Shown here: one piece after another, positions 1 to 64,000 of the stretch
Layout of the letters: each line of letters opens with the position of its first letter
Numbering within the stretch: position 1 is the stretch's first letter
From: Candidatus Omnitrophota bacterium
GTDB lineage: Bacteria > Omnitrophota > Gorgyraeia > Zapsychrales > JAHFFX01
Direction: 5' to 3'
Length of the DNA: 64,000 bases
Assembly (NCBI GenBank): GCA_023247705.1
Contig: JAHFFY010000001.1
Span: forward strand, 33,358 to 97,357
The notes under the pieces: generated by a model
What the model saw: only the letters and a program-made list of their open reading frames with translations
Databases searched by the model: none
What the model was told of the DNA's origin: nothing
Program-made: the position numbers and the translations under genes

Positions 1-1971
1 CTTCTTGTGAGCGGGAAAAAAGATGTTTTTATCGCGGGGGCGGATATTAAAGAAATTGAAAAGATCACGCAAACCAACGAAGGTGAAGACAAGGCGCAGG
101 CTGGTCAAAAAGTGTTTAACAAGCTCGAAGATTTAAAAGTCCCAACCATTGCGGTCATCAATGGGGTGGCGCTCGGTGGAGGATGCGAATTGGCCCTGGC
201 CTGCCGTTATCGCATCGGGACCTTCAATCCGAAGGTCAGGATTGGTTTGCCCGAAGTCAATTTAGGGATACTTCCCGGATTTGGAGGCACCTATCGTTTG
301 CCCAAAACGATTGGACTTTCTGAGGCTTTAAAAATTATTTTAGCCGGGAAGGTTATATCGGGAATGGAGGCTTACAAGATCGGCCTCCTTGATCGATTGT
401 TTCCGCAAGTTGGAATCCATGAGCAGCTTTTAAAATTTATCGACGAGATCCTTTCTTCAAAGAAAACAAAAAGAAATCAATCCCGGAAAGGATTCCTCAA
501 TGCATTTCTTGAGAAAAATCCTTTGGGCCGGGCGATTCTTTTCGACCAAACACGCCGCATGGTTTTGCAAACCACGAAAGGATTTTATCCGGCACCGCTG
601 AAAGCCTTGGAGGTGATTAAAAATAATTTTGGATTGAACCGCAACCAGGCCTTAAAAGCGGAAGCCAAAGGATTCAGCGAGCTGGTGATTGGATCGATCT
701 CCAAAAATTTGGTTAAGGTTTTTTATTTAACCGAAAAATTCAAGAAATATATGCCGCCGGGAACCGAAAATATTTTGCCTAAGCGCATTGATCAATGCGC
801 GGTGATCGGGGCCGGTGTCATGGGCGGTGGGATCGCGCAGCTTTTGACCCAGAAAGGTGTTTGGGTCCGCATGAAAGATATTGATTATAAATTAATCGGC
901 AATGGATTGAAGACCGCAGAAAAAATTTACAAAGAAGCGGTAAAAAAGCGAAAGCTCAAGCCCCACGAAGTGAAACGCAAAATGGCCCAAATCACAACCT
1001 CGATCGATTATTCCGGATTTAAGAGTGTCGACATGGTGATTGAGGCGGTCGTTGAAAATCTCGAGATAAAAAATAAAATTTTTAAGGAATTCAGCAATGA
1101 AGTCTCTGATAATGTGATTTTATGCACCAACACTTCGTCGTTACCGGTCAGTGCGATGGCGCAGGCGACCCGTCATCCAGCCAACGTCGTTGGCTTTCAT
1201 TTTTTCAATCCGGTTCATCGCATGCCTTTGATTGAGGTGATTAAAACTCCGTTTACTTCTGCTGAGACATTGGCGACCGCCTTTCAGTTTGCCCGACGGT
1301 TAGATAAAACCCCGATTTTGGTCAATGATTCTGCGGGTTTTTTGATCAACCGCATTTTACTTATTTATATCAACGAAGCCGGCCGGCTTTTAGAAGAAGG
1401 ATGGAAGATTCAAACGATCGATCAGATCATGACGGATTTCGGTATGCCGATGGGACCATTGACCTTGTCTGATGAGGTTGGACTTGATGTGGGGATCAAA
1501 GTGTTGCATATCCTGGAACAAAGTTTTGGAGCCCGTTTTAAAGCGGCCCAGATTTTTGAAAGGGTTTACAGCAATGGTCTTCTGGGCAAGAAGATGGGAA
1601 AAGGATTTTATATCCACCCCATGGAAAGTCGACGTAGCAAGATTTTAAAGAGAATAGCGAATAAAGAAATTGAGAAAATTTTAGGGACTCGTTCTGCGCA
1701 GGTTCTCGATCATGACGAGGCCCGCAAGCGCATGTTGTATTTGATGGTGAATGAAGCGGCGATGTGCTTGGAAGAAAAGATCGTAGAAGATGTCGATACG
1801 GTTGATCTGGGGATGATTATGGGCACTGGATTTCCTCCTTTCCAAGGCGGATTGATCCGGTACGCTCAAGAGATCGGGATCGACAAGATCATTGAGGATC
1901 TGAACACTTTTCAAGACAAATTTAAATCGGACCGCTTTAAACTCTGTGCGCATCTCGCAAATTTAGCATAA
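1..1971 (+). CDS. Fatty-acid oxidation multifunctional enzyme (enoyl-CoA hydratase / 3-hydroxyacyl-CoA dehydrogenase), 5'-truncated by the window edge
   Basis: Crotonase motif GGGCELALACRYRIG; NAD-binding IGAGVMGGGIAQ of 3-hydroxyacyl-CoA dehydrogenase; C-terminal 3HCDH dimerisation-like region. The frame stays open back to position 1. Confidence 0.85.
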   Translation, partial: LLVSGKKDVFIAGADIKEIEKITQTNEGEDKAQAGQKVFNKLEDLKVPTIAVINGVALGGGCELALACRYRIGTFNPKVRIGLPEVNLGILPGFGGTYRLPKTIGLSEALKIILAGKVISGMEAYKIGLLDRLFPQVGIHEQLLKFIDEILSSKKTKRNQSRKGFLNAFLEKNPLGRAILFDQTRRMVLQTTKGFYPAPLKALEVIKNNFGLNRNQALKAEAKGFSELVIGSISKNLVKVFYLTEKFKKYMPPGTENILPKRIDQCAVIGAGVMGGGIAQLLTQKGVWVRMKDIDYKLIGNGLKTAEKIYKEAVKKRKLKPHEVKRKMAQITTSIDYSGFKSVDMVIEAVVENLEIKNKIFKEFSNEVSDNVILCTNTSSLPVSAMAQATRHPANVVGFHFFNPVHRMPLIEVIKTPFTSAETLATAFQFARRLDKTPILVNDSAGFLINRILLIYINEAGRLLEEGWKIQTIDQIMTDFGMPMGPLTLSDEVGLDVGIKVLHILEQSFGARFKAAQIFERVYSNGLLGKKMGKGFYIHPMESRRSKILKRIANKEIEKILGTRSAQVLDHDEARKRMLYLMVNEAAMCLEEKIVEDVDTVDLGMIMGTGFPPFQGGLIRYAQEIGIDKIIEDLNTFQDKFKSDRFKLCAHLANLA

Positions 1972-1981
1972 AGGATCGAAT

Positions 1982-2533
1982 ATGTTGAAAAAAAAATTAT
2001 TGAAAAAGAAAAGTTGTATAAGACTCATTTTGTTACTCGTGATGCTGATTTCTGTATGCATCCGCTGCGGTTCTAACGGAAATTTTAAAGTTTATCAAAA
2101 TTCGAATTATCGTATAAAAATAAAATATCCTAAAAATTGGACATTACAAGAGAATCGGGATGGGGCGGTCGTTGTTTTTATGGCACCGCGGGAAGTGCCC
2201 GTTGATGTCTTTCAAGAAAACGTGAATATCGTGGTCCAGGATTTATCCGGTCAAGTCATCACCCTGCAGCAATACACCGCCACCGCGATCAATCAATTGA
2301 CCAGAGTTTTTAAAAGCGTCAAGATCCTTGATTCAGGCCCAACCTATTGGGGTGGAAAACCAGCGCATAAGGTGGAGTATATCATGCAAGCGAATGTCTC
2401 GTTGCGATTGATGCATATCTGGATGATCAAAGGGAAAAAAGCGTATCAATTTACCTTTGCCGCTGACGCCGACCGCTATGATGAATACATGGAAACCGTC
2501 CAGACCATGATCAATTCTTTTCAGGTGAATTGA
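1982..2533 (+). CDS. Hypothetical secreted/lipoprotein-like protein
   Basis: N-terminal basic stretch plus hydrophobic segment with Cys (LLLVMLISVCIRCGS). No recognisable catalytic motif. Confidence 0.4.
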   Translation: MLKKKLLKKKSCIRLILLLVMLISVCIRCGSNGNFKVYQNSNYRIKIKYPKNWTLQENRDGAVVVFMAPREVPVDVFQENVNIVVQDLSGQVITLQQYTATAINQLTRVFKSVKILDSGPTYWGGKPAHKVEYIMQANVSLRLMHIWMIKGKKAYQFTFAADADRYDEYMETVQTMINSFQVN

Positions 2534-3597
2534 TTCGCATGAATCCACATTTCGCATTGCCTCAGAAAGTAAAACCATCCTGTTCGGTTTTTGGAGAGTG
2601 CGGCGGGTGTCTTTATCAGGACATTCCTTACACGGAAGAATTGAGATTAAAAGAAACGAACCTGCAAAATCTTTTTCGCTCTCAGCTCAAGCTGAATGAC
2701 GATTGCTTTGAACAAATTCTTCCTTCGCCGCAAGAATATGCGTATCGTAATCGTCTCGATTTGAAGTTGCTTAGAACCAAACAGGGAGAGATTGTGATGG
2801 GATTTTCTCCAACGGGACGCTATCGTGTGGTTCAAGTCGATTCCTGCCCGATTGCCCGGCAAGAGATCTCGGAGTTTCTGCCGGAATTAAAAAAACAGGC
2901 GATCACGAAGCTGACCGGGAAGTACCGCGTCGCAAATCTGGTGGTGCGTTCCGGAGACGAAAAAAATGTTTCCTGGGGAGGGATCGGCCGGAATTCTTTG
3001 CAATTACAATCGGGACGTTATTTCTGGACCGAGCTTGCAGGGAAAAAAATATTCTACTCATTGGATACATTTTTTCAGGCGAACCTTTCGATTCTTCCGC
3101 TGGTGATGGAAAGGATCAGAAAGCTCAGGATTTGGGACAAGAAGACTGTTTTGTTTGATCTATATGGCGGGGTCGGACTATTTTCCGTTGTTTTAGCCGA
3201 TCAGGTCAAAAAAGTAATTTTGATCGAAGAATCGATTGCCTCTTTGCAAGTCGCCCACTTTAATAAGCATTATCATAACTTGGATCAACTCGAAATTATC
3301 CCGGGGAAGGTTGAAGATCGACTGGAAGCTTTTTTGGAAAAAGAATTTCACAATATTATTTTTATCGATCCTCCGCGCTGCGGAGTAAGTCCTACGGTTC
3401 TGGAAATCTTAAAGAAGTTAAATCATCTGCACTGCTTGCTTTATTTATCCTGTGATCCGCAGTCGCTGGTTCGGGATCTGAAAGGTTTCTTAAAAGAGCG
3501 CTGGCAGATTATAAGAGTATTTCCTTTTGATTTTTTTCCTAAAACAAAGCATGTTGAAACCTTAGTCATTTTAAGTAAAACAAAGGTGGAGGTTTAG
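2530..3597 (+). CDS. 23S rRNA (uracil-C5)-methyltransferase, RlmD/RumA family, lacking the TRAM domain
   Basis: Four-Cys Fe-S cluster (CSVFGECGGCLYQ ... SCP); SAM motifs DLYGGVGLFS and IDPPRCG; C-terminal catalytic Cys region (LYLSCDP). Confidence 0.75.
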   Translation: MIRMNPHFALPQKVKPSCSVFGECGGCLYQDIPYTEELRLKETNLQNLFRSQLKLNDDCFEQILPSPQEYAYRNRLDLKLLRTKQGEIVMGFSPTGRYRVVQVDSCPIARQEISEFLPELKKQAITKLTGKYRVANLVVRSGDEKNVSWGGIGRNSLQLQSGRYFWTELAGKKIFYSLDTFFQANLSILPLVMERIRKLRIWDKKTVLFDLYGGVGLFSVVLADQVKKVILIEESIASLQVAHFNKHYHNLDQLEIIPGKVEDRLEAFLEKEFHNIIFIDPPRCGVSPTVLEILKKLNHLHCLLYLSCDPQSLVRDLKGFLKERWQIIRVFPFDFFPKTKHVETLVILSKTKVEV

Positions 3598-3598
3598 A

Positions 3599-3892
3599 AT
3601 GAAAGCGGATAAAATTCCCTACGAGAAACAGATTTTTGTTTGCACCAACGATAAGAAAGGTGAAAAACCCAGTTGTGGCGATCATAAGGGGGAGGAAATT
3701 TTTACCGAATTACGAAAAATCGCTAAAGACCGCGGCCTTCATCCCCGAATTCGTGTCGCTCAGGCCAAATGCCTCGGACAATGCAATATGGGCGTTAATA
3801 TGATGGTTTATCCGGACAATGTCTGGCACAACGGGATTCGTTTGGAAGACATTGGCACGATTGCAGAGAAATATTTGCCTCAAGGGAAATAG
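3599..3892 (+). CDS. Thioredoxin-like [2Fe-2S] ferredoxin (NuoE-like fold)
   Basis: IFVCTN...CGD...CLGQC pattern, typical of the thioredoxin-like 2Fe-2S ferredoxin family. Confidence 0.65.
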   Translation: MKADKIPYEKQIFVCTNDKKGEKPSCGDHKGEEIFTELRKIAKDRGLHPRIRVAQAKCLGQCNMGVNMMVYPDNVWHNGIRLEDIGTIAEKYLPQGK

Positions 3893-3930
3893 AAGAGTTC
3901 AATCATAAAAAATAAAAATAGAACACAGCA

Positions 3931-3958
3931 TTGATTTTTACGATTAACACTTTATAAT
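3931..3958 (+). promoter_or_regulatory. Sigma-70 promoter (TTGATT-N16-TATAAT) upstream of the acyl-CoA dehydrogenase gene
   Basis: TTGATT at 3931-3936, 16-bp spacer, TATAAT at 3953-3958. About 110 nt upstream of the ATG at 4070. Confidence 0.5.
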
Positions 3959-4069
3959 CTTAATTGACAAACTTCCTTCTTTAAACAATTAAGAAAAACT
4001 CAATAGACTTCTCGCTATTCAACTTTGTCTTGGGCAAGGAAAAGACCACTAAAACGAAGAGGAGAACGC

Positions 4070-5929
4070 ATGAGTTTGTTTGATAAGAATATCAGTCAGG
4101 AAAAACGCGAATCGTTGGAGTTAGCGGAAGCTTCGCGCGAAAGCGAATGGCGATATCCCAGTTTTGCTTTAAAACTTTTTCACGGTGTTCTTGATTGGTC
4201 GTTGATCCATCCTTTTCCCATTCAGTCCGAACAAGACCGCAAAGAAGGCGACGAATACTTAGCGCAATTAAAGAAATTTTTAAAAGAAAATCTGGATCCC
4301 GATGAAGTCGATCGAACAGGAATAATCCCGCCCCAGGTGATCGATGGTCTCGCCAAGCTCAAGGCCTTTGCGATTAAAATTCCGAAAGAATACGGCGGTT
4401 TGGGTTTTAGTCAGACAAATTATTGCCGGGCGATCCATTTGGTTGCGAGTTTTTGCGGATCAACGGCTGTGTTGCTTTCGGCGCATCAAAGCATTGGCGT
4501 TCCGCAGCCTTTAAAACTTTTTGGAACCGAAGAACAAAAGAAAAAATATTTCCCGCGATTTGCCCAAGGGACGATCTCGGCATTCGCTTTGACCGAACCG
4601 GAGGCCGGTTCCGATCCCCGCCGGATGACGACCACTGCGACTCCGATCGAAGGCGGAAAACATTTTCTGCTCAATGGAGATAAATTATGGTGTACCAACG
4701 GATTGATTGCCGGTGTCATTGTGGTGATGGCTGTGACACCGCCCAAAATCATTAAAGGCAAAGAACAAAAGCAAATCACCGCTTTTATTGTTGAAACCAA
4801 TTCTCCGGGCTTTGAAATTGTTCATCGTTGTCAATTTCTGGGATTGCATGGCATCCAAAATGGACTGTTGCGTTTTAAAAATGTCAAAGTCCCTCGAGAG
4901 AATATTATTTTGGGTGAGGGAGAAGGATTGAAGTTGGCTTTAACCACGTTGAATACCGGCCGGTTGACTCTTCCGGCGGCCTCAACCGGAATCGCGAAAT
5001 GGTGCTTGCATGTAGCACGACAATGGTCCGTTAAACGAAAACAATGGGGCGCGGCCATCGGGGAACATGAGAGCATCGGATTGAAGCTCGGTTATATCGC
5101 CAGCCATACGTTTGCGATGGACGCGATGAGCTGGCTGACCTCCGCCATGGCGGATGATAAAAATAAAGATATTCGTCTGGAAGCCGCGATCGCTAAATAT
5201 TTTTGCACGCTGCATGCCTGGAAGATCGTGGATGAAACCATGCAGATCCGGGGAGGGCAGGGCTACGAACAATCGTCTTCACTGCGTTCCCGCGGGGCGG
5301 ATTATTATCCGGTTGAACGCGTTTTAAGAGACACCCGGATTAATCTTATCATTGAAGGGACATCGGAGATCATGCATCTTTTTATCGCTCGAGAAGCGCT
5401 GGATCCTCATTTGAGCCGATTTAAGAAACTCATTGATCCGCATGTACAACTCCCCGCGAGAATAAAAACATTTTTGTCCGTTGGCATGTATTATGTGCAA
5501 TGGTATTTGAAATTGCTTTTGCCTAATCACTTTTCTTCGAATCTCACCAGTTTGCCGGAGATTTTGGTGGAACACATGATCTATGTGCAGAATTCAAGTA
5601 AGCGTTTGGCCAGAACCACTTTTCATCAGATGATCAAATATCAGCAAAAACTCGAAGCGAAGCAAAGTGTCCTGAACCGCGTTGTTGAGATCGGAACGGA
5701 TTTGCTCGCAATGAGCGCAACCTGCTCCTATGCGAATCATCTCGTTAAAAATTCTAAACATACCCAAGGGACGATTGATTTGGCAGATTTATTCTGCCGG
5801 GAAGCAAGAAAACGGATTGAATTGAATTTTAAGGAAAATTGCCAGAATACCGACCGCAAAAATATTGCTGTTGCGCATCGGGTGATGGCCCAAGAAATCG
5901 AATGGCTCGAGAGCGATATTATAAAATAG
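4070..5929 (+). CDS. Acyl-CoA dehydrogenase, long form with a C-terminal extension
   Basis: ACAD N/M/C domain motifs (AFALTEPEAGSDP; GGxGY...; C-terminal helical domain). The ATG at 4070 follows a GAGGAG RBS; the track ORF begins earlier at 4025. Confidence 0.8.
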   Translation: MSLFDKNISQEKRESLELAEASRESEWRYPSFALKLFHGVLDWSLIHPFPIQSEQDRKEGDEYLAQLKKFLKENLDPDEVDRTGIIPPQVIDGLAKLKAFAIKIPKEYGGLGFSQTNYCRAIHLVASFCGSTAVLLSAHQSIGVPQPLKLFGTEEQKKKYFPRFAQGTISAFALTEPEAGSDPRRMTTTATPIEGGKHFLLNGDKLWCTNGLIAGVIVVMAVTPPKIIKGKEQKQITAFIVETNSPGFEIVHRCQFLGLHGIQNGLLRFKNVKVPRENIILGEGEGLKLALTTLNTGRLTLPAASTGIAKWCLHVARQWSVKRKQWGAAIGEHESIGLKLGYIASHTFAMDAMSWLTSAMADDKNKDIRLEAAIAKYFCTLHAWKIVDETMQIRGGQGYEQSSSLRSRGADYYPVERVLRDTRINLIIEGTSEIMHLFIAREALDPHLSRFKKLIDPHVQLPARIKTFLSVGMYYVQWYLKLLLPNHFSSNLTSLPEILVEHMIYVQNSSKRLARTTFHQMIKYQQKLEAKQSVLNRVVEIGTDLLAMSATCSYANHLVKNSKHTQGTIDLADLFCREARKRIELNFKENCQNTDRKNIAVAHRVMAQEIEWLESDIIK

Positions 5930-5942
5930 AGCGGTATCTCCC

Positions 5943-8030
5943 ATGGAATCTCCGATAAACGGTCTCTCCAAGATCATCAATAAATTTTCGATCATCAAGC
6001 AAATTCCGATTTTTAATAATCTCAATTGGTTTCAATTGCACATGATCAGCCAAAAAAGTGTTCTTCAGGAATACCATAAGGGAGATTTTATTTATAAAGA
6101 GGAAAGTCCTGCGGATGGTTTTTATTGTTTGATCTCGGGAAGATTGCAGGCGTATAACATGAAATCATCCGGGCGCAAAGACAACCTGGAGCTTATTCTC
6201 CGCGGAACTCATTTCGGAATTACCTCGCTTTTTACCGGAGAGAATCATTCTTTAACCGTTGAAGCGGTGAACGATTCGATCATCCTGAAGATTACGCGGG
6301 ATGATTTTTTGTTGCTCTTGAAGATGATTCCCAAACTGGCCATCGAACTCAACCGGAGCTTATCCCAGCGTGTCAGAAATAAAAAACTCAACGCCCAATC
6401 CATTTTTAACAGTTCGATTATTTCCGTTTACAGTCCTGTCAAGGGGACCGGCAGTTCCACGTACGCGCTGAATCTCGCGATTAACCTTGAACGCGAAACC
6501 AAACGAAAGGTTATTTTAGTCAATATTAGTTCCAATCTTTCGGATGAACAGTCGTTGATTTTCAAGGTCCCGGACGCCTCGCCTCATTGGAAGATCCCGG
6601 GGATCAGGATTCAGGAGACGGTGGGCGATCATCAGAAAATTATCCAGAGCGTGATTAAAGGGCATCTTAATGTCGATCTGTTGCATGTTGTTTTTAACCC
6701 TACGAACAAAAATTTAGTCGACCTGATCAGCCAGTTTGTCAGTGCGTTGATCAACGATTATTATTATCTCGTTGTTGATCTTCCCAATAATATGGATGAT
6801 GTTGTCTTGCAGACATTGACTCAATCGGACTTGATCCACTTGATCACTCTAAACCGGATGGAAGATCTGAAGCTCACAAATCAGGTGATTCATGATCTGC
6901 AAACAAAGTTAAAAGACCGTTTTATTAAGGAAAACGTTCAAGTCATGATCAGCAGTTTAGATCGTTCGGAAAACCGTTTAGTCCATCACGAGATCGATAA
7001 CGTTTTAGATTTTAAGGTCTCAGACGTATTACCGTTTATTCCCCCTGAGGATTTGAGAAATCCAGTGATCACGGATGCGATCGCTGTCATCACTCCGGGA
7101 CTTGATAGTGAATATACCAAGACCTTGGCCAGAATTTCGCGGAAAATCGGAGGGATTTTAATCGGCTTAGTCTTGGGCGGTGGGGCGGCTTTAGGATTAG
7201 CTCACATCGGCGTTATCAAGGTCCTGGAGCGGGAAAATATCCCCATTGATATTGTGGTGGGAAGCAGCATGGGTGCATTAATTGCCGCTCTCTGGACGAT
7301 TGGCAATAATTCCGAACATCTAGAAATATTTGCGCGGGAATTTGAGAAAAAACAGAATGGATTGAAATTATTCGATCCTGTTTTTCCAAGGACTGGCTTT
7401 ATCGGTGGACGCCTGATCAAATTGTGGTTGAAAAAGCATCTCGGAGATAAGACGTTTTATGATACAAAAGTCTCTTTGAAAATCGTCAGCTATGATCTGA
7501 TCAGACGAGAGGAACAAATTTTGGACCAAGGCAGTTTAGTCGATGCGGTTAGGGAAAGCGTTGCGATCCCGGGTGTTATCGAACCTGTCTTTCGTGGTGG
7601 AAAGATGATTATTGATGGAGGAGTTTTGAATCCTTTGCCGACCAATGTATTGACCACCCTTGGAATTAAAAAAATCATTGCGATCAATGTCCTGCAATCA
7701 CCGGCGGATGTTTCGAAAGGCTATGATCTTCATCAGGAAAAAGCGCAGCTAGAACATCAAATTCCGTTCATGAAATCGCCGTTAGTCTTTTTGGGTGTTC
7801 GGATCTCTAAAGTTTTCAGCGCCAATATCCCGGATATTATTATCCGGACTCTTCAAGCCTCTGAATATGTCATCGCTGAGCAAAGCGCCAACCAGGCCGA
7901 TGTGCTTATTCATCCGAATCTGGTCGGCATTAACTGGTTTGAATTGTATCAGGTCGATCAGCTAATTCAAAGCGGAGAAGACGCGACGTTGCAAAAAATT
8001 GGAGAAATTAAGAGATTGATCCGGGAATAA
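5943..8030 (+). CDS. cNMP-binding domain + patatin-like phospholipase fusion (NTE-like)
   Basis: N-terminal Crp-like cyclic-nucleotide-binding fold (residues ~20-140). C-terminal patatin motifs GGGAALGLAHIG (Gly-rich), GSSMG (GxSxG nucleophile) and DGG (catalytic Asp). Confidence 0.75.
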   Translation: MESPINGLSKIINKFSIIKQIPIFNNLNWFQLHMISQKSVLQEYHKGDFIYKEESPADGFYCLISGRLQAYNMKSSGRKDNLELILRGTHFGITSLFTGENHSLTVEAVNDSIILKITRDDFLLLLKMIPKLAIELNRSLSQRVRNKKLNAQSIFNSSIISVYSPVKGTGSSTYALNLAINLERETKRKVILVNISSNLSDEQSLIFKVPDASPHWKIPGIRIQETVGDHQKIIQSVIKGHLNVDLLHVVFNPTNKNLVDLISQFVSALINDYYYLVVDLPNNMDDVVLQTLTQSDLIHLITLNRMEDLKLTNQVIHDLQTKLKDRFIKENVQVMISSLDRSENRLVHHEIDNVLDFKVSDVLPFIPPEDLRNPVITDAIAVITPGLDSEYTKTLARISRKIGGILIGLVLGGGAALGLAHIGVIKVLERENIPIDIVVGSSMGALIAALWTIGNNSEHLEIFAREFEKKQNGLKLFDPVFPRTGFIGGRLIKLWLKKHLGDKTFYDTKVSLKIVSYDLIRREEQILDQGSLVDAVRESVAIPGVIEPVFRGGKMIIDGGVLNPLPTNVLTTLGIKKIIAINVLQSPADVSKGYDLHQEKAQLEHQIPFMKSPLVFLGVRISKVFSANIPDIIIRTLQASEYVIAEQSANQADVLIHPNLVGINWFELYQVDQLIQSGEDATLQKIGEIKRLIRE

Positions 8031-8134
8031 CAAACCCGTTACTTACCCCAACCGTCCCATCACATTTTATTTTATAACATTCTGTTTTGTTCCCCTCCTG
8101 ACCATTAAATAATCATGTAAATTTATTTATAAAT

Positions 8135-8143
8135 TGATATAAT
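8135..8143 (+). promoter_or_regulatory. Extended -10 promoter (TGATATAAT) upstream of the heme operon
   Basis: TGnTATAAT at 8135-8143; roughly 100-140 nt 5' UTR before the hemC-like gene. Confidence 0.4.
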
Positions 8144-8247
8144 ATCACCTCCTCGAGTTTTGCCTCAAATTCCTGTTCAATCTGAAAGATTTTTTGGAAT
8201 GATTCTGAACATGTGTATTCGGCCCGGGGCAAACGGCTTTGTAGGAG

Positions 8248-10359
8248 ATGTGGTTTTTAGCTTACTCCAAGAGATCATGTTTTATGTCAGGAACACCGCA
8301 AAAAATTCGAATCGGATCACGTTCCAGCGCTTTGGCCATCAAACAGGTTGAAGAGGTTTTGTATCTTTTCAAAAAAAGTGGGATCTATTTTGAATATGAA
8401 CTCAAGATATTTCAAACCCGCGGGGATCACGACAAACAGACTCCTCTCACCGCTAGCTCAATTGATAATTTTTTTACCGATACTCTTGATGAAGCCCTCC
8501 GGACCGAACAAATCGATCTTGCGGTGCACAGTGCGAAAGATGTTCCTCAGCGATTGCCGCCAGGATTGGATTTATTTGCATTAACCCCGTGTTTGGACGA
8601 AACAGACAGTCTCGTGGCCTCCCGAAAATTATCTGAACTTAAATCCGGATCGAAAATCGGTGCAAGCAGTTTAACTCGTCAGGAAGCGATCAAAGCCATT
8701 AATCCTCATGTTAAAGTGTTTGATATCCGTGGGACGATCGAAGAGCGGATGGATTTGGTCAAAAAAGAAACATTAGATGGAGTGATTATCGCGACGTGTG
8801 CTTTAAAACGTTTAAATTTAGAGCAAGACATCACGGAAATCATGCCCTGGGAGACAACCGCATTACAGGGACAATTAGCGATCGTTGGCCGATCAAGGGA
8901 TTTAAAATTAAAATTCATGTGTCATCCGCTGGATGTCCGTTCAAAGTATGGACGGGTTGTTTTGGTTGGTGCTGGTCCGGGAGACCCGGAACTCATCACC
9001 TTGAAGGCGATCAAGGCGTTAGAACAAGCCCAGTGTGTTTTTTATGATTACCTTGCTCATCCTGATTTATTGAAATATGCGCCCAACGCCGAAAAGATTT
9101 ATGTCGGTAAAAGAAAAGCCGAGCATTCGCTTTCCCAGGCGCAACTGTCCAGAATGTTACGCGAAAAAGCCGCGCAAGGCCAACAGGTCGTTCGATTGAA
9201 GGGCGGAGATCCTTTGATTTTTGGGCGTGGGGCGGATGAGATTCAATATTTAAGATCTTATCATATCCAGGTGTCGGTTGTGCCCGGCATCAGTTCAGCT
9301 ACAGGCATTCCATCGCTGTTAGGCATTCCTCTGACGGCGCGCGGCATTTCATCTTCAGTTGCTTTTATCAGCGGACATGAAGAGGATGAAAAAATTCTAC
9401 CTAACAGAATATTACAGATTCCAAAAGTTCAAACGATCGTATTTTTTATGGGATTGACAAAGTTAAAGATCGTTGTCGAGTCTTTACAGCAATCCGGATG
9501 GTCCAATGAAACACCGGTAATTATTATTTCTAGAGGAACAAGGCAAGATCAACAGATTGTTACCGGAACGATCAGCAATATTGAAGCGCGGTTATTATCC
9601 CATAAAATTGAGCCTCCGGCCCTGATTATAGTCGGAGAAACGATTGAATTTTATAATCAAAATAATTCTGCAGCCCCCAATATTCTGTATTTGGGGACCA
9701 AGCCGGAGAAATACGCGTTTTTGGGTCAGATCATTCATTTCCCTATGATGGATATTATTCCCACTGAATTCTCTCAACCACAGCGCGATCAGATTTTTTC
9801 CGATTTTAGTCGAAGCGAAGTCATTATTTTTACCAGCAGGTTTGCTGTGCAATATTTCGTCGCGTTGCTACAAGACCAAAAGGATCTTTTATCGAAGCTC
9901 AAGACCAAGATCATCTGTGCCGTGATCGGCCGGGAGACCGAGAAGGTTTTAAATGAGTTCGGTATCAAAGCCCGCTGTGTTCCTTCGATCGAAACCAGCC
10001 AGGGATTGTTTGAAGCTTTAAACCAACAGTTTGAACTCAAAGGAAAGAAAATTATCCTGCCCCGTTCCTCATTGCCAAACCCGTATCTCAAACAAAAATT
10101 AACCGAAAACGGAGCACAGGTGATCGAGGTTACAATTTATAAAAACAAAAAGCGAACAACAATTTTCCCGAACCTCCAAGACCAATCCTTTGCCCAAGTG
10201 AGCCATATTCTTGTTTCGAGTCCGTCAACGGTTAATTATTTTCTCGAGATTTATCATCAGATCCCTCAAAATTGGCAAATCATCAGTAAAGGACCAGTGA
10301 CGACTCAGGCGTTATCAAACGTCGGTTATGCGACAACAAAAATCATTGAATTAATGTAG
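8248..10359 (+). CDS. Tri-domain fusion: porphobilinogen deaminase-like (HemC domains 1-2) + uroporphyrinogen-III C-methyltransferase (CobA/SUMT) + uroporphyrinogen-III synthase (HemD)
   Basis: HemC-like IRIGSRSSALA, AVHSAKDVP, QGQLAIVGR. SUMT signature VVLVGAGPGDPELITLKA plus GGDPLIFGRG. The C-terminal ~230 aa is HemD-like. Start is ambiguous between 8248 and 8284. Confidence 0.7.
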   Translation: MWFLAYSKRSCFMSGTPQKIRIGSRSSALAIKQVEEVLYLFKKSGIYFEYELKIFQTRGDHDKQTPLTASSIDNFFTDTLDEALRTEQIDLAVHSAKDVPQRLPPGLDLFALTPCLDETDSLVASRKLSELKSGSKIGASSLTRQEAIKAINPHVKVFDIRGTIEERMDLVKKETLDGVIIATCALKRLNLEQDITEIMPWETTALQGQLAIVGRSRDLKLKFMCHPLDVRSKYGRVVLVGAGPGDPELITLKAIKALEQAQCVFYDYLAHPDLLKYAPNAEKIYVGKRKAEHSLSQAQLSRMLREKAAQGQQVVRLKGGDPLIFGRGADEIQYLRSYHIQVSVVPGISSATGIPSLLGIPLTARGISSSVAFISGHEEDEKILPNRILQIPKVQTIVFFMGLTKLKIVVESLQQSGWSNETPVIIISRGTRQDQQIVTGTISNIEARLLSHKIEPPALIIVGETIEFYNQNNSAAPNILYLGTKPEKYAFLGQIIHFPMMDIIPTEFSQPQRDQIFSDFSRSEVIIFTSRFAVQYFVALLQDQKDLLSKLKTKIICAVIGRETEKVLNEFGIKARCVPSIETSQGLFEALNQQFELKGKKIILPRSSLPNPYLKQKLTENGAQVIEVTIYKNKKRTTIFPNLQDQSFAQVSHILVSSPSTVNYFLEIYHQIPQNWQIISKGPVTTQALSNVGYATTKIIELM

Positions 10360-10402
10360 AATTGAAAAGCTCGTGTATAATACAGTATCAATATAAAAAA
10401 TT

Positions 10403-11359
10403 ATGAATCGTTCTCGACGGCTACGCAAAAATGAAATTATTCGCAATCTGGTCAGGGAAACACGATTAGCGAAAGATCAGCTCATTCAGCCTTTTTTTGT
10501 CTTGGAAGGAAGAAACAGGAAGATTGAGATATCTTCCATGCCCGGGATTTATCGCTATTCAGGAGATTTACTTCTGAAGGCAATTCAGGATTATCAAAAA
10601 TCAGGAGGGAAGGCGGGAATTTTGTTCGGAATTCCCGGGAAGAAAGATTTGCAAGGAAGTCAGGCCTATGCGGACAACGGGATCATTCAAAAAACTCTAA
10701 AACTGATCAAGAAAGAATTTCCAGATTTTTTTGTTATCACTGATGTTTGTTTGTGTGGATATACTACCCACGGACATTGTGGACTTGTGGAAGGCCGACA
10801 GATCCTCAACGATAAAACGCTGCTGCTTTTGACAAAAGTAGCGGTGTCCCATGCGCAAGCTGGAAGTGATATGGTTGCTCCATCGGATATGATGGATTTT
10901 CGGGTTCAGCATATTCGTGCGGGCTTGGATAAGAATGGATTTGAGGATACTCCAATCCTGTCTTATGCCGTCAAGTATTCGTCCGCTTTTTACGGCCCGT
11001 TTCGCGATGCGGTTGATTCAACCCCGCAGTTCGCAGACCGCAAAACTTATCAAATGGATTGTGCTAATCAGCGTGAAGCGATCAAAGAAGCCCGGCAGGA
11101 TGTCATGGAAGGTGCTGATCTGATCATGGTGAAGCCGGCGTTACCGTATTTAGATATCATAACCTTGCTTCGGCATCAGCTCACCGTGCCTATTGTCGGA
11201 TTTAGCGTTAGCGGAGAATACGCGATGATTAAAGCGGCGGCTCGAGCCAAGTGGATTGATGAAAAATCTTCAGTTCTGGAAAGTTTAATTGCGATTAAAC
11301 GCGCAGGTGCGGACATAATTATCTCCTATTACGCGCATGAAGTTTTAACATGGATATAA
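10403..11359 (+). CDS. hemB: Porphobilinogen synthase (delta-aminolevulinate dehydratase)
   Basis: Zn-binding DVCLCGYTTHGHCG; active-site Lys region (MVKPA); full-length ALAD similarity. Confidence 0.9.
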   Translation: MNRSRRLRKNEIIRNLVRETRLAKDQLIQPFFVLEGRNRKIEISSMPGIYRYSGDLLLKAIQDYQKSGGKAGILFGIPGKKDLQGSQAYADNGIIQKTLKLIKKEFPDFFVITDVCLCGYTTHGHCGLVEGRQILNDKTLLLLTKVAVSHAQAGSDMVAPSDMMDFRVQHIRAGLDKNGFEDTPILSYAVKYSSAFYGPFRDAVDSTPQFADRKTYQMDCANQREAIKEARQDVMEGADLIMVKPALPYLDIITLLRHQLTVPIVGFSVSGEYAMIKAAARAKWIDEKSSVLESLIAIKRAGADIIISYYAHEVLTWI

Positions 11360-12633
11360 AAAGATCGAAGCAGATATTTAAGGAAGCCCAGACCGTCATG
11401 GTAGGGGGTGTTAATAGCCCGGTGCGATCTTTTCGGTTGGTGGGAGGACATCCGTTGGTGATGAAATCGGGTCAAGGAAGCCAGTTATTCGATGAAGACC
11501 AAAATGCTTATACGGACTATTGTTTATCCTGGGGCTCTTTGATTCTAGGGCACAGCCACAAAGATATTGTCCAAATCCTGAAAAAAGCGATTGTCCATGG
11601 GACAAGTTTTGGAACCACGACCTCGGCTGAACTTGAGATCGCTAAATTTATTACCAAAAATATTCCATCAATTGAACGCGTTCGGTTTGTTAATTCCGGA
11701 ACTGAAGCAACGATGAGTGCAATACGCGTGGCCAGGGGGTTCACAAAAAAAGAAAAGATCATCAAATTTGATGGCTGCTATCATGGCCATTTTGATGATT
11801 TGTTGACAAAAGCGGGATCCGGCGTTGCCAATTTATCGGAATCCTCGAGTCTTGGGATTACGAAGAACCATATCCAAAATACCTTCAGCCTGCCATTCAA
11901 TGATAGCCAAACGTTTGAAAAAATTGTGACCCAGCATAAAGCTGAAATTGCCTGCGTGATCATTGAACCTGTTGCTGGCAACATGGGGGTTATTCCAGCT
12001 AAAGAGGAGTTTTTGAAAACAATCCGGCAAATCACTCAAAAAAATAATATTGTTCTGATCTTCGATGAAATCATGACGGGTTTCCGCAGTCATATCGGTG
12101 GTGTTCAATCAGAGTTAGGTGTCATTCCTGATATGACCTGTTTGGGAAAAATCATCGGAGGCGGATTCCCCGTTGGCGCGTATGGTGGTAAAAGGGAAAT
12201 CATGTCCTACCTTGCGCCGTTAGGTGGCGTGTATCAGGCTGGAACGTTTGCCGGAAATCCTGTCGTAATGCAAGTTGGTCTGGCGACTTTAAAAAATTTA
12301 ACGCCATCTTTTTACAAAAAACTGAATGCCTTTGCGGATCAATTTGCCCAGAAGTTGAATGCTTTTTTTCAAAAGAATCAAATTGAAGCGTTTTTATCGC
12401 ACTATAAATCCATGATGAGTTTACGATTCAGAAAAAAGCCGGTTGCGAATTACGAAGACGCTGTCGCAGCCTCTTCACAAGCAAAGTATTCTAAAGTTTT
12501 CCACCAGTTATTACGCCATCAAATCTATTGGCCTCCAGCTGATTTGGAAGCATTTTTTTTGTCCGGATCTCATACGCAAGCAGATTTAAATGTGTTATAT
12601 CGATGGATATGTGATTATTTCAGTAAAAATTAA
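11350..12633 (+). CDS. hemL: Glutamate-1-semialdehyde 2,1-aminomutase
   Basis: GGVNSPVRSF signature; class III PLP aminotransferase fold; overlaps the hemB stop. Confidence 0.9.
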   Translation: MDIKRSKQIFKEAQTVMVGGVNSPVRSFRLVGGHPLVMKSGQGSQLFDEDQNAYTDYCLSWGSLILGHSHKDIVQILKKAIVHGTSFGTTTSAELEIAKFITKNIPSIERVRFVNSGTEATMSAIRVARGFTKKEKIIKFDGCYHGHFDDLLTKAGSGVANLSESSSLGITKNHIQNTFSLPFNDSQTFEKIVTQHKAEIACVIIEPVAGNMGVIPAKEEFLKTIRQITQKNNIVLIFDEIMTGFRSHIGGVQSELGVIPDMTCLGKIIGGGFPVGAYGGKREIMSYLAPLGGVYQAGTFAGNPVVMQVGLATLKNLTPSFYKKLNAFADQFAQKLNAFFQKNQIEAFLSHYKSMMSLRFRKKPVANYEDAVAASSQAKYSKVFHQLLRHQIYWPPADLEAFFLSGSHTQADLNVLYRWICDYFSKN

Positions 12634-12683
12634 TTTAGAATGCTAAACATTTTAAGCGTTTGCAAAAGAAAGGAGATGCCGTA

Positions 12684-13079
12684 ATGTACAAGTTCTCTAG
12701 AAATTTATTTTTTGCGTTTTTAGTCGGGGTCATTTCTTTTTCTGCTTCAGGGTGCCTGCCTTTAGTCGTTGGCGCTGCAGCCGGAGCGGGAAGCGTTATT
12801 TGGGCCAAGGGGACCATTCAACAAGATTTCAATAGACCACTTAATAGCGTCTATAAAGCAACCAAGGTGGCCCTGAAGAAACTGGATGTGCCTATTATCG
12901 TTGATAAGAAAGATAACTTGACTGCTCATCTGGAATCGCAATTTGCAGATGGGAAGAAGATCAAAATCGATATCGAATATGTTTCAACCTACACGTCCAA
13001 GATCTCGATCCGGGTTGGCACCCTTGGCGATGAGAATAAATCCAGGGAAATTTTGGAAATGGTCATAAAATATCTCTAA
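12684..13079 (+). CDS. Small lipoprotein, hypothetical
   Basis: Signal peptide with lipobox FSASGC. The ATG at 12684 has an AAAGGAG RBS 9 nt upstream; the track ORF uses a TTG at 12660. Confidence 0.5.
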   Translation: MYKFSRNLFFAFLVGVISFSASGCLPLVVGAAAGAGSVIWAKGTIQQDFNRPLNSVYKATKVALKKLDVPIIVDKKDNLTAHLESQFADGKKIKIDIEYVSTYTSKISIRVGTLGDENKSREILEMVIKYL

Positions 13080-13186
13080 TTAAGTTTTTATGCAAACGAT
13101 GAAATGTTTATTGAAAATTAAAATATAATTTGTTATTACTATGGCATGGATAAAATGAACCATTAGGATTGGAATGAAAGATCTCT

Positions 13187-13543
13187 ATGGAAAATACTGA
13201 TTCATTTTCAACCCGTCCCTGGGGTAATTATCATAAGCTTTTTCAAGAGCCCGGAGTCTGGGTTAAGCGGGTGGAAGTCAACCCCGGAGCCCGTTTGAGT
13301 TTGCAGAAACATATCAAGCGTTCGGAGAAATGGATTGTGGTGAATGGTTTTGGCTTAGCTGTAGTCAATAATCTGGAAATCAAGGTTAAACCAGGTTCAG
13401 TCATTGATGTTCCTTTGGGGGCCGTCCATCGCATCGGAAACACGGGGCAAGAGAAATTAATCTTCATCGAGGTCGCTTGCGGTAGTTATTTAGCAGAGGA
13501 TGATATCATCCGCCTACAAGACGATTACGATCGTAAATCCTAG
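13187..13543 (+). CDS. Cupin-domain protein (mannose-6-phosphate isomerase type II C-terminal-like cupin)
   Basis: Cupin motifs (G..H.H.....E ; G..H..N.G) in a 118-aa protein. Confidence 0.55.
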   Translation: MENTDSFSTRPWGNYHKLFQEPGVWVKRVEVNPGARLSLQKHIKRSEKWIVVNGFGLAVVNNLEIKVKPGSVIDVPLGAVHRIGNTGQEKLIFIEVACGSYLAEDDIIRLQDDYDRKS

Positions 13544-13650
13544 AAGCCATTTCATAACCCCTTTTCACCACGTCAACCTCGTCAATGAGAAGGATCGTTT
13601 TCGATGTTGTGAAATGATTTCTAAACAAAAGACGATCAAATTTTATTATA

Positions 13651-15042
13651 TTAGATATATCGGCGTAAATGAGAGGGAAGGATTTTTAACGAATGTCGGT
13701 ATTTGCTGACTGTTCTACGGGCAAGAACTAATCCTTTTTCCTGAAAGAGACGCTGAATATCTTGGTCTGAGAGGGGTGTATTTTTATCTTCGTTGTCCAC
13801 CATATCTTTAATTTCCTCGCGAATACTCCTGCTCGAAATATTATTCTGTTGTTCATCAACCAGGCCGTTTGAGAAAAAGAACTTGATTGGGACCACCCCT
13901 TGAGGAGTTTCAATATATTTATTTTGAATGGCTCGGCATATGGTCGATTCATTCCGGCCGATCGCCAGTGCGATCTCTTTCATGTTCATGGGCGGAATGG
14001 CACTGTTTGTTCCTTCGAAATACTCTTTTTGTTTGGTGAGGATAAACTGCGCGATTTCCCGAATAGTTGAACCGCGCTGTTCTATACTTTTGATGAAATG
14101 GAGGGCATCTCGCAGTTTTCCCTTAAGAAATTCCTTTTCTTCATTGGTTAAATTGTTTTTACTCATAATATTTTTATAGAATGAATTAATACGCAAATGG
14201 GGGATCTGCCGCATATTGATATTAATCTGATAGCCATGAACAGGATCATTTTTGATGATTACATCTGGAACAATCTCAATGTTGCTGGATAATGGACGAT
14301 AATTTCTGGCTGGTTTTGGTTCCAATAATGCGATAATTTTGATTGATTCTTTGAGTTTGTCAATGGATATCCCTAATGCGCGAGCGATTGGCGTGTATTT
14401 TTTTCGACCTAAATCTTCTAAATATAAGTCTACGATTTTATAGACAGCGGTTTCCTTTGCGTAATTTTTGTTTCGTAACTGACAAAGTAGGCATTCTTTG
14501 AGTGTAAAAGAGGCTATGCCGATCGGTTCAAAGTTTTGAATGATTCTCCTGACTTCTTCAACTGGTTCTGTGGAGGGCAGGGCAAGGACTTGTGCTATTT
14601 CATCACAAGATATTTTGAGATAGCCATCTTCATCAAGGTTTCCAATAATCAATTCGGCAATTTCGAGTTTGAGCGAATCAGATATTTCAATGCGAGCTTG
14701 TTGCAGGAGTATATCTTCCAGAGGAAGCTCTCTGGTGATTGGTTTTTCTTCAAATTCATCTTCATCCGTTGGATGGTTGTCGTATTTATTTATTTTGTTC
14801 AATTCCGTATGCTGAAGGATTTTTTGATTCATTTGGGATTCGAGGTGTGCAACAGAAGCCTCAAGGTTTTCTTCCGCCAGCTCAAGAAGCGGGTTATTTT
14901 CAAGTTCCTGCTCAATTGTTAGGCGTAGTTCAGTCAAGGGTAGCATAAGAATCGAGATAGATTGCTGCATGAGGGGAGACAGAACTGGTTTTAGGGTCTG
15001 TAAAGGTGTTAATTTGAATTTCATATGCAGAAAGTATACCAT
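13651..15042 (-). CDS. rpoN: RNA polymerase sigma-54 factor
   Basis: C-terminal RpoN box (ARRTVSKYR); HTH region; acidic region II; N-terminal Gln/Leu-rich activator-interacting region. Confidence 0.9.
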   Translation of the reverse strand: MVYFLHMKFKLTPLQTLKPVLSPLMQQSISILMLPLTELRLTIEQELENNPLLELAEENLEASVAHLESQMNQKILQHTELNKINKYDNHPTDEDEFEEKPITRELPLEDILLQQARIEISDSLKLEIAELIIGNLDEDGYLKISCDEIAQVLALPSTEPVEEVRRIIQNFEPIGIASFTLKECLLCQLRNKNYAKETAVYKIVDLYLEDLGRKKYTPIARALGISIDKLKESIKIIALLEPKPARNYRPLSSNIEIVPDVIIKNDPVHGYQININMRQIPHLRINSFYKNIMSKNNLTNEEKEFLKGKLRDALHFIKSIEQRGSTIREIAQFILTKQKEYFEGTNSAIPPMNMKEIALAIGRNESTICRAIQNKYIETPQGVVPIKFFFSNGLVDEQQNNISSRSIREEIKDMVDNEDKNTPLSDQDIQRLFQEKGLVLARRTVSKYRHSLKILPSHLRRYI

Positions 15043-15165
15043 ATGATTTTAAAATAAGGCAAATTCTAATTTTTTTTATCATATTTCCATTTTATCAATT
15101 TTAGCGGTGATGATAATAATTTTAAACATTTGTTTAACTCTTTATTTTTCTTGGCTTTTCTGTGC

Positions 15166-15188
15166 TTGTCCTACCTTGTCTAGGACAA
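15166..15188. promoter_or_regulatory. Inverted repeat TTGTCCTA-N7-TAGGACAA (candidate enhancer / bEBP binding site)
   Basis: Perfect 8-bp arms, about 140 bp upstream of the sigma-54 -24 element at 15324. Confidence 0.35.
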
Positions 15189-15323
15189 ATACGTCCATTC
15201 TTCTAAACACATACCTAAAGTGTGTCTGTAAGTGTTTTTATCAAGCGCAAAAATTTATTTCATAACTTATTGAAGATAATTAGGTTATAGATTTAAAAAA
15301 TATTCTCAACATCGATACAAAGA

Positions 15324-15339
15324 TGGCACACTAGTTGCT
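15324..15339 (+). promoter_or_regulatory. Sigma-54 (-24/-12) promoter, TGGCAC-N5-TTGCT, heading the EPS operon
   Basis: Exact consensus match: TGGCAC at 15324-15329, 5-nt spacer, TTGCT at 15335-15339. About 85 nt upstream of the first gene (15425). Confidence 0.7.
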
Positions 15340-15424
15340 TAATGCCATTGTAAATCGATGCAATAATGATTTGCGATATTCAATATATATTATAAAATAC
15401 ACAAAGTAAAAAGGAGGAGTTGCA

Positions 15425-15610
15425 GTGAAGAAGAGAATGACTATTACGGAAGTCGCCGGCATGATTGGCATCAGTCCGAAAACAATAGCGCGATGGGAAA
15501 AAGTTGGAAAAATTAAAAAACCCAAACGAGATTGGCGTGGATGGCGAGTGTACGATGAAAATGATGTCACCCAGATTCGGGAATTTCATGAGACTGTGTT
15601 TGAGGTATAA
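15425..15610 (+). CDS. Small MerR/excisionase-type HTH DNA-binding protein
   Basis: TITEVAGMIGISPKTIARWEKVGKI helix-turn-helix; GTG start 6 nt after an AAAGGAGGAG RBS; first gene behind the sigma-54 promoter. Confidence 0.6.
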   Translation: MKKRMTITEVAGMIGISPKTIARWEKVGKIKKPKRDWRGWRVYDENDVTQIREFHETVFEV

Positions 15611-15648
15611 AAAGTCTTAAATTTAATCAATTTAAGGAGTCGCAATAT

Positions 15649-16488
15649 ATGAAACACAATATAAAAACATTTAATATTCTGATTTTAGCTTTAATGGCCA
15701 TTCTATTGGACTTTAACGTTGTTCACGCCGAAAATTATGCTGGCGGGAATCCAGAGATCAAAGCTAAAGAACAAACTCAAAAATTAACAGAAACCAAGAA
15801 TACTGATACTACTAAAGAAGCTCAAGAAGGGATGGTAGTCCAGGAACCTAGCGCAGAAGATATTCTTCAGCAATCACAATCTTTATCATCGGAATCTGAT
15901 CCGAGTCGATATACGTTAGGAGTCAATGACGTGATCGAAATATCTGTATTGCGCCATCCAGAAGTCACAGGGCAATATGTGATTAATAGTGAAGGCAAGA
16001 TCCAATACGAATTTGTCGGAGATATTAAAATTCAAGGAAAGACAAAGGATGAGGTCAAGGCGATCATAACCGAAAGTTTATCAAAATATATCGTATCTCC
16101 GGATGTAACAGTTAAAATCAGCGGATATAACAGTAAAGTCGTCTATGTCATTGGAGAAGTTGGAAATCCGGGAAAGATTTATATGCGAGGAGATACGATT
16201 ACCATTCATGAAGCTCTCCTGCAAGCGGGCTTACCGCTTTTAACCGCTTCTACGCGAAAAAGCAGGCTCATAACACCTTCAAAAGAAGGAAAGGCTTCTC
16301 AAAAATTCGTTAATGTGGAAGCTTTGCTGTATGAAGGTGACTTAAGAGAAAATTTAGTGATGAAACCTGGAGATACTCTTTATATCCCAGCAACTGTTAT
16401 GGCGAAGGCTATGAGAGTTATTTCTCCGGTCGCTCAACCAGTCGGAGCAGCCGCTACTACTGGAAGAACCGTTACGACAGGTTTTTAA
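15649..16488 (+). CDS. Polysaccharide export protein (Wza/OPX-like periplasmic Poly_export + SLBB domains)
   Basis: Signal peptide; Poly_export-like motif (YTLGVNDVIEISVLRHPE...); SLBB-like repeat (VYVIGEVGNPGKIYM). Confidence 0.8.
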   Translation: MKHNIKTFNILILALMAILLDFNVVHAENYAGGNPEIKAKEQTQKLTETKNTDTTKEAQEGMVVQEPSAEDILQQSQSLSSESDPSRYTLGVNDVIEISVLRHPEVTGQYVINSEGKIQYEFVGDIKIQGKTKDEVKAIITESLSKYIVSPDVTVKISGYNSKVVYVIGEVGNPGKIYMRGDTITIHEALLQAGLPLLTASTRKSRLITPSKEGKASQKFVNVEALLYEGDLRENLVMKPGDTLYIPATVMAKAMRVISPVAQPVGAAATTGRTVTTGF

Positions 16489-16536
16489 TTTTATCATAAT
16501 AACCGTTATTCTCGGATAGGCAAGAAAGGAAATAGC

Positions 16537-17841
16537 ATGGATGATTTAAATACTAGTTCGCTGTCAGTCATGAGTTATCTAAAAATATTTTTTAGAAGAA
16601 AATGGCTGTTTATTATTCCCGTGTATGCCGGTTTGATTTTCGGTGTTTGTGCAGGGATAGTTCTTCCGAAAAAATATTTATCATCCACAATTATTTTGGT
16701 AGAGGAAGGGAAATCGGATAATCCTTTGTTTAATAATTTAGCTGTTTCAACGACCGTCACGCAACGTATGACAGCGATTCAAGAGTCCATGCTCGGATGG
16801 AATAGTCTGGTCAAACTCGTTAAACGGTTAAATATGGATTCCTTGGTGAAAACGCCGCAAGATTTGGAAAAGCTGATTTTAGGCATAAGAAAGGACATAA
16901 TTATCAAATTACGTGATAAGAATATTATTGATCTATCTTACATTGGTACGGAGCCGGAACAGACTCAAGCCGTCGTTAAGAATATCACAGAAATTTTTAT
17001 CGAAAGAAACGTTGAAGTCCAAAGCAAGGAAACCTCTGATGCCATCACTTTTATAGAAGGGCAGTTGCATCTTTATCAGGGGAAGATTAAATCAGCAGAA
17101 ATTGCGCAACTTCAAGATCAATTGAATACATTATTATTAGATTCAACCGAACAACACCCGCATGTCAAGCAACTCAGAGAACAGATTGAAAACAAAAAAC
17201 AAGAATTAGCCAAAGAGAACCTGGTATATACGGAAAATGTTTCTCTGGATACAAGCACTACAAATCCTATTATTGATGAAATCAAAAAAGCTTTAGGTAA
17301 TATCGAAACAGCGAGCAATGATGGTCCCGATGCCAACGGGATCAACGATCCAGGAACCAAGGATATTTATAAAGTTATGTTAATTGATAAACTTGACAAT
17401 GTGATCGCCCGTGATGTTAATGTTAACACGAACATTTATAATATGCTTTTACAGCGACTGGAAACTGCGAAAATTACCCAGCGCCTGCAGTCGTCAAAAG
17501 AAGGTACGAAATATACAATTTTAGATCCGCCGCGGGTTCCGCTAGATCCAGTACAACCTAATAAAGTTTTAGTGATCATGATGGGAACCTTGCTTGGCGC
17601 GATCATCGGAGGGGCATTGGTTTTTGCGATCGAGTTCCTTGATAAATCGTTTCTTGATGTTGAGGAAGCCAAAGAATATCTCGGAACACCTCTTTTAGGA
17701 GCGATTTCAAAGATTGTTACAGTGGAAAGTTTGCAGCAAGACAAAGTTAAACAAGGATGGATTGCCGGATTAACCGCAGTGGCCGGAGTCATCATCGTCA
17801 TTGTCACAGTGCTGGTATCGAAATTTATTTCAAACAGTTAA
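16537..17841 (+). CDS. Polysaccharide chain-length determinant protein (Wzz/PCP family, PEP-CTERM-locus type)
   Basis: N-terminal and C-terminal TM helices flanking a long coiled-coil periplasmic region; Wzz-like N-terminal motif. Confidence 0.75.
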   Translation: MDDLNTSSLSVMSYLKIFFRRKWLFIIPVYAGLIFGVCAGIVLPKKYLSSTIILVEEGKSDNPLFNNLAVSTTVTQRMTAIQESMLGWNSLVKLVKRLNMDSLVKTPQDLEKLILGIRKDIIIKLRDKNIIDLSYIGTEPEQTQAVVKNITEIFIERNVEVQSKETSDAITFIEGQLHLYQGKIKSAEIAQLQDQLNTLLLDSTEQHPHVKQLREQIENKKQELAKENLVYTENVSLDTSTTNPIIDEIKKALGNIETASNDGPDANGINDPGTKDIYKVMLIDKLDNVIARDVNVNTNIYNMLLQRLETAKITQRLQSSKEGTKYTILDPPRVPLDPVQPNKVLVIMMGTLLGAIIGGALVFAIEFLDKSFLDVEEAKEYLGTPLLGAISKIVTVESLQQDKVKQGWIAGLTAVAGVIIVIVTVLVSKFISNS

Positions 17842-17865
17842 CTATTCAAGAAAGAAGACGTCATT

Positions 17866-18750
17866 ATGTATCTTCAATTTTACGGATTTCAGGAACCACC
17901 ATTTAATATTACCCCAAATTCGCGTTTCTTTTTTTCCAGCACAAAGCACACGGAAGCCTTGAGTACTCTTGTTTATGCGATTTCGGAACGCAAAGGGTTC
18001 GTTGTGATAACCGGGGATATCGGTTCCGGCAAAACAACCGTATGCCGGGCGCTGGTCAACAAGCTGGATTCAAGAACCCAAATTGCCTTGATTACAAACA
18101 CGCTGATGAGCGGGAGAGATTTGATTACGACCATTCTAGAAGATTTAGAAGTCGATTTTACCTCCGGATCCAAGGCCAAACTTCTTTCTCAATTGAATTC
18201 ATATCTGATCGAACAATTGCGAAGCAACAATAACGTCGTTTTAATCATTGATGAAGCCCAGAATTTAACACCTTCCGTGCTAGAAGAGGTCCGCTTGTTA
18301 TCCAATTTAGAAACTGAAAATGAGAAATTGATACAAATTATTTTTCTTGGGCAACCTGAGCTTAAGAAAAAATTAGCGTTAAGTAAATTAGAGCAGCTCA
18401 GACAGCGTATTGCGGTCTTTTATCACCTTTATCCATTAACACAAAAAGAAACTCATGAATATGTGCTCCATCGGTTGAAAGTCGCCAGTGGAAGTGATCG
18501 GAATTATTTGACTCCGGAGGCCTTGGAACTGGTCTATCAGTTTTCCAAAGGGATTCCGCGATTAGTTAATCAAATTTGTGATAGCGCGTTTTTAACCGGG
18601 TATATCAACGAATCCAAAATAATCGATGCGACGATTTTGAAAGAAGTCATTGCTGAATCTCCGATGACGTTAATCGGAGATGGCACGAAGAAGGATATCA
18701 ATGTCTCGTCTTTAGATGACGATCTGCCCAAGGCATGGCTACGCGGATAA
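17866..18750 (+). CDS. ExeA/GspA-like AAA ATPase (PEP-CTERM locus secretion-ATPase family)
   Basis: Walker A GDIGSGKTT; Walker B IIDEAQNL; ExeA-like architecture. Confidence 0.7.
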   Translation: MYLQFYGFQEPPFNITPNSRFFFSSTKHTEALSTLVYAISERKGFVVITGDIGSGKTTVCRALVNKLDSRTQIALITNTLMSGRDLITTILEDLEVDFTSGSKAKLLSQLNSYLIEQLRSNNNVVLIIDEAQNLTPSVLEEVRLLSNLETENEKLIQIIFLGQPELKKKLALSKLEQLRQRIAVFYHLYPLTQKETHEYVLHRLKVASGSDRNYLTPEALELVYQFSKGIPRLVNQICDSAFLTGYINESKIIDATILKEVIAESPMTLIGDGTKKDINVSSLDDDLPKAWLRG

Positions 18751-18805
18751 TCAACGTTTCTAGAAATGGAAAAGTATCTCAGTGATCTAGGGAGGATTTT
18801 AAGTT

Positions 18806-19522
18806 ATGAGCAAAGTCTTGAAAGCACAAAAAGAATTAGGCGAGGGAAGAAAGATCAAATTCAGTCTGTTGTCGTTGCCCCACGCTCACGATGATTTAAA
18901 TCATGGCGCTTCTTCAATGGCCACAGAAAACGAAGGGCTAGAATCTCCCGAGTCGACCCAATCCCAGCCATCTGCTAAAAACCATTCCAAAGAACGCAAT
19001 CATCTGGAATTTTCTGGAGAAAAGAAAAGATCCAATTTTAAGCATATGATGCCGGTTATTTTTTTGGTTGCAGTTTTTGGATTCTCCTTGATGATTTTTA
19101 GTTTGAAGATCCTGGAGGAATTAAAATCGTTAGAAACGGCATCCGCAGATATTCATAAGAATTTTCTTTCGCAAAATGCCAAATTGATCGAGTTGGAGCA
19201 TTCTTGGGAGGAGTTCAGAATGAAATCACTGAATGATATCACTCAGATCATCAATGACCAAGAGGATTTTATGCAAACCGCAAAAACATCACAAACCGCT
19301 TTATTTAAAGTCTCCAACAATGTGGCAGGTTTGAACTCTACGATCATGAACATGGAGAATAATTTACAGAAGAATCAAGAACGGCTTAATGAACTTTATT
19401 CAAGTCATTTAACCTTACAGACGATGGTGAGTGACATGAATGAGAGTGTACAGCAGATCCAAATGAAATTGGATACTAATCCTACTGAGGGAGTAAGAGG
19501 AAAAGAAAGTTCTGTCCAATAG
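18806..19522 (+). CDS. Hypothetical bitopic membrane protein with periplasmic coiled-coil (possible ExeB-like partner)
   Basis: Single TM (MMPVIFLVAVFGFSLMIFSL) after a ~75-aa charged N-terminus; coiled-coil C-terminus; sits directly after the ExeA-like ATPase. Confidence 0.35.
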   Translation: MSKVLKAQKELGEGRKIKFSLLSLPHAHDDLNHGASSMATENEGLESPESTQSQPSAKNHSKERNHLEFSGEKKRSNFKHMMPVIFLVAVFGFSLMIFSLKILEELKSLETASADIHKNFLSQNAKLIELEHSWEEFRMKSLNDITQIINDQEDFMQTAKTSQTALFKVSNNVAGLNSTIMNMENNLQKNQERLNELYSSHLTLQTMVSDMNESVQQIQMKLDTNPTEGVRGKESSVQ

Positions 19523-19553
19523 ACAGTCATCTTAAGAAAGGGCAAAGACGAAC

Positions 19554-20339
19554 ATGGGAAAAATCACGAGTGCATTGAAAAAAGCCGCGGATGAACGGTT
19601 CCAAAGAATAGATAAGATCAATCGGATCAAAGAGCAAGATCGTTTAATTATTAAAAAAATGGGGTCTTCCAGCATTGATCCGCGATTAATCACTTATTTC
19701 GATCCCAAGGCACTGATTACGGAACAATATAAAATCTTGAGGACCAATTTTCTTTCCATCAATAAAGGCCGCCCCCCGAAAATCGTCGTGGTGACAAGTG
19801 CCTTGCATTCAGAAGGGAAGACAATTACTGCACTCAATTTAGCCATTGCTTTGGCGCAAACGACCAATAAACCAAGAATTCTGTTGATTGACGCCGATTT
19901 GCGCCGTGGCCGTATCGCTAAGTATCTCGGAGTTGACCAGAATTCAGGCTTAAGCGATCTTTTGAGCGCTAGAGCCTCGTTGGATCAAGTTTTATTCAGT
20001 ATTGATCTTGAGAATTTAAGTTTTATTGCGCCGGGATCTCCTCCGGAAAATCCCTCAGAGCTTCTTTCATCTGAAAATATGAAAACTTTACTGAATGAAG
20101 TCAAACACCAATTTGATTTTGTTTTGATTGATACTCCCCCCATTATTGCGGTGACTGATTCGGGAGTTTTAGGTTCTATGGTTGACGGTGTCCTTATGGT
20201 TGTGCAAGCTGGCCGAACCCAGCGCGGGATCATCAATCGGGCCACTGAACTTCTCGAGCAAGCTCACGCGAAATTGATAGGCCATGTGCTAACAAATATC
20301 GAATATCATCTTCCAGAATATATCTATCGGTATTTGTAA
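19554..20339 (+). CDS. Tyrosine-protein kinase (BY-kinase) cytoplasmic ATPase domain (CpsD/Wzc C-terminal-like)
   Basis: ParA/MinD-type Walker A (TSALHSEGKTITALNLA), A' (LLIDADLRRG) and B (VLIDTPP); C-terminal Tyr cluster EYHLPEYIYRY. Confidence 0.8.
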   Translation: MGKITSALKKAADERFQRIDKINRIKEQDRLIIKKMGSSSIDPRLITYFDPKALITEQYKILRTNFLSINKGRPPKIVVVTSALHSEGKTITALNLAIALAQTTNKPRILLIDADLRRGRIAKYLGVDQNSGLSDLLSARASLDQVLFSIDLENLSFIAPGSPPENPSELLSSENMKTLLNEVKHQFDFVLIDTPPIIAVTDSGVLGSMVDGVLMVVQAGRTQRGIINRATELLEQAHAKLIGHVLTNIEYHLPEYIYRYL

Positions 20340-20403
20340 CAAAATTATATTTAACATATCGGAATTTATTACGAATTCATTTTAACGATCATCAAGAGGA
20401 GAG

Positions 20404-21381
20404 ATGATGGAAAAATATTTAATTACTGGTGGAGCTGGTTTTGTAGGATCTAACATTGCAGAGCATCTTATCCGGCAAGGACATTTCGTCCGGGTGCTGG
20501 ATAACTTCTATACGGGTAAAGAAGAGAATTTAGTTTTTACACAGAGCTTGGGCAAAAAACAGTTCGAATTGATCCGAGGCGATATTAGAGATAAATCCAT
20601 GTGTGAACAAGCGACTCAGGGAATGGATTATGTTCTTCACCAGGCCGCGTTGCGTTCGGTCCCGAAATCGCTGCAAGACCCCCAAAGTTATAATGATGTC
20701 AATATTAATGGGATTTTAACGATGTTGCAGGCGTCCGCGAAGAATAAAGTAAAACGGTTTGTATTCGCGTCTTCAAGTTCGGTCTATGGTGACACAACCA
20801 TCTTCCCTCAAACGGAAGAGCATCTACCGTTACTGATTTCTCCCTATGCCTTAAGTAAATTAGCCGGAGAATATTATTGCCGTATATTTTCTGAATTTTT
20901 TAATTTAGAAACGGTTTGTTTGCGTTATTTCAATATTTTTGGACCCAAGCAGGCGCTTGATGATGAATATGCCGTCGTGATTCCAAAATTTATACATTGT
21001 ATTCTGCATGATCAACCGCCGCCCATCTTCGGGACAGGGAAACAATCCAGAAATTTTACGTATATCGATAACGTGATATTGGCCAATATTCTTGCCGCGA
21101 CAACTCTGGGGATCAAACATGAGGTTTTCAACGTGGCCAGCGGAAAAGATAATACGGTATTAGAACTCGTTAGAGTCATCAATCAAGTTCTCAAGAAAAA
21201 TGTAGAGCCTAAATTTTTGCCGGTCAGAGCCGGCGACATTTTCAGAACAAACGCGGATCTTTCGAAAATTGAGAAGATTTTAAAATATAAGTCATTGGTC
21301 GATTTCCAGGATGGGATTGAAAGAACAATCAATTATTTCAGAACAAAATGGGCAAAAAATTATTCTGCTGCACAAAATTGA
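20404..21381 (+). CDS. NAD-dependent sugar epimerase/dehydratase (UDP-sugar 4-epimerase, WbpP/TviC-like)
   Basis: GGAGFVGS Rossmann motif; YxxxK (YALSK) catalytic dyad; SDR-extended fold. Confidence 0.8.
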   Translation: MMEKYLITGGAGFVGSNIAEHLIRQGHFVRVLDNFYTGKEENLVFTQSLGKKQFELIRGDIRDKSMCEQATQGMDYVLHQAALRSVPKSLQDPQSYNDVNINGILTMLQASAKNKVKRFVFASSSSVYGDTTIFPQTEEHLPLLISPYALSKLAGEYYCRIFSEFFNLETVCLRYFNIFGPKQALDDEYAVVIPKFIHCILHDQPPPIFGTGKQSRNFTYIDNVILANILAATTLGIKHEVFNVASGKDNTVLELVRVINQVLKKNVEPKFLPVRAGDIFRTNADLSKIEKILKYKSLVDFQDGIERTINYFRTKWAKNYSAAQN

Positions 21382-21493
21382 TGGGATTTTACAGTTTTGT
21401 GTAGCAATATTTTCTCCAGAGAATATTGCTGCGAAGCAAAAGAAACCAGTCCGATTGCTTTCGTGAAGGAGAATAATTTAATTCCTTGAAACC

Positions 21494-22528
21494 ATGATCA
21501 TTCAATACTTAAAATCAAAGCTAAAGTTGCTAGTCTGTCATTTTATTCTGTATTCCGGAATTCTGCATTGTTATATTGAATTCGTTTACAAAAGACGAAG
21601 ATCTTTTCCTCTTATTATCATCAACTACCACGGATTTTTTACGAATATTGATCAGCTAATCGATTCCGGACATTCGGTCTCACACCGGATTAGTGATTTC
21701 AGGAAAGAACTTAAATTTTTACGGCGATACTTTAAGCTGATCTCGCTCGATGAAGCTGTCCAGGCCCTGAAGAAGAACAAACAGTTCGACCAGCCAACCA
21801 TCACCCTGACCGTGGATGATGGATATAAGAATAATTTTGAAATCCTTTTTCCTGTTTTAAAAGAAACCAATACGCCGATCACCATATTTTTAACGGCCGG
21901 TTTAATCGGAACAAAAGACAGAACCTGGGTGAGCCAGATGGGAGATATGATTTTAAAAGCTTCTGGGGAATCGCTTAAACTTAACGGGCTTTTCTCCAAA
22001 CAATCCTTTTCCCTGAAATCATTGGCGGACAAACGTCGGACATACGCGAAGATTTTAGGGAAATTGAAAGATTTATCAAATTCCGACCGGAATCAATATC
22101 TGAAAGAAATTGAACATCTGCTCGGTGGTGTGACGTACGATACTCCGGATATGTTGAACTGGGATGATGCGCGTATGATGCAAAAGCATAATGTGTTTTT
22201 CGGCGCCCATACCTGTAACCATCCGATCCTTACCAATATTCCCTTGGAAGAAGCCAAAAAAGAAATCCTGGATTCTAAGAAAATGATTGAGAAAGAATTA
22301 GGCGTTCCGGTCAAGCATTTTGCCTATCCGAATGGCCGGCCGAGAGATTTTAATGAAGAGTTGCGTCAATACTGTAAAGAAATCGGTCTGGAAAGCATTG
22401 CCACGTGTGATTACGGTCATAATCATCGTCCGGATGATATCTGGGCGTTAAAACGCATCGGTCCGCCTTTGCCGGTCAGTATTTATGCGTTCAATATTTT
22501 TCGGGCGTTATTGAAGAGAGGTTCGTGA
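21494..22528 (+). CDS. Polysaccharide deacetylase (NodB-homology domain)
   Basis: TLTVDDGY, catalytic Asp-Asp and His motifs of carbohydrate esterase family 4. Confidence 0.7.
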   Translation: MIIQYLKSKLKLLVCHFILYSGILHCYIEFVYKRRRSFPLIIINYHGFFTNIDQLIDSGHSVSHRISDFRKELKFLRRYFKLISLDEAVQALKKNKQFDQPTITLTVDDGYKNNFEILFPVLKETNTPITIFLTAGLIGTKDRTWVSQMGDMILKASGESLKLNGLFSKQSFSLKSLADKRRTYAKILGKLKDLSNSDRNQYLKEIEHLLGGVTYDTPDMLNWDDARMMQKHNVFFGAHTCNHPILTNIPLEEAKKEILDSKKMIEKELGVPVKHFAYPNGRPRDFNEELRQYCKEIGLESIATCDYGHNHRPDDIWALKRIGPPLPVSIYAFNIFRALLKRGS

Positions 22529-23730
22529 TGGCAAAAAGATATTCGATTCCAGCAATTGTTTTAGGGATGACCGCCAATGGGTTGGGGGTGGTTCGGTCTT
22601 TGGCCCGTAACGGCGTTAAGGTTTATGCCCTGGATTCCTATATTCATCGTCCGGCGATGAAGACACGATATGCGACCTGCTTAAGCTGTCCGGACGTTCA
22701 AAAGAATCCGAAAGCGTTTAGCAGTTTTCTATTAAAACTAACCGATGAGGTAGGGGGAAAGGCCGTTCTGTTTCCTACCAGCGACGCGCACAACGAATAT
22801 GTGAATGAATACCGCAACCTTCTCGACCCTTCGTTATTCTTCTCGATCTCTCCCAAACCCGTCATGGACCAATTGCTGAACAAAAAAGGTCAATATGAAA
22901 TAGCTGTTCGTTATGGAATTCCATCTCCAAAAACATTTTTTCCCGAGACCATTGAACAGATCGAAAAAATATCCCAAGAATTAAAATATCCCGTGATCCT
23001 TAAGGGGCTGAGCACAGGCAATTGGCGCGCCAGGTTCGGTGATCAGAAAGCTGTTGTGGTCAAGACGTCTCAAGAACTGATTGAATCGTATCGTTCGATC
23101 CATCAAATCGGCCAGATTGAAACGATTCTGCAAGAGATTATCCCGGGCGAGGACACAAGGCACTATAAAATTTGCGTCTACATGAATAAGGCCGGCGAAC
23201 CGCTTTTGACATTTACACTACAAAAAATCCGTCAGTATCCCTGTGATTTCGGCATTGGATCCAGTGTCATCAGCGTTTGGATCCCCGAAATTGCTGAGAT
23301 GGGAATTAAATTTATGAAAAAGATGGGGTATTGTGGCGTGGGTTCGATTGAGTTTAAAAAAGACACTCGCGATGAACAGTTTAAGATGATCGAGATCAAT
23401 CCCCGGCTCTGGGCGCAAAACAGCCTTCCGGAAGCCTGTGGACAGAATTTCGCGTTCACGGCCTATCTGGATCTTCTGGGAGAAAAGGTTGAGGCCAAAG
23501 CAAAATTCAAGGAAGGAATAAAATGGATTGCCCTCAACGTTGATCGTGCCTCATTTAAAGGTTATCTTGCCCAGGGCAGGATCACCTGGGGAAAATGGCT
23601 GAAAAGTATTTTAACGGGCCGCCGGACATGGGCGATTTGGGCGATGGATGATCCGATGCCGTTTTTGACGGCCATTAAGTTCGGATTTTTACCTTTTGAA
23701 AAAGTCATTTCCCGTTTACAACGAAAATAA
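22525..23730 (+). CDS. ATP-grasp domain protein (carboxylate-amine ligase)
   Basis: ATP-grasp motifs including IEINPRLW (Mg-binding E-x-N). Paralogous to 37394..38566. Confidence 0.6.
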   Translation: MMAKRYSIPAIVLGMTANGLGVVRSLARNGVKVYALDSYIHRPAMKTRYATCLSCPDVQKNPKAFSSFLLKLTDEVGGKAVLFPTSDAHNEYVNEYRNLLDPSLFFSISPKPVMDQLLNKKGQYEIAVRYGIPSPKTFFPETIEQIEKISQELKYPVILKGLSTGNWRARFGDQKAVVVKTSQELIESYRSIHQIGQIETILQEIIPGEDTRHYKICVYMNKAGEPLLTFTLQKIRQYPCDFGIGSSVISVWIPEIAEMGIKFMKKMGYCGVGSIEFKKDTRDEQFKMIEINPRLWAQNSLPEACGQNFAFTAYLDLLGEKVEAKAKFKEGIKWIALNVDRASFKGYLAQGRITWGKWLKSILTGRRTWAIWAMDDPMPFLTAIKFGFLPFEKVISRLQRK

Positions 23731-23750
23731 CCCGGCTGGGCAAAGAACCG

Positions 23751-24851
23751 ATGGACAATTCCGAAATTCAGACAACAACGATCAAAAACGTCGAATCATT
23801 CATAAAATTACGCACCGAATGGAACGACCTTCTTAAAGAAACCGGAAATCAGACCCCGTTTATCCGGCATGAATGGTTAAGCGCCTGGTGGACCGCTTAT
23901 GGGAAAGACAAAGAACTCTGTGTCGTCTGCTTTAAAAAAGGCGGACGATTGGTCGGATTTATTCCTTTAATGCGCTATCAAAGCAAATTCTTGGGAATGA
24001 ATCTCGCGGTCCTCGGCTTCATGGCGAATCATTGGGTGGAGCTCGACATCGTTGCTACTGCGGCCGAACGGGAAGATTGTCTTAAGAATTTCTTGAAGAT
24101 GGTGCAAAAAGAAAAACGGATGGTCATCCTTTCGCACTTTTGCGAGACATCGCCGGTATTTGAACGCTGGCTGGAGCTTCTTTCTCAAGCCTCATTAAAA
24201 TTCAAGCTTAAAAAGATGTCCGTGCCGTATATCAAACTTGAAGACTCCTGGGAAGGATATTTAAAGAAACGGACGTATCGGTTTCGCGCGGAATATAAGA
24301 AGAAGTTTAAGAGTCTGAAAGAAAAAGGCACATACCAGCTTGTACGCTACCAAAAGAATTCCGACTTTAACGACGCCTTAAAACAGGCCGAGGAGATTGT
24401 GGTCAACAGCTGGCAAGGTAAAAACGGGGTGGCGATCCTCTCCCAAGAGGAAGGAAAATTTTTTTATCAAGAATTGATCAAGACTTGGGGACCGCTGGAG
24501 CAGATCGATATATCGATTTTGAAACTAGACGACAAACCGCTCGCGTATCTCATCGGATTCATCGCGGAGGGATGTTTTCATGTATTCGATACCGGGTACG
24601 ACGATAATTACAAAAATGATTCACCGGGCATGGTCATCCATAATCTTTTGCTGGAGATCCTGCATTCAAGCGGCCTGAAAGAATTTAATTTCGGTTATAT
24701 GGCCGATTATAAAAAGCGTTGGACCGAAGACGCACGCGTCATCTCCGACTGCTTGATCTTCGCCAAAGGCCCGATGGGAGAAGTGCTTTGGCAGGCCAAC
24801 CGTTTAAAGGAACGAATCAAAAACAAGAAAGTGGAAGTTGCCAAAGATTAA
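23751..24851 (+). CDS. FemAB/CelD-like GNAT-fold acyltransferase (PEP-CTERM locus-associated type)
   Basis: Size and N-terminal region (FIRHEWLSAWW) resemble the CelD/BioF2-like FemAB-related family. Confidence 0.45.
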   Translation: MDNSEIQTTTIKNVESFIKLRTEWNDLLKETGNQTPFIRHEWLSAWWTAYGKDKELCVVCFKKGGRLVGFIPLMRYQSKFLGMNLAVLGFMANHWVELDIVATAAEREDCLKNFLKMVQKEKRMVILSHFCETSPVFERWLELLSQASLKFKLKKMSVPYIKLEDSWEGYLKKRTYRFRAEYKKKFKSLKEKGTYQLVRYQKNSDFNDALKQAEEIVVNSWQGKNGVAILSQEEGKFFYQELIKTWGPLEQIDISILKLDDKPLAYLIGFIAEGCFHVFDTGYDDNYKNDSPGMVIHNLLLEILHSSGLKEFNFGYMADYKKRWTEDARVISDCLIFAKGPMGEVLWQANRLKERIKNKKVEVAKD

Positions 24852-24890
24852 TCGCTCTGATTAAACAGCTTTAGAATAGGAAGGGAGAAT

Positions 24891-25676
24891 ATGAAGCAGA
24901 TATTGGAACAAATCTTAAAATACCGCGACCTCTTGTTCATGCTGACCTTAAGAGACATCAAGATCCGCTACAAGCAGGCGGTCATGGGATTCTTGTGGGC
25001 CATTTTCATGCCGATGGTGGCGGTGGCATCAGGACTTTTGATCAAAAAGGCCATGTCCGTCGTTTCGGGAAAACCAATGGATTTAGCGAGTGTTGTTTCG
25101 ATATCGGTCAAAGTCCTTCCCTGGACGTTTTTTGTGAGCGCGATCAAATTTTCGGTTCAAACACTGGTTGGAAACAGCAATTTAGTGACCAAGATTTATT
25201 TCCCGCGGGTTGTGCTGCCGTTGTCTTCGATTTTGGCCTGTCTTTTTGATTTTGGTATCGCGATTCTTGTTTTGAGCGTCCTTTTGATCATTGCCAAGAT
25301 TGGTATCAGTGTTTACATCCTATGGTTGCCGATTGTTCTTTTCTTGCTGGTTTTGTTTACCGCAGGAACAGGGATCCTCTTAGCTTCGATCAATCTGTTT
25401 TTGCGAGATGTTAAATATATTGTAGAAGTCATCTTGATGTTCGGGATATTTTTTACACCAGTTTTCTATGACGCCAGCAGCGTTGGCGAATGGAAAATAT
25501 TTTTATTGTTAAATCCGATCGGAAGTTTATTGGAGTCGATCAATCGGGTTGTGGTACTTCATCAGATGCCTGATTTATTCTGGCTGACGTACGCAGGGTT
25601 TTGTTCCGTCGTGATATTTTTTTTAGGGATTATTATTTTTCATAGACAGGAACCTTATTTTGCCGAGAATATATAA
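24891..25676 (+). CDS. wzm: ABC-2 type polysaccharide export permease (Wzm)
   Basis: Six TM helices; ABC-2 signature region; precedes the Wzt ATPase. Confidence 0.8.
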   Translation: MKQILEQILKYRDLLFMLTLRDIKIRYKQAVMGFLWAIFMPMVAVASGLLIKKAMSVVSGKPMDLASVVSISVKVLPWTFFVSAIKFSVQTLVGNSNLVTKIYFPRVVLPLSSILACLFDFGIAILVLSVLLIIAKIGISVYILWLPIVLFLLVLFTAGTGILLASINLFLRDVKYIVEVILMFGIFFTPVFYDASSVGEWKIFLLLNPIGSLLESINRVVVLHQMPDLFWLTYAGFCSVVIFFLGIIIFHRQEPYFAENI

Positions 25677-25690
25677 AATTGGAGAAATAA

Positions 25691-26926
25691 ATGGGCATAG
25701 CGATAGAGTTTAATGACGTTTGGAAAAAATTTAGGAGGGGAGAGAAACGGAATTCGCTACGCGATGCGGTGCCTTACTTGTTCAAGAAAATCTCCCAAAA
25801 AAACGATAGTTTAGAGAGTAAAGAGTTCTGGGCCGTCCAAGGAGTCAGTTTTGATATTGCCAAAGGGGACGTTGTTGGCATTATGGGACCCAATGGCGCT
25901 GGAAAAAGCACTATTCTCAAATTACTTTCCCAAATAATCATTCCTAACAAAGGGGAAATGAAAATTAACGGAAAACTTTCCGCCCTTATTGAAGTCACGG
26001 CGGGATTTCATTCTGACTTAACCGGAAGAGAAAATGTTTACTTAAACGGCACCATATTAGGAATGAAGAAACGGGAAATTGATAAAAAATTTGATGCGAT
26101 TGCTGAGTTTTCCGGAGTCAGTGAATTCATTGATACTCCGGTCAAGCGGTATTCCTCCGGAATGTGCTCCCGGCTTGGATTCTCGGTGGCGGCGCATATG
26201 GATCCAGATATTCTTTTAGTGGATGAAGTATTGTCGGTTGGGGATATTTCATTCCAGGCTAAATGCGCTCAGAAGATGAGAGAGCTTTTGAAATCCGGTT
26301 CGACGATTGTTTTGGTTTCCCATCATCTTTCACTCATTCAAAGTCTGTGCAAACGGGTCATACTGCTGAACCGCGGCGAAGTCTTGAAGGATGGACTGAC
26401 CGATGAAGTAATCCCTTATTATGAAAATTTGGTTTTTAAGAGTCAGGAAGAAGATTTAAAGAAGAAAATAACGTCCTCCTCAAATTATAAGGTTCGAGTT
26501 AAGGCGGACATTGCTGTTGAAATCAGCGGCTGTCAGATAACCGACGGGCAGAAGAAACAGAAAAATACTTATCACAGTTTGGATGAGATTAATCTCAAGC
26601 TTGAGTATACCGCGCAAAAAAAGATTGATCAGCCGGTTTTTTGTATTGAAATTATTCGGGCGGATGGTGTCCTTTGCTGTACGTCAAGGACGAAGGATAC
26701 GGGTTTTGTCATTCCTTATATTGAAGGTAAAGGCAGGATTGATGTGAATTTAAGAGCGATGAATTTAGGACCAGGTATTTATATGTTAAAGATTTCCGTG
26801 TGGGATAAAGATCTCATTCATCCGTTTGCGGTCCGGCATTCCGATGTCTTGCGCATTGAAGCCGAACGAGGCTATATAGACTCGGGGGCTGTGTTTATAC
26901 CCCAATCTCAATGGAATCAGGAATAA
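25691..26926 (+). CDS. wzt: Polysaccharide ABC transporter ATP-binding protein (Wzt) with C-terminal glycan-binding domain
   Basis: Walker A GPNGAGKST; signature YSSGM; Walker B ILLVDEVLSVGD; ~150-aa C-terminal beta-rich extension typical of Wzt that recognises a capped polymer terminus. Confidence 0.85.
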   Translation: MGIAIEFNDVWKKFRRGEKRNSLRDAVPYLFKKISQKNDSLESKEFWAVQGVSFDIAKGDVVGIMGPNGAGKSTILKLLSQIIIPNKGEMKINGKLSALIEVTAGFHSDLTGRENVYLNGTILGMKKREIDKKFDAIAEFSGVSEFIDTPVKRYSSGMCSRLGFSVAAHMDPDILLVDEVLSVGDISFQAKCAQKMRELLKSGSTIVLVSHHLSLIQSLCKRVILLNRGEVLKDGLTDEVIPYYENLVFKSQEEDLKKKITSSSNYKVRVKADIAVEISGCQITDGQKKQKNTYHSLDEINLKLEYTAQKKIDQPVFCIEIIRADGVLCCTSRTKDTGFVIPYIEGKGRIDVNLRAMNLGPGIYMLKISVWDKDLIHPFAVRHSDVLRIEAERGYIDSGAVFIPQSQWNQE

Positions 26927-26929
26927 GGT

Positions 26930-27619
26930 ATGCCGAAAATGCTGTTAGAAAATTTCCAGAAAATCCAAAATAGAATCATCGACTTTAAAAACAATAAAAA
27001 ATATCGTGCAATCTACGAAGAATTTAAAGACTACACGATAATTCCCAAAGAAACTTACATCGATAATTTAATCCTAGCCGATATTTACCGTAAAGTTGAT
27101 GGTGCAATCGTTGAATGTGGCGTTTGGCGAGGCGGAATGATTGCCGGGATTGCAAAATTGTTCTCGGATCAACGTGATTATTACTTGTTTGACAGTTTTG
27201 AAGGATTACCTCAAGCCAGGGACGTCGATGGGGAAGATACCATTCAGTGGCAGAAAGATCAAGACAATACGATGAAAGCAGAGATTGATTTTGCGCAAAA
27301 GGCTATGCGCTTATCCGGGACAAGAAATTATCATTTCATCAAAGGTTGGTTTAAAGACACTCTTCCAAAATTTAAGATGGATACTAAGATCGCCATCCTG
27401 AGATTAGATGGTGATTTATACGATTCAACCATGGACTGCCTCACGTATCTTTATCCTTTCTTGTCTGATGATGGGATCATCATTGTGGATGATTATTATT
27501 TCTGGGAAGGTTGTACAAAAGCAGTGCATGATTATTTATCAAAGCATCAACTGTGTTCCAGACTTAGACAGTTCGGTTGTTCTGTTTGCTATCTGATCAA
27601 AAAAGATAAGAAAATTTAA
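26930..27619 (+). CDS. TylF/MycF-family SAM-dependent O-methyltransferase
   Basis: ECGVWRGG, DSFEGLP and RLDGDLYDST motifs of the macrocin-O-methyltransferase family. Confidence 0.75.
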   Translation: MPKMLLENFQKIQNRIIDFKNNKKYRAIYEEFKDYTIIPKETYIDNLILADIYRKVDGAIVECGVWRGGMIAGIAKLFSDQRDYYLFDSFEGLPQARDVDGEDTIQWQKDQDNTMKAEIDFAQKAMRLSGTRNYHFIKGWFKDTLPKFKMDTKIAILRLDGDLYDSTMDCLTYLYPFLSDDGIIIVDDYYFWEGCTKAVHDYLSKHQLCSRLRQFGCSVCYLIKKDKKI

Positions 27620-27625
27620 TGTGAT

Positions 27626-28564
27626 ATGCCCAAAGTCAGCGTCATTGTTCCAACATTTAACCGTGCCAATCTCCTATCCGAGGCGATCCAGAGCGTATTG
27701 GATCAAACGTTTAAGGATTATGAGATCATTGTGGTTGACGTGGGATCAACGGATAACACACGGGAGATGATCGGACGATTTGGAGATCAAGTAAAATATT
27801 TCTATAAGGATCAATGTCCCGTATCAACTGCAAGAAATTTCGGGATGAAGAATTCGTGTGGGGAATATATTGCTTTTCTTGATGATGACGACTTATGGTA
27901 CAAGAACAAGCTTGCAGTTCAGGTGAAAGAACTGGATCAGAACCAGGAATTGGGTTTTTTATGTGCTGAAGCTGATGTCATGACCATGGATGGAAGAACA
28001 CTGTATACTTTGAGAAAAGGTTGGGGAAACAAGGAAAATTTTGAAAGTTTGTTTAATGAAAACTTTATTCCGATGTTAACGGTCTTGATGCGTCGAACAT
28101 GTTATGAGCAAATCGGCGGATTCGATGAAAATTTTATTAATTCCGAAGATTATGATTACTGGCTGAGATTAGCTCAAGTATATCAATTCAAGTATCTTGA
28201 CACCCCGTTGGCAAAATGGCGCGTGACCCCTAATAGTAAGAGTAAAAATATTGAGCGGATGTTTAAAGCGTATTGGAAAATTTTTACAAAAAAGAAGATT
28301 ATCAAGAATGTCCCATTTCGAAAGATCATTATTCGCCGTTCAAAATTCTGTTTGGAGTATGCTGACCTATATAAACAAAAAGGACAATTTTTGCAATCTG
28401 CCCAAGCGTATTTAAAGGCTGTTCTTGTCTTCCCGCTTATTGGGTTTTACATATGGCCGAAAGAAATACGACGGATACATTTTACGCTTTTTTATCGAAT
28501 TTTTAGGATTTATGGGCTGATGTTGTATAGTTTTCTTATGGCCATCAGGAATCCCAAGAATTGA
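27626..28564 (+). CDS. Family 2 glycosyltransferase (tandem paralogue A)
   Basis: VSVIVPTFN, DxD (DDDD), QxxRW-like region. About 83% aa identity to the next gene. Confidence 0.85.
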   Translation: MPKVSVIVPTFNRANLLSEAIQSVLDQTFKDYEIIVVDVGSTDNTREMIGRFGDQVKYFYKDQCPVSTARNFGMKNSCGEYIAFLDDDDLWYKNKLAVQVKELDQNQELGFLCAEADVMTMDGRTLYTLRKGWGNKENFESLFNENFIPMLTVLMRRTCYEQIGGFDENFINSEDYDYWLRLAQVYQFKYLDTPLAKWRVTPNSKSKNIERMFKAYWKIFTKKKIIKNVPFRKIIIRRSKFCLEYADLYKQKGQFLQSAQAYLKAVLVFPLIGFYIWPKEIRRIHFTLFYRIFRIYGLMLYSFLMAIRNPKN

Positions 28565-28591
28565 AATCCTAAGGGAAAGATTAGAACTTAT

Positions 28592-28720
28592 CCCAAAATT
28601 TCTCATCAGGATTTTCGTGCGGGTGGCCCGGAGGCGGGTTCCCTGCCGCCCGCAGGTGATGAGGACGGCAGGGTGCCGCAGGGACAGAACCCGCAACAAA
28701 TTCACAGAAGCAATTTTGGG
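28592..28720. repeat. GC-rich (~70% GC) nested palindromic element between the tandem GT2 paralogues
   Basis: Outer IR CCCAAAATT (28592-28600) / AATTTTGGG (28712-28720). Inner IR TGCGGGT (28618-28624) / ACCCGCA (28689-28695). Core CCTGCCGCCCGCAGG self-palindrome and CCCTGCCG/CGGCAGGG pair. Confidence 0.6.
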
Positions 28721-28780
28721 ACAAGTTCTAGACAGTTTGATCGCTCTGGTTGTTATTTGGTAGAAAGAATTAAATTTAAC

Positions 28781-29725
28781 GTGAAGATACCCAAAGTCAG
28801 CGTTATTATCCCGACTTATAATCGAGCCAATCTCCTATCCGAGGCGATCCAGAGCGTATTGGATCAAACGTTTAAGGATTATGAGATCATTGTGGTTGAC
28901 GTGGGATCAACTGATAACACGCGGGAGATGATCGGACGATTTGGAGATAAGATAAACTACATTTATCAAAAGCAATGTCCAGTCGCAACGACAAGAAATT
29001 TAGGAATGAAGAATTCATCTGGGGAATATATTGCCTTTCTTGATGATGATGACTTTTGGCACAAGAACAAACTTGAAATCCAGGTGAAAGAACTGGATCA
29101 GAACCAGGAATTGGGTTTTATCTGCTCTGAAGCTGATGTTGTGACCTTGGATGGAAAATTAATGTACACTTTAAAACGAGGGTGGGGAAACAAGGAAAAT
29201 TTTGAAAGCTTGTTTAACGAAAATTTTATTCCGGTGTTAACGGTCTTGATGCGCAGAAAATGCTATGAGCAAATCGGCGGATTTGATGAGAATCTTATTG
29301 CTGCCGAAGATTATGATTACTGGCTGAGATTAGCCCAGGTGTATCAATTCAAGTTTCTTGATGCCCCATTGGCGAAATGGCGCATGACTCCCAATAGTAC
29401 AAGCAAAAATATTCAGCAAATGTTCGAAGGACATTTGCAACTTTCTAGAAAAAAGAAAATTATTGCGAATGTCCCATATTTAAAAGTCATTATTCGACGT
29501 TCAAAGTTTTGTTTGGAATATGCTGAGCAATATAAACAAAAAAAGCAATTTTTGCAATCCGCCCAAGCTTACTTAAAAGCAGTTCTTGTTTTTCCAATGA
29601 TTGGTTTTTATATATGGCCCAAAGAAGTTAGAAAAATGCGTTTCACCTTGTTTCACCGAATTTTTAGAGTTTATGGCCTCATGTTGCAAAGTTTTTTTAT
29701 GGCCGTCAGGAATCCCCGCAAATGA
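28781..29725 (+). CDS. Family 2 glycosyltransferase (tandem paralogue B)
   Basis: Same motifs as paralogue A. Likely GTG start at 28781 (VKIPKVSVIIP aligns to MPKVSVIVP of A). The track ORF's 5' extension from 28673 reads through the GC-rich element and is probably not coding. Confidence 0.8.
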   Translation: MKIPKVSVIIPTYNRANLLSEAIQSVLDQTFKDYEIIVVDVGSTDNTREMIGRFGDKINYIYQKQCPVATTRNLGMKNSSGEYIAFLDDDDFWHKNKLEIQVKELDQNQELGFICSEADVVTLDGKLMYTLKRGWGNKENFESLFNENFIPVLTVLMRRKCYEQIGGFDENLIAAEDYDYWLRLAQVYQFKFLDAPLAKWRMTPNSTSKNIQQMFEGHLQLSRKKKIIANVPYLKVIIRRSKFCLEYAEQYKQKKQFLQSAQAYLKAVLVFPMIGFYIWPKEVRKMRFTLFHRIFRVYGLMLQSFFMAVRNPRK

Positions 29726-31011
29726 AAATTATAAAAAGATTTATACAAAATTTGATCAGAATATTTTTTATGCTATTGACATTGATCCGACAATGTTTGA
29801 GAAATAAGTCCGATATAAAGTTGGGTTTTCTTGTGGAAGAGTTCTTTCATGAAGATCTGAGAGGCTTTGGTGGTTTTGGAATGCTGGTTAAGTACATCAC
29901 GGATCATTTCAATCCCAAAAGAGGAATGTTTGGAGCAGATGTTTTATTAACTTTTCCGGTAGATTGCGATCAGCCACAAAAAAAAAGATATCATCACGCC
30001 AATGTGATTTTAAAACCTAAAGTTAATAAAAATTATGTTGCCAATTATTTGCGATATAGCAATCTGATCTTCCAAACACGCATCAATGCGTTTATCTCTA
30101 TTGATTATTATGGTTCATATGATTATCCATTATCAGTGTTTCCTCACATGCCTTTAATGATTTGGCATCAGGATCCGCGGGATGAACAAGAATGGGTGCA
30201 AATCATAACGGTTTCTTTAGAAGTGAAATTTTTAAGTAAATTTAAAACATTTGATTATAACCGTTTTATGAATAATCAGCGTACCTCAGTTGAAAAAATG
30301 CTTGATGACAGTAAAAGATTGAATCGAAAAATTTATTTTGTTAGTCAAGCAAATCAATTAAACGCAATGGCGGAACGATTATACGGCATTTCCAATACCA
30401 ACCCAACATTTTTGCCGAATCCGATTCAAAGCATTGGGGTTCAGCATCAGCATTTTTCTCAAAAGCCCTCTTTTCTTCTTTTGGGACGGTTAGATCCAAT
30501 CAAACGACCATGGATCTATTTTGAGTTGGCCAAACGGTTTAAGGAATATGATTTCTACGTGGCGGGTTCAACTCATTATCAGGAAGAGATGGATCGGGTT
30601 ATTGCCAACTATCAAAATATCCCTAATCTAAAATTTCTAGGAAGAATTATGAGCGAACAGAAGGATCAAATTTTGAATTCTATATGGGCGGTTATTAATA
30701 CCAGTATTCACGAGGCATTGCCCGTCTCTTTTTTAGAAGCTTTTGCCTATGGCAAACTGGTTATCAGCTGCCGTAATCCGGATAATTTAGTGAATCGGTT
30801 TGGTTTTTATACTGGAGAAATCTTAGGAGAGGGAACAGATCAGGTATCAATGGGAAAGTTTGAAACGGCTGTAAAAAAATTGGTATCAAAAGATTTTGAT
30901 AAAGAAACGAGGGGACTGGCTGCTCGTCAATATGTCCTGGAGACGCATACGTTTGAAAATTACGAGAAGATCGTTCGGGAAGTCCTAACGAATAAAAAAT
31001 CTTATCTCTAG
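29722..31011 (+). CDS. Glycosyltransferase (GT4-like C-terminal domain, divergent N-terminus)
   Basis: C-terminal Rossmann GT-B half with E...E motif (EALPVSFLEAFAYGK); ATGA overlap with the upstream gene. Confidence 0.55.
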   Translation: MKIIKRFIQNLIRIFFMLLTLIRQCLRNKSDIKLGFLVEEFFHEDLRGFGGFGMLVKYITDHFNPKRGMFGADVLLTFPVDCDQPQKKRYHHANVILKPKVNKNYVANYLRYSNLIFQTRINAFISIDYYGSYDYPLSVFPHMPLMIWHQDPRDEQEWVQIITVSLEVKFLSKFKTFDYNRFMNNQRTSVEKMLDDSKRLNRKIYFVSQANQLNAMAERLYGISNTNPTFLPNPIQSIGVQHQHFSQKPSFLLLGRLDPIKRPWIYFELAKRFKEYDFYVAGSTHYQEEMDRVIANYQNIPNLKFLGRIMSEQKDQILNSIWAVINTSIHEALPVSFLEAFAYGKLVISCRNPDNLVNRFGFYTGEILGEGTDQVSMGKFETAVKKLVSKDFDKETRGLAARQYVLETHTFENYEKIVREVLTNKKSYL

Positions 31012-31019
31012 GAGTTGAC

Positions 31020-32231
31020 ATGGGAGATCGTAAGAAAAAAATTGTTTTTTTAACTGATCCGCGAGAGTGGGGCGGGTGCGAGATATTGCTTTTAGATTAT
31101 CTGACGGCAATTGATTATTCTAAAGTAGAAGTTGTCCTCATGACAACCAACGATTTCTTCTCCAAACGAATCGCTGAACGGGGGTTACCGGTTAAGGTCG
31201 AACTATTCCCTTTCAAATTAGCAGGACATCCGTTAAGCAGATTTATAAAATTCTACCGAATGTTAAGCAAGTTCAAACCGATGGACAAGATTATTTATTT
31301 TACTGGTGGTTTTTATATTTTTAAATGGTCGGAATATTTAGCGGGATATATGCTCTCGAAAAAAGAAGTTTACTCAGTAGAAAATTTAGGACCATTCAAG
31401 CTGCCGGAAACGGGAGACAAAAAATATTTTGGTGTTATTCCACCGCTTAATCTATGGCGACATAAGAAAATATTTTTCGCCAAATTACGCCTTAGTCTCT
31501 GTAAACGGATTCTGACAGTTGGGCTTGATATCAAAACTCGCTTGGTGGATTGGTATGGATGCTCACCCAATAAAATTTTTGTAGCGTATAACGGTGTGAG
31601 TTCAAAAAAATTTAGCCCGGATAGATCCAAAAAAGAAAATTTTCTCAAACGCTATCACAGAACAACAGGTGATATCGTTATTACGAGTACGTCCCGATTA
31701 TCTCAAGAAAAATGCGTCTATCGGTTACTTGAGGCAATCGCGCAAATTAAAGATAAGTATCATAATATTTTTGTGGTGATCGTTGGGGACGGTCCGTTAA
31801 GATCCGAACTAGAGAAGTTAGCGGTCGAGAAAGGTTTGATGCCGATCATCAAATTTGTCGGTTATCAAGAGAACGTGGTCGATTTCCTCCATCTGGGCGA
31901 TATATTTGTTCTGCCGTCTGATTATGAGGGGTTTTCGATCGCGATGCTGGAAGCGATGGCGGTTGGTCTGATCCCGGTACGAACGGATACCTGCGGCGCA
32001 GGGGAAGTGATTATCCATGGCGAGAACGGATTTATTGTTGAATGCTCAACCGAGGGTGTTCGCAAGGGATTAGAAATGACCCTGAAACTTACGGCCGCAC
32101 AGAGACGTATCATGAGCGAAAAGGCCAGGAAAACAATTGAGGAAAATTTTGATTTTACCAAAAATATCAAAAGAGCTGTTTCATTTCTAGAATTAAGTCC
32201 TGTATCTGATTTTGATTCTTCAAAAGGTTAA
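31020..32231 (+). CDS. Family 4 glycosyltransferase
   Basis: GT-B fold; EGFSIAMLEAMAVGLIPV (EX7E motif). Confidence 0.8.
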   Translation: MGDRKKKIVFLTDPREWGGCEILLLDYLTAIDYSKVEVVLMTTNDFFSKRIAERGLPVKVELFPFKLAGHPLSRFIKFYRMLSKFKPMDKIIYFTGGFYIFKWSEYLAGYMLSKKEVYSVENLGPFKLPETGDKKYFGVIPPLNLWRHKKIFFAKLRLSLCKRILTVGLDIKTRLVDWYGCSPNKIFVAYNGVSSKKFSPDRSKKENFLKRYHRTTGDIVITSTSRLSQEKCVYRLLEAIAQIKDKYHNIFVVIVGDGPLRSELEKLAVEKGLMPIIKFVGYQENVVDFLHLGDIFVLPSDYEGFSIAMLEAMAVGLIPVRTDTCGAGEVIIHGENGFIVECSTEGVRKGLEMTLKLTAAQRRIMSEKARKTIEENFDFTKNIKRAVSFLELSPVSDFDSSKG

Positions 32232-32284
32232 ATCGCATCGGATTGCAGGAAAATTTGTAGAGTTTTACAAAAGGCGTAATCGTT

Positions 32285-33532
32285 ATGGAGAACCAGAAAA
32301 GAAAATTACGGATTGCCATGGTGGTATACGCATTCCCAGCGTTATCTCAGACATTTATTGTTAATCAAATCACCGGACTGATTGATCTGGGCCATGAAAT
32401 CGATATATTTTCGTTTATTAAATTGAAGGAGAATCAAATTGCCAACGATATTCATAAATACAATCTGTTAAGTAAGGTCACTTATCTTAAAGGCATTTCG
32501 AAAGATTTTAGTAAAACAATCCTAAGATTTCTTAAGTTATTTTTTCGTTTCATATTTATTTATCCCAAAGAGATTCTAAAAGTACTTAATATTTTTCAAT
32601 ATAAAAGCATGCGGATCGTATTAAACAATTTTTTTATACTTAGCTATTTTCTAGGGAAGAATTATGATGTGTTCCATTGCCATTTTGGTCTTGTTGGAAA
32701 AGAGCTTGTTTTCGTAAAAGAGATCATGCCTCAGGTAAAAATTATTACTCAGTTTCACGGTTATGATATCAGTAAATATATTAAAGAAAATGGCGAACAG
32801 ACATATGATGAACTTTTTAGAAAAGGAGATCATTTTTTGCCGGTCAGTGAACATTTCAAGAACCGGTTGCTCCAGTTGGGATGCCCTCAAGAGAAGATTA
32901 CGATTCATTATTGTGGTGTCTATCTTGACCGCTTTCCATGGTGTGAACATAAATTCGATTTTGGCCAGCGAATACAAATACTTTCGCTGGGGCGTTTGGC
33001 TGAAAAAAAAGGGGTAGAGTATATGATCAAAGCGGTCGCGCATTTAAGATTTAAATTTCCGCAGCTGCAATGTGAAATTGTGGGAGATGGAGAAGAGAGA
33101 ACTAAACTCGAAGAACTCGTTGAGCAAAATGATTTAGAACGGATGATTCAATTTAAAGGCAGTGTGACAACCGGAGAAGTTCAGCAATATTTCCAGAGAG
33201 CCGATATTTTCATTGCCCCCAGCGTGACTTCTTCCAGTGGGGATGAAGAGGGTTTAGTTGTTACGATCAAAGAGGCCATGGCCACCGGGACCCCCGTTAT
33301 CACAACAAACCATGCAGAAATTCCGGAGATGGTTAGAGATGGAATATCAGGTTTTTTGGTCAGCGAGCGTAATGCTCAGGAAATTGCGGACCGGATCACA
33401 TCTTTAGTCCTTAATCCTGACCTTTGTCGTACGTTTGCTTCCGGGGCCCGGAAAGTTGTTGAACAAAAATTCGATCAACTAAAATTAAATGAACAATTAG
33501 AAGAAATATATTTTAATGTCTCCAGCAGATAA
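32285..33532 (+). CDS. Family 4 glycosyltransferase
   Basis: GT-B fold; EEGLVVTIKEAMATGTPVI (EX7E). Confidence 0.8.
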   Translation: MENQKRKLRIAMVVYAFPALSQTFIVNQITGLIDLGHEIDIFSFIKLKENQIANDIHKYNLLSKVTYLKGISKDFSKTILRFLKLFFRFIFIYPKEILKVLNIFQYKSMRIVLNNFFILSYFLGKNYDVFHCHFGLVGKELVFVKEIMPQVKIITQFHGYDISKYIKENGEQTYDELFRKGDHFLPVSEHFKNRLLQLGCPQEKITIHYCGVYLDRFPWCEHKFDFGQRIQILSLGRLAEKKGVEYMIKAVAHLRFKFPQLQCEIVGDGEERTKLEELVEQNDLERMIQFKGSVTTGEVQQYFQRADIFIAPSVTSSSGDEEGLVVTIKEAMATGTPVITTNHAEIPEMVRDGISGFLVSERNAQEIADRITSLVLNPDLCRTFASGARKVVEQKFDQLKLNEQLEEIYFNVSSR

Positions 33533-34454
33533 GAAAATAATAAGTATCATTATTGCGACTTTTCAACGTCCTGATCTTTTGAAAGATGCATTGAACAGTA
33601 TCTTGGGCTGTGAGTTGAATGACTCTTTTGATTATGAAGTCATTGTTGCTGATAATGACTCGCGTGATCACACTCAACAAGTGGTTGAGAACCTGATGCC
33701 TGATTTTCAGGGACGGTTAAAATATGTTTTGGAAGCAAAAAAAGGAAAAAGTTTTGCTATCAATACGGGTATTCTGGAATCTAAAGGCTCTTATATTGCG
33801 ATTACAGACGATGATTGCTTGATTGATAAGAATTGGATCTCTACGATTCATAGTACATTCGCTGTGTGCGATTTGGATATTTTATCCGGAAAAGTTATTC
33901 CATTGTTTGACCAAGAAAAACCTGATTGGATTGACTTTAATGTAAATTTTTTCCAAGGGCCCATGGTGTATTTTAACATGGGCGACAGTTATCTTGACAA
34001 TGCGAAACGGCCAATGTTTGCGGCGGGGGCCAACCTGATCTTGAAACGGTCGTCCATCGAGAGATTTGGACTGTTCCAAAAAGAAGCGCGCTCGCAGGAT
34101 ACCGAGATTTGTCATCGTTGGCAAAATCAAGGGGCTAAAATGGGCTATGATCCCAATCTGGTTGTCTATCATAAAACCCCTTTGTCCCGTTTGAATAAAA
34201 ATTATTTCCGTCAATGGCAGTTTACTCTTGGGAAGAATGCCGTTGAGATTTTTTTTTATGAGCGGTATTATTTCCAGGAGTCCAAACGAAATTGTTTCAA
34301 AATCCCGTTGTGGTTATATCGGAGGATTCTTTCCAGCATTGGTCGATATCTAAAGCAGATGTTCATTGGTAAAGCCACTTTTGCTGATGAATTATCGGTA
34401 TGGTTTCATTCGGGAGAGCTTTGCGGATTATGGAGTCAATATCATGCAGTATAG
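33516..34454 (+). CDS. Family 2 glycosyltransferase
   Basis: ISIIIATFQRPDLL, DNDS, TDDD motifs. Confidence 0.8.
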   Translation: MSPADKKIISIIIATFQRPDLLKDALNSILGCELNDSFDYEVIVADNDSRDHTQQVVENLMPDFQGRLKYVLEAKKGKSFAINTGILESKGSYIAITDDDCLIDKNWISTIHSTFAVCDLDILSGKVIPLFDQEKPDWIDFNVNFFQGPMVYFNMGDSYLDNAKRPMFAAGANLILKRSSIERFGLFQKEARSQDTEICHRWQNQGAKMGYDPNLVVYHKTPLSRLNKNYFRQWQFTLGKNAVEIFFYERYYFQESKRNCFKIPLWLYRRILSSIGRYLKQMFIGKATFADELSVWFHSGELCGLWSQYHAV

Positions 34455-35322
34455 CGTCATCATTTGTACTTACAATCGCGCTAACGACTTGGCGAAAGTA
34501 TTAGATCAGTTATGCAAACAATCGAAGGAAGTTGATGTTAAGCTAGAGTTTTTAGTGATTGATAACAATTCAACGGATCAGACACAAGAAATTGTGATTG
34601 AATTTGCAGAACAATATCATCACGTTCGATATTTGTTTGAAGACCGGCAGGGGAAGCCTTTTGCCTTAAATACGGCAATTCAGCAGGCAAAAGGGGATTG
34701 GTTATTCTTTACCGATGACGATGTCGTGTTTGATGATCATTGGCTCAAAGCAATGATTAACGCGGTGAACATATATTCGTTTAAATGTTTTTTTGGAAAG
34801 ATTATTCCTTTATGGCCCATGGAAAAACCGGATTGGTATGACCCCCGGATGGGCAGTGTGATTGTCAACGCTGATCACGGGAATAGCTTCAAAGATAAAA
34901 TGAATTATATGGTTGGTGCCAATATGGGCATCCATAAAGATATTTTTAAACAATACGGTGGTTTTAACGAAAAGATTAAGCGTTTTGAGGATTCCGAGTT
35001 GAGTCTCAGACTCCGGGAGAAAGTCAATATCGCATATGTTCCTGATGCGGTTGTTTACCATCCGGTTACTCCCTCACGAGTCAACAAACTATATTTTAAA
35101 AAATGGTATTTTGAAATGGGAAGGATTATTGATTTACGCCTCTTTGCTCAACAGCATAAGAAAATCTTGGGCATTCCCAGGTGGGTTTACCGCGCATTCT
35201 TGAAGCAATTGTTTTTATCTCTAAAATCAATCGATCCCAAGATCAGGTTTTATCATCAATTGCAAGTGTGGAGATACTTAGGATCATTCCAAGAGAAATG
35301 GTTTAATGCAAACGTAAAATGA
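34444..35322 (+). CDS. Family 2 glycosyltransferase
   Basis: YSVIICTYNRANDL, DNNS, TDDD. The ATG at 34444 is preferred over the track's 34366 start, which overlaps the previous gene by 89 nt. Confidence 0.75.
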   Translation: MQYSVIICTYNRANDLAKVLDQLCKQSKEVDVKLEFLVIDNNSTDQTQEIVIEFAEQYHHVRYLFEDRQGKPFALNTAIQQAKGDWLFFTDDDVVFDDHWLKAMINAVNIYSFKCFFGKIIPLWPMEKPDWYDPRMGSVIVNADHGNSFKDKMNYMVGANMGIHKDIFKQYGGFNEKIKRFEDSELSLRLREKVNIAYVPDAVVYHPVTPSRVNKLYFKKWYFEMGRIIDLRLFAQQHKKILGIPRWVYRAFLKQLFLSLKSIDPKIRFYHQLQVWRYLGSFQEKWFNANVK

Positions 35323-36515
35323 AAATCGCATTTGTCAATACAGAATATTTGCCGGTTCCGCCTACACGCGGTGGAGCGGTTGAAGAGTGGATCGAAAAGA
35401 TTGCGCAAAGTCTTAAAGAGCACGATATTTTTGTCTTGAGTTATGACGAAAAGCGTAAAAAATCATCAGATAAAAAATGGCATGTTCGATACTTTTGGTT
35501 CAAGCCGAATATTCTCGATAAACTCCTATTGTCAAATTATCGCCTACCGTTTAGACGTGATGATTCCAAGTGGCTATTTTATCCGTATTCTCTTTGGTGT
35601 GCGCAAGAATTAAAAGAAATAAAACCGGATGTGATTCATATTCATAATCGTCCGCATTTTGTGTGGATAATCAAGAAGCTGAACCCCGAAGCCAAAATTA
35701 TTCTGCATCTGCATCAGGTAAGCGCGATGGAAGAGAAAAATTTATGGACGAAAGAATTGATTGCCAGCATTGATTTATTTGTCGGTTGCAGCCAGTTTAT
35801 CGTTGATGAGATGATTCAACGCTATGGCGTTGATAAATCGAAAACAGCGGTTTTTTACAATGGGCTTGATTTGAATGATTTTCCGTCTATTTCGCGAAAG
35901 CAAGAAAAACGTTTAGCGCTTCGCCTAGAAAATAACCTGGCTGATAAAACAACGATTTTGTATGTGGGGCGTTTGGTGGAAAATAAAGGTGTGCATCATC
36001 TGGTTCAAGCGGTACGAGATCTGATCCAGCGTAAATTTTCGAATATAAAGCTTGTTGTCTGCGGGGCATGCGGTTATGCTAGCCGGCACATGACTCCCTA
36101 TGTCCAAAGAATTTATAATATAGCGTATGAAGTTAATGAAAACGTCTTTTTTACCGGTTTTATCTCTCATGAAAAGATTTTAGATTATTATTTAATGGCG
36201 GATCTCGTTGTTATACCATCAGAAGTCCAGGAAGGTTTTTGTTTAGTGACTATCGAGAGTATGGCGGCCGGTGTTCCGGTGATGGCAACGAAGAGGGGAG
36301 GAATGCCCGAAATTATAGAACACCGAAAAACAGGCATCATTGTCGGTGAACCATCCGCGGCCAATATCGAACAGCATATTGAAGAGTTTCTTAAAAATCC
36401 TGAAGGCTTCAGGCAATATATTGCGATAGGTCGAAAAACGGTTGAAGAAAAATTTACCTGGGACATTGTAAGCCGTAACGTGGCCAAAGTATACATGGAG
36501 TTGCAAAATGCCTAG
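35319..36515 (+). CDS. Family 4 glycosyltransferase
   Basis: GT-B; EGFCLVTIESMAAGVPVM (EX7E). Confidence 0.8.
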   Translation: MKIAFVNTEYLPVPPTRGGAVEEWIEKIAQSLKEHDIFVLSYDEKRKKSSDKKWHVRYFWFKPNILDKLLLSNYRLPFRRDDSKWLFYPYSLWCAQELKEIKPDVIHIHNRPHFVWIIKKLNPEAKIILHLHQVSAMEEKNLWTKELIASIDLFVGCSQFIVDEMIQRYGVDKSKTAVFYNGLDLNDFPSISRKQEKRLALRLENNLADKTTILYVGRLVENKGVHHLVQAVRDLIQRKFSNIKLVVCGACGYASRHMTPYVQRIYNIAYEVNENVFFTGFISHEKILDYYLMADLVVIPSEVQEGFCLVTIESMAAGVPVMATKRGGMPEIIEHRKTGIIVGEPSAANIEQHIEEFLKNPEGFRQYIAIGRKTVEEKFTWDIVSRNVAKVYMELQNA

Positions 36516-37392
36516 AGTTAGTATCCTTACCCCGGCTTACAATTGTGAGAAATATATCGTTGAAACGATTGAATCTGCTTTAAAACAGACTTTTCAGGAT
36601 TTTGAAATGATTATCGTTGATGATGGCTCGATCGATCGTACACAGGAAATCGTGGAGCGATATGTTTTCAATTTTCCAGAAAAAATCCGTTATATTTATC
36701 AAGCCAATGGAGGTCCGGCCAAGGCCAGAAATAGAGGGATCAGAGAATCGAAAGGAGAGTATCTTGCTCTTTTAGATGCGGATGATTTGTGGTTACCCAA
36801 TCGGCTAGAAGAGACGGTGGCCGTTTTGAATCGAAAAGCTGAAGTTGGACTCGTCCACGCAAAAACAAAAAGAATTTTAGAAGATGGGCGTTTCACCGAA
36901 ACACCTCGAAAGAATATTCGGTATTTATCCGGACACATCTTTCCTTATATCCTATTGAGAAAAGCAAATATTTCCTGTTTAACCGTTCTTTTTCGGAAAG
37001 AGTGTGTAGAGAAAGTTGGTTATTTTGATGAGACGAAAGAATGTTTCGGTGTTGAAGACCGCGATCTATGGTTAAGGATTGCTTCAAATTATCGAATCGA
37101 ATTTATTGATAAAGTCCTCGGATATTACCGGCTTCGCTCCAGCGGGATTAGTCAGGGAGAGAAAATCCAGGCTAACAAGATTTACGTGATCAATAAGCAT
37201 TGTTCCAGTGAACAACATAAAACTCTAAAGAAACTTGCGCTGGCCCAGATTTACCGGGAATTAGGCGATAGTCTGCTTGCTCAGAAAGAAATTGTCCAAG
37301 CCAAATACTATTACTGGCAGTCTATTTCTTTTTATCCATTCAAATTTTGGCCTTGGATCAATTTATTGAGATTATCATTAAGGAGATATTAA
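36508..37392 (+). CDS. Family 2 glycosyltransferase
   Basis: VSILTPAYNCEKYI, DDGS, DADD motifs. Confidence 0.8.
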   Translation: MPRVSILTPAYNCEKYIVETIESALKQTFQDFEMIIVDDGSIDRTQEIVERYVFNFPEKIRYIYQANGGPAKARNRGIRESKGEYLALLDADDLWLPNRLEETVAVLNRKAEVGLVHAKTKRILEDGRFTETPRKNIRYLSGHIFPYILLRKANISCLTVLFRKECVEKVGYFDETKECFGVEDRDLWLRIASNYRIEFIDKVLGYYRLRSSGISQGEKIQANKIYVINKHCSSEQHKTLKKLALAQIYRELGDSLLAQKEIVQAKYYYWQSISFYPFKFWPWINLLRLSLRRY

Positions 37393-37393
37393 C

Positions 37394-38566
37394 ATGAAAA
37401 AAATTCTGCTTCTATCAACGAATGCCGATGACGCACGTATTCTTCTTTGGTGTATGAGAGAAGCAAATTATGACTGTGTTGTGGCTGGTAATTTATCTCA
37501 GAATCGCGAATTGGAACATTTTCCTTTATGTCATAAACTTTATGCGATCCCAGAACAGTGGAGTATTGAGAAGAGGTCTCCGGAAATAATCCCCATTCTA
37601 GGGTCGATTATGGCGCATGAAAAAACCAGTATTTTATTGCCTACGGGATTTGAAAGTATAAAATTTTTAAGTCAGCATTACGAGAATGTCAAAAAATTTG
37701 GTCCGGTTATTCCTCTCCCAACGCTTGCGATGATCGATACCTTAAGCAATAAATTCAGTTTTGCGAAATTTTGTAAAGAGAATGATATCCCTCATCCGGA
37801 TATTTATCTTTTGGAAGATCTCGCGGTGGTTAGAGATAAAAAATTGCCTATTCGGTTTCCGTTATTAACCAAACCCTTGTCGATGTCAGCAGGGAAAGGG
37901 ATTTATGTGTTTCATAATGGAGATGAACTTTATAAATATCTGCAAGAAGGTCGCAGTGACCTATCCAATGCGCTGCCGTTGTTATTGCAAGAGTTCATTC
38001 CTGGACAAGATATTGATTTTAATGGTTTCGCACAAGATGGCCGTTTATGCGCCTGGACGATCCAAAAGGCGATTGAAATTCCTAGGGGCGACAAAGAACC
38101 TCTGCGCTGGATCCAATTTTTGCCTAATGACGAGGTCAAGAACATCGGAGAAAGGATCATCGAAAAGAGTGGATACTCCGGCCCAATCCATATTGATATG
38201 CGGGTGGATGAACGCAACGGCCAGGTAAAGTCGATCGAGATTAATCCGCGTTTTTGGGCGAGCACGTTTTATTCGATTTGCGACGGCGTCAATTTCCCGG
38301 CGATCGCAGTCCAATGCACCTGGGATCGTCAATACACCGCGACACCGAACAATTCCCATCGCATCTGGGGAACGCCGCATCGTATTCCACTTTTATTCTT
38401 ACAATATAAAGATTTAATCTTTCTTAAGTACGGTCTGCAGCATACTTGGTTGCAGGTGAAATTTGAGATTTTGAATCGTTATTTTAATTTTATCCAAAAT
38501 TATAATCAAAAGAATAAGAACGGTCATAAGAGTAATATTGCGGCTTTAGCCAATACAATTAAATGA
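37394..38566 (+). CDS. ATP-grasp domain protein (carboxylate-amine ligase), paralogue of 22525..23730
   Basis: IEINPRFWAS; ATP-grasp central domain with Gly-rich loop. Confidence 0.6.
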   Translation: MKKILLLSTNADDARILLWCMREANYDCVVAGNLSQNRELEHFPLCHKLYAIPEQWSIEKRSPEIIPILGSIMAHEKTSILLPTGFESIKFLSQHYENVKKFGPVIPLPTLAMIDTLSNKFSFAKFCKENDIPHPDIYLLEDLAVVRDKKLPIRFPLLTKPLSMSAGKGIYVFHNGDELYKYLQEGRSDLSNALPLLLQEFIPGQDIDFNGFAQDGRLCAWTIQKAIEIPRGDKEPLRWIQFLPNDEVKNIGERIIEKSGYSGPIHIDMRVDERNGQVKSIEINPRFWASTFYSICDGVNFPAIAVQCTWDRQYTATPNNSHRIWGTPHRIPLLFLQYKDLIFLKYGLQHTWLQVKFEILNRYFNFIQNYNQKNKNGHKSNIAALANTIK

Positions 38567-38703
38567 TTCTGCGCTAGATCATGACAGCTTATCTGTGTTA
38601 TTCATTAATCCGCAGAAAAGATGGGAAGCGGGTTTGAAAGTATTAATTTTTTATTGAAAATAGGCTAGCGAAAACGGTTTAATTTTAGAGAGAGACAGAA
38701 AAT

Positions 38704-40044
38704 ATGATCGGAACACTAAAAATTATAACGCCAATAATATTTTATTTCATTGGCATCATGTTCATTTTTGTCTCTTTTTCCGGAAAAGTGCGGTGGACGA
38801 TCTTGTTTATTACCTTTTTGTTGCCTTTACAAAATATTATCGATAAGTTGCAGCAATTTCCTTTTGGTAAAGATTATATTGATATCTTGCTCATTGCGAT
38901 GACATTTGGATGGGTCGTTGACGCTGCTCAATACAAGCGGAAAACGTTTGAGAAATCACCGATCAATACTATTGCGATTGTACTCATGTGCTATATCTAT
39001 TTGTCATTATGGAATGGGTATCTTTATTTGCACTATTTTGCCCCATTTGATCTATCGGATCCTCGGTTGAAATCCTGCAAAAATTTTCTTATTTTACCGT
39101 TTTTATATTTTTTGACATTTAATAATATCCATGACAAAAAATGGGTTTGGCGAACGTTTGCCATGATGTGTTTATCGATGGTATTTATGAATTACTATCT
39201 TCTGCGTCAGATTGAGATGTTTTCCACCATCACCTCCCGGGATAAAATACATGGCACATTCGTTGATCTTGGCCCCAATGAAATCGCGGCATTTTACAAT
39301 CAATACTCTATGATCTTGTTGAGCATCATCTTTTTTATGAAGAACAATTTAAAAAAAATTTTATTGTTTATACTTTTTTGTGTAAATATTTTTTGCGTCG
39401 CCTTTCTTTTTTCTCGCGGGGCTTATTTAGGACTTGTGGCAGGATTGTTTTTCCTCTTTGCCATCAAACGAAAAGTTCTTCTTATCCCGCTTATTTTAGC
39501 GCTCTTGGCCTGGCAAACTGTTTTGCCGGCTAACGTAAAAGCCCGAATTGAAATGACCACCAATGCGCAAGGGGAATTGGACCCTTCGGCGCAAGGTCGT
39601 ATCATCATCTGGGAGCAAAGTATCTCGTTATTCAAAAGTCAGCCTATTTTTGGTGTCGGGTATGCCGTATTCCGCGAGTTAGGATACGGGTTGGGAGATA
39701 CACACAATATTTATCTGAAAATACTGACGGAACAGGGAGTCATTGGATTTATTATATTTCTGGTTCTTATCGGGACATTGTTTCGGGAGGGCTGGAAACT
39801 ATTCAAACGGGGGGACGATGATATGTCGAAGGCTTTGGGATTAGGTTTTGCCGCGTGTATCATTGTTCTGCTGGTTAATAATCTTTTTGGAAACCGCTGG
39901 ACTCATCCTGTGTTAAGTTCTTATTTTTGGATCATTGCTGGCTTAGTGGCTCGTTGCAATGTGTTAGCGGATCAATCGAATAAAGAACAACATCCTAATC
40001 GGAAAAAAAGAGAAAGAAGCCCGAGACTTTATGGAAGAATCTAG
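38704..40044 (+). CDS. O-antigen ligase/polymerase-like (Wzy_C) membrane protein, exosortase-locus associated
   Basis: About 10-12 TM helices; Wzy_C-like loop (FSRGAYLGLVAGLFF ... periplasmic loop with R/H residues). Confidence 0.65.
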   Translation: MIGTLKIITPIIFYFIGIMFIFVSFSGKVRWTILFITFLLPLQNIIDKLQQFPFGKDYIDILLIAMTFGWVVDAAQYKRKTFEKSPINTIAIVLMCYIYLSLWNGYLYLHYFAPFDLSDPRLKSCKNFLILPFLYFLTFNNIHDKKWVWRTFAMMCLSMVFMNYYLLRQIEMFSTITSRDKIHGTFVDLGPNEIAAFYNQYSMILLSIIFFMKNNLKKILLFILFCVNIFCVAFLFSRGAYLGLVAGLFFLFAIKRKVLLIPLILALLAWQTVLPANVKARIEMTTNAQGELDPSAQGRIIIWEQSISLFKSQPIFGVGYAVFRELGYGLGDTHNIYLKILTEQGVIGFIIFLVLIGTLFREGWKLFKRGDDDMSKALGLGFAACIIVLLVNNLFGNRWTHPVLSSYFWIIAGLVARCNVLADQSNKEQHPNRKKRERSPRLYGRI

Positions 40045-41176
40045 TCCAATTCCAAAATATCATGTTCTTTTTCTGACGGATTGCTGTCCGGATCTTGCGG
40101 GAGGAGCGGAAAAACAAATTTATGAACTCAGTAAAAGAATCAACCCGAAATTATTCCGGGTTACGGTGATCAGCCTGGATCCTCAAGGCGTTATTCCACA
40201 GCATTTATTTAATGCCGTTGGATGCCAGATCAAAAATTTTCCAGTTAAAAAAATGTACGGACTATCGGGTATTTTACAAGGGATTCATTTTATTAAATTC
40301 TTAAAAAAAGAAAAAGTGGATATTGTTCTGACTTATCATTTTTGCTCTGATATCTGGGGATGCATTTTTGCGCATTTGGCCGGAGTGAAGCTGGTCGTTT
40401 CGAATCGAAGAGATATGGGGTTTTGGCGCAAAAGTTGGCATACCCTTGCTTATCGGATGATTCAACATTGGATAAATAAAATTATCGTGGTCTCTCATTC
40501 GGTCAAAGAAATTGTCAAGAAAACAGAAAATGTTCCTGATGATAAAATACAGGTCATTTATAACGGAATCGATCTTTCTGAAAATGGTCCCCCAAGCACA
40601 CCCGTCGTGTCTTTAAAGAAACAACTTGGAATCAATATGGATGAACCTGTTGTGATGCATGTCGCAAATTTTAAAACTGTTAAAGGACATGATTATTTAT
40701 TAGAGGCTATGGTTTCGGTGGTGAAGTCTGTTCCGAAAGTCAAGTTAGTTCTCATTGGTGAAGATGAAATGAACGGACGACTTCAGAATCTGGCTGTGCA
40801 ATTAGGGATCGATAAGAATTTGCTTTTTCTCGGCAAACGGGATGATGTCCAGAATTTATTACCCATGGCAGACATTTGTGTTTTGCCGTCCTTAAGCGAA
40901 GGGATGTCGAACGCTATTCTTGAATACATGAAATGGGGGAAGCCGGTGATTGCAACGCAAGTTGGAGGAAACCCAGAACTCATTGAAGAAGGACGAAGCG
41001 GACTGCTCGTTCCACCGAGAAATTCTCAAAGTTTAGGAATGGCCATGATCCATCTGCTTCGAGATCCCTTTTTATGCCGACAAATGGGAAAAAACGCAAG
41101 AAAAAGAGTAGAAGAGATATTTACGATCGAAAAAATGGTTCAAAACTACGAACAGCTTTTTGAATCTCTCATCTAA
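40031..41176 (+). CDS. Family 4 glycosyltransferase
   Basis: GT-B; EGMSNAILEYMKWGKPVI (EX7E). Confidence 0.8.
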   Translation: MEESSPIPKYHVLFLTDCCPDLAGGAEKQIYELSKRINPKLFRVTVISLDPQGVIPQHLFNAVGCQIKNFPVKKMYGLSGILQGIHFIKFLKKEKVDIVLTYHFCSDIWGCIFAHLAGVKLVVSNRRDMGFWRKSWHTLAYRMIQHWINKIIVVSHSVKEIVKKTENVPDDKIQVIYNGIDLSENGPPSTPVVSLKKQLGINMDEPVVMHVANFKTVKGHDYLLEAMVSVVKSVPKVKLVLIGEDEMNGRLQNLAVQLGIDKNLLFLGKRDDVQNLLPMADICVLPSLSEGMSNAILEYMKWGKPVIATQVGGNPELIEEGRSGLLVPPRNSQSLGMAMIHLLRDPFLCRQMGKNARKRVEEIFTIEKMVQNYEQLFESLI

Positions 41177-41187
41177 TATGATTTCGC

Positions 41188-43089
41188 ATGGATACGATGC
41201 CAAAACGATTAACTGCAATTATTTCAATTTTCCTAATTTTATTAGCAGAAATATGTGCTGCGTCCTATATTGATACATTTCTATATTCATTTCATCGCAG
41301 GTTGTTAGTTTCGCGTTTTGTTTTTTTCTTAGTCGTGATGCTGAGTTTGTCTGTAGCGGTGCGATTAAAATCGAAGATAGCCGTTTTCGTGAGAGAATTC
41401 TTTTCAACGCCTGAACATCCTTTGAACTTGGCCGTTTTTCGGGTCGTTTTATTCGGGACGCTCTACCAAAGTTCGGATCTCGTCCAGTTGATTCAATTCA
41501 GCCAAATCCCTTCGGTCTTGATTTTCCCTCCGTTCGGTACAGAATGGATTCTTCGGTTTCTTCCGATCAATACCCATTTGGCGATTATCAGCTGGGTTAT
41601 TTTTCGTATTTTTTGCTTAAGCGCTATGATCGGTTATTGCACGCGCATTAGTATTTTAGGGACAATTCTTTCAGCGCTATATGTCTTGGGGATTCCCCAA
41701 TTTTTTGGCAAAGTTGATCATCCCTATCTTCACCTCATTTGGTTCGCCATGATTTTAAGCGTCAGTCCGTGTGCAGATCTTGGGTCAGTCGATGCATTAT
41801 TAACGTTAAAGAAGACGAAAGCTGTCAGCTTAAGAAAAATAACCCCATCTCTTGAATATGCATTACCATTACGCTTTGTCTGGTTACTCATAGGGATAAT
41901 TTATTTTTTTCCTGGCGTTTGGAAGTTATGGAAGGGTGGTTTTGATTGGGCACTGAGCGAGAATATACAATTCACGCTTTACCTTAAATGGTATGAATTT
42001 TCTGATTGGGTTTCTTCATTTCGGTTGGATCACCATCCCATTCTTTATCGCCTTTTTGGACTTGGAGCGATTGTTTTTGAACTCTCATTCATTTTCTTGA
42101 TTTTTCTACCGCGTATGCGTCTTTGGATTGCCGGTATAGGACTTTTATTCCATAATTTGACCAATCTTGTCTTTCGTATTTCCTTCTGGAATTTACAAAC
42201 CTGTTACGTTGCCTTTGTCAATTGGCATCAGGTTTTTCAAAAGATAGGGAAGAGGTTCTCTAGAGAAAAATTATATGTCATCTATGATGGACACTGTTCT
42301 TTTTGCATACAAACCGTCAACTGCTTGCAGATGTTTGATGTATTTGATCAATTGATATGTGTCAATGCGAATGATAGAAATCAATTAAATGTGCATCCCT
42401 TGTCTGGGCTTGATCGAGAGGCTATTTTAAAGGACATGCATGTTGTCGATGGAAAAAATGTTTATTTGGGTTTTTCCGCTTACCGTGCTTTAGCCAGACG
42501 GATTCCCATATGCTGGATATTCCTGCCGTTTTGCTATCTTGGTTTTGTGAATCGGATCGGCAATCAAGTTTACCGAACGATTGCGGATCATCGTCAATGT
42601 GCGATCAATGTGAACAAAACCTTTGAGGCCCAATCCCATCCCTTGCCTGGGTCTTCTTTAAATGGCATCGTTGTGGTCGGGATATTATCAGTATTGATGA
42701 ATATTTATGTTGGGACCAAACAGATCACCCAGGGCTGGCCGTTTGCCTGTTATCCTACCTTTTCTGATCTCGCCCATGGCACAACAACGACGATCGAGAT
42801 AGAAGCGGATAGTTTTAACGGCAAGAAAGTTGTCTTAACTCAACATCAAATGAGTAATAATTTTGAAGAACATCGTTTTCGCGGATTGTTAAGTAAAATC
42901 CTGGCAACCAAGGATAAAAAGCTACAAGAAATGCAACTAAACGCTTTATGGACACTTTACACGCGATATAATTCTCATTTAGGGAATATCAAGACTGTTT
43001 ACTTCTATCGTGTTGAACGGCTAACTTCTCCCGAAATGAAAAAACATAATTTGCTGAAACGAGAATTAATTCTGGTGAACGAATTTTAA
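41188..43089 (+). CDS. Multi-pass membrane protein: HTTM (gamma-carboxylase-like) domain fused to DCC-family thiol-disulfide oxidoreductase (DUF393) plus unknown C-terminal domain
   Basis: N-terminal ~330 aa polytopic with HTTM-like conserved stretch; middle LYVIYDGHCSFCIQTV (DGxCxxC of the DCC family); ~150-aa C-terminal domain of unknown function. Confidence 0.5.
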   Translation: MDTMPKRLTAIISIFLILLAEICAASYIDTFLYSFHRRLLVSRFVFFLVVMLSLSVAVRLKSKIAVFVREFFSTPEHPLNLAVFRVVLFGTLYQSSDLVQLIQFSQIPSVLIFPPFGTEWILRFLPINTHLAIISWVIFRIFCLSAMIGYCTRISILGTILSALYVLGIPQFFGKVDHPYLHLIWFAMILSVSPCADLGSVDALLTLKKTKAVSLRKITPSLEYALPLRFVWLLIGIIYFFPGVWKLWKGGFDWALSENIQFTLYLKWYEFSDWVSSFRLDHHPILYRLFGLGAIVFELSFIFLIFLPRMRLWIAGIGLLFHNLTNLVFRISFWNLQTCYVAFVNWHQVFQKIGKRFSREKLYVIYDGHCSFCIQTVNCLQMFDVFDQLICVNANDRNQLNVHPLSGLDREAILKDMHVVDGKNVYLGFSAYRALARRIPICWIFLPFCYLGFVNRIGNQVYRTIADHRQCAINVNKTFEAQSHPLPGSSLNGIVVVGILSVLMNIYVGTKQITQGWPFACYPTFSDLAHGTTTTIEIEADSFNGKKVVLTQHQMSNNFEEHRFRGLLSKILATKDKKLQEMQLNALWTLYTRYNSHLGNIKTVYFYRVERLTSPEMKKHNLLKRELILVNEF

Positions 43090-43091
43090 AT

Positions 43092-44234
43092 ATGTATATA
43101 AGCGCATTCCCTACGTTAACCATAAAAACATTGTTTAATCCATTCCCGCAGCGGTCCTGGGATAGACATTTCCCTTTTCAAAAACCTATTTTTTTCTATC
43201 GGGGAGCGAATGCGGTTTGGAGTGCGGTTAAAATTTTAAAGTTGCCGCCCCAATCCCATGTCTTGGTCCCAGCCTATCATTGCGGGGTCGAAATAAGCGC
43301 AGTCCTGAAAGCAGGCGGATTCATTCAGTTTTATAATATTAAAAACGATTTGCTGGTTGATTTGGAGGATATCCAGCGAAAAATAAATCATGAAACAAAG
43401 GCGATTCTTGTGATTCACTATTTCGGATTTCCGCAACCCATCCGGGAAATTAAACGACTCTGCGATTCAAAAAAAATATTTTTAATCGAAGATTGCGCCC
43501 ACGCTTTGTTCGGCCGCATTCCAGAAGGAATGTTAGGCAGTTTTGGAGATGCCAGTATTTTCAGTTTTCAGAAAAGTCTTCCGGTCGCGGATGGAGGGGC
43601 GATGATCCTCAAGAAGGAAAAACTTGAAGAATCCCGGATGTTAAGACAACCGCCGGGATTAACCGTCCTGAGAGGTCTGAGCGTTTTATGGATGGAACAT
43701 CTAAAAATGTTCCATCAAACTGTTTATCAATTTTTAGAAGGATTCATTTTTAACCCTCTTCGGTATTTATTGAAACAATTAAAGAAAATTCCGACCGAAT
43801 CATTTCAAATTAAGACAGCAAGCACGCATGAATTTGACGAAGGACTGACCGTTCTTGGCATGTCGAATGTTTCCTTGAAGATCAGTCAAAACATTGATCC
43901 TGATCTTGTGATTCAAAAGCGCAGAAAAAATTTTCAATTTCTAAAAGAAGGATTAAAGAATGTTAAAGGAATTGCATTCCTTTATCACGATTTAGCAGAA
44001 GGGATTTGTCCTTTGTTTTTTCCGATCTTAGCGGATGATCGGAATTTTTTGCAGGAGAGACTAAATCAGAAATCAATCGGAACATTTATCTTCGGCAAGA
44101 TACTTCATCCCCATCTGCCGCGGGAAAAATTTCCGTCGGCTGAATTTGTTTCGAACAAAAACCTTTGTTTCCCCATTCATCAGGATTTAGACGAAATTCA
44201 TCTAAAATATATGATCGAAGCGATCACAGAATGA
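43092..44234 (+). CDS. DegT/DnrJ/EryC1/StrS-family PLP-dependent sugar aminotransferase-like protein
   Basis: HYFGFPQPI...IEDCAHALFG...SFGDASIFSFQKSLP resembles the DegT family core, with a candidate PLP Lys in FSFQK. Confidence 0.5.
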   Translation: MYISAFPTLTIKTLFNPFPQRSWDRHFPFQKPIFFYRGANAVWSAVKILKLPPQSHVLVPAYHCGVEISAVLKAGGFIQFYNIKNDLLVDLEDIQRKINHETKAILVIHYFGFPQPIREIKRLCDSKKIFLIEDCAHALFGRIPEGMLGSFGDASIFSFQKSLPVADGGAMILKKEKLEESRMLRQPPGLTVLRGLSVLWMEHLKMFHQTVYQFLEGFIFNPLRYLLKQLKKIPTESFQIKTASTHEFDEGLTVLGMSNVSLKISQNIDPDLVIQKRRKNFQFLKEGLKNVKGIAFLYHDLAEGICPLFFPILADDRNFLQERLNQKSIGTFIFGKILHPHLPREKFPSAEFVSNKNLCFPIHQDLDEIHLKYMIEAITE

Positions 44235-44235
44235 T

Positions 44236-45390
44236 ATGCGTATTGCTCATCTGATCAGCAGTAGCGGTTTTTTTGGAGCGGAGAAGGTTGTCTTAACCTT
44301 AGCCGAGGCCTTTTCCACGAAAGGAACGATGACATCCTTGGGAACAAGGCTGGATTTTGTTTCGATTGGGACACTGTTAGATCAACGACAACCGAATCTT
44401 ACCTTGCTGGAAAAGGCAAGAGAGAGAAAAATCTCAACTTTTACTCTCGAAAGTAGAGGCCGGTTTGATTTTCGTCCTGTATCGCAGTTGAAAGCTTATC
44501 TCAAGGTGAATAAAATCGACGTTCTTCACACGCATAATTATAAATCAGACTTGATTGGTTTTTGGGCAGCCCAATCCGCTGGGATCCCGGTTGTCGCCAC
44601 CGCGCACGGCTTTACTGATATGACGCAGACCGTGAGCATTTACGAAGGGTTGGACCGCTGGATGTTGAAACATTTTTTTGGAAAAGTGGTTGTGGTGACG
44701 AACCAGTTGTTGAAGGATTTTCCCGTTAAAAAGCGAGTGGTTATTCCTAATGGTGTTTTGCTGAATGATCAGAACTCAAATCGCATAAGACAAGATCTCC
44801 GACGAACTTTGGGCGTCAAAGATCAGGATTATCTTGTTGCGACCATAGGCCGGCTGAGCAAAGAAAAAAATCAGATCTTGTTTCTGGAAGCGGCACAGCA
44901 GTTGATTACGCGGCATCGTCATGTCAAATTTCTTATTGTTGGATCAGGACCAGAAGAACATAAATTAAAGCAAAAAGCGGAACAAATGAGATTATCAGCG
45001 AATGTGATATTCACCGGATTAATCAGTGATATATCCCCGATTTATCAAGCGATTGATTTGTTTGTTTTGTCATCACTGACGGAAGGAATTCCCATGACGA
45101 TCTTGGAGGCGATGGCCTCGCGCGTTCCTGTCGTTGCCACTCGGGTTGGAGGGGTTCCAGAATTGATTGATGATCGTAAAACTGGCTTGCTGGTTCCGTC
45201 AAATAATGCATTAAAACTTGCCGATCGGATCGAAGCCTTGATGTTGAATCAAGGTCTACAAAAAGAACTGACCATAAACGCATTTGAATTGGTCAAATCC
45301 AAATTTTCTTTAGACTCTATGGTGGAATCGTATCGAAAAGTATACCAAGACATTCTGCAGTCCCAAAAACTCATGGCGAAAGGCATTTAA
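44236..45390 (+). CDS. Family 4 glycosyltransferase
   Basis: GT-B; EGIPMTILEAMASRVPVV (EX7E). Confidence 0.8.
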   Translation: MRIAHLISSSGFFGAEKVVLTLAEAFSTKGTMTSLGTRLDFVSIGTLLDQRQPNLTLLEKARERKISTFTLESRGRFDFRPVSQLKAYLKVNKIDVLHTHNYKSDLIGFWAAQSAGIPVVATAHGFTDMTQTVSIYEGLDRWMLKHFFGKVVVVTNQLLKDFPVKKRVVIPNGVLLNDQNSNRIRQDLRRTLGVKDQDYLVATIGRLSKEKNQILFLEAAQQLITRHRHVKFLIVGSGPEEHKLKQKAEQMRLSANVIFTGLISDISPIYQAIDLFVLSSLTEGIPMTILEAMASRVPVVATRVGGVPELIDDRKTGLLVPSNNALKLADRIEALMLNQGLQKELTINAFELVKSKFSLDSMVESYRKVYQDILQSQKLMAKGI

Positions 45391-45453
45391 ACATTTCATT
45401 GATCAATTTGAGAAAGGTCAAATTTAAGTTGGGATAGGAGGTTATCAAATATC

Positions 45454-46650
45454 ATGAAGATTTTATTTGTTGCACCCCGTTTACCCGTCCCGGCTGATAC
45501 GGGAGGAAAAATTCGGACATTCAATCTTTTAAAACAAATCGCGAAAAAAGCCGAGACCAGATTGGTTTGTTTTTCCTTTGAGAAGGAAGATAAGGGACTG
45601 GCCAATGAGCTCGATAAAAATTTAGGTATTTTAACCTCCCTGATTCCGATGCTGCCGCTGGGGTTGATCAATAATATCAAAAATGTCTTAGCCGATCCTT
45701 TGCCGTATTCCATCATCAAATATTATTCACCGGCCATGGAGGAGACTTTAACCTCTTTCAAAGCAATCGGAACATTTGACGCGGTTCATATCGATCATTT
45801 GCATATGGGACATTACATCAAGTGTTTGAGTCCATTACCATGTATTCTGGATGAACATAATGTCGAATATAGAATTCTGGAACGTTGCGCCAAATTTGAA
45901 CGCTCATTTTTCAAACGGTGTTTTTTTTCACAACAAGTTCTCAAAATGAAAACCTTTGAAGCGAGTAAAATTCAGGAATGTTCTCAATTCTGCGCTGTCT
46001 CTGATGATGATCGTAAGGATCTTTTGACATTAGGCCAGGGAAAAGCCAAAGGACACACCATTGCTAATGGAGTGGATACGGAATATTTTCATCCTCAGGC
46101 GTTTACTTCTATGGAGGAAGAATCGTCCTTGGTTTTTACCGGATCGATGGACTGGTTGCCGAACGAAGATGCGGTCTTGTTTTTTTGCAAGGACATTCTG
46201 CCTCTGATCTGGAAAGATAAACCCGAGGTCAAATTTTATGTGGTGGGTAAGGCGCCTTCATCTGCGATCCAAGAACTTGCGCGCAAAGACCCCCGGATCA
46301 TCGTCACCGGTCGGGTCGATGATGTTCGTCCCATTATGGCGAAAGCAAAGGTTTTTGTTGTTCCGATGAGAGTTGGCGGGGGGACGCGATTGAAGATTCT
46401 GGAAGCCATGGCGATGCAAAAGGCCGTAGTCTCCACAAAAGTCGGAGCGGAAGGGATCCAATACACAGAAGGTAAAAATATCCTCATTGGAGATTCTCCT
46501 GAGGCATTTGCAAAGCAGGTGATTGCGGCTCTCAATGATTCGGCTAAAACCACTGAAATCGGAATTCTAGCAAGAGACCTGGTTTGTCGACAATATGATT
46601 GGAACAGTATTGGTGAACGATTATGGAGCATTTATGCAAAATTCGCCTAA
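45454..46650 (+). CDS. Family 4 glycosyltransferase (PEP-CTERM locus sugar-transferase type)
   Basis: GT-B; GGTRLKILEAMAMQKAVV. Confidence 0.75.
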   Translation: MKILFVAPRLPVPADTGGKIRTFNLLKQIAKKAETRLVCFSFEKEDKGLANELDKNLGILTSLIPMLPLGLINNIKNVLADPLPYSIIKYYSPAMEETLTSFKAIGTFDAVHIDHLHMGHYIKCLSPLPCILDEHNVEYRILERCAKFERSFFKRCFFSQQVLKMKTFEASKIQECSQFCAVSDDDRKDLLTLGQGKAKGHTIANGVDTEYFHPQAFTSMEEESSLVFTGSMDWLPNEDAVLFFCKDILPLIWKDKPEVKFYVVGKAPSSAIQELARKDPRIIVTGRVDDVRPIMAKAKVFVVPMRVGGGTRLKILEAMAMQKAVVSTKVGAEGIQYTEGKNILIGDSPEAFAKQVIAALNDSAKTTEIGILARDLVCRQYDWNSIGERLWSIYAKFA

Positions 46651-47419
46651 GCAAAATCCGATCGTGTTAATGTACCATGGCATCATCAGCCATCCGGATT
46701 CCATCCCAAATAATAGAGAACCGGGAGCGGACTTATATGATGTTTCGCTGGATCAATTTAATGCACAGATGGAATTTATAAAAACGTATGGGTATCCTGT
46801 GGTTAGGTTTGGTCATGAGGACGATCTCGGAAAGAAGAGAAATGTCGTAATGACATTCGACGATGGCGAGAGCAATAATTTTGATGGCGCGTTTGCTGTT
46901 CTCAGGAAGTTCGGCTTTCCGGCTTATTTCTTTGTAATCGTGCATCGGATTGGACGTCCCGGTTATATGAGCTGGGAAATGCTTCACGAATTAATTGCTA
47001 ATGGGATGATCATTGGATCACACGGTCTAAGTCACGCAATTTTAACTCAATGCACAAATCGGCAAATCGAAGAAGAGTTTACAGAATCCAAATCTATTTT
47101 AGAAAAAAATTTGAATTCCCAGGTGAATGATTTTTCTGTTCCCCGGGGTTTTTATAACGCAAGGGTTATCGAGGCCGCACGGAGGGCTGGTTATAAAAAT
47201 ATTTTTATCTCCACTAAACTTACGAACGAAGCCGATCATGGTATTGAACGAATCGCCATCAAGAGAAACTGGACGATGGAACGTTTTCAACAGAGTTTAG
47301 AAGGCCGAGTCTCTCTTGGCGAAATTATCTTGGATTTGATCAAAACTACTTGCAAAAAATTTTTCGGCGGGGCGATTTACAATCGTATCAGAAATAAATT
47401 ACTCGGTTCAAAATTATGA
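46634..47419 (+). CDS. Polysaccharide deacetylase (NodB-homology domain), second copy
   Basis: VMTFDDGESNN plus His motifs. An ATG at 46634 is plausible; the track ORF starts at 46595. Confidence 0.7.
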   Translation: MQNSPKQNPIVLMYHGIISHPDSIPNNREPGADLYDVSLDQFNAQMEFIKTYGYPVVRFGHEDDLGKKRNVVMTFDDGESNNFDGAFAVLRKFGFPAYFFVIVHRIGRPGYMSWEMLHELIANGMIIGSHGLSHAILTQCTNRQIEEEFTESKSILEKNLNSQVNDFSVPRGFYNARVIEAARRAGYKNIFISTKLTNEADHGIERIAIKRNWTMERFQQSLEGRVSLGEIILDLIKTTCKKFFGGAIYNRIRNKLLGSKL

Positions 47420-48564
47420 AAACCATATTCTGGATTTTATTCATATTAATCGTGTACTGTTATTTTGGATATCCGATCCTGCTTAGCGTTTTCGCCAGCT
47501 GCCGTACGCGAAAAGTTATAAAACAAGAAATTTTTCCAACCATTTCCGTTGTGATCTCGGTTGCGAATGAGGAATCGGTCATTGAGAAGAAGATGAGTAA
47601 CCTTTTATCCATGGATTATCCTTCCGACAAACTGGAAATTTTAATCGGATCGGATGGTTCAACGGATAAAACGAATGATATCGTCCGAAATTTTAACGAC
47701 AAACGCATTCAGCTAATTGTTAGTTCACAGCGAAAAGGGAAGATGGCGACCGTTAATCAACTGGTTCAACTGGCCCAAAACGAAATGATCGTTTTTACGG
47801 ATGCCCGTCAGATGTTTGACCGAGTTGCTTTTAAGGAATTGGTTTTTAACTTTGCCGATCCACACGTAGGATGTGTCAGCGGAGAGTTGATTTTTACGAA
47901 AAAGGAAGGCTCGACCGCTCAGGGAATTAATCTATACTGGGAATATGAAAAATTTATGCGTCAAAAAGAAAGCCAACTTCATTCCATGATCGGGGCAACA
48001 GGAGCGATCTATGCGATCCGTCGAAAATTGTTTGTTCCTGCGCCGACCAATATGATTTTGGATGATGTTTTTACGCCGCTTAAAATTGTTCAACAAGGGT
48101 ACCGTGCGATCTTTGAGGGACAGGCGATCGCTTACGATGAAGCGGCAAACAACCCAAAAGAAGAATATGCGCGGAAAGCCAGAACCTTAGCCGGCAATTA
48201 TCAGATATTTTTTGTTTTGCCGGACATCTTTAACCCCTTGAAAAGTCCTTTGGCGATTCAGATGTTCTCGCATAAACTGCTAAGGGTTTTGATCCCATTT
48301 TTTTTGATTTTTTTGCTCATTATCAATTTTAAATTAAGAAACAATCAATTTTTTATTTTTATTTTATGGGGCCAGATCCTTTTCTACGGGATGGCGATAT
48401 TGGGAAGCTTGGCAAAAAAACCAAAATATGCTATTCTTAAGCCTATTTCTAAAATGTGTTATATTCCCTATGTCTTTTGTCTCCTTAATTTCTCTGCTTT
48501 AGCTGGATTTTGGCGCTTTGTTCGGTCTTCGCAGACGGTCACTTGGGAGAAGGCAAGGACTTAG
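47416..48564 (+). CDS. Family 2 glycosyltransferase with N- and C-terminal TM segments (processive-type topology)
   Basis: ISVVISVANEE, DGSTD, TDAR motifs; C-terminal multiple TM helices. Confidence 0.75.
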   Translation: MKTIFWILFILIVYCYFGYPILLSVFASCRTRKVIKQEIFPTISVVISVANEESVIEKKMSNLLSMDYPSDKLEILIGSDGSTDKTNDIVRNFNDKRIQLIVSSQRKGKMATVNQLVQLAQNEMIVFTDARQMFDRVAFKELVFNFADPHVGCVSGELIFTKKEGSTAQGINLYWEYEKFMRQKESQLHSMIGATGAIYAIRRKLFVPAPTNMILDDVFTPLKIVQQGYRAIFEGQAIAYDEAANNPKEEYARKARTLAGNYQIFFVLPDIFNPLKSPLAIQMFSHKLLRVLIPFFLIFLLIINFKLRNNQFFIFILWGQILFYGMAILGSLAKKPKYAILKPISKMCYIPYVFCLLNFSALAGFWRFVRSSQTVTWEKART

Positions 48565-48586
48565 CGAAACGATTCAAAATAACGAT

Positions 48587-49405
48587 ATGCGTGAGTTAAT
48601 TACAAAATATAAAAACCAATTTTTAATTGCTTTAATCTTATTATTTACCTATACGCCCACATTAATTTGGATGTGGGATCGATGGTTTACTCGGGATTCT
48701 TATTATTCGCATGGGATTCTTATTCCATTCATTACAGCTTATTTAATCTGGCAGAATAGATCACAGTTAATGCAGATGAAACCAGAAAAATCCGAGATAG
48801 GGATGAAATTGATCATTCTCGGACTGTTTGTTCATTTAATTAGTTCTCTTTTCCGGGTTTATTTTTCCTCTGGTTTTTCTCTGGTGATTGTTATTATCGG
48901 ACTCATTCTTTATTTTTATGGAGAAAAAATTTTAAAAGATATCTCGTTCCCGATCGTTTTTTTATTTTTTATGGTTCCCTTACCGCTGGTTGTTATTATC
49001 AATATTAGTTTTAAGATGAAATTATTCGCGGCTCAAATTGCGGCTGTTGTGTTAAATAGCATGAATATTCTGGCGGTCAGGGAGGGGAGCCTGATTCGCA
49101 TGGCTAATGCCCAAGTTGTCGTCGATGATGTCTGCAGCGGGTTGCGATCTTTGATGTCGTTGACGGCCTTAGGAAGCATTTTTGCGTATTGGATGAAAGG
49201 GCCGATGTGGAAGCGGCTTTTACTGTTTTTGTCTACAGTCCCCATCGCGGTGATCACAAATGTGTGCCGAATTATATTGCTTGCTTCGGTCAGCGAGATT
49301 TGGGGGTCGAAATACGCGACGGGGTTTATTCATGATCTTTCTGGCTTTATTGTTTTTGCGTTAGCTTTTATTTTATTGTATTCAGTTTCTAGGTTAATGG
49401 AATAA
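48587..49405 (+). CDS. Exosortase (EpsH/XrtA family)
   Basis: Eight-TM architecture. Conserved exosortase motifs: DDVCSGLRSL (catalytic Cys region), NVCRIILL (Asn/Arg) and the HD-like C-terminal motif. The track ORF starts at 48518, overlapping the upstream gene. Confidence 0.85.
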   Translation: MRELITKYKNQFLIALILLFTYTPTLIWMWDRWFTRDSYYSHGILIPFITAYLIWQNRSQLMQMKPEKSEIGMKLIILGLFVHLISSLFRVYFSSGFSLVIVIIGLILYFYGEKILKDISFPIVFLFFMVPLPLVVIINISFKMKLFAAQIAAVVLNSMNILAVREGSLIRMANAQVVVDDVCSGLRSLMSLTALGSIFAYWMKGPMWKRLLLFLSTVPIAVITNVCRIILLASVSEIWGSKYATGFIHDLSGFIVFALAFILLYSVSRLME

Positions 49406-49407
49406 AT

Positions 49408-50043
49408 ATGATACGTGATAAAAATTTTGGCATCATTGTTTGTCTTCTATTAATTTCCGGAATAATTTCCTGGGTTTTATATTTCAAGGAATATACTCAA
49501 GTGGATACAGTGGATATTACCAAATTTCCGAAATCGATATCGGGCTGGACAGCTGAAGATCTTCCAATCAGCAAGGAAGAGTATGATATTTTAGAGACTC
49601 ACAATGTCGTAGCAAGGCGTTATAAAAATATTCAGAATGAACCGATATATCTCTTAATTGTTTATTCTCAGCATAATCGCAAAATTTCTCATCCTCCAGA
49701 AGTTTGCTATACAGGGGGAGGCGTTACTATTTTAGAAAATGTTAAAGATAAGATCCCTGTTTCTGCAGGAAAGAATATAATCAGTGCGAACCGATTACTT
49801 TTAGAGCTAAGGGGGACCAAGCAGTTTTCGTATTATTGGTTTAAAGTAGGCGATTCGTTTACCGCGAACTATTGGAATCAACAAGCCCTCATTGCCGTAA
49901 AAACATTGTTTGGGCAGCCTCATAGTAGCGCATTAATTCGAATTTCATCCGACATCAGCAAGAATGATGAAAAAGGGGCTATTGATCGAATTAAGTACTT
50001 TACAAATTTGATCCTAAATGATTTAAATCGATATCTGCCGTAA
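49408..50043 (+). CDS. EpsI-family exosortase-associated protein
   Basis: N-terminal TM; size, position (immediately 3' of exosortase) and ISGWTAEDLPISKEEYDIL...VVARRY region match the EpsI family. Confidence 0.7.
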   Translation: MIRDKNFGIIVCLLLISGIISWVLYFKEYTQVDTVDITKFPKSISGWTAEDLPISKEEYDILETHNVVARRYKNIQNEPIYLLIVYSQHNRKISHPPEVCYTGGGVTILENVKDKIPVSAGKNIISANRLLLELRGTKQFSYYWFKVGDSFTANYWNQQALIAVKTLFGQPHSSALIRISSDISKNDEKGAIDRIKYFTNLILNDLNRYLP

Positions 50044-50080
50044 AAAATATCAAATCGTTGGGACCTCAAATCATGAATAA

Positions 50081-50099
50081 TTCTGTTTGTTAAACAGAA
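50081..50099. promoter_or_regulatory. Inverted repeat TTCTGTTT-gtt-AAACAGAA (candidate enhancer site)
   Basis: Perfect 8-bp arms with a 3-bp spacer, about 200 bp upstream of the sigma-54 promoter at 50298. Confidence 0.3.
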
Positions 50100-50297
50100 A
50101 ATTTTTTTTCGATCCGAAAAAGGGATGAAAATTAAAAACAACATGCGTTTAATAAATTCAACATCTTTTGATTCTAATTTTATAATTTCCCAATAAATTG
50201 TTGGAAATTGTTAAGTTTTTATAGTTTCTCTTATTGTAAGGTTATATTTAGCAATAATTTATAATAGAGGTGTTTCTTAAATGATTTTTAAAAAACT

Positions 50298-50313
50298 TGG
50301 CACATTATTTGCT
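50298..50313 (+). promoter_or_regulatory. Sigma-54 (-24/-12) promoter, TGGCAC-N5-TTGCT
   Basis: Exact consensus at 50298-50303 / 50309-50313; about 45 nt upstream of the ATG at 50358; the same 16-mer architecture as the promoter at 15324. Confidence 0.7.
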
Positions 50314-50357
50314 ATAAAGATTGTGTACCAAAGTTTAACAAAGCTAAATTTACATCT

Positions 50358-51224
50358 ATGGAAACTCAGAAAAAAATCAATCACAACTCTAAAGGAAAAA
50401 TGACAGTTGTTTTAGCGGTCATTTTCCTCATGCTATTTGTTCAAGCAGCTTGGGCGACCCTTTCCTTTCTCAAACCGTATGACAGTGACATCCAATCAAC
50501 GAATATAAAGGAAGGCAATGCATCAGAAATTCCTGAGCAATTACCCGAAAATTCGAAATCGCATGCTCCTGAGCCGACAACTCTAGCGTTATTTGGGAGT
50601 GGTGTTCTTGGGATGGTTGTGAGTGCCATTCGAAAGGCTTATAACCATGCAAAAAGAATTTTTGATATATTTGTATCAATTGTCGCTTTTATCATCCTTT
50701 CTCCATTGTTTTTATTTGCTGCCGTTCTCATCAAGTTGAGCTCCCGCGGACCGGTTTTGTTCACCCAAGAGCGAGTAGGAAAAGATGGAAAACATTTCAA
50801 AATTTATAAATTCCGTACCATGCGCGTGGATGCTGAGAAAGAAACAGGGCCGGTTTGGGCAAAGGCAAATGACACTAGACTTATCCCTTCCGGACGTTTT
50901 TTAAGAAAGACTCATATTGATGAAATCCCTCAGTTTTTTAATGTCCTTATAGGTGACATGAGTATTATTGGGCCAAGACCTGAACGGCCAGTTTTCGTAA
51001 CTAAATTTAAAGAAATTATTCCTGATTATGAACAAAGACTATCAGTCAAACCGGGCATTACTGGTTTAGCGCAAGTTTGGCATAAATATGATGAGACGAT
51101 CGAAGATGTCCGTAAAAAAATCCGTTATGATTTGTTATATATTAAAAAGTTATGTCTTTGGACTGATTTAAAGATATTTTTAAGGACTTTTCGGGTTGTT
51201 CTAACTGGAGAGGGAGCTCGATAG
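50358..51224 (+). CDS. Polyprenyl-phosphate sugar phosphotransferase (small WcaJ/EpsL-type priming enzyme) with an N-terminal signal-peptide + PEP-CTERM-like module
   Basis: The catalytic domain starts at KRIFDIFVSIV..., the usual N-terminus of small priming sugar transferases, and contains RTMRVDAE and IIGPRPERP motifs. The preceding 85 aa carry a signal peptide (VVLAVIFLMLFVQAAWA) and a PEP-CTERM-like motif (APEPTTLALFGSGVLGMVVSAIRKAYNHAKR). Confidence 0.75.
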   Translation: METQKKINHNSKGKMTVVLAVIFLMLFVQAAWATLSFLKPYDSDIQSTNIKEGNASEIPEQLPENSKSHAPEPTTLALFGSGVLGMVVSAIRKAYNHAKRIFDIFVSIVAFIILSPLFLFAAVLIKLSSRGPVLFTQERVGKDGKHFKIYKFRTMRVDAEKETGPVWAKANDTRLIPSGRFLRKTHIDEIPQFFNVLIGDMSIIGPRPERPVFVTKFKEIIPDYEQRLSVKPGITGLAQVWHKYDETIEDVRKKIRYDLLYIKKLCLWTDLKIFLRTFRVVLTGEGAR

Positions 51225-51292
51225 TTAAGTAATAAATTTTTGAGTAAAAAAAGTATTGTTTAATTTGATCAGTACAGTTACAATCTAATATC

Positions 51293-51321
51293 TTGACATC
51301 TAGGTGGTGTCTTTATATAGA
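51293..51321 (+). promoter_or_regulatory. Sigma-70 promoter (TTGACA-N17-TATAGA, or N15-TATATA) upstream of the major PEP-CTERM protein gene
   Basis: TTGACA at 51293-51298; -10 at 51316-51321; strong GGGGGAG RBS before the ATG at 51378. Confidence 0.5.
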
Positions 51322-51377
51322 GAATAGTTTCAAACCGTAATAAAAAGATAAATGTAACAAATAAAGGGGGAGTTTAA

Positions 51378-52289
51378 ATGAAGAAGTTATTTGTAGTTTT
51401 AGCCCTAGTTGTTGGAGTGTTCTCAATTAACTCCCAAGTTTGGGCACAACCGTTTACACCATCGATGGCGGGAGATACTTATGATACTACGCCAGATGCG
51501 ATCCCGACTCCTAAGGATAATAATGATAACTTAGGACCTTATTCGGGTACGCCTTATACGTTAAGTTCAACAGAACCTGGTTCACATGGACCTAACCCGG
51601 CGGACATCAACGATGCCATCAATTTGCTTTTGAGCACTGCTTACGTAAGAAATCAAGATGTTGATTTCCTTCGTTTTCTTGGCCCAGATGCAACCTGGAA
51701 AGACTTGAGCACAATAGATAACGATGGAACATATGTGCTCGTTTCTCTTACCGCAGCTAACGAAAATACCTTAAGAGTGTATGATGTGGCTTCACCTGGG
51801 ATTAAATTGAATGTTCTTGGCCCAGATCGGGGTTTTGGATATACTGGGGATGGAAGCCTGGCTAAACCTTTTGAGGCTGGTTTTTCTCCATTAACTCCAG
51901 GAACGAACTTTGGTTGGTCACTAAAAAGTGAAAGAAAGGCACCCCAGACTCCTCCATTTTTTGTAAGAGAATGGGATTCCAATGTCGCTTTTAACGTTGA
52001 TGGTTTGGATCATATGTTGACATACCATTTAGCCGATTTAAAAGGTAAGAAAGTTTACATCAAAGTTGGCACGGTTGTTCAGCAGTATACGTTTAACGAT
52101 CCATATCTTTTAGCCTGGGAAGACAAAGGATTAGGCACAGATGGTAAACTAGGCGATGAAGATTATGATGATCTTATTTATCTAGTTGATCGCGTTCAAC
52201 CTTTCAACCCGGTTCCAGAACCGATGAGCATGATGTTGCTCGGTAGTGGGTTGGTTGGTTTAGTTGGTTTAAGAAAGAAGATTAGTTAA
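51378..52289 (+). CDS. PEP-CTERM domain secreted protein (exosortase substrate)
   Basis: Sec signal peptide (AQP cleavage); C-terminal VPEPMSMMLLGSGLVGLVGLRKKIS (PEP motif + TM helix + basic tail). Confidence 0.85.
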   Translation: MKKLFVVLALVVGVFSINSQVWAQPFTPSMAGDTYDTTPDAIPTPKDNNDNLGPYSGTPYTLSSTEPGSHGPNPADINDAINLLLSTAYVRNQDVDFLRFLGPDATWKDLSTIDNDGTYVLVSLTAANENTLRVYDVASPGIKLNVLGPDRGFGYTGDGSLAKPFEAGFSPLTPGTNFGWSLKSERKAPQTPPFFVREWDSNVAFNVDGLDHMLTYHLADLKGKKVYIKVGTVVQQYTFNDPYLLAWEDKGLGTDGKLGDEDYDDLIYLVDRVQPFNPVPEPMSMMLLGSGLVGLVGLRKKIS

Positions 52290-52292
52290 TAA

Positions 52293-52321
52293 TCTTTTAC
52301 GGAATTATCAGAAGTAAAAGA
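52293..52321 (+). other. AU-rich hairpin between the two PEP-CTERM genes (possible attenuator or processing site)
   Basis: TCTTTTAC (52293-52300) / GTAAAAGA (52314-52321), 13-nt loop; no T-tract. Confidence 0.2.
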
Positions 52322-52381
52322 AAATATATTCCCTAGAGCATTTGATAACCTGTAGCAAAAAGGAGAGGAGGTTCATATGAG

Positions 52382-52660
52382 ATGTCAAAAGACACGAAAA
52401 AACTTTTATCTTTTGCCCTTATCTCGTTATTTCTCCCGTTCTTTGTCGGGTGTCAAGGTGCTGCCAATCAACTAAGTGAATTCACCTTGGGTGGGGGTGG
52501 TACAAACAATGCTGTTAGTTCTGGTTTTTTCCCCCTTAGTGTTGTAGATGGAGGTACTGCGATAGCAGCCATCCACAATCCAGAACCTACAACAGTGTTA
52601 TTGTTAGGGAGTGGCTTCATAACAATGGGTTTATATAGGAATCGAAGAAAGAATAGATAA
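52382..52660 (+). CDS. Mini lipoprotein with C-terminal PEP-CTERM domain (dual-anchor exosortase substrate)
   Basis: Lipobox FFVGC after a signal peptide; C-terminal HNPEPTTVLLLGSGFITMGLYRNRRKNR; AGGAGAGGAGG RBS. Confidence 0.75.
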   Translation: MSKDTKKLLSFALISLFLPFFVGCQGAANQLSEFTLGGGGTNNAVSSGFFPLSVVDGGTAIAAIHNPEPTTVLLLGSGFITMGLYRNRRKNR

Positions 52661-52686
52661 TCGATCCCTTATATATGAAATAAGAT

Positions 52687-52731
52687 AAAAAAATACGGTA
52701 GGATGAGTGATCTTCCTACCGTATTTTTTTT
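52687..52731 (+). terminator. Rho-independent (bidirectional-type) terminator after the PEP-CTERM genes
   Basis: A-tract at 52687-52692; 11-bp stem ATACGGTAGGA (52693-52703) / TCCTACCGTAT (52714-52724); 10-nt loop; T8 at 52725-52732. Confidence 0.8.
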
Positions 52732-52770
52732 ATTCGTGACCGTACTTAAGGCAAAAATTTGGCTTTATGT

Positions 52771-52798
52771 TTGACACGAATCGTATCTATGTTAAAAT
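52771..52798 (+). promoter_or_regulatory. Sigma-70 promoter (TTGACA-N16-TAAAAT) for the regulatory operon
   Basis: TTGACA at 52771-52776; TAAAAT at 52793-52798. Confidence 0.45.
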
Positions 52799-52836
52799 AA
52801 CTCACTTGTTTAGAGATAATAATAATTGAATTTATA

Positions 52837-53706
52837 ATGAATAAGCATAAAAACAATAAAAGTTTGATTTCTTTGCTGCGGTCATCAATTGAGATTCTAT
52901 TTCATAAACCATTGATTTTCTATCCCTATGTGATTTCAATTTTTATTCAACTTTTTGTGCTTGAAATTTTATACTTTGCACCGCGGTATCCTTTATCGCT
53001 ATTTTTTGCTCCCCTGATCAGACAATTTTGGGGGGAAATGTTTTTACATTTTCCGTTTAATCTCCTTTTATTGCCTGTTTTATTCCAATACGTAAAAACC
53101 CCGATTTATATTATCTCGAGCAGTTATCTCATTGGGATAGCAATCATTATCATCGCTGCCATTAACGAAGATCAAACGATTAGCTTTAAATCGGCCGCCA
53201 AAAAGGTATTGCCTCGCTATATCCATTTGATCTTCATCACTAGCATTTCTTATTCACTTTTTTATGGATTTTCGCAACTTTATGGATTGGTGATCAAAAG
53301 GGCCTTTATTATTCACTCTGAGACAGGAATATTTTATTTAATTAAGCGGATTGTGCTTGATGGGACTCCCTTTTTCTCCCTTTTAATAAGCGTTTTTGTT
53401 TCGACCCTCTTAGTTTTTATGATGCCGCTCCTCCTGCTCGAAAAAAAGAATTTATTCGCAGCGTTTTGGACTAATTTGAAGAAAGTTATTAAATCCTTCT
53501 GGTTTGTCTTGGGGATTGTTTTATTGCCGACCTTGTTATATCTGCCAGTCTTGTTATTGAGTAGTAATCTATCGAGTTTTGGAAATGGGGTTGCTCCTGA
53601 AATCCGAATGTCCCTCACAATAGCCAATATCCTTATTATAGTGATCATTGATGCCATCGTTTATACAGCGATAACATTATATTATTTATTTGATCAAGAA
53701 AATTAA
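52837..53706 (+). CDS. Polytopic membrane protein, hypothetical (possibly the detached sensor module of a PrsK-like kinase)
   Basis: About 7 predicted TM helices; no catalytic motifs; first gene of the operon containing the TPR protein, histidine kinase and sigma-54 regulator. Confidence 0.4.
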   Translation: MNKHKNNKSLISLLRSSIEILFHKPLIFYPYVISIFIQLFVLEILYFAPRYPLSLFFAPLIRQFWGEMFLHFPFNLLLLPVLFQYVKTPIYIISSSYLIGIAIIIIAAINEDQTISFKSAAKKVLPRYIHLIFITSISYSLFYGFSQLYGLVIKRAFIIHSETGIFYLIKRIVLDGTPFFSLLISVFVSTLLVFMMPLLLLEKKNLFAAFWTNLKKVIKSFWFVLGIVLLPTLLYLPVLLLSSNLSSFGNGVAPEIRMSLTIANILIIVIIDAIVYTAITLYYLFDQEN

Positions 53707-54614
53707 TGATTAAACGATCAATATTAATCTTTACCAGCATTCTCACCGTAGTCTATGGAATTCTTACTTTCCTTGACAGGGGGGGAGAGTATCAAGTCGA
53801 GCAGATGATTTGGAAGGCGAATGAAAAATTTCATGAGATCGCCAGAGATCCTGCCGCAGTTCCCGATCAATCTTTTGACCAACTTAGTCGACAGTATCAA
53901 AAAATTATTGAAAAATTCCCTAAATCGCCGTTAGCCAAAAAAGCGTATTTGGCGATTGGAAGGTTATATTTGGTGCAAAAAGATTTTCCGAAAACACGAC
54001 TAGTCATGGAGAAAGTCCTGCAAAGATATCCGGATGATCAGGATTTCTCAGCGGAATGTCTTACGGTCATAGGAAAATCATATGAGTTGGCAGGAGATCC
54101 GGTCAACGCGGTTAAGGTTTACACAGGCATAATGACCCAATATCCTGTAACGGATATCGGACTAAGTACGCCGTTATATATCGCAAATTATTACAAGAGC
54201 ATAAATCAAAACAATAAATTTATGTCAGCCTATAATAGTGCGATTTCACATTATAAAACTCTATCAGCGAAATATCCTAATTCCTCAACAGATCTGAAAA
54301 GTCTTCGTTTATTGGCGAATTGTTATATTGAAATGAAAATGTGGAATGAGGCCGTAGAGACTTTCGGACAGATATTAATATCATACCCTTCTAAGGCTGA
54401 TCTCACCCCGCAACGGGCAAATTTGATCCTCAAATCGATTAATACTATTTCAACCATCCAGCTTAAGAATTATGATATTCCGATACGCATATACCAAAAC
54501 TTCATTGATCAACATCCCCAACATGGTTTAAACAAGGTTCTCCATGAGATGATAAAATCCTTTAATCTCTTGCGAATTAAAGGCGTGGAGGTCGACACTA
54601 AGAATGCGGGATAA
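53706..54614 (+). CDS. TPR-repeat protein (PrsT-like)
   Basis: N-terminal TM/signal segment followed by several TPR-like 34-residue repeats (AYLAIGRLYLVQKDF..., AECLTVIGKSYELAGD...). Confidence 0.6.
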   Translation: MIKRSILIFTSILTVVYGILTFLDRGGEYQVEQMIWKANEKFHEIARDPAAVPDQSFDQLSRQYQKIIEKFPKSPLAKKAYLAIGRLYLVQKDFPKTRLVMEKVLQRYPDDQDFSAECLTVIGKSYELAGDPVNAVKVYTGIMTQYPVTDIGLSTPLYIANYYKSINQNNKFMSAYNSAISHYKTLSAKYPNSSTDLKSLRLLANCYIEMKMWNEAVETFGQILISYPSKADLTPQRANLILKSINTISTIQLKNYDIPIRIYQNFIDQHPQHGLNKVLHEMIKSFNLLRIKGVEVDTKNAG

Positions 54615-54623
54615 ATCCTACGC

Positions 54624-55934
54624 TTGATTATCATGACTAGAACACTAGAAGATTTTTCTCACAGCATTCTTTTTCAAAAAATTAGCGATATTTGTGCCAG
54701 CGTTAATATCGTTAAGAATGCGCGCGAACTTTTAGAATTGTCCTTGAAGCAAACGATGGATCTTTTTGGCGCAAAAAGAGGCTCGATTTTTATTTTTAAT
54801 GAGAATAAGAAAGAATTGATCCTGAAGATCGCGCATGGTATGGAAATAAATGAACAAAAGCAAATGGTCAAACGTTTGGGAGAAGGAGTGGTCGGTAAGG
54901 TTGCTCAAATCAAAAAGCCTATTGTTGTCTATGATATCGCGGATGACAGCCGATTTAACAATTTTAAACCTAGGCGAAGCTATCATACACCATCGTTCAT
55001 TTGTGGTCCGCTGTTAATTAAAGATAAACTCATAGGGGTCATTAACATTGCGGATAAAAATTCTGGACATCGTTTTAATAATGAAGAGCTTCAGCTCCTT
55101 GATTTTTTGTCAAGTCAGATTGCCCTGAACTATCGGCGCATACAACTGTATCAGAAATTTAAGAATTTAGTCAAAGAGTCCAAATACCTTAAAACTAAAT
55201 TAGGCAAAAGCAGCGCTGAAGCAGATGATCTAAAGAAGAAAATTGTAGTGCAAGAAAAATTTGCCTCAATCGGGAAACTTGCTGGAGGCATTGCGCATGA
55301 ATTTAATAACCCTTTAGATGGCGTTATCCGCTACACAAATCTTTCGTTAGAGCATATTAAAGACGATGATGTCGTTCGTGGATATTTATTAGAAATTAAG
55401 TATGGCCTTAATCGTATGGCAAATATCGTGAGAAGTCTTCTTGCCTGTTCACGAAATTCACGTCTTGCTATAGAGGAAATCGAAATTAATCGTTCGATTG
55501 AACAAGTGATTCTTAATCTTAAATCAGAAATTGCATATAAGAAGTTAATCATCGAGAAAGATTTTGATCATACGATCCCACCGATTATGGATTTAGGGAT
55601 GGAGTTAATCGTTTCCAACTTGTTTCGTAATGCCATTGACGCAGTTGATAAGGGGGGGAAAGTCACGGTTGTTACGCGAAATTTACACAATTATGTTTCG
55701 CTTAAAATCATTGATTCAGGATGCGGATTTTCAAGAGAATTAGCTCAAAAAATATTAGAGCCATTTTATACAACCAAAGACATTGATAAAGGATGTGGCT
55801 TAGGGTTAACGATTGTTAACGAAATCGTCAAGAGTTATGACGGAAAGATGACGATTGAAAGCGTCCCGAAAAAAGGTTCAACATTCACGATTTTTATTCC
55901 ATTAAAGATAAAAGATGAAAAAAGAATTATATAG
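54624..55934 (+). CDS. Sensor histidine kinase with N-terminal GAF domain (cytoplasmic; PrsK-like partner of the sigma-54 regulator)
   Basis: GAF domain (res ~30-180); H-box HEFNNPL; N/G1/G2 boxes (NAIDAV...; IDSGCGF; GCGLGL). Confidence 0.8.
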   Translation: MIIMTRTLEDFSHSILFQKISDICASVNIVKNARELLELSLKQTMDLFGAKRGSIFIFNENKKELILKIAHGMEINEQKQMVKRLGEGVVGKVAQIKKPIVVYDIADDSRFNNFKPRRSYHTPSFICGPLLIKDKLIGVINIADKNSGHRFNNEELQLLDFLSSQIALNYRRIQLYQKFKNLVKESKYLKTKLGKSSAEADDLKKKIVVQEKFASIGKLAGGIAHEFNNPLDGVIRYTNLSLEHIKDDDVVRGYLLEIKYGLNRMANIVRSLLACSRNSRLAIEEIEINRSIEQVILNLKSEIAYKKLIIEKDFDHTIPPIMDLGMELIVSNLFRNAIDAVDKGGKVTVVTRNLHNYVSLKIIDSGCGFSRELAQKILEPFYTTKDIDKGCGLGLTIVNEIVKSYDGKMTIESVPKKGSTFTIFIPLKIKDEKRII

Positions 55935-57330
55935 CGCCTATCACATCCTCATTGTAGATGATGAGCCGCTGATTCGACAGTCATTGTATGAAATCTTGAG
56001 AATTGAGGGCTACAAAGTACATATGGCTCAAAATGGAGAAGAAGCGATAGAATTACTCAAAAAATTTCATATTGATATTATTTTAACGGATATGAAGCTT
56101 CCTAAAATGAGCGGGCTTGATATTCTGACTTTTGTGAAAGAAAACAAGCCTGACATCGAAGTTATATTAATAACGGGTTTTGGAACAATCGAATCTGCTG
56201 TCGATGCCATGCGAAAAGGGGCTGCAGACTATATCACAAAACCAATCAATGATAGTGAAATTAAAATTATTCTTAACCAAATTGTAGAACGCAAACAAAT
56301 TCTTAAAGAAAATTTAAATTTAAAAAAGATTATCGCACAAACTTCCCGAAAATCTTTTTGCAGTATCATTGGATCCAGCCCGAAAATGCAGAAGGTCTAC
56401 CACGTGATTGACTGTGTTGCAAGCACGAATGCGACAGTCCTAATTACAGGGGAAAGTGGAACAGGAAAGGGTTTGGTGGCGAGAGCAATTCATGAAAGTG
56501 ATCAGAATCGATCCGAGAAACCTTTTGTAGAGGTCAGCTGTGGGGCTCTTTCGGAAACATTGCTTGAAAGTGAGTTGTTTGGACATGCCAAAGGATCATT
56601 TACTGGAGCAATTCGAGATAAAGAGGGAAGATTTGAAATCGCGCAGGGTGGAACGATTTTTCTCGATGAGATTGATGCATTTTCGCCTAATTTACAAGCG
56701 AAACTTTTACGCGTATTGCAAGATGGAGTATTTGAACGTGTTGGCGATAACCAAACGCGAAGAACTAATGCTCGAATTATCGTTGCCACCAATCAGGTTT
56801 TAACCGATTTAGTGGAGAAAGAACTTTTTAGAGAAGATCTTTATTACCGAATCAATGTGATTTCGATTCAATTGCCTCCGTTACGAGAACGAAGGGATGA
56901 TATTGATTCTTTAATAACGCATTTCATTCAGATGTATGCCCAAAAAAATAATAAAAAGATTACTAAATTATCAGAAGATGCCCATAAAGTTTTTATAACA
57001 TATGAATGGCCAGGAAATATTCGTGAACTGGAAAATGCCATCGAAGGCGCTGTCATTATGACGAAAGACCATGTCATTAATATTTCAGATGTCCCCAATC
57101 ATACCAAATTTTCAGCTTCAACGTCGTTAAGCACTAATAAATCATCAAGCTCTAAATCTCTTAAGAAAGTGTTAGAACAGCCAGAAAGAGAACTTATTCT
57201 TTCTGTTCTCGATGAATGCAATTGGAATCGCAACAAAGCCGCGGCGAATTTAGGAATAAACAGGACAACCTTATATAACAAAATGAAAAAATTTAAAATT
57301 ATCTTTGACCGGGTCAAAACGCATGAATAA
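55915..57330 (+). CDS. Sigma-54-dependent response regulator (NtrC family; PrsR-like)
   Basis: Receiver domain (phospho-acceptor Asp in ILTDMKLP); AAA+ sigma-54 activation domain with GESGTGKG, ESELFGH and GSFTGA (GAFTGA variant); C-terminal Fis-type HTH. Confidence 0.9.
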   Translation: MKKELYSAYHILIVDDEPLIRQSLYEILRIEGYKVHMAQNGEEAIELLKKFHIDIILTDMKLPKMSGLDILTFVKENKPDIEVILITGFGTIESAVDAMRKGAADYITKPINDSEIKIILNQIVERKQILKENLNLKKIIAQTSRKSFCSIIGSSPKMQKVYHVIDCVASTNATVLITGESGTGKGLVARAIHESDQNRSEKPFVEVSCGALSETLLESELFGHAKGSFTGAIRDKEGRFEIAQGGTIFLDEIDAFSPNLQAKLLRVLQDGVFERVGDNQTRRTNARIIVATNQVLTDLVEKELFREDLYYRINVISIQLPPLRERRDDIDSLITHFIQMYAQKNNKKITKLSEDAHKVFITYEWPGNIRELENAIEGAVIMTKDHVINISDVPNHTKFSASTSLSTNKSSSSKSLKKVLEQPERELILSVLDECNWNRNKAAANLGINRTTLYNKMKKFKIIFDRVKTHE

Positions 57331-58402
57331 TCCGGAATATTTAAGACATGAATTTATGGAGCAATTGATCAATAGAGAAAAATGGGTCGATATTCTGAAG
57401 CATTTTATTGATGTGTTGCAAATCGATATTTTCTTAGTTAGTCTTGATGGAGAAGTGATTATCCCTCCGTGTAAAGATAAATACGGGGGAGAATTATGGA
57501 CAGCGAATTCCGACTTCACATCCACGGGAAAAGAAAAAAATATGAATTTTTTGACAAAATTTGAGAAACACGGAATGTACCTCGAATATAATCATCATTC
57601 CGACCTGCAAAGTTTTGCAATCCCCCTACAGCTCGAAGAAGGAAAAACGCTCGCGTATATGATTGTTGGTCCTGTTGCTTTAAACAAGCGACTTGATTCT
57701 CAAGATTTGAAGAAAATCAAATCAATTACTGAAAAATTATCCGTCAATGCCGAACGTGTTGTCAGTATCTTGCATGAAATTAGAGTTGTGTCGTTTCTTA
57801 CGATGAAATCAATCCTTGATTTATTATTTGAGGTATCAAAATATGTTCTGCAGCTTAGTTCTCAGGGGCAAAAATTTCAGAAATTGACAACGAATAAAGA
57901 AAGCATCGCTCAGCAAGTCAGCGATGCAGCTCAAGATATTTATTCTTCAATATGTCTTGATGAATTACTGGTCACGCTTTTGGATGTTGCGCTCAGTATG
58001 ACAAAGACAGAATGTGGCTCGATTATGGTTTTTGATCAAAATAATCAAGTTTTAACGATTAAAGTATCCCGGGGGTTAAATACGGAAATCGCGAGTTCGA
58101 CTCAGATTAAAATTGGGCAAGGAGTTGCGGGGTATTCAGCCCAGAAGAAATTACCGCTGATTATACGTGGGACCCATGGGGATAATCGGATTAAGAGTTA
58201 TTTAAAAAGACCAGAAATTCAACATGCCCTAGTTGTCCCAATCTTGACCGAAAACAATGTGTTCGGAGTTTTAAATTTACATACAAAACGCAAGAGAAGC
58301 AATATCAATGATGAGAGCCTGGGATTAATTCAAAACCTATCCAAATTAACTTCCGCCGCTATAAGCAGTATTCAGCAAAAGCAAAACTCAGATTTTAATT
58401 AA
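57305..58402 (+). CDS. GAF-domain protein with unknown N-terminal domain
   Basis: C-terminal GAF fold (LDVALSMTKTECGSIMVFD...GQGVAGY...VVPIL). Overlaps the regulator gene's end, so likely co-transcribed. Confidence 0.55.
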   Translation: MTGSKRMNNPEYLRHEFMEQLINREKWVDILKHFIDVLQIDIFLVSLDGEVIIPPCKDKYGGELWTANSDFTSTGKEKNMNFLTKFEKHGMYLEYNHHSDLQSFAIPLQLEEGKTLAYMIVGPVALNKRLDSQDLKKIKSITEKLSVNAERVVSILHEIRVVSFLTMKSILDLLFEVSKYVLQLSSQGQKFQKLTTNKESIAQQVSDAAQDIYSSICLDELLVTLLDVALSMTKTECGSIMVFDQNNQVLTIKVSRGLNTEIASSTQIKIGQGVAGYSAQKKLPLIIRGTHGDNRIKSYLKRPEIQHALVVPILTENNVFGVLNLHTKRKRSNINDESLGLIQNLSKLTSAAISSIQQKQNSDFN

Positions 58403-58553
58403 CCTATAGACGCATTAAAATTGGTATTTGAGGGAATAAATTTTTGTCTATATATATTCTTATAATATATGTTATGTTAACTTTTATGCTTAAAATTAGA
58501 GATTAATGGAGAGATATTCCCATGTTTCGTTCTTGGGATTTTATTTAGGTGGA

Positions 58554-59012
58554 TTAGGATTCAACAACCAGCTTAAATTGAACTTTATCAGGCGCTTTTT
58601 GGACTGGGGTCATTGTCTCGATTGTTTCGGAATCAATTTCGAGTAAAACATAACGATCATCTTCCGGGCTGGAGAAATATTGTCTGAGCATCGGGATGTT
58701 ATTCCAGACGAGTTCTTTCTTTTCAAGATTTTGGCTGATTTTGGCTTTCGCAGTAATCCGACAAAAGCACATTTTTCTGTCAATGTAGCAGAGTTCGATA
58801 TTGGGATTCTTTGTGATATGCTCAATTGTTCGGGAATGCGAAAGAACAGCCAGTAGTAATTGACCGTCATCTGCCAAGTGTGGCATCATGGGTCTTACTT
58901 TCGGCTTATTGTCTTCAACTGTGGCTAAGCACCCATACCCCGCATCCTTAATTAAATCAATAATCCAGTTCTTTTTTAATTCCTGTTTCTCATCCATTAC
59001 AATTCCCTCCAT
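58554..59012 (-). CDS. Pyridoxamine 5'-phosphate oxidase-like FMN-binding split-barrel protein
   Basis: Size and conserved pattern (GYGCLATV...KPKVRPM...) of the PNPOx-like family. Confidence 0.5.
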   Translation of the reverse strand: MEGIVMDEKQELKKNWIIDLIKDAGYGCLATVEDNKPKVRPMMPHLADDGQLLLAVLSHSRTIEHITKNPNIELCYIDRKMCFCRITAKAKISQNLEKKELVWNNIPMLRQYFSSPEDDRYVLLEIDSETIETMTPVQKAPDKVQFKLVVES

Positions 59013-59028
59013 TCTTAATGTCGATCTC

Positions 59029-59829
59029 TTAGTATTGATAATTAAACTTTAATGATCCTTCTAAAGCGTTATTATTTAAGGCAACAATTTCTGCCATAAT
59101 CGCAATGGAAATTTCTTCGGGAGTTTGCGCTCCAATTTTTAGTCCCATCGGCGCGTTAATCTTTTTGATTAATTTTTCAGGGAAATTTTTTTCTCGTAAT
59201 CGTCTTATAAATTTAATTTTTTTTACTTTGCTTGAGATAAAACCAATATAACTTGCTTTTGATCGCAACGCAGCTTGTAGGCAGTTGAAGTCATTTTCGT
59301 ACCCTTGTGTCACGATAATAATATAAAATTCTTTTGTCGGTTTTATTCGTTTTAAAATTTCTACATGTTCTCCAACGTAGATCTCATCAACGTGCGGGAA
59401 ACGCTTTTTGTTGGCAAATTCGGGACGATTATCAATAATAGAGACTTTGTAGTTTAACATTTTTGCAAAAGCAGATAACGGCAAGGCAATGTGCCCAGCC
59501 CCGCAGATAACAAAATGGCGTTTTCCGGCAAACGGTTCAATGAATACTCTGATTTTCCCTCCGCAAATCGAATTGCCGGGTCTTTCATCGAATTTATATG
59601 TCACCGTCGTTGGTTTTTGGGTTTTGATCGCTTTGATGCATTCCAGATGGGCATTGCGCTCATTTCTTCCTCCTCCAATTGATCCACTCATGCTCCCATC
59701 TTCGAACACGATCATTTTAGCTCCGGTTTTCCGCGGGGTTCCTTTGAGGGTAGATTCAATAATGGTTGCAAAAGCGTAGCTTTTACCTTTTTGGGCGGCT
59801 TCAAAAGCTTTTAAAAACAAGTCATCCAT
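59029..59829 (-). CDS. xdhC: XdhC/CoxI-family molybdoenzyme maturation factor
   Basis: N-terminal XdhC_CoxI domain and C-terminal Rossmann-like domain (FVICGAGHIALPLSAFAKMLNYKVSIIDNRPEF). Confidence 0.8.
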   Translation of the reverse strand: MDDLFLKAFEAAQKGKSYAFATIIESTLKGTPRKTGAKMIVFEDGSMSGSIGGGRNERNAHLECIKAIKTQKPTTVTYKFDERPGNSICGGKIRVFIEPFAGKRHFVICGAGHIALPLSAFAKMLNYKVSIIDNRPEFANKKRFPHVDEIYVGEHVEILKRIKPTKEFYIIIVTQGYENDFNCLQAALRSKASYIGFISSKVKKIKFIRRLREKNFPEKLIKKINAPMGLKIGAQTPEEISIAIMAEIVALNNNALEGSLKFNYQY

Positions 59830-59833
59830 TCAA

Positions 59834-60412
59834 TTATCTTTCTAGGACGTAGGCTTTTATGATTTTTTGCTCTTGCTGGGGACGATTGGATGGGCCAACA
59901 GGAGAATTCGAAATCTTCTCAACCACATCAAAACCGTTGGTGATTTCACCAAAAATCGTGTGAATGCCATTCAGCCAAGGGGTTGGAGCAACGGTAATAA
60001 AAAATTGACTCCCGTTAGTGTTCGGACCGGAATTGGCCATGGCCAGAAGTCCTTTGCGATCGAATTTAATCATTGGATTAATTTCATCTTCAAATTTCCC
60101 GCCCCATATACTTTTCCCATAGCGTCCGATTCCAGTGGGATCTCCACCTTGAATCATAAAATTTTTTTTCACACGATAGAATATGGTTCCATCATAATAA
60201 TTTTTATCGACCAGGCCAATCATGTTTTCGCAGGCCTTCGGTGCGATATCAGGAAATAATTTTACTTCAAAAGGACCTTGGTTGGTCTCAAAGATGATGA
60301 GTGGATTTTTCTTCAGCGATGGCTGCAGATTGTTTTCTTGCGCTCGTAACGAATTTCCGATAACACAAACGGAAAAACATATCGCAAGAATCATTAAAGA
60401 TTTCTTTATCAT
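59834..60412 (-). CDS. Cyclophilin-type peptidyl-prolyl cis-trans isomerase, secreted (copy 1)
   Basis: YYDGTIFYRV...MIQGGDP...GKSIWG cyclophilin signature. A start at 60412 (MIKKSLMILAICF signal peptide) avoids overlap with the neighbouring gene; the track start is 60466. Confidence 0.8.
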   Translation of the reverse strand: MIKKSLMILAICFSVCVIGNSLRAQENNLQPSLKKNPLIIFETNQGPFEVKLFPDIAPKACENMIGLVDKNYYDGTIFYRVKKNFMIQGGDPTGIGRYGKSIWGGKFEDEINPMIKFDRKGLLAMANSGPNTNGSQFFITVAPTPWLNGIHTIFGEITNGFDVVEKISNSPVGPSNRPQQEQKIIKAYVLER

Positions 60413-60425
60413 ATCAGATCTCGAC

Positions 60426-60998
60426 TCATTCTTGCTTGATATATGCTCTGATGATCTTTTGATCATCTACTGGACGTTCTTGAGCATCTGTCGGGACTTT
60501 ATTGATTTTGTCAACGACATCATATCCTTTGATCACTTCTCCGAACAAGGTGTATTGCATGTCATTTCGGGGGGCCGGAACGGTTGTAATAAAAAATTGA
60601 CTTGTATTTGTATCAGGTCCTGCATTTGCCATGCCAACAAGCCCTTTTCGATCAAATTTCACGAAAGGATTAACCTCATTTTCGAACGGTTTTCCCCAAA
60701 TGCTCTTGCCTCCTGCTCCCGTTGCCGTTGGATCTCCTGTTTGAATGACCCAGTCTTTGACAACACGATGGAAAATAAGACCATCATAAAATTTTTTTTT
60801 TATTAAGCCGATCAAATTTTCGCAGGCTTTGGGAGCAATGTCCGGAAAAAGTTTAATTTCAATATTCCCTTGGGTTGTTTCAAAAACAACTACGGGGCCT
60901 GAAGCATTTTGCGCCTTCGGTGCGCTACAGGAAGTGAAAGGTAAGACAGCAAAGAAAATGAGTATTAAAAACCGGTTTAACATATCTGGGGAAAACAA
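60426..60998 (-). CDS. Cyclophilin-type peptidyl-prolyl cis-trans isomerase, secreted (copy 2)
   Basis: FYDGLIFHRV...VIQTGDP...GKSIWG; signal peptide. Confidence 0.85.
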   Translation of the reverse strand: MFSPDMLNRFLILIFFAVLPFTSCSAPKAQNASGPVVVFETTQGNIEIKLFPDIAPKACENLIGLIKKKFYDGLIFHRVVKDWVIQTGDPTATGAGGKSIWGKPFENEVNPFVKFDRKGLVGMANAGPDTNTSQFFITTVPAPRNDMQYTLFGEVIKGYDVVDKINKVPTDAQERPVDDQKIIRAYIKQE

Positions 60999-61010
60999 AA
61001 TATTCTAAAA

Positions 61011-61541
61011 TTATGTGGCTGAAATCGCGACATTTCGATCGTTGGTCAAATTTTCTTTAAGCTCTTGATCGGTTTTTGCCTCTCTTAACTTGTCTGTCGA
61101 AGAATTGAGCTCTAATTGAAGTTTATGATTTAAATTCCGTGTTTCCAACAATTGTTTTTCTAAAATAGAATTAACGATTTGTGCCCCTTTGACAACTTCC
61201 ATTTGATGAAATAAGGCCTTCTGGAGTTTTTCAATTTCTAGACTCTTTTCTGATATCAATACTTCGAAACGCTCACATTGATTTTTCAACGTTAAAATAG
61301 TCTGATCTTTCTCATCGCTTGACGGCTTTGAGGATTTGTTTTCCTGAGAGTTTCTATATGTCATCATCCGGAGATCTTCTCTATCTTTAATTTTTAAATT
61401 AATACTTCCCTCTCTTCTGTTATATAAAATTTTGGTGATTTCGATTGGGGCAGGAGTGTTAGCGATCGTTTCCTGGGTTGTTTCTGTATCTTGGAGCGAA
61501 GAAATTTTTTCCACTTTATTGTTTTGTATTTTCTCTTTCAT
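61011..61541 (-). CDS. Coiled-coil protein, hypothetical; probably longer at the N-terminus (TM anchor) via a non-ATG start
   Basis: Heptad-rich sequence. The frame stays open upstream to 61616 and encodes a TM helix (FNLLLFIYLAILLVGGYVICSLL). A strong SD AAGGAGGTGA at 61617-61626 sits about 5 nt from an ATT codon at 61611-61613. Confidence 0.4.
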   Translation of the reverse strand: MKEKIQNNKVEKISSLQDTETTQETIANTPAPIEITKILYNRREGSINLKIKDREDLRMMTYRNSQENKSSKPSSDEKDQTILTLKNQCERFEVLISEKSLEIEKLQKALFHQMEVVKGAQIVNSILEKQLLETRNLNHKLQLELNSSTDKLREAKTDQELKENLTNDRNVAISAT

Positions 61542-61642
61542 CAGAAGAGAACAAATGACATAACCTCCGACAAGGAGGATCGCTAAATAAATAAATAGAA
61601 GTAGGTTGAAAATATCTCACCTCCTTGGAAAAAACTTATTTT

Positions 61643-61670
61643 TTGACGATATCACTCAATGCGCTATAAT
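61643..61670 (+). promoter_or_regulatory. Sigma-70 promoter (TTGACG-N16-TATAAT) placing the start site on the MocA ATG (leaderless)
   Basis: TTGACG at 61643-61648; TATAAT at 61665-61670; ATG at 61677, 7 nt downstream of the -10; no SD. Confidence 0.5.
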
Positions 61671-61676
61671 ATCAGC

Positions 61677-62291
61677 ATGATTTCCTGCATTTTACTCACG
61701 GCCGGCAATAGTTCCCGTTTTGGTTCTCCCAAGGCTTTAGCGCTTTTAAATAATACGACCAATGTTATTACTCGCCTGCAGAATACGCTGCTGGCGACTC
61801 AGGTTCATGAAGTTATTGTTGTTCTTGGCGCTCATTCGGAAAAAATCAAGCCTTCGATTATTCGACATAAAAAGATCAAATCTACCGTTAATCAGGAACA
61901 CCAGTTAGGACAAACATCTTCATTTAAGACTGGCCTTCAAATGGTTTCTAATCGTTCGTTGGGGGTCATGTTGCTTCCCGTTGATTGTCCGTTTATCCAG
62001 GCGCAAACGATTGATCGACTAATACGTGAGTTCATTCAAACCAATCCTCATATCCTCATCCCGACCTATCACAAGAAAAATGGGCATCCACCGATTTTTA
62101 ACGTAAGTTTAGTCCCTGCGCTTCTTCAGATGGACAATTCCATGGGTCTTAATTCCTATCAAAAACAATCCAACATTAATACTTTCTATTTCGAAATCGA
62201 TGATGAATGGATTTTGAAAAGTTTCAATACGTCAATTGATTTCGAAAGACTAAAAAAAGAGTATTCATTGGAACATGCGGCGGAAATTTAG
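61677..62291 (+). CDS. MobA-like NTP transferase; molybdenum cofactor cytidylyltransferase (MocA-like)
   Basis: LLTAGNSSRFGSPKAL (the LAGGxSxRxG motif of MobA/MocA). The genomic context (XdhC, xanthine-dehydrogenase-family large subunit) favours MocA. Confidence 0.7.
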   Translation: MISCILLTAGNSSRFGSPKALALLNNTTNVITRLQNTLLATQVHEVIVVLGAHSEKIKPSIIRHKKIKSTVNQEHQLGQTSSFKTGLQMVSNRSLGVMLLPVDCPFIQAQTIDRLIREFIQTNPHILIPTYHKKNGHPPIFNVSLVPALLQMDNSMGLNSYQKQSNINTFYFEIDDEWILKSFNTSIDFERLKKEYSLEHAAEI

Positions 62292-62333
62292 CCTGCCATA
62301 AACTAAGCGGTTGAAGCAAACAAAAGTAATCAA

Positions 62334-62768
62334 CTATTCGGTCCAATTGTTCTGATCATTTGATTCGTTGCTTAAGAAAACAATCACTTCGGCCGTATAA
62401 TCTTCGCGGATATTCGCATTGGCAAATATTTTAGTTAATTTGTTGTCTGTCCATTTTTTAGTCTCCGAACTGATCGTGATGTTTGTGATCGCATCACCTC
62501 CGATTGAAGCCGCTTCGGTTTTTAGTCTATCAAGGATTTCTTCTTTTTTCTGATTGCGTTCCGCGTTAATCGTCACATATCCAATGGTTTTATGCGGTTG
62601 GTTGACATCTGCGAGATATTGAATTGAATTTTGGGCAGGATAGTAGTCAAACGTTGTTTCTTCGGAAGAGATTTTATAAAAACTGCATCCCAACAAGAAT
62701 GAAAACGAAAAACATAGTATGCCAAATAAAGATTTTTTAGCGTAAACGTTATGCGTTGCTTTTTTCAT
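62334..62768 (-). CDS. Hypothetical lipoprotein
   Basis: Signal peptide with lipobox LLGC; no other motifs. Confidence 0.45.
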   Translation of the reverse strand: MKKATHNVYAKKSLFGILCFSFSFLLGCSFYKISSEETTFDYYPAQNSIQYLADVNQPHKTIGYVTINAERNQKKEEILDRLKTEAASIGGDAITNITISSETKKWTDNKLTKIFANANIREDYTAEVIVFLSNESNDQNNWTE

Positions 62769-64000
62769 AGCCCTGCTTGCTCAGTTCCTCTTTTTCTTTG
62801 ATGGCCTTTAATATTTTATCCGGGGTGATGGGTAATTCTTTCATCCGAACCCCTATAGCGTCCTCAATCGCATTGGCAATCGCCGCAGAGGTGGGAAGTA
62901 ATGAGGCCTCCCCCATCCCCTTGGCTCCAAAAGGGCCCTCCGGGTCATTCGTTTCAATCATAATAGTTTCAATGGGAATTGCGCCAATTGACTTAGGTAA
63001 TCGATAGTTGGCGAAATTGGGATTAACCACCCTTCCATTGCGGAATTTGAGATCTTCATAAAATGTATAGCCGATTCCCATGGCAATCGAACCTTCAATC
63101 TGCCCCTCGACCGATTGAGGATTTATGGCTTTACCGATATCGTGAGCATCCCACATTTTTAGGACTTTTACCTGCCCCGTTTCTTTATTGACCTCTACTT
63201 CGGCAATCTGTGCTTCAAATCCGTAGCTTCCGGAAACATTGCCTTCCGCAGTTCTAAAATCAACTGGTGTTGTTTTGGGATTATAACTTCCTCTTCCGAT
63301 GATTTGACGTCCATAATTAAAGGAATAACAAAGGTCTAAGGCTTTGTCGAACGTCATGATGATCGAGTTGTTGGTTTTGTTTACCACTTGCTCCGCGATA
63401 ATATCTAAATCATCGATATTTAATTTATGCTCTTCAGCGACAACACTGAGGATTTGTTTTTTTGCATCCGTCGCCGCTCGTTTGGTTGCATTTCCAGAGA
63501 TAAACGTCACGCGGCTGGCAAAACTTCCGGTATCAAAAGGTGTGATTTCGGTGTCCCCGGATTTACATCGGATTCGACTATAACTTACTCCTAATTCATG
63601 AGCGGCGATTTGGGAAAGAGCTGTGTTAGATCCTTGTCCGGTATCGGCAGCACCGGTAAAAAGATAAACAGACCCGTCTTCTTCCACCTTTACGATGGAG
63701 CCAGCTGATTCATGCGATTTATACATTTTTGATCCCATGACATCGGCGGCAACGCCAATGCCAATGCCTCGGCATAAATGCTTTTGCTTCCCTCTCTTCT
63801 CTTTCCAGTTGGAAGCGGTGGCGGCTTTTTCGATGCATTCTTTCAGGCCATTGGAAGAAAGATACATTTTGTTGATTGTAACCATATTGGGTTCCGTGAT
63901 ATTTTTTAGCCGAAATTCGATCGGATCCATTCCGATCCCCTGTGCTAATAAATCGATATGGGATTCAACAGAAAATCCGGATTGCACTCCGCCAAAACCG
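62749..64000 (-). CDS. Xanthine dehydrogenase/aldehyde oxidase family molybdopterin-binding large subunit, C-terminal part (the 5' end lies beyond the window)
   Basis: MoCo-binding domain motifs, including the C-terminal catalytic Glu region (FGAKGMGEASLLP). The frame is open to the window edge. Confidence 0.8.
   Translation of the reverse strand, partial: GFGGVQSGFSVESHIDLLAQGIGMDPIEFRLKNITEPNMVTINKMYLSSNGLKECIEKAATASNWKEKRGKQKHLCRGIGIGVAADVMGSKMYKSHESAGSIVKVEEDGSVYLFTGAADTGQGSNTALSQIAAHELGVSYSRIRCKSGDTEITPFDTGSFASRVTFISGNATKRAATDAKKQILSVVAEEHKLNIDDLDIIAEQVVNKTNNSIIMTFDKALDLCYSFNYGRQIIGRGSYNPKTTPVDFRTAEGNVSGSYGFEAQIAEVEVNKETGQVKVLKMWDAHDIGKAINPQSVEGQIEGSIAMGIGYTFYEDLKFRNGRVVNPNFANYRLPKSIGAIPIETIMIETNDPEGPFGAKGMGEASLLPTSAAIANAIEDAIGVRMKELPITPDKILKAIKEKEELSKQGYEKSNA

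Follow-up and report, generated by a model that had tools for sequence, protein, structure and literature searches.

Enhancer-dependent promoters of the classical NtrC/NifA type, such as glnAp2 and the nifH promoter with its TGT-N10-ACA UAS and IHF, provide the general frame of comparison for the control region described here. In some rhizobia and pseudomonads rpoN is itself reported to be under negative autoregulation via a sigma-54 box that overlaps its own promoter; a search of the open-access literature returned no citable source for this autoregulation. A link of sigma-54 and its activators (EBPs) to PEP-CTERM systems is already known in Proteobacteria, where the PrsK-PrsR-PrsT/PEP-CTERM box system was described (Haft et al. 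2006, PMC1569441), with a cis motif found “only in members of the Proteobacteria” among the species analysed (PMC1569441). The PrsR-type sigma-54 control of PEP-CTERM genes predicted in 2006 was later partly confirmed in floc-forming Proteobacteria, with experimental support for the RpoN dependence of Aquincola pepA (PMC9850573). In the Prs system the targets of sigma-54 are single PEP-CTERM genes, and the genes for EPS biosynthesis in Aquincola appear not to depend on RpoN. A further term of comparison is Streptomyces BldC, a stand-alone MerR-type winged HTH (wHTH) of 60–70 residues without coiled-coil or effector domain; it lines up head-to-tail on direct repeats, whose number varies, and acts as a repressor by coating the DNA (PMC5859096).

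The stretch of DNA analysed (64 kb, hereafter the window) carries an exosortase/PEP-CTERM EPS locus of Candidatus Omnitrophota. The gene set of such a locus is present, namely exosortase, EpsI, PEP-CTERM proteins and the Wza/chain-length/ATPase/tyrosine-kinase group. The co-directional EPS cluster (~35 kb) begins with genes coding a Wza-like exporter, a chain-length determinant, a PEP-CTERM-system ATPase, a hypothetical protein and a tyrosine autokinase (15649..20339, + strand; called with NCBIfam TIGR03027, TIGR03007, TIGR03015 and TIGR03018). It continues with glycosyltransferases, Wzm/Wzt, a Wzy-like protein, an aminotransferase, exosortase and EpsI, and ends at 50043. The exosortase exceeds the cutoff of the generic model TIGR02602 (174 bits vs 105), as do EpsI that of TIGR02914 (91 bits vs 43) and the PEP-CTERM domain that of TIGR02595. 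The XrtA-specific models TIGR03109, TIGR03027, TIGR03007, TIGR03015 and TIGR03018 each fall slightly under cutoff in the window, so that, judged by these profiles, the locus is of a related exosortase type and not XrtA in the strict sense. Two DNA-binding regulators, and no others, are encoded in the locus: a small HTH protein at the head of the operon and an NtrC-type activator.

The EPS operon is preceded by P1, the sigma-54 -24/-12 box TGGCACactagTTGCT (TGGCAC-ACTAG-TTGCT; 15324..15339, + strand), an intergenic exact consensus located 101 nt from the GTG start of the HTH gene. Transcription is predicted to start at ~15350, leaving a 5' UTR of ~75 nt. Over both strands of the 64 kb there are two exact copies of TGGCAC-N5-TTGCW, at 15324 and 50298, where dinucleotide shuffles predict 0.05; both copies are intergenic, in a window with roughly 5% intergenic DNA, and each faces a + strand gene downstream. 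Only exact matches stand out, because the motif with two mismatches is found 20 times vs 23.5 expected, which equals background. In ~66 of 70 species-representative genomes (species with enough DNA upstream of the gene), an equivalent sigma-54 box occurs no more than 450 nt ahead of the orthologous HTH gene, in front of the same operon for the 61-aa MerR-type HTH, wza and chain-length proteins. The distance between P1 and the HTH start drifts from 43 to 356 nt in these relatives and the flanks carry no information. In the information-content profile the only position-fixed features are the box and a composite element farther upstream (see below). Distant relatives at first taken to be devoid of the promoter have TGGCAY-N6-TGCT, the strict TTGCW regular expression having been misleading. 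A sigma-70 origin for P1 was also rejected, the candidates being weak 9/12 matches in the AT-rich spacer (9 vs 4.0 expected) none of which is conserved, and an Rfam search of the P1 leader and spacer gave no credible RNA element. The GG and GC doublets of the box are 10 nt apart, the box is conserved, and both rpoN and an EBP are encoded in the locus. P1 is very probably a true sigma-54 promoter, one that dozens of uncultured Omnitrophota species share and that heads a large EPS cluster. The preliminary description of this DNA, which had read the box as an exact consensus in front of a small HTH gene and wza/wzc-like genes, is borne out on both points by the sequence and by the conservation of the arrangement.

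The same description had placed rpoN as the divergent neighbor of the operon. The gene is there (13651..15024, - strand, with the ORF extending to 15042; TIGR02395 378 bits vs cutoff 277) and the divergent arrangement is kept in 39 loci. Alignment with relatives indicates that its true start is likely the ATG at 15024 (MKFKLTPLQ...). The box TGGTATACTTTCTGCA (15026..15041, - strand) ends 1 nt before this codon and can be read both as a sigma-54 -24/-12 box and as an extended -10 (TGnTATACT), the latter for a leaderless rpoN mRNA. Many species have kept it, TGGTATACTTYTTGCW being found 0–3 nt before the rpoN start in ~18 of 28 loci. A box of consensus grade (GG-N10-GC) overlaps the putative rpoN promoter and the start, as in the autoregulation reported for rhizobia and pseudomonads. 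The Omnitrophota box differs from those cases in that it stops at the start codon, can also be read as an extended -10 and belongs to an apparently leaderless mRNA.

Upstream of P1 lies element A, the TGTC/GACA array TTGTCCtaccTTGTCtagGACAA (15166..15188, + strand), composed of the arms TTGTCCTA and TAGGACAA around a 7-nt loop (TTGTCCTA-CCTTGTC-TAGGACAA). Its end is 135 nt from the -24 T of P1 and its center 148 nt from the GG. The perfect 8-bp-arm palindrome with N7 loop noted earlier is present and conserved, but its 8-bp-arm form is one species' version of a TGTC-N6-TGTC-N3-GACA array. The ungapped alignment of 34 species reads TCC-N5-TGTC-N6-TGTC-N3-GACA, with the TGTC/GACA repeats spaced by 10 bp, and a further degenerate repeat (TCC) is found 10 nt upstream of the element near 15156–15158. 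The significance of the palindrome resides in this conservation and not in its rarity among shuffles: a perfect inverted repeat with 8-nt arms and a loop of at most 20 nt arises in 28% of shuffles of the 281-nt AT-rich spacer, and in 1.8% when three or more G/C per arm are demanded, a criterion chosen post hoc. Element A scores 28 bits with its PWM. A profile from 33 other species, with the window held out, gives 36.9 bits (E = 1e-9) for positions 15160–15210, and the profile search finds one copy of the composite element per locus. The TGTC core is 147–153 nt upstream of the -24 T in 27 loci, the outliers (138–140 and 131 nt) being about one or two helical turns shorter than the main group. 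An alternative role of the palindrome as a terminator was rejected since it is not followed by a T-run and a scan of 14900–15700 detected no terminator-like site.

Element A abuts element B, the AT-rich dyad aTACGTCCATTCTTCTAAACAca (15189..15211, + strand; CGTC-N10-AACA at 15192–15209), a candidate EBP enhancer site. The consensus of B is ATGTTTAATCTTTTAAACAT, that is TGTT-N10-AACA, and the P1 copy scores 20.8 bits with a PWM trained on other species. This dyad, which the earlier reading did not flag beside the palindrome, is found in 27/52, 10/15 and 20/35 promoters vs 0.3, 0.1 and 0.2 expected. The total of 57/102 (vs ~0.6 expected, a ~100-fold enrichment) covers both promoter sets and both architectures of the relatives. 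The three B-type sites of the window depart from the minimal dyad, with CGTC, CGTT or TGAT replacing TGTT. The distance of the dyad upstream of the sigma-54 box has its mode at 135 nt, and B at P1 begins ~130–135 nt from -24. In 1.12 Mb, 70 of 90 strong B matches (training loci counted) are located 60–260 nt upstream of a sigma-54 box, a range that covers only ~4% of this DNA. Element B has the features of a bEBP UAS, being a dyad located ~80–200 nt upstream, kept in position and common to promoters. It is the better candidate EBP site of the two elements because its ~135 nt position holds in both promoter sets and both architectures. A second, weaker dyad, B' (GATGATAATAATTTTAAACAT, TGAT-N10-AACA; 15109..15129, + strand; 17.6 bits), lies beyond element A in the direction of rpoN, at 215 nt from the -24 T, and about a dozen loci have a second dyad cluster at 211–228 nt. 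Between enhancer and promoter there is an IHF-like core (TCAATAAGTTA; 15263..15273, - strand). The motif TCAAnnnnTTR occurs 15–105 nt upstream of the -24 T in 11/50 P1 loci and 17/38 P2 loci (2.7 expected in each set), clustering at 59–68 nt. Neither B' nor the IHF-like core has a fixed position in the information-content profile; both are enriched but loosely placed.

The whole assembly is close to the NtrC/NifA-type promoters in its -24/-12 box, its TGT...ACA dyad 100–200 nt upstream, its helical phasing and its intervening IHF-like core. It differs in that the dyad is TGT-N12-ACA and in having one strongly conserved dimer site, accompanied by a weak second one ~80 nt off and flanked by an unrelated repeat array.

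The second exact sigma-54 box, P2 (TGGCACattatTTGCT; 50298..50313, + strand), heads an operon coding a glycosylphosphotransferase (50358/50400–51224) and PEP-CTERM proteins (51378–52289 and 52382–52660). A box is found upstream of the orthologous glycosylphosphotransferase gene in ~40 of 50 metagenomic loci. Element B is present at P2 on the - strand (50145..50165; CGTT-N10-AACA at 50147–50164 on the + strand), 151 nt upstream of the -24 T, with a score of 21.5 bits vs a control maximum of 8.5. The upstream dyad common to P1 and P2 fits one EBP acting on both promoters. Note that P2 loci of type-II-like organization carry a conserved leader motif, for which Rfam gave no match.

A candidate for this activator is encoded downstream of P2, where a GAF-HisKA histidine kinase (54624–55934) is followed by an NtrC-type sigma-54 activator (55915–57330), both on the + strand (54624..57330). 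Genes for a membrane protein and a TPR protein come ahead of this pair, and one for a PocR+GAF protein (57305–58402) comes after it. The activator comprises REC, AAA+ with a GSFTGA loop, and HTH_8. The kinase-activator gene order downstream of P2 is kept in every long relative locus (at least 12), and the operon has its own sigma-70-type promoter (52771–52798) placed after a terminator (52691–52735). Both the recognition helix NRTTLYNKM and the dyad are essentially invariant, which accounts for the lack of a covariation signal between the HTH_8 helix of the EBP and dyad variants.

The locus resembles the Prs system in that TPR protein, histidine kinase and NtrC-type Fis-HTH response regulator are encoded jointly near the genes of an exosortase/PEP-CTERM EPS locus, which has sigma-54 -24/-12 promoters with a conserved upstream motif. 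The “PrsR-like” label given initially to the regulator holds as far as the presence of an NtrC-type activator with its kinase in the locus is concerned, but not for membership of the PrsR equivalog. The response regulator scores 401.3 bits against TIGR02915 (cutoff 502.6) and higher, 457 bits, against the AtoC model, so the label is, on these scores, an analogy and not a family assignment. The kinase reaches 85 bits with PrsK TIGR02916 (cutoff 300), over the kinase core only; its Pfam domains are GAF, HisKA and HATPase and it is soluble, unlike the transmembrane PrsK type. The TPR protein (53706–54614) reaches 20 bits with PrsT TIGR02917 (cutoff 312). Further differences are the host, which belongs to Omnitrophota and not to Proteobacteria, the spacer between motif and promoter (~63 nt in the Prs system, ~110–115 nt here), the position of sigma-54 control at the head of an export/biosynthesis operon and of a priming transferase, and the addition of a second repeat element and a small HTH gene. 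The 17-nt Prs motif 1 ends in TTTACA and the Omnitrophota dyad in TAAACA, a resemblance only.

The first gene of the P1 operon (15425..15610, + strand; GTG start, RBS AGGAGG at 15413–15418) codes a stand-alone MerR-type winged HTH of 61 aa. It matches Pfam MerR_1 and MerR, with MerR_1 as its sole domain and no dimerization or effector domain. The protein is 75–89% identical across Omnitrophota, with 30 invariant residues, and its AF2 model (pLDDT 89) has the order H-H-wing-H. Foldseek matches are RacA, CarH, NmlR and BldC, the top identity (37–39%) being to BldC; the score with the BldC family NF033787 is 31.9 bits, under the cutoff of 77. The similarity to BldC, which has the same stand-alone architecture, extends to the DNA, the HTH gene being accompanied by arrays of a variable number of direct repeats (2–5 units) spaced by about one helical turn. 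The differences are a TGTC/GACA half-site in place of the AATTnnnnC of BldC, arrays that often close with an inverted half-site, and a context of sigma-54 EPS promoters where BldC acts at sigma-70 developmental genes. By analogy we infer that the BldC-like HTH may be a feedback regulator that binds A, a role suited to the shifting positions of A, which include one directly downstream of the promoter in distant relatives.

We regard as reasonably probable a joint model in which P1 is a sigma-54 promoter, the EBP uses B as enhancer and the BldC-like HTH modulates from A. Sigma-54 at P1 would start the EPS operon from the HTH gene through the export and chain-length genes, and transcription probably continues through the ~35 kb of glycosyltransferase, exosortase and EpsI genes. 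From 15.4 to 50 kb the genes are co-directional with short gaps and the terminator scan found no convincing terminators; this lack of terminators is what makes a single transcript plausible. The EBP, phosphorylated by the adjoining GAF kinase, would bind B as the enhancer proper and contact the closed complex through looping, which the IHF-like site may help. Since the dyad precedes P2 as well, the priming glycosylphosphotransferase and the PEP-CTERM proteins would be induced together by this same activator. It is plausible that, as proposed at the outset, the whole EPS program is gated by a sigma-54/EBP circuit. The 61-aa HTH, as the first product of the operon, would bind the TGTC/GACA half-sites of A, directly beside the site of the activator, and from there modulate activation, negative feedback being the most likely mode. 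The pairing of proteins with elements and the direction of the HTH effect are what we infer by comparative genomics from the observed sequence features, conservation, spacing statistics, gene content and protein folds.

The reading closest to the preliminary description, in which the EBP has its UAS in the TGTC palindrome, by itself or in combination with the AT-rich dyad, and the small HTH is not involved here, appears unlikely. The palindrome has the spacing of a classical enhancer and is in helical phase with the -24 box, and this tight phasing is what one would expect of an enhancer component. Activators of the NtrC family often nucleate a hexamer on two or three adjacent sites. In many relatives A-type arrays are also found 116–126 nt upstream of P2, far from the HTH gene, a finding that weakens the notion of a site purely for autoregulation of the HTH gene and by which A could equally be a second class of EBP site. 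Nevertheless, P2 of the window keeps the dyad and has no TGTC/GACA within 250 nt (A score -9.2). A search of the whole window with up to three mismatches gave one other palindrome match, poor and inside an ORF; the palindrome is therefore not a site shared by the two sigma-54 promoters of the window. The position of A varies among relatives. In type-I loci it is upstream of the promoter, adjoining B, while in type-II loci (~15 distant species) it consists of 3–5 direct repeats that start 12–27 nt after the -12 box. In four species (loci L002, L004, L007 and L039) an extra copy abuts the -24 box, and three loci (L048, L057 and L062) have an array and no sigma-54 box. From positions 12–27 nt past -12 or abutting -24 an EBP would not be expected to loop onto the closed complex, and 3–5 direct repeats with a 10-bp period are atypical for Fis-type HTH dimers. 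A role of the palindrome as a bEBP enhancer at fixed distance is not sustained by these observations, and element A looks like a second operator.

The array might instead be bound by a regulator encoded elsewhere, for instance of OmpR/PhoB type, with the small HTH targeting another site, which we hold to be decidedly improbable. Pho boxes are TGTCA direct repeats with an 11-bp period. Direct repeats of about one turn are typical of winged-helix response regulators (see also the discussion in PMC5859096), and the view of the genome spans 64 kb. Against this, no OmpR/PhoB-type regulator is found among the genes of the window, the array accompanies the HTH gene in all ~74 loci, and the 30 invariant residues of the HTH parallel the invariant TGTC half-site. 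That the composite element is mainly an operator of the divergent rpoN, its association with P1 being incidental, is barely credible: the element does lie inside the common 380-nt rpoN/HTH spacer, 125–190 nt from the rpoN start, and adjacency to rpoN is kept in 39 loci, but its spacing is fixed to the -24 box even where the promoter is 247–294 nt from the HTH start (L017, L029 and L036), both sub-elements recur at P2 with rpoN not nearby, and the type-I loci L024 and L033, devoid of an adjacent rpoN, retain it.

Going beyond the joint model, the locus may tentatively be viewed as a self-contained EPS/PEP-CTERM sigma-54 “cassette”, an idea that remains rather doubtful. In such a cassette rpoN, divergent from its target operon, would repress itself through the sigma-54 box laid over its leaderless extended -10; a single NtrC-type activator would work from the TGTT-N10-AACA dyad at two promoters; and the BldC-like mini-MerR would polymerize on the TGTC repeats against the activator site to shut the system down. 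In other clades the repeats bound by the mini-MerR would lie over the transcription start. If true, the enhancer would serve two regulators and include its own feedback, a design that is not known to have been described among sigma-54 promoters.

The Omnitrophota locus thus appears to hold a circuit analogous to the one of Proteobacteria, conserved across an uncultured phylum and wired in another way. Sigma-54 would act at the export/biosynthesis operon and at the priming transferase, the gene rpoN is physically linked to this locus, and a probable bipartite enhancer is combined with a second, BldC-like regulator encoded at the head of the operon. The analysis yields precise DNA sites of 20–25 bp, together with two small proteins suited to heterologous expression, and so gives experiments on gene regulation and on the making of surface polymers in Omnitrophota a point of entry of a kind that is rare. 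The locus is also a possible example of a small architectural or repressor protein that gates enhancer-dependent transcription.

P1, the sigma-54 box TGGCAC-ACTAG-TTGCT at 15324-15339 (+), and the palindrome TTGTCCTA-N7-TAGGACAA at 15166-15188, which the preliminary description had picked out, can both be read in the sequence. They sit in the 382-nt spacer between the ORF at 13651-15042 (-), which is rpoN (TIGR02395, above cutoff), and the small ORF at 15425-15610 (+), which codes for a 61-aa MerR-type HTH protein (NCBIfam/Pfam). A scan of both strands of the 64-kb window for TGGCAC-N5-TTGCW yields two copies versus 0.05 predicted from dinucleotide shuffles. These copies, at 15324 and 50298 (the second box, P2), are both intergenic and both face a gene on the + strand. 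When two mismatches are allowed in the sigma-54 pattern, counts in the window are those of the background. For comparison, 74 Omnitrophota loci from species-representative genomes were fetched via alignment of HTH orthologues. The order HTH-wza-chain-length determinant is retained in nearly all of them, and the divergent rpoN proposed to be part of the arrangement is the neighbour in 39. In 50 loci the HTH gene has the strict box TGGYAY-N5-TTGCW at most 450 nt ahead of it. When only GG-N10-GC and any 5 or more of 7 flanking consensus bases are required, the box is present in about 66 of the 70 loci with enough upstream sequence; those that the strict pattern misses have nTGCT as their -12 element. 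Its distance to the start codon drifts from 43 to 356 nt and the P1 spacers carry no positional information outside the motifs, so the box is kept by selection. This conservation across relatives argues strongly that P1 functions as a sigma-54 promoter, as had been proposed.

The rpoN gene has a box of its own. In about 18 of 28 Omnitrophota loci a conserved TGGTATACTTYTTGCW box on its strand has its end 0-3 nt ahead of the start codon (15041-15026 (-) in the window, with the rpoN ATG at 15024). The box matches the consensus -24/-12 box, which suggests negative autoregulation; a sigma-54 start from it would fall inside the ORF, so that it would act by occlusion only. The same box is also an extended -10 element (TGnTATACT), whose distance to the A of the ATG is 6-8 nt; there is no Shine-Dalgarno, and this arrangement points to an rpoN mRNA without a leader. 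The conserved TTGCW that separates the -10 from the start codon speaks for a dual role.

In Logan the window has a match to a metagenome contig, and housekeeping genes occupy the window's flanks. Note that HemC (hydroxymethylbilane synthase), uroporphyrinogen-III C-methyltransferase and uroporphyrinogen-III synthase regions, which stand for consecutive tetrapyrrole steps, all lie in a single 703-aa ORF (8248-10359), apparently a triple fusion. After it come ORFs 10403-11359 and 11350-12633, labelled hemB and hemL in the preliminary description from sequence alone. Downstream of the HTH gene, the P1 operon codes for a Wza-like exporter, a chain-length determinant, a PEP-CTERM-system ATPase, a hypothetical protein and a tyrosine autokinase (15649-20339). 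Then come co-directional genes for glycosyltransferases, a Wzm/Wzt ABC exporter, a methyltransferase, a Wzy-like protein and an aminotransferase (about 20-48 kb), and finally those for exosortase and EpsI (48518-50043). From P1 to 50043 all genes are co-directional with short gaps, and terminator-like matches stay at background level with none in the + strand gaps; internal promoters are possible in this stretch. An AT-rich stem with a T-run follows EpsI (50081-50110).

P2 serves the genes of the priming transferase, a polyprenyl glycosylphosphotransferase (50358-51224), and of two PEP-CTERM proteins (51378-52289 and 52382-52660). The transferase carries a PEP-CTERM-like segment, HAPEPTTLALFGSGVLGMVVSAIRK, at residues 70-93, near its N-terminus and not its C-terminus (Pfam PF07589, E = 8e-5). 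This N-terminal region is conserved among relatives, and the ATG at 50400, preceded by an AAGGA Shine-Dalgarno, may be the true start. In ten type-II-like P2 loci (L098, L101, L105, L110-L113, L118, L120 and L121) a long conserved leader, aaaaGGCTAGTyAAGGwAGCc...TTAACTAGCCAGCC, lies between the sigma-54 box and the transferase gene, about 60-130 nt past the box. It looks like a structured RNA, is absent from the window and has no Rfam match at gathering thresholds in L098, L105, L110 and L113. In the gap that separates the first PEP-CTERM gene from the transferase, TTGACA-N17-TATAGA (51293-51321) overlaps a short GC hairpin (GACATCTAGGTGGTGTC then TTTAT). Either an internal sigma-70 promoter or a weak attenuator may lie here, which bears on how strictly the PEP-CTERM proteins depend on P2. 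The P2 operon is closed by a strong intrinsic terminator (52691-52735; ATACGGTAGGA...TCCTACCGTAT then T8). The region's best sigma-70-type promoter match (52771-52798; TTGACA-16-TAAAAT with TG) then heads the operon for a membrane protein, a TPR protein, a GAF-HisKA kinase, the NtrC-type activator and a PocR+GAF protein (52837-58402). Lying behind a terminator and their own sigma-70-type promoter, the regulatory genes appear not to be sigma-54-dependent. The layout is consistent with the suggested single circuit of sigma-54 and its activator (EBP) extending over both structural operons.

By itself the palindrome upstream of P1 is statistically unremarkable. A perfect inverted repeat of some kind with 8-nt arms occurs in 28% of shuffles of the AT-rich spacer, and in 1.8% if at least three G/C per arm are required, a post hoc criterion. 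Printing the P1 regions anchored on the -24 box, from which its distance is nearly constant, reveals a composite element. Its ungapped alignment from 34 species reads TCC-N5-TGTC-N6-TGTC-N3-GACA-N3-ATGTTTAATCTTTTAAACAT. The 8-nt arms correspond to the first TGTCC half-site and the last GGACA of the array. Measured from the -24 T, the core TGTC-N3-GACA is 147-153 nt upstream in 27 loci; five further loci have it at 138-140 nt and one at 131 nt, steps of about one helical turn each. A profile built without the window scores its copy at 36.9 bits (E = 1e-9), and profile searches find exactly one full copy per locus. The palindrome is thus genuine and conserved, and is one half of a two-part element: element A, TGTC/GACA repeats of 10-bp period, and element B, an AT-rich dyad (15189-15211).

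Element B recurs at P2. Among 80 metagenomic loci collected for their orthologues of the gene that follows P2 in the window, the P2 box is conserved in about 40 of 50, and many relatives have both B and A upstream of it, in reversed order relative to P1. PWMs whose training was confined to P1 regions of other species give B a score of 21.5 bits at the window's P2 (control maximum 8.5), where its start is 153 nt upstream; A is missing there (-9.2 bits). In 1.12 Mb, training loci included, 70 of 90 strong B matches fall 60-260 nt upstream of a sigma-54 box, windows that hold only about 4% of the DNA. The minimal dyad TGTT-N10-AACA, counted 70-230 nt upstream of the box against shuffles, is found in 27 of 52 type I P1 promoters (0.3 expected), 10 of 15 type II P1 promoters (0.1 expected) and 20 of 35 P2 promoters (0.2 expected), with a modal distance of 135 nt. 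This fixed place upstream of the sigma-54 boxes at both promoters gives B the properties of an enhancer. An IHF-like core, TCAAnnnnTTR, is enriched between enhancer and promoter (15263-15273 (-) in the window). Two further dyad matches, at 55889-55909 (15.8 bits; just upstream of the EBP start codon, in the 3' end of the kinase gene) and inside an ORF at 43681 (15.0 bits), are probably due to chance at such scores; the former could be an autoregulatory site.

Element A is mobile. Type II loci, from about 15 species that are more distant (HTH 55-65% identical, rpoN not adjacent), have 3-5 direct GACA-N6 repeats that begin 12-27 nt past the -12 element, just before the HTH gene. Four type I species (L002, L004, L007 and L039) have, besides the distal array, an additional TGTCC-N5-TGTCC abutting the -24 box, within 0-40 nt upstream of it and ending about 4 nt before TGG; a protein bound there should clash with the sigma-54 holoenzyme. 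A single proximal copy is seen near the -24 box in L019, L023, L024 and L035. Three loci have A arrays and no sigma-54 box. Matches to A in 1.12 Mb comprise 60 upstream and about 30 promoter-proximal or downstream ones beside the HTH gene. Element A behaves like the operator of a second factor, one able to occupy repressor positions too. The palindrome proposed as the activator's site is conserved but probably not that site, as A shifts position and is missing at the window's P2.

NCBIfam and Pfam scans find exactly two DNA-binding regulators encoded in the locus, the EBP and the small HTH protein. The predicted activator (55915-57330) has REC, AAA+ with a GSFTGA loop and HTH_8 domains. Every long relative locus shows the order exosortase-EpsI-[P2]-transferase-(PEP-CTERM)-membrane-TPR-kinase-EBP-PocR/GAF. 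The EBP recognition helix NRTTLYNKM is essentially invariant, as is the dyad, and Fis-type HTH dimers in the NtrC/NifA family usually bind TGT...ACA dyads of such a size. Element B is probably bound by the EBP. The small protein is a stand-alone MerR-type winged HTH, 75-89% identical to Candidatus Omnitrophota proteins. Its AF2 model (pLDDT 89) matches in Foldseek the RacA DNA-binding domain, the N-terminal domains of CarH, NmlR and CueR, and BldC, the most identical of them (37-39%). BldC is also among its sequence-level PDB matches and is its best NCBIfam match, below the family cutoff. Direct repeats in variable number are bound head-to-tail by BldC, which bends DNA and can act as a repressor that coats promoters (PMC5859096); this fits the arrays of 2-5 repeats in varying positions described here. 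The chances that the small HTH protein binds A seem even or slightly better. As the first product of the activated P1 operon, it would most simply feed back negatively; a co-activating or architectural role is the alternative. Note that the MAG nzgw313 has two copies of the HTH gene, one (L051) in the canonical rpoN/type I context and the other (L011) with a wza-like gene downstream and no sigma-54 box or element upstream.

The activator, described as PrsR-like, scores 401 bits on the PrsR model (cutoff 502.6) and the kinase matches PrsK in its catalytic core only; the module is thus analogous to PrsT-PrsK-PrsR but not a member of it. In Proteobacteria, PEP-CTERM genes can be preceded by a sigma-54 motif and, about 63 nt further upstream, a 17-nt motif 1; PrsK, PrsR and PrsT co-occur with motif 1, which is confined to this phylum among the species analysed (Haft et al. 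2006, PMC1569441). In Aquincola, pepA is RpoN1-dependent and the EPS biosynthesis genes appear not to be (PMC9850573). No relevant paper came up in a literature search on sigma-54 in Omnitrophota. The system described here would work like that of Haft et al., from which it differs in its lineage, in regulators below equivalog cutoffs, in a larger spacing between motif and promoter, in its targets (an EPS export/biosynthesis operon and the priming transferase), in the physical linkage of rpoN to the locus, and in a bipartite enhancer accompanied by a BldC-like regulator. The sigma-54/PEP-CTERM regulatory theme is already known, and its wiring in Omnitrophota is new.

What the first reader, a model, noticed from the sequence alone, without database searches (positions are those of the whole stretch)
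15300..52732. Size and complexity of the exosortase-linked glycan locus
About 37 kb and roughly 40 genes are co-directional, with 15 glycosyltransferases (GT2 and GT4), two deacetylases, two ATP-grasp ligases, DegT-like and FemAB-like enzymes, a methyltransferase, both ABC and OPX/PCP export parts, a Wzy_C-like protein, exosortase, EpsI, and PEP-CTERM substrates. It runs from one sigma-54 promoter to one strong terminator. A glycan of high structural complexity is implied. The arrangement may represent an undescribed exosortase subtype, judged by the PGT fusion, the HTTM-DCC protein, and the absence of the asparagine-synthase and acyl-CoA-ligase genes usually seen in type-1 loci.
Basis: partly seen in the sequence, partly recalled or inferred. 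Interest (0 to 1): 0.55.

Follow-up and report, generated by a model that had tools for sequence, protein, structure and literature searches.

The report
Omnitrophota exosortase sugar-coat locus
This is a 43-kb gene cluster from an uncultured Omnitrophota bacterium that builds and exports a surface polysaccharide together with "PEP-CTERM" sorted proteins; it is a diverged version of a known system, with one unusual twist: the enzyme that starts the sugar chain itself carries the sorting tag in front of its catalytic domain.

Summary
36 tightly packed + strand genes lie between 15,425 and 52,660. They include 13 glycosyltransferases plus one priming phosphoglycosyl transferase (PGT), making 14 rather than 15. 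There are two exact sigma-54 promoters (15,324 and 50,298), not one. The conserved system runs five genes past the terminator, to 58,402.

The organism is Candidatus Omnitrophota. The exosortase and nine relatives score 174-190 bits against XrtA, below the cut-off of 208. No NCBIfam subtype model claims them. Every accessory gene hits XrtA-system families best but below cut-off. It is therefore an unclassified, XrtA-like lineage.

Across about 30 Omnitrophota species the conserved core is: deacetylase, GT2, exosortase, EpsI, PGT, PEP-CTERM proteins, a 289-aa membrane protein, TPR, GAF-kinase, sigma-54 regulator, PocR-GAF. The glycosyltransferase block varies. The DCC protein is not a marker, and its HTTM domain was not detected.

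The real hallmark is the PGT. It has a signal peptide, a variable linker, a PEP-CTERM signal as conserved as the catalytic domain, then a complete PglC-like PGT. All 120 nearest homologues share this layout, and variants occur in Elusimicrobiota.

A 40-kb size is already known for XrtA loci. Verdict: a new variant of a known kind, of moderate interest.

The parts
13651..15042 (-). rpoN (sigma-54), divergent neighbour and left boundary of the locus
   Evidence: TIGR02395 scores 378 bits, above its cut-off of 277
15324..15339 (+). Sigma-54 promoter 1 (TGGCACactagTTGCT)
   Evidence: One of only two exact consensus matches in the 64-kb window; intergenic and on the + strand
15425..15610 (+). 61-aa MerR-type HTH protein, first ORF of the operon
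   Evidence: PF13411 at 43.8 bits
15649..20339 (+). Export module: OPX (15649-16488), PCP/chain-length determinant (16537-17841), ExeA-like ATPase (17866-18750), 238-aa coiled-coil membrane protein (18806-19522), BY-kinase (19554-20339)
   Evidence: The best NCBIfam hits are the XrtA-system families TIGR03027, TIGR03007, TIGR03015 and TIGR03018, all below cut-off. Pfam finds Poly_export, Wzz/GNVR and AAA_22
20404..24851 (+). Sugar-modification genes: TviC-like epimerase, deacetylase 1, ATP-grasp 1, Acetyltransf_6 (FemAB-like GNAT)
24891..27619 (+). Wzm permease, Wzt ATPase with a Wzt_C carbohydrate-binding domain, TylF-type O-methyltransferase
   Evidence: PF01061; PF00005 plus PF14524 (52.8 bits); PF05711 (144.6 bits)
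27626..37392 (+). Nine glycosyltransferases: GT2 at 27626, 28673, 33516, 34366 and 36508; GT4 at 29722, 31020, 32285 and 35319. This is the variable block
   Evidence: NCBIfam and Pfam hits. Only weak (22-35% identity) GT4/GT2 paralogue-level matches in related loci; four of the nine have none
37394..45390 (+). ATP-grasp 2; Wzy_C/O-antigen-ligase-like protein (38704-40044); GT4 (40031); 633-aa 8-TM plus DCC1-like protein (41188-43089); DegT-like protein (43092); GT4 (44236)
45454..48564 (+). Start of the conserved core: stp1-like GT4 (45454-46650), deacetylase 2 (46595-47419), membrane GT2 (47416-48564)
   Evidence: TIGR03087 scores 260.6 against a cut-off of 316.65. Present next to the exosortase in 9, 18 and 21 of 31 related loci respectively
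48587..49405 (+). Exosortase (272 aa), XrtA-like and unclassified
   Evidence: TIGR02602 scores 174, above its cut-off of 105.55. XrtA scores 185.3, below 208. C183, R228 and H249 are at least 97% conserved (scored invariant) in 120 homologues
49408..50043 (+). EpsI (211 aa, separate gene)
   Evidence: TIGR02914 scores 91, above its cut-off of 42.8
50298..50313 (+). Sigma-54 promoter 2 (TGGCACattatTTGCT), 45 nt upstream of the PGT start codon
   Evidence: The same motif lies upstream of the orthologous PGT in L001, L003 and about 11 further loci
50358..51224 (+). PGT with an embedded PEP-CTERM: signal peptide (aa 17-35), variable linker, PEP-CTERM (aa 70-93, APEPTTLALFGSGVLGMVVSAIRK), PglC-like monotopic PGT (aa 96-288)
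   Evidence: PF07589 at 23.0 bits and PF02397 at 233.6 bits. TIGR03025 scores 313.7, above 295.55. Foldseek matches PglC 8e37_A at E 5e-13. All 120 nearest homologues keep the motif
51378..52289 (+). PEP-CTERM protein (303 aa) with a DUF4114-like region; tail VPEPMSMMLLGSGLVGLVGLRKKIS
   Evidence: PF07589 scores 25.2, above 20.7
52382..52660 (+). Small PEP-CTERM lipoprotein-like protein (92 aa); tail NPEPTTVLLLGSGFITMGLYRNRRKNR
   Evidence: PF07589 scores 18.9, below cut-off, but the motif, TM segment and basic tail are explicit
52692..52732 (+). Intrinsic terminator (hairpin plus U-tract)
   Evidence: dG -24.3 kcal/mol, z -6.27, 0 of 200 shuffles as stable
52771..52798 (+). Sigma-70-like promoter (TTGACA-16-TAAAAT with an upstream TG)
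   Evidence: 11 of 12 matches; the best site in the 20-kb scan
52837..53706 (+). h289: a conserved 5-6 TM protein of unknown family, a core component
   Evidence: No Pfam or NCBIfam hit. 64 homologues, those with a source name all from Omnitrophota and called 'hypothetical'. Homologues sit beside PGT(PEP) in L066 (25% identity, E 5e-31) and L067 (27%, E 3e-27). AF2 pLDDT 90.3 with no PDB match
53706..54614 (+). Small TPR protein with a signal/anchor helix (302 aa)
   Evidence: TPR Pfam families. Present in 23 of 31 related loci
54624..57330 (+). Soluble GAF histidine kinase (54624-55934) and NtrC-type sigma-54 activator response regulator (55915-57330)
   Evidence: GAF, HisKA and HATPase domains with no TM segment. 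PEP_resp_reg scores 401.3 against a cut-off of 502.6. Syntenic in 15 and 21 of 31 loci respectively
57305..58402 (+). PocR-GAF sensory protein, the last conserved gene and right boundary
   Evidence: PF10114 and GAF. Present in 20 of 31 loci. The next genes are on the - strand

Best explanation
The region is a sigma-54-controlled PEP-CTERM/exosortase exopolysaccharide system of a Candidatus Omnitrophota bacterium. It is a deep, so far unclassified, XrtA-like lineage.

Shown:
- All parts for making a lipid-linked glycan are present. These are a PglC-type PGT, 13 glycosyltransferases, and enzymes for epimerisation, transamination, deacetylation, ATP-grasp/GNAT substitution and O-methylation.
- Parts to move the glycan out are present: Wzm/Wzt with a Wzt_C cap-binding domain, a Wzy_C ligase-like protein, PCP, BY-kinase and OPX.
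- They sit next to an apparently catalytically intact exosortase (conserved Cys/Arg/His), EpsI and two PEP-CTERM proteins.
- Two exact sigma-54 promoters head the big operon and the PGT/PEP-CTERM operon.
- rpoN lies next door, and a GAF-kinase/NtrC-type activator pair lies in the conserved downstream module.

Inferred:
- The kinase/activator pair switches on both sigma-54 promoters, as PrsK/PrsR are proposed to do in XrtA systems.
- The exosortase cleaves PEP-CTERM proteins at the outer face of the inner membrane, and these proteins end up associated with the polysaccharide.

The distinctive feature:
- The priming PGT carries, ahead of its re-entrant helix, a signal peptide, a short variable periplasmic stretch and a full PEP-CTERM signal.
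- The orientation is topologically correct: PEP at the periplasmic face and basic residues in the cytoplasm.
- I infer that this helix is recognised by the exosortase. It most likely acts as a docking or pseudo-substrate element that places glycan initiation beside the sorting enzyme. Less likely, it is a cleavage site.
- Variants with no periplasmic part at all ('MPEP...') favour docking over cargo delivery.
For: -
- The organism and a large family of 60-68% identical exosortases are shown.
- The core synteny deacetylase-GT2-Xrt-EpsI-PGT-PEP-CTERM-h289-TPR-HK-RR-PocR holds in L003 and across about 30 Omnitrophota species representatives.
- The only two exact sigma-54 consensus sites in the window lie at the two operon starts. 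The site is conserved before the PGT in relatives.
- PGT architecture: Pfam finds PEP-CTERM at aa 70-93 before Bac_transf at aa 99-282.
- All 120 nearest homologues keep (R/H)APEP(S/T)T followed by a TM segment and basic residues.
- Mean column identity is 0.81 for the PEP-CTERM segment, 0.83 for the catalytic domain and 0.25 for the linker.
- The internal motif keeps the L, G, G, G positions of genuine C-terminal tails.
- The C-terminal 190 aa form a complete PglC fold.
- An exhaustive profile search finds the same PEP-CTERM-plus-PGT arrangement with 130-260-aa N-terminal domains, one of them from Elusimicrobiota, and also with none.
- Those genes again sit beside PEP-CTERM proteins, h289 homologues and TPR proteins. 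In L067 they also sit beside a 46%-identical exosortase plus EpsI.
- C183, R228 and H249 of the exosortase are invariant.
- Known parallels: sigma-54 motifs and PrsK/R/T in XrtA systems (PMC1569441); epsB2 (a PGT) adjacent to prsK-prsR, and RpoN-dependent pepA, in Aquincola (PMC9850573).
Against: - No experiment exists for any exosortase in this phylum, and no paper in the held library addresses exosortase or PEP-CTERM systems in Omnitrophota.
- Recognition of the PGT by the exosortase is inferred only from conservation and topology.
- The PGT's PEP segment is not significantly more similar to PEP-CTERM tails of its own genome than to those of other genomes (0.457 against 0.439, Wilcoxon p = 0.09).
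- About 7 of 31 genome loci have PEA, PEF or SEA instead of PEP.
- The kinase is soluble and neither it nor the regulator reaches the PrsK/PrsR cut-offs. The regulatory link is by analogy and synteny only.
- No shared upstream activator site was found before the two promoters.
- No Wzx flippase was found. How a PGT-primed, possibly Wzy_C-handled glycan relates to the ABC exporter is unresolved.
Confidence: 0.7

Rival explanations
1. This is an ordinary XrtA type-1 system that has simply diverged with the phylum. The PEP-CTERM-like stretch on the PGT would be a relic of read-through fusion with an upstream small PEP-CTERM gene. It now serves only as an extra membrane anchor, with no interaction with the exosortase.
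For: - Every accessory protein has an XrtA-system family as its best NCBIfam hit.
- The XrtA score of 185 is close to the cut-off of 208.
- Older NCBI records name two relatives 'exosortase A'.
- A PGT next to the two-component system is also seen in XrtA organisms.
- A fusion would be topologically harmless.
- There is no significant within-genome co-variation of the motif.
- Some members have PEA, PEF or SEA.
Against: - None of the ten exosortases tested passes the XrtA cut-off, and XrtD and XrtW halves score equally well.
- The A-P-E-P residues are invariant in a 57-sequence alignment. The segment is as conserved as the catalytic domain, while the flanking linker is free to vary. A plain anchor would not need these residues.
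- The architecture recurs with unrelated N-terminal domains in other lineages, always in exosortase/PEP-CTERM neighbourhoods.
- PrsK- and PrsT-type proteins, the amidotransferase and the ligase are missing from the window.
Confidence: 0.3
2. The 37 kb does not specify one very complex glycan. It would be a mosaic of at least two pathways sharing one operon. One is an ABC-transporter-dependent, methyl-capped O-antigen-like polymer (Wzm, Wzt with Wzt_C, TylF and adjacent GT2/GT4 genes). The other is the exosortase-associated exopolysaccharide (PGT, core GT2, stp1/stp2-like GT4s, deacetylase, PCP/OPX).
For: - A Wzt_C domain and a TylF methyltransferase lie directly after the ABC genes.
- No Wzx flippase is detected among the 41 proteins.
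- The glycosyltransferase block is not conserved in relatives, whereas the core is.
- A Wzy_C ligase-like gene is present.
Against: - Gene spacing is tight (gaps of 137 nt or less) from 15425 to 50043.
- No internal promoter or terminator rises above background.
- Base composition is homogeneous.
- Only one PGT is present in the window.
Confidence: 0.4
3. The PGT is a true cleaved substrate. The exosortase would cut at PEP and release, or transfer, the short N-terminal peptide with its conserved mature N-terminus TLSF-KP-D. The cut would activate or regulate the PGT in a zymogen-like way, or would generate a signal peptide-like product.
For: - There is a signal peptidase site and a semi-conserved mature N-terminus (AWATLSFxKPxD).
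- The topology is correct for exosortase attack.
- In other lineages the N-terminal part is a full 130-260-aa domain, as in a normal PEP-CTERM cargo.
Against: - Variants starting directly with MPEP have nothing to release.
- The linker is poorly conserved.
- No biochemical data exist.
Confidence: 0.2

Closest known systems
XrtA (exosortase A) / PEP-CTERM 'type 1' EPS system of Proteobacteria (Haft et al. 2006, PMC1569441; TIGR03109 and associated TIGR030xx families)
   Same: - The exosortase and a separate EpsI sit inside a roughly 40-kb EPS locus.
- The locus has PCP, tyrosine kinase, OPX, an ExeA-like ATPase, stp1/stp2-like GT4s, a deacetylase, a FemAB-like GNAT, an O-antigen-ligase-like protein and a PGT.
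- PEP-CTERM genes lie behind sigma-54 promoters.
- A TPR protein and a kinase/NtrC-type regulator are present.
   Different: - The exosortase and all accessory proteins fall below the family cut-offs.
- The kinase is a soluble GAF kinase, not the transmembrane PrsK.
- The TPR protein has 302 aa, and no PrsT model appears among its NCBIfam hits (PrsT is about 900 aa from my own knowledge).
- There is no amidotransferase, acyl-CoA ligase, decarboxylase or hydrolase set in the window.
- There are extra h289 and PocR-GAF proteins.
- The PGT is a small PglC type carrying an internal PEP-CTERM, not the large polytopic EpsB2.
Floc-formation clusters of Zoogloea resiniphila and Aquincola tertiaricarbonis (PepA, EpsB2, PrsK/PrsR/PrsT, RpoN; PMC9850573)
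   Same: - A PEP-CTERM protein gene depends on RpoN.
- The priming sugar transferase gene lies adjacent to the two-component system.
- A large EPS cluster is required.
- The 303-aa PEP-CTERM protein here weakly matches floc_PepA through its tail (29 bits).
   Different: - The phylum is different.
- There is no experimental evidence here.
- EpsB2 in those organisms has no reported PEP-CTERM segment.
PglC-type small monotopic phosphoglycosyl transferases (Campylobacter PglC; PDB 8e37, 8g1n)
   Same: - The C-terminal 190 aa share the fold and 40% identity, including the re-entrant helix with its Ser-Pro break.
- From established knowledge of the family, it transfers a sugar-1-phosphate to polyprenyl phosphate.
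   Different: It is preceded by about 95 aa that PglC lacks: a signal peptide, a periplasmic linker and a PEP-CTERM transmembrane signal.
ABC-transporter-dependent O-polysaccharide export with terminal capping (E. coli O9a Wzm/Wzt/WbdD type; from my own knowledge)
   Same: It has an ABC-2 permease, an ATPase with a C-terminal Wzt_C domain and an adjacent methyltransferase.
   Different: Here it is embedded in an exosortase/OPX-PCP locus. The methyltransferase is TylF-like rather than WbdD-like. Cap recognition is untested.

Membership tests
Exosortase A (XrtA, TIGR03109.2) | Whole-protein score at or above the curated cut-off of 208 bits | tested here: not met
   The window protein scores 185.3 bits. 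Nine other Omnitrophota homologues score 174-190 bits. XrtD and XrtW N-terminal halves score 180-207 bits.
Exosortase/archaeosortase superfamily (TIGR02602, TIGR04178, PF09721) | Match above cut-off, 8-TM topology, and conserved catalytic Cys/Arg(/His) | tested here: met
   TIGR02602 scores 174 (cut-off 105.55) and TIGR04178 scores 70.5 (cut-off 23). Seven hydrophobic segments are detected. C183, R228 and H249 are at least 97% conserved (scored invariant) in 120 homologues.
EpsI (TIGR02914) | Match above cut-off, encoded next to or fused with the exosortase | tested here: met
   Scores 91 bits against a cut-off of 42.8. The gene starts 2 nt after the exosortase stop.
PEP-CTERM sorting signal (PF07589 / TIGR02595) | PEP motif, about 14-20 hydrophobic residues and a basic cluster, at the extreme C-terminus of a protein with a signal peptide | tested here: met
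   This holds for the 303-aa protein (25.2 bits, above 20.7) and, by explicit motif, for the 92-aa protein (18.9 bits, below cut-off).
PEP-CTERM sorting signal, applied to the PGT | Location at the C-terminus ('virtually without exception', Haft 2006) | tested here: not met
   The motif scores 23.0 bits (above 20.7) but lies at aa 70-93 of 288 and is followed by a 195-aa enzyme.
XrtA-system accessory set (TIGR03007, 03015, 03018, 03027, 03087, 03088, 03013, 03097) | Each protein reaches its equivalog cut-off | tested here: not met
   Scores against cut-offs are 241/279, 302/324.5, 166.5/230.65, 102.5/180, 260.6/316.65, 207/409, 269/393 and 69/188. Seven of the eight are the best or joint-best NCBIfam hit (TIGR03013 ranks third for the PGT), and none passes.
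XrtA-system accessory set | Presence of the amidotransferase (asparagine synthase-like), acyl-CoA ligase, decarboxylase and hydrolases | tested here: not met
   None is found among the products of the window's ORFs scanned. The rest of the genome is not testable with these tools.
PrsK/PrsR/PrsT regulatory trio | A transmembrane kinase (TIGR02916), a PEP-CTERM-box regulator (TIGR02915) and a large TPR lipoprotein | tested here: not met
   The kinase scores 85 against 300 and has no TM segment. The regulator scores 401 against 502.6, and AtoC scores higher. The TPR protein is only 302 aa. The arrangement is functionally analogous.
Sigma-54 control of PEP-CTERM genes | A -24 GG / -12 GC promoter upstream of PEP-CTERM genes | tested here: met
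   Exact TGGCAC-N5-TTGCT at 50298, before the PGT/PEP-CTERM genes, and at 15324. The site is conserved in relatives.
Monotopic PGT (PF02397; TIGR03025; PglC fold) | A Bac_transf domain with a re-entrant helix, and structural match to PglC | tested here: met
   PF02397 scores 233.6 bits. TIGR03025 scores 313.7, above 295.55. Foldseek matches 8e37_A at E 5e-13 with target-normalised TM-score (TMt) 0.77.
ABC-transporter-dependent polysaccharide export | An ABC-2 permease plus a Wzt-type ATPase, optionally with a Wzt_C domain | tested here: met
   PF01061, PF00005 and PF14524. Function is not tested.
Wzx/Wzy-dependent pathway | A Wzx flippase and a Wzy polymerase | tested here: not met
   No Wzx-type family hit appears among the locus proteins. 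Only a Wzy_C/O-antigen-ligase-like protein is present.
   DCC1-like scores 53.9 bits at aa 364-470. The 8-TM N-terminus gives no Pfam hit at E<=5 and has no PDB sequence relative.

The most novel reading that the evidence does not exclude
The priming phosphoglycosyl transferase would be a client of the exosortase. Its conserved internal PEP-CTERM helix would be bound, or cut, by the exosortase/EpsI pair. Polysaccharide initiation would then be physically or regulatorily coupled to protein sorting. Together with the h289 membrane protein, the small TPR protein and the GAF-kinase/sigma-54 regulator, this would define a distinct exosortase system type. That type would be shared by Omnitrophota, Elusimicrobiota and other uncultured lineages, and no current subtype model describes it.
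Probability: 0.4. Interest if true: 0.75.

Novelty: new variant of a known kind. Interest (0 to 1): 0.58.

Why it matters
To my knowledge, what exosortases attach PEP-CTERM proteins to, and how sorting is tied to exopolysaccharide synthesis, is still unresolved twenty years after the system was predicted.

Here the sorting signal is fused in the right topology to the enzyme that starts the glycan. The fusion is conserved across at least two phyla, and the motif is as constrained as the active site. It works as a natural 'Rosetta stone' pointing to direct contact between exosortase and the glycan-initiation step.

It also gives a simple test: does exosortase bind or cut this PGT?

The result fills in surface biology for Omnitrophota, a widespread phylum that, to my knowledge, has few or no cultured representatives. 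It also shows that current subtype models leave a large exosortase clade unnamed.

Tried and rejected
1. Co-variation test. I asked whether the PGT's PEP segment resembles PEP-CTERM tails of its own genome more than those of other genomes. The result was 0.457 against 0.439 with p = 0.09, which is not significant, so I do not use it as evidence.
2. Hairpin after EpsI. An AT-rich hairpin plus U-run at 50081-50110 could be an internal terminator, but its folding energy is no better than shuffled sequence (z 0.07), so I make no claim.
3. Shared activator site. I searched for a common upstream activator site before the two sigma-54 promoters. Only AT-rich chance matches appeared.
4. HTTM domain of the 633-aa protein. 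It has no Pfam hit at E<=5 and no PDB sequence relative.
6. Foreign insertion of the variable block. GC and GC3 are homogeneous across the locus.
7. The fusion as a gene-calling or assembly artefact. I reject this because all 120 nearest homologues, and genome loci from about 30 species, share it.
8. Homology between the N-terminal domain of the L067 PGT and the neighbouring PEP-CTERM proteins. Only the tail matches.
9. Source record. I could not retrieve the NCBI record of the window's own contig. Haft et al. 2012 is not in the held library.
10. Literature. Searches for PEP-CTERM with Omnitrophota, or with phosphoglycosyl or priming transferases, found nothing relevant.

Full report
**What is there**

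Between 15,425 and 52,660 lie 36 tightly packed ORFs, all on the + strand. Gaps are 137 nt or less up to 50,043 and become larger after that.

NCBIfam and Pfam scans identify the genes in this order:
- a 61-aa MerR-type HTH protein
- OPX
- PCP/chain-length determinant
- an ExeA-like ATPase
- a coiled-coil membrane protein
- a BY-kinase
- a TviC-like epimerase
- a polysaccharide deacetylase
- an ATP-grasp protein
- an Acetyltransf_6 (FemAB-like) GNAT
- a Wzm permease
- a Wzt ATPase carrying a Wzt_C domain
- a TylF O-methyltransferase
- nine GT2/GT4 glycosyltransferases
- a second ATP-grasp protein
- a Wzy_C/O-antigen-ligase-like protein
- a GT4
- a 633-aa protein with eight hydrophobic segments and a DCC1-like domain
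- a DegT-like protein
- two more GT4s (stp2- and stp1-like)
- a second deacetylase
- a membrane GT2
- the exosortase
- EpsI
- a polyprenyl-phosphate phosphoglycosyl transferase (PGT)
- two PEP-CTERM proteins

That makes 13 Leloir transferases plus the PGT: 14, not 15.

**Signals**

The sigma-54 consensus TGGCAC-N5-TTGCW occurs exactly twice in the 64-kb window. Both sites are intergenic and on the + strand:
- 15324, at the head of the big operon
- 50298, 45 nt before the PGT start codon

The terminator at 52692-52732 is real (dG -24.3, z -6.3). It is followed at once by the best sigma-70-like site of the region, at 52771-52798. Five more co-directional genes follow:
- a 289-aa polytopic membrane protein with no family ('h289')
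- a 302-aa TPR protein
- a soluble GAF histidine kinase
- an NtrC-type sigma-54 activator
- a PocR-GAF protein

rpoN itself lies divergently just upstream, at 13651-15042.

**Whose it is, and what is conserved**

The exosortase has over a hundred homologues at 60-68% identity. All that carry names come from Candidatus Omnitrophota.

Neighbourhoods of two homologues, plus 31 genome loci found through the PGT, were compared with the window by tblastn. The conserved block is: (stp1-like GT4), deacetylase, GT2, exosortase, EpsI, PGT, PEP-CTERM protein(s), h289, TPR, kinase, regulator, PocR-GAF.

One relative (L003) even shares the flanking PNPOx and XdhC genes.

The following have no counterpart within 10 kb of the PGT in any of these loci:
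- the DCC protein
- DegT
- both ATP-grasp genes
- the ABC exporter
- TylF

Most glycosyltransferases have no counterpart either, or only 22-35% identity paralogue-level matches. They form a variable block. The locus proper therefore spans about 15.3-58.4 kb (41 genes), with a conserved right-hand third.

**Subtype question**

With its true start at 48587 (272 aa), the exosortase gives these NCBIfam scores:

| Model | Score (bits) | Cut-off (bits) |
|---|---|---|
| XrtA | 185.3 | 208 |
| XrtD | 195.7 | 400 |
| XrtW | 179.8 | 425 |
| Generic exosortase | 174 | 105.55 |

The XrtD and XrtW matches cover only the exosortase half of those models. Only the generic model is passed.

Nine further Omnitrophota homologues behave the same way, scoring 174-190 bits against XrtA.

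The catalytic-type residues C183, R228 and H249 are invariant.

All accessory proteins hit XrtA-system families best but below cut-off. The kinase lacks the membrane domain of PrsK. The TPR protein is a third of the size of PrsT. No amidotransferase or acyl-CoA ligase gene is in the window.

This is therefore a deep XrtA-like lineage that current subtype models leave unnamed.

A size of about 40 kb is not special. A locus of that size was figured for Rhodospirillum rubrum in 2006 (PMC1569441).

**The PGT**

Pfam finds a PEP-CTERM motif at residues 70-93, ahead of the Bac_transf domain at 99-282.

The sequence reads as follows:
- a signal peptide ending in ...AWA
- a mature N-terminus TLSFLKPYD
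- a variable linker
- HAPEPTTLALFGSGVLGMVVSAIRKAY
- the KRIFD...LSP re-entrant helix
- the catalytic domain

The topology is self-consistent. PEP sits at the periplasmic face, the basic cluster is cytoplasmic, and the enzyme is cytoplasmic.

The C-terminal 190 aa are a complete PglC fold (8e37_A, E 5e-13, 40% identity).

Conservation of the motif:
- All 120 nearest homologues keep (R/H)APEP(S/T)T followed by a hydrophobic stretch and basic residues.
- Mean column identity is 0.81 for this segment, 0.83 for the catalytic domain and 0.25 for the linker.
- A70, P71, E72 and P73 are invariant in a 57-sequence alignment.
- Among genome loci, about 24 of 31 keep PEP. The rest have PEA, PEF or SEA.

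An exhaustive profile search with the PEP-CTERM-plus-re-entrant-helix segment recovered the same arrangement in three forms:
- with 130-260-aa N-terminal domains; one such protein is annotated Elusimicrobiota
- with no N-terminal part at all, the proteins starting MPEP
- in the short-linker form seen here

Their neighbourhoods again hold PEP-CTERM proteins, an h289 homologue and a TPR protein. In L067 they also hold a 46%-identical exosortase with EpsI.

Haft et al. stated that PEP-CTERM occurs 'virtually without exception' at the C-terminus. I found no paper describing this fusion.

**How it probably works**

Shown by sequence:
- a complete set of parts for lipid-linked glycan synthesis, modification and export
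- a seemingly competent exosortase with EpsI
- PEP-CTERM clients
- sigma-54 promoters
- a cognate-looking activator

Inferred by analogy with XrtA systems:
- The GAF kinase and NtrC-type regulator turn on the two sigma-54 operons.
- PEP-CTERM proteins are processed by the exosortase and become part of the polysaccharide matrix.

Inferred from conservation and topology:
- The exosortase recognises the PGT's PEP-CTERM helix.
- I favour docking or pseudo-substrate coupling of glycan initiation to the sorting enzyme, because cargo-less MPEP variants exist.
- Cleavage or activation is a weaker alternative. A mere membrane anchor is the main rival.

A test for within-genome co-variation of the motif was not significant (p = 0.09). 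Recognition therefore remains unproven.

**One glycan or two**

The ABC exporter carries a Wzt_C domain and is followed by a methyltransferase. No Wzx flippase is detectable. This pattern is typical of capped, ABC-dependent O-polysaccharides (my own knowledge of the E. coli O9a type).

The 13 transferases may therefore serve two polymers rather than one very complex one.

Tight spacing, the absence of internal signals above background, and uniform composition argue that everything is at least co-transcribed.

**Verdict**

- The 'undescribed subtype' idea is partly supported. The support comes from the PGT fusion and the conserved h289/TPR/regulator module, not from the DCC protein or from size.
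- This is a new variant of a known kind of system, with one specific and testable oddity.

Noticed in passing
window 13651-15042 (-): The sigma-54 gene rpoN lies immediately upstream of the sigma-54-dependent polysaccharide operon and is transcribed divergently from it. rpoN-like matches also appear within 10 kb of the PGT in two relatives (L015, L021).
   Followed up: partly
window 15166-15188: A perfect palindrome, TTGTCCTA-N7-TAGGACAA, lies about 140 bp upstream of the first sigma-54 promoter. It is a candidate binding site for an enhancer-binding protein. No matching site occurs before the second promoter.
   Followed up: partly
window 52837-53706 (+): The h289 family consists of 5-6 TM proteins of about 289 aa. 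No Pfam or NCBIfam model covers them and they are annotated 'hypothetical' everywhere. The AF2 model is confident (pLDDT 90) but has no PDB fold match. The gene always sits between the PGT/PEP-CTERM genes and the TPR gene, including in an Elusimicrobiota contig.
   Followed up: yes
window 41188-43089 (+): This 633-aa protein has eight hydrophobic segments, a DCC1-like thiol-disulfide oxidoreductase domain (aa 364-470) and a C-terminal extension. It is absent from all related loci examined. The N-terminal membrane domain matches no Pfam family.
   Followed up: partly
L023 and L025, about 9880-10000; also the N-termini of the PGT in L018, L022 and L027: In one Omnitrophota sub-clade a roughly 40-aa leader with the motif ...E(I/V)KK..(I/V)YL(A/T)IQRYAR... 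precedes the PGT. It is either a separate tiny ORF whose stop codon abuts the ATG of an 'MPEP...' PGT, or it is fused in frame to the PGT. Its function is unknown.
   Followed up: no
P0270: A predicted 2,500-aa protein contains ten complete PEP-CTERM signals. Each is followed by what looks like a new signal peptide, as if ten tandem PEP-CTERM genes were read through. The cause may be a gene-calling artefact or a reassigned stop codon in the source organism.
   Followed up: no
L001/L002 11898-13289 and 15652-19243: In one relative, a HipB/HipA toxin-antitoxin pair is inserted between EpsI and the PGT gene. Several more TA modules (BrnT/CopG, MazE/PIN, HepT/MNT) follow the PEP-CTERM gene and replace the regulatory module.
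   Followed up: no
L001 2757-4640; L003 5230-7050: Relatives carry a GH123-family glycoside hydrolase gene inside the exosortase-linked locus. It sits roughly where the window has the DCC and DegT genes.
   Followed up: no
window 34366-34454 and 46595-46650: The mechanical ORF starts overlap the preceding genes by 89 nt (GT2 at 34366, TTG start) and 56 nt (deacetylase at 46595). The true starts are probably further downstream.
   Followed up: no
window 8248-12633 (+) and 59834-60998 (-): The flanks hold a fused HemC / uroporphyrinogen methylase / HemD gene followed by hemB and hemL upstream. Two tandem cyclophilin-type PPIase genes lie downstream. Neither group is related to the locus.
   Followed up: no

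Follow-up and report, generated by a model that had tools for sequence, protein, structure and literature searches.

A TA-flanked hairpin MITE with IS5-type ends in the junction spacer of a tandem glycosyltransferase duplication in Omnitrophota

A GC-rich palindrome lies between two tandem glycosyltransferase genes in a run of otherwise tightly packed genes of a Candidatus Omnitrophota genome. In the 64-kb stretch of DNA analyzed here (the window), two family 2 glycosyltransferase genes on the + strand, the upstream paralogue GT2a (27626–28564; 312 aa) and the downstream paralogue GT2b (28781–29725; 314 aa from a GTG at 28781), are separated by a 216-nt spacer (28565–28780). An initial annotation, made from the letters of the sequence, had described a GC-rich palindromic element in this spacer, likened it to a REP/MITE-like or structured-RNA insertion, and proposed that it acts either in the tandem duplication or in transcript processing or stability. 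The element is real, with corrected borders. With a probability of roughly 0.85, we read it as a TA-flanked hairpin MITE with IS5-type ends that inserted into the spacer of an older GT2 duplication. An insertion of MITE type is borne out by its recurrence at unrelated loci, its TA flanks and its IS5-type terminal repeats.

The complete element, both flanking TA dinucleotides included, occupies positions 28582–28730 on the + strand (the operon sense strand) and forms a 149-nt imperfect palindrome. These borders come from the inverted repeat, from full-length matches at four other loci (L010, L024, L025 and L026) and from nhmmer profile matches; the length of ~130 nt first proposed is too short. 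The body is 145 bp long (GAAC...GTTC) and ends in 17-bp terminal inverted repeats. From left to right, the element consists of a TA (28582–28583), which is one copy of a 2-bp target-site duplication; the left terminal inverted repeat GAACTTATCCCAAAATT (28584–28600, + strand); an AT-rich left subterminal arm (28601–28617, + strand), delimited by its variable columns; a GC-rich core (28618–28695, + strand); the right subterminal arm (28696–28711, + strand), delimited by the alignment of copies and its variable columns; the right terminal inverted repeat AATTTTGGGACAAGTTC (28712–28728, + strand), placed by the inverted repeat and the alignment of copies; and a second TA (28729–28730), the other copy of the duplication, recognized from the flanks of the copies and from the reconstructed junction described below. 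The outer 19 nt, TAGAACTT(A/G)TCCCAAAATT, are complementary at 18 of 19 positions and remain inverted repeats in six copies; over 33 nt, complementarity is 79%. Both inverted repeats reported at the outset, the outer pair CCCAAAATT/AATTTTGGG and the inner pair TGCGGGT/ACCCGCA, are present within the longer terminal repeat, and the direct repeats noticed in the core are there as well (CCGCAGG occurs twice). The supposed self-palindrome CCTGCCGCCCGCAGG, on the other hand, is really an imperfect 5-bp stem with a 5-nt loop.

In composition, the element is an island. The 78-nt core is 74% GC, and the 80-nt GC maximum of the whole 64 kb (75%) lies at 28615. The GC island claimed initially therefore stands, whereas the host value given with it (~38%) does not agree with the 40.1% GC of the window. 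Folding, which had been proposed as a check, gave structures far more stable than shuffled sequence on both strands: −69.7 kcal/mol for the + strand (z −6.3) and −77.7 kcal/mol for the − strand (z −9.3), with 0 of 200 shuffles as stable in either case. The element has no transposase coding capacity; its open frames encode low-complexity peptides of 49–67 aa. At 149 nt, or 203 nt in a long variant, and with no transposase gene, it lies within the size range of MITEs (<300 bp).

By definition, a MITE carries the terminal repeats of a transposon and no transposase of its own. The terminal 17–19 nt of the element are the same as both ends (3271–3287 and 4186–4202; 17/17 identity) of a 0.9-kb IS5-family insertion sequence found in a Ruminococcus MAG (L022, 3269–4204). 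This insertion sequence encodes orfA (DUF4096) and orfB (DDE_Tnp_1), which overlap as for a frameshift and reach 120 and 127 bits against the NCBIfam model NF033580 (IS5 family), whose cutoff is 110. The insertion sequence or its ends are represented by L022 and also by L005, L011, L018 and L020; identical ends recur at contig ends in two Clostridia MAGs, as is expected of a multicopy insertion sequence. Internal to the terminal 17–19 bases, the element and the insertion sequence share nothing recognizable. Among the Omnitrophota sequence examined, no transposase bounded by the element's ends was found; the matching one is in Firmicutes MAGs. Because it combines IS5-family terminal repeats with the lack of a transposase of its own, we classify the element as a MITE, and its ends suggest that it is probably moved in trans by an IS5-type transposase.

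The target site fits the same family. Every complete copy is flanked by TA...TA, mostly in a YTAR context: the left TA follows a pyrimidine in six of seven copies (an A in L025), and all six complete copies have a purine directly past the right TA. Filled and empty sites were compared through a paralogous stretch and through orthologues: the paralogous ‘empty’ sequence in the window, AGACTTAGACAGTT, contains a single TA, and RibF orthologues of a gene that harbors a copy elsewhere are without the insert. A YTAR/TNA target is of IS5 type, with a 2-bp duplication here versus 3 bp (TTA) in the Ruminococcus insertion sequence. The element and that insertion sequence are thus alike in their identical termini and T-A-centred, YTAR-like target, the latter belonging to the NF033580 type with a frameshifted orfA/orfB pair. 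They differ in that the Firmicutes element is 0.9 kb long, has its own transposase and duplicates TTA, whereas the element here is 149 nt long and duplicates TA.

The 64-kb window yielded no second copy to a pattern search, to blastn at word size 7 or to nhmmer; an 18-nt match at 49676 was discarded as chance level. When one genome per species was scanned with the terminal 19-mer, 20 stretches matched, most of them solitary chance matches. Two of the 20 come from the Candidatus Omnitrophota MAG nzgw313, whose copies are 99.3% identical to the element and have unrelated flanks. One, at L010 624–772, is complete and matches at 148 of 149 positions; the other, at L006 1–117, is cut by the contig start and lies ~500 nt downstream of gyrA. 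The L006 locus is the dnaA-dnaN-gyrB-gyrA region, and its contig begins inside the element, which fits a repeat-induced assembly break and hence further copies in nzgw313. The L010 copy stands 25 nt past the stop of a truncated IS982-family transposase ORF (L010 179–598; 107 bits versus a cutoff of 130), a position that suggests insertion beside or into another, decayed mobile element. We considered this IS982-family ORF as the parent of the element and rejected it.

More distant copies came from metagenomes. A six-frame translation of the element, used as protein query, retrieved four ENA metagenome proteins containing its frame +1 peptide, and the contigs of these proteins supplied three full 149-nt copies at 90–92% identity (L024 479–627, L025 333–481 and L026 237–385). 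HMMER over 1.84 billion representative proteins gave only three matches, one of which led to a 203-nt variant on a further ENA metagenome contig (L031 991–1193), where the neighboring genes encode a chorismate-binding enzyme on one side and a class IV aminotransferase on the other. The count is thus seven DNA copies, each in a context of its own and six of them at sites unrelated to the window locus, together with two copies known only as protein. The initial annotation had regarded uniqueness in the genome as an argument against its proposal; further copies in DNA of other Omnitrophota answer this objection, the 64-kb window itself holding one. In JGI metagenomes, a core 21-mer gave a single chance match, located in coding sequence of high GC content. 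Plasmid and phage collections contained no more than a 32-nt AT-rich chance match, in Bacillus plasmids, and viral contigs had no match to an invariant 23-mer from the core. The element family is real but rare in public data.

Several copies lie inside genes, and the element fits reading frames. Its net addition is exactly 147 nt (49 codons), rising to 201 nt in the long variant, whose two indels are extra GC-rich hairpins of 21 and 33 nt. Frame +1 (AGA ACT TAT ...) and its mirror frame −1 are stop-free in all six full copies, and frame +2 has stops in two of the six. The +1 peptide, RTYPKISHQDFRAGGPEAGSLPPAGDEDGRVPQGQNPQQIHRSNFGTSS, is hydrophilic and Gly/Pro-rich (GRAVY −1.25, net charge 0, 61% G/P/S/Q/D/E/N); in frames −1 and +2 the peptide is strongly basic and has cysteines. 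Three copies are inside genes, all of them in frame +1 and near protein termini. For example, the ribF gene of L026 has a strong GAGGAG-ATG start and encodes MKIISASGKV, then the 49 element residues, and then KGIKKIF (KGIKKIFLAIGVFDG); seven Omnitrophota RibF orthologues have the same N-terminus without the 49-aa insert. Similarly, the element in L025 splits the signal peptide of a DUF1318 protein (MRKHY|...|KIIFGLSTLFLAG), and in L024 it lies 10 codons before the stop of a membrane protein. The six-frame protein query found no copy embedded in frame −1 or +2. A further candidate, the RlmN protein P0124, was set aside as ambiguous, being known as protein only and having its RlmN_N domain start directly past the element.

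The history of the window locus can be read from its flanks. GT2a and GT2b are 83.6% identical in nucleotides, in line with the 83% first given, and 80% identical in amino acids; they have diverged by ~16%, with 64 synonymous and 64 nonsynonymous codon differences. An exact look-up of the GT2a protein (P0001) found no database record. Distant homologues of the locus (55–56% aa) have the gene order Wzm, Wzt, TylF-type methyltransferase, one GT2 and GT1, and the single GT2 gene in them implies that the duplication is lineage-specific. Two of these homologous loci, L001 and L002, have the equivalent genes overlapping or no more than 8 nt apart. Removing 147 nt from the window spacer (the body and one TA) leaves a 69-nt junction with a single TA, ...TGAAATCCTAAGGGAAAGATTA|GACAGTTTGATCGC..., with AAAGATTA|GACAGTT at the join. 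The left part of this pre-insertion spacer (28565–28581, + strand) is homologous to the 5′ end of GT1 just past the GT2b stop (aligned to window 29695–29790), and the right part (28731–28780, + strand) is a duplicated methyltransferase 3′ end (~27560–27625, preceding GT2a). In the reconstructed junction, homology to the methyltransferase 3′ end (AGACTTAGACAGTT) and homology to the GT1 5′ end run into each other over a patch of ~18 nt, which reads AGACTTAGACAG in the methyltransferase gene and AGATTTATACAA in GT1 and within which the TA of the element falls. The motif AGAyTTAkACA is common to both parental sites. Judged by its sequence, the join of the GT2 duplication is an ordinary microhomology junction, for which the methyltransferase 3′ copy appears to serve as an empty site with a single TA. 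An earlier idea, that the left arm of the element derives from the GT1 5′ end and its right arm from the methyltransferase 3′ end, was refuted by identical arms at unrelated loci.

Could the element nonetheless have caused or mediated the duplication, through recombination between repeats or a transposition-linked rearrangement? It lies exactly on the junction, with its TA in the ~18-nt patch where methyltransferase and GT1 homologies overlap, and the initial annotation had proposed such a role on the strength of this position. After unequal crossing-over between repeats, however, the outer borders of the duplication should carry copies too, and there is only the one copy: the methyltransferase/GT2a and GT2b/GT1 borders are intact and compact, and the junction without the element is the clean microhomology join just described. 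The ages disagree as well. Since the GT2 copies are 16% diverged and the MITE matches its counterparts in nzgw313 at 99%, the insertion is younger than the duplication. The position is explained by the 69-nt spacer being the only non-coding DNA among tightly packed or overlapping genes and containing YTAR sites; with about four such sites in the spacer, counted by eye, a landing on the junction has a chance of ~1 in 4. A causal role is very unlikely, and we conclude that the element appears to have inserted after the GT2 duplication and to have had no part in causing it. A different concern is that the element could be an assembly artefact, namely a chimera in which a repeat has joined two separate contigs. 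Contigs from ENA ERZ27280021 and Logan SRR14366787 are 99.99–100% identical to the window, and these two independent assemblies break on either side of the element, stopping at 27805 or 27750 and resuming at 28771 or 29304, so that the stretch 27806–28770 with the element is known only from the NCBI contig. These breaks are explained by an 86-nt run that is identical in GT2a and GT2b. One assembly ends exactly at the end of the run (27750), and the ends of two ENA contigs are found 55 nt farther on. The names of the ENA contigs carry the prefix k141, presumably the assembler k-mer size, and 86 + 55 = 141. In addition, the element is intact, with TA on both sides. A chimeric assembly at the element is unlikely because both of its flanks are exactly as expected of a tandem junction, and we hold a chimeric join through a repeat to be highly improbable.

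The remaining alternatives concern what the element is, rather than how it came to be seen at the junction. It might be primarily a cis-acting structured RNA that uncouples the expression of the GT2 paralogues, acting in inter-cistronic processing or stability (e.g., as an RNase III site or a protective hairpin), with mobility secondary. In keeping with this reading, both strands fold very stably, the arms drift around a GC-rich core that hardly changes, and RNase III is known to cleave Correia elements where their terminal repeats pair (PMC10969869). Moreover, eight of nine copies with known context are in sense orientation (one-sided p = 0.02), a count that is biased by four of the nine having been found via ORF calls. 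Other observations weigh against it. No Rfam family matched the window at gathering score, nor the stretch 28400–28900 even at E ≤ 10, so that neither a known RNA family nor the covariance-model search proposed initially lends it support. The invariant core is without covariation, and the two compensatory pairs are in the terminal repeats. The unrelated contexts of the copies, some inside coding sequences, imply no common regulatory target. A promoter and terminator scan of both strands of 28300–29000 found no promoter-like site, no terminator-like site and no U-tract; the hairpin is followed by GACAGTTTGATCGC, which is unlike an intrinsic terminator. A hammerhead-like CUGAUGAG on the minus strand was also considered and dropped, as no ribozyme model matched. 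We judge a primary RNA function unlikely, while an effect of the inserted MITE on GT2a-GT2b transcript processing or stability is possible. The element could also be a REPIN-like REP doublet moved by a RAYT (HUH-type) rather than a DDE-type transposase. REPINs, as Bertels and Rainey reportedly described them in 2011, have a GC-rich palindromic core in a long hairpin with compensatory changes between the arms, and the element shares these features and the tendency of REP/REPIN sequences to form intergenic, GC-rich hairpins. REPINs have neither target duplications nor AT-rich terminal repeats of DDE type, whereas the element has both, its AT-rich termini being identical to IS5-family ends and its TA being duplicated; its copies inside genes and the low copy number observed likewise argue against a REPIN, an origin to which we assign very little probability. 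Finally, the spacer itself might be coding, with GT2a, spacer and GT2b in one frame and the element forming a Gly/Pro-rich linker, reached by read-through of a TGA or by initiation at a GTG at 28673. A single TGA (28562–28564) is followed by 72 stop-free spacer codons in the frame shared by GT2a and GT2b, an SD-like GAGGA stands 7 nt before that GTG (28661–28675, + strand, in frame with GT2b), and the frame is the one whose hydrophilic peptide (GRAVY −1.25) is translated inside ribF and other genes. Yet TGA ends nine of the 47 long ORFs in the window and is an ordinary stop there, and the shared frame is simply what a 3n insertion leaves behind when the 69-nt spacer receiving it is itself in frame. 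The strongest predicted stem encloses the internal SD and GTG, and GT2a starts at a position homologous to 28787. A coding spacer is exceedingly improbable.

The same comparison bears on the annotated start of GT2b. The ORF spans 28673–29725, and the database protein P0002 (source ncbi, 350 aa) starts at the GTG at 28673, inside the element. Because GT2a aligns only from residue 3 of the GT2b that starts at 28781, with the GT2a start homologous to 28787, the first 36 residues of P0002 are probably an element-derived over-extension and its start a mis-annotation. The methyltransferase gene, GT2a, the spacer and GT2b (window 26930–29725) are all in one reading frame.

The MITE reading leaves the pattern of conservation to be accounted for. 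Among five 149-nt copies, five of 78 columns vary in the core versus 22 of 71 in the arms (Fisher p = 1e-4), and pairwise differences between copies number 0–4 in the 78 core positions and 6–17 in the 71 arm positions. The subterminal arms (28601–28617 and 28696–28711) are the most variable part, with variation in 14 of 33 columns. The terminal stem shows compensatory changes, from C-G to G-C at 13/137 and among A.C, A-U and G-C at 9/141, and all tested copies fold with z between −3.5 and −9.3. For the core, a nested or branched fold is predicted, in which a GCGGGT/ACCCGC closing stem surrounds two or three GC hairpins; this fold is a prediction only, because the invariant core gives no covariation. 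Stronger conservation of the core than of the terminal repeats is atypical of a simple MITE and may reflect an additional constraint. A simple MITE likewise leaves unexplained why a 74% GC core is kept in AT-rich hosts; the core could be needed for mobility or could act at the RNA level. It is tempting to speculate that the core is under selection both as a stable RNA or DNA hairpin and as a harmless translatable linker, making the family a ‘translation-proof’ selfish element suited to gene-dense Omnitrophota, possibly with a role at the RNA level or in transposition. The near-invariant core, growth by 3n GC hairpins, the mostly sense orientation and the use of one frame are the basis of this idea, which we regard as doubtful and put forward tentatively.

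Compared with known systems, the element resembles by description the Correia/NEMIS, ERIC and RUP elements, which are 100–200 bp long with terminal inverted repeats, have 5′-TA-3′ ends with a target duplication, lie in operon spacers and have transcripts that fold into one long hairpin. Unlike in these, the core outconserves the terminal repeats and is 74% GC in a 40% GC host, neither a promoter nor an IHF motif was found in the element, and the host phylum is Omnitrophota. Some TA-ended bacterial MITEs, certain ERIC and Correia elements among them, have open frames fused to genes (Delihas 2008, PMC2229807; PMC10969869). The present family is tolerated even inside genes, where its 49 codons add a stop-free, hydrophilic sense peptide, a trait that is already documented elsewhere. 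Rickettsia palindromic elements (RPEs) are a second parallel: in the account of Ogata et al. 2000 relayed in PMC10969869 and PMC2229807, these ~150-bp palindromic elements insert in frame into conserved genes and add a peptide. The likeness is one of behavior only, as seen in the 49-aa in-frame insertions in ribF, the DUF1318 signal peptide and the membrane protein. RPEs belong to another lineage and presumably differ in sequence, whereas a DDE transposase is indicated for the present element by its clear TA duplication and IS5-type ends; there are also only three clear intragenic cases here, all near protein termini.

Taken as a MITE, the element suggests the following course of events at this locus. 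An IS5-family DDE transposase, supplied in trans, would bind both terminal repeats, cut out or copy the element, and insert it at a TA (YTAR target, with the TA duplicated). The insertion would have followed the GT2 duplication and gone into the 69-nt non-coding junction spacer, the only gap among the packed genes. The element would since then be co-transcribed in sense orientation with the polysaccharide operon, and the transcript would form a hairpin of ~70 kcal/mol that ends some 50 nt before GT2b begins. The element probably has no effect there, or mildly alters how the GT2a-GT2b transcript is processed or how stable it is; if it behaves like Correia elements, RNase III could cleave where the terminal repeats pair and so shift the relative stability of the GT2a and GT2b parts of the transcript. 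Most likely, the element at this locus is a passenger.

This reading explains an odd GC island without a new RNA or recombination mechanism, corrects a likely mis-annotation of the GT2b start inside the element, and documents a MITE family in Omnitrophota, for which a full-text literature search found no paper describing MITEs. The copies in ribF and in a signal peptide show that RPE-like colonization of protein-coding genes also occurs outside Rickettsia. Such in-frame copies matter for gene calling in MAGs and for the tolerance of selfish DNA by compact genomes, and the element marks a site of assembly breaks.

Several smaller observations accompany these results. Window 16930–41011 is 99.99–100% identical to contigs of ERZ27280021, and shorter parts are identical at the same level to contigs of SRR14366787; this identity places the source organism in those samples, which also hold the diverged copy L025. 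The 86-nt run shared by GT2a (27665–27750) and GT2b (28826–28911) contrasts with 70–90% identity per 60-nt block elsewhere, which suggests a recent gene-conversion tract or strong constraint. In L031, ~10 bases downstream of the long variant (~1200–1270), a second small palindrome, TTAAATCTCC...GGGGGATTTAA, encloses CCTGCCGGCGAGGCAGG; the latter carries the same CCTGCC...GGCAGG motif as the element core, and GC-rich mini-hairpins of this type may occur on their own. Lastly, P0244 (ENA ERZ27296333) is a 114-aa ORF with one element-derived peptide followed by a second segment, from RTRSCPKII onward, that may be a diverged second element in tandem. Both genes neighboring P0244 are on the opposite strand, making it the sole copy seen in antisense context.
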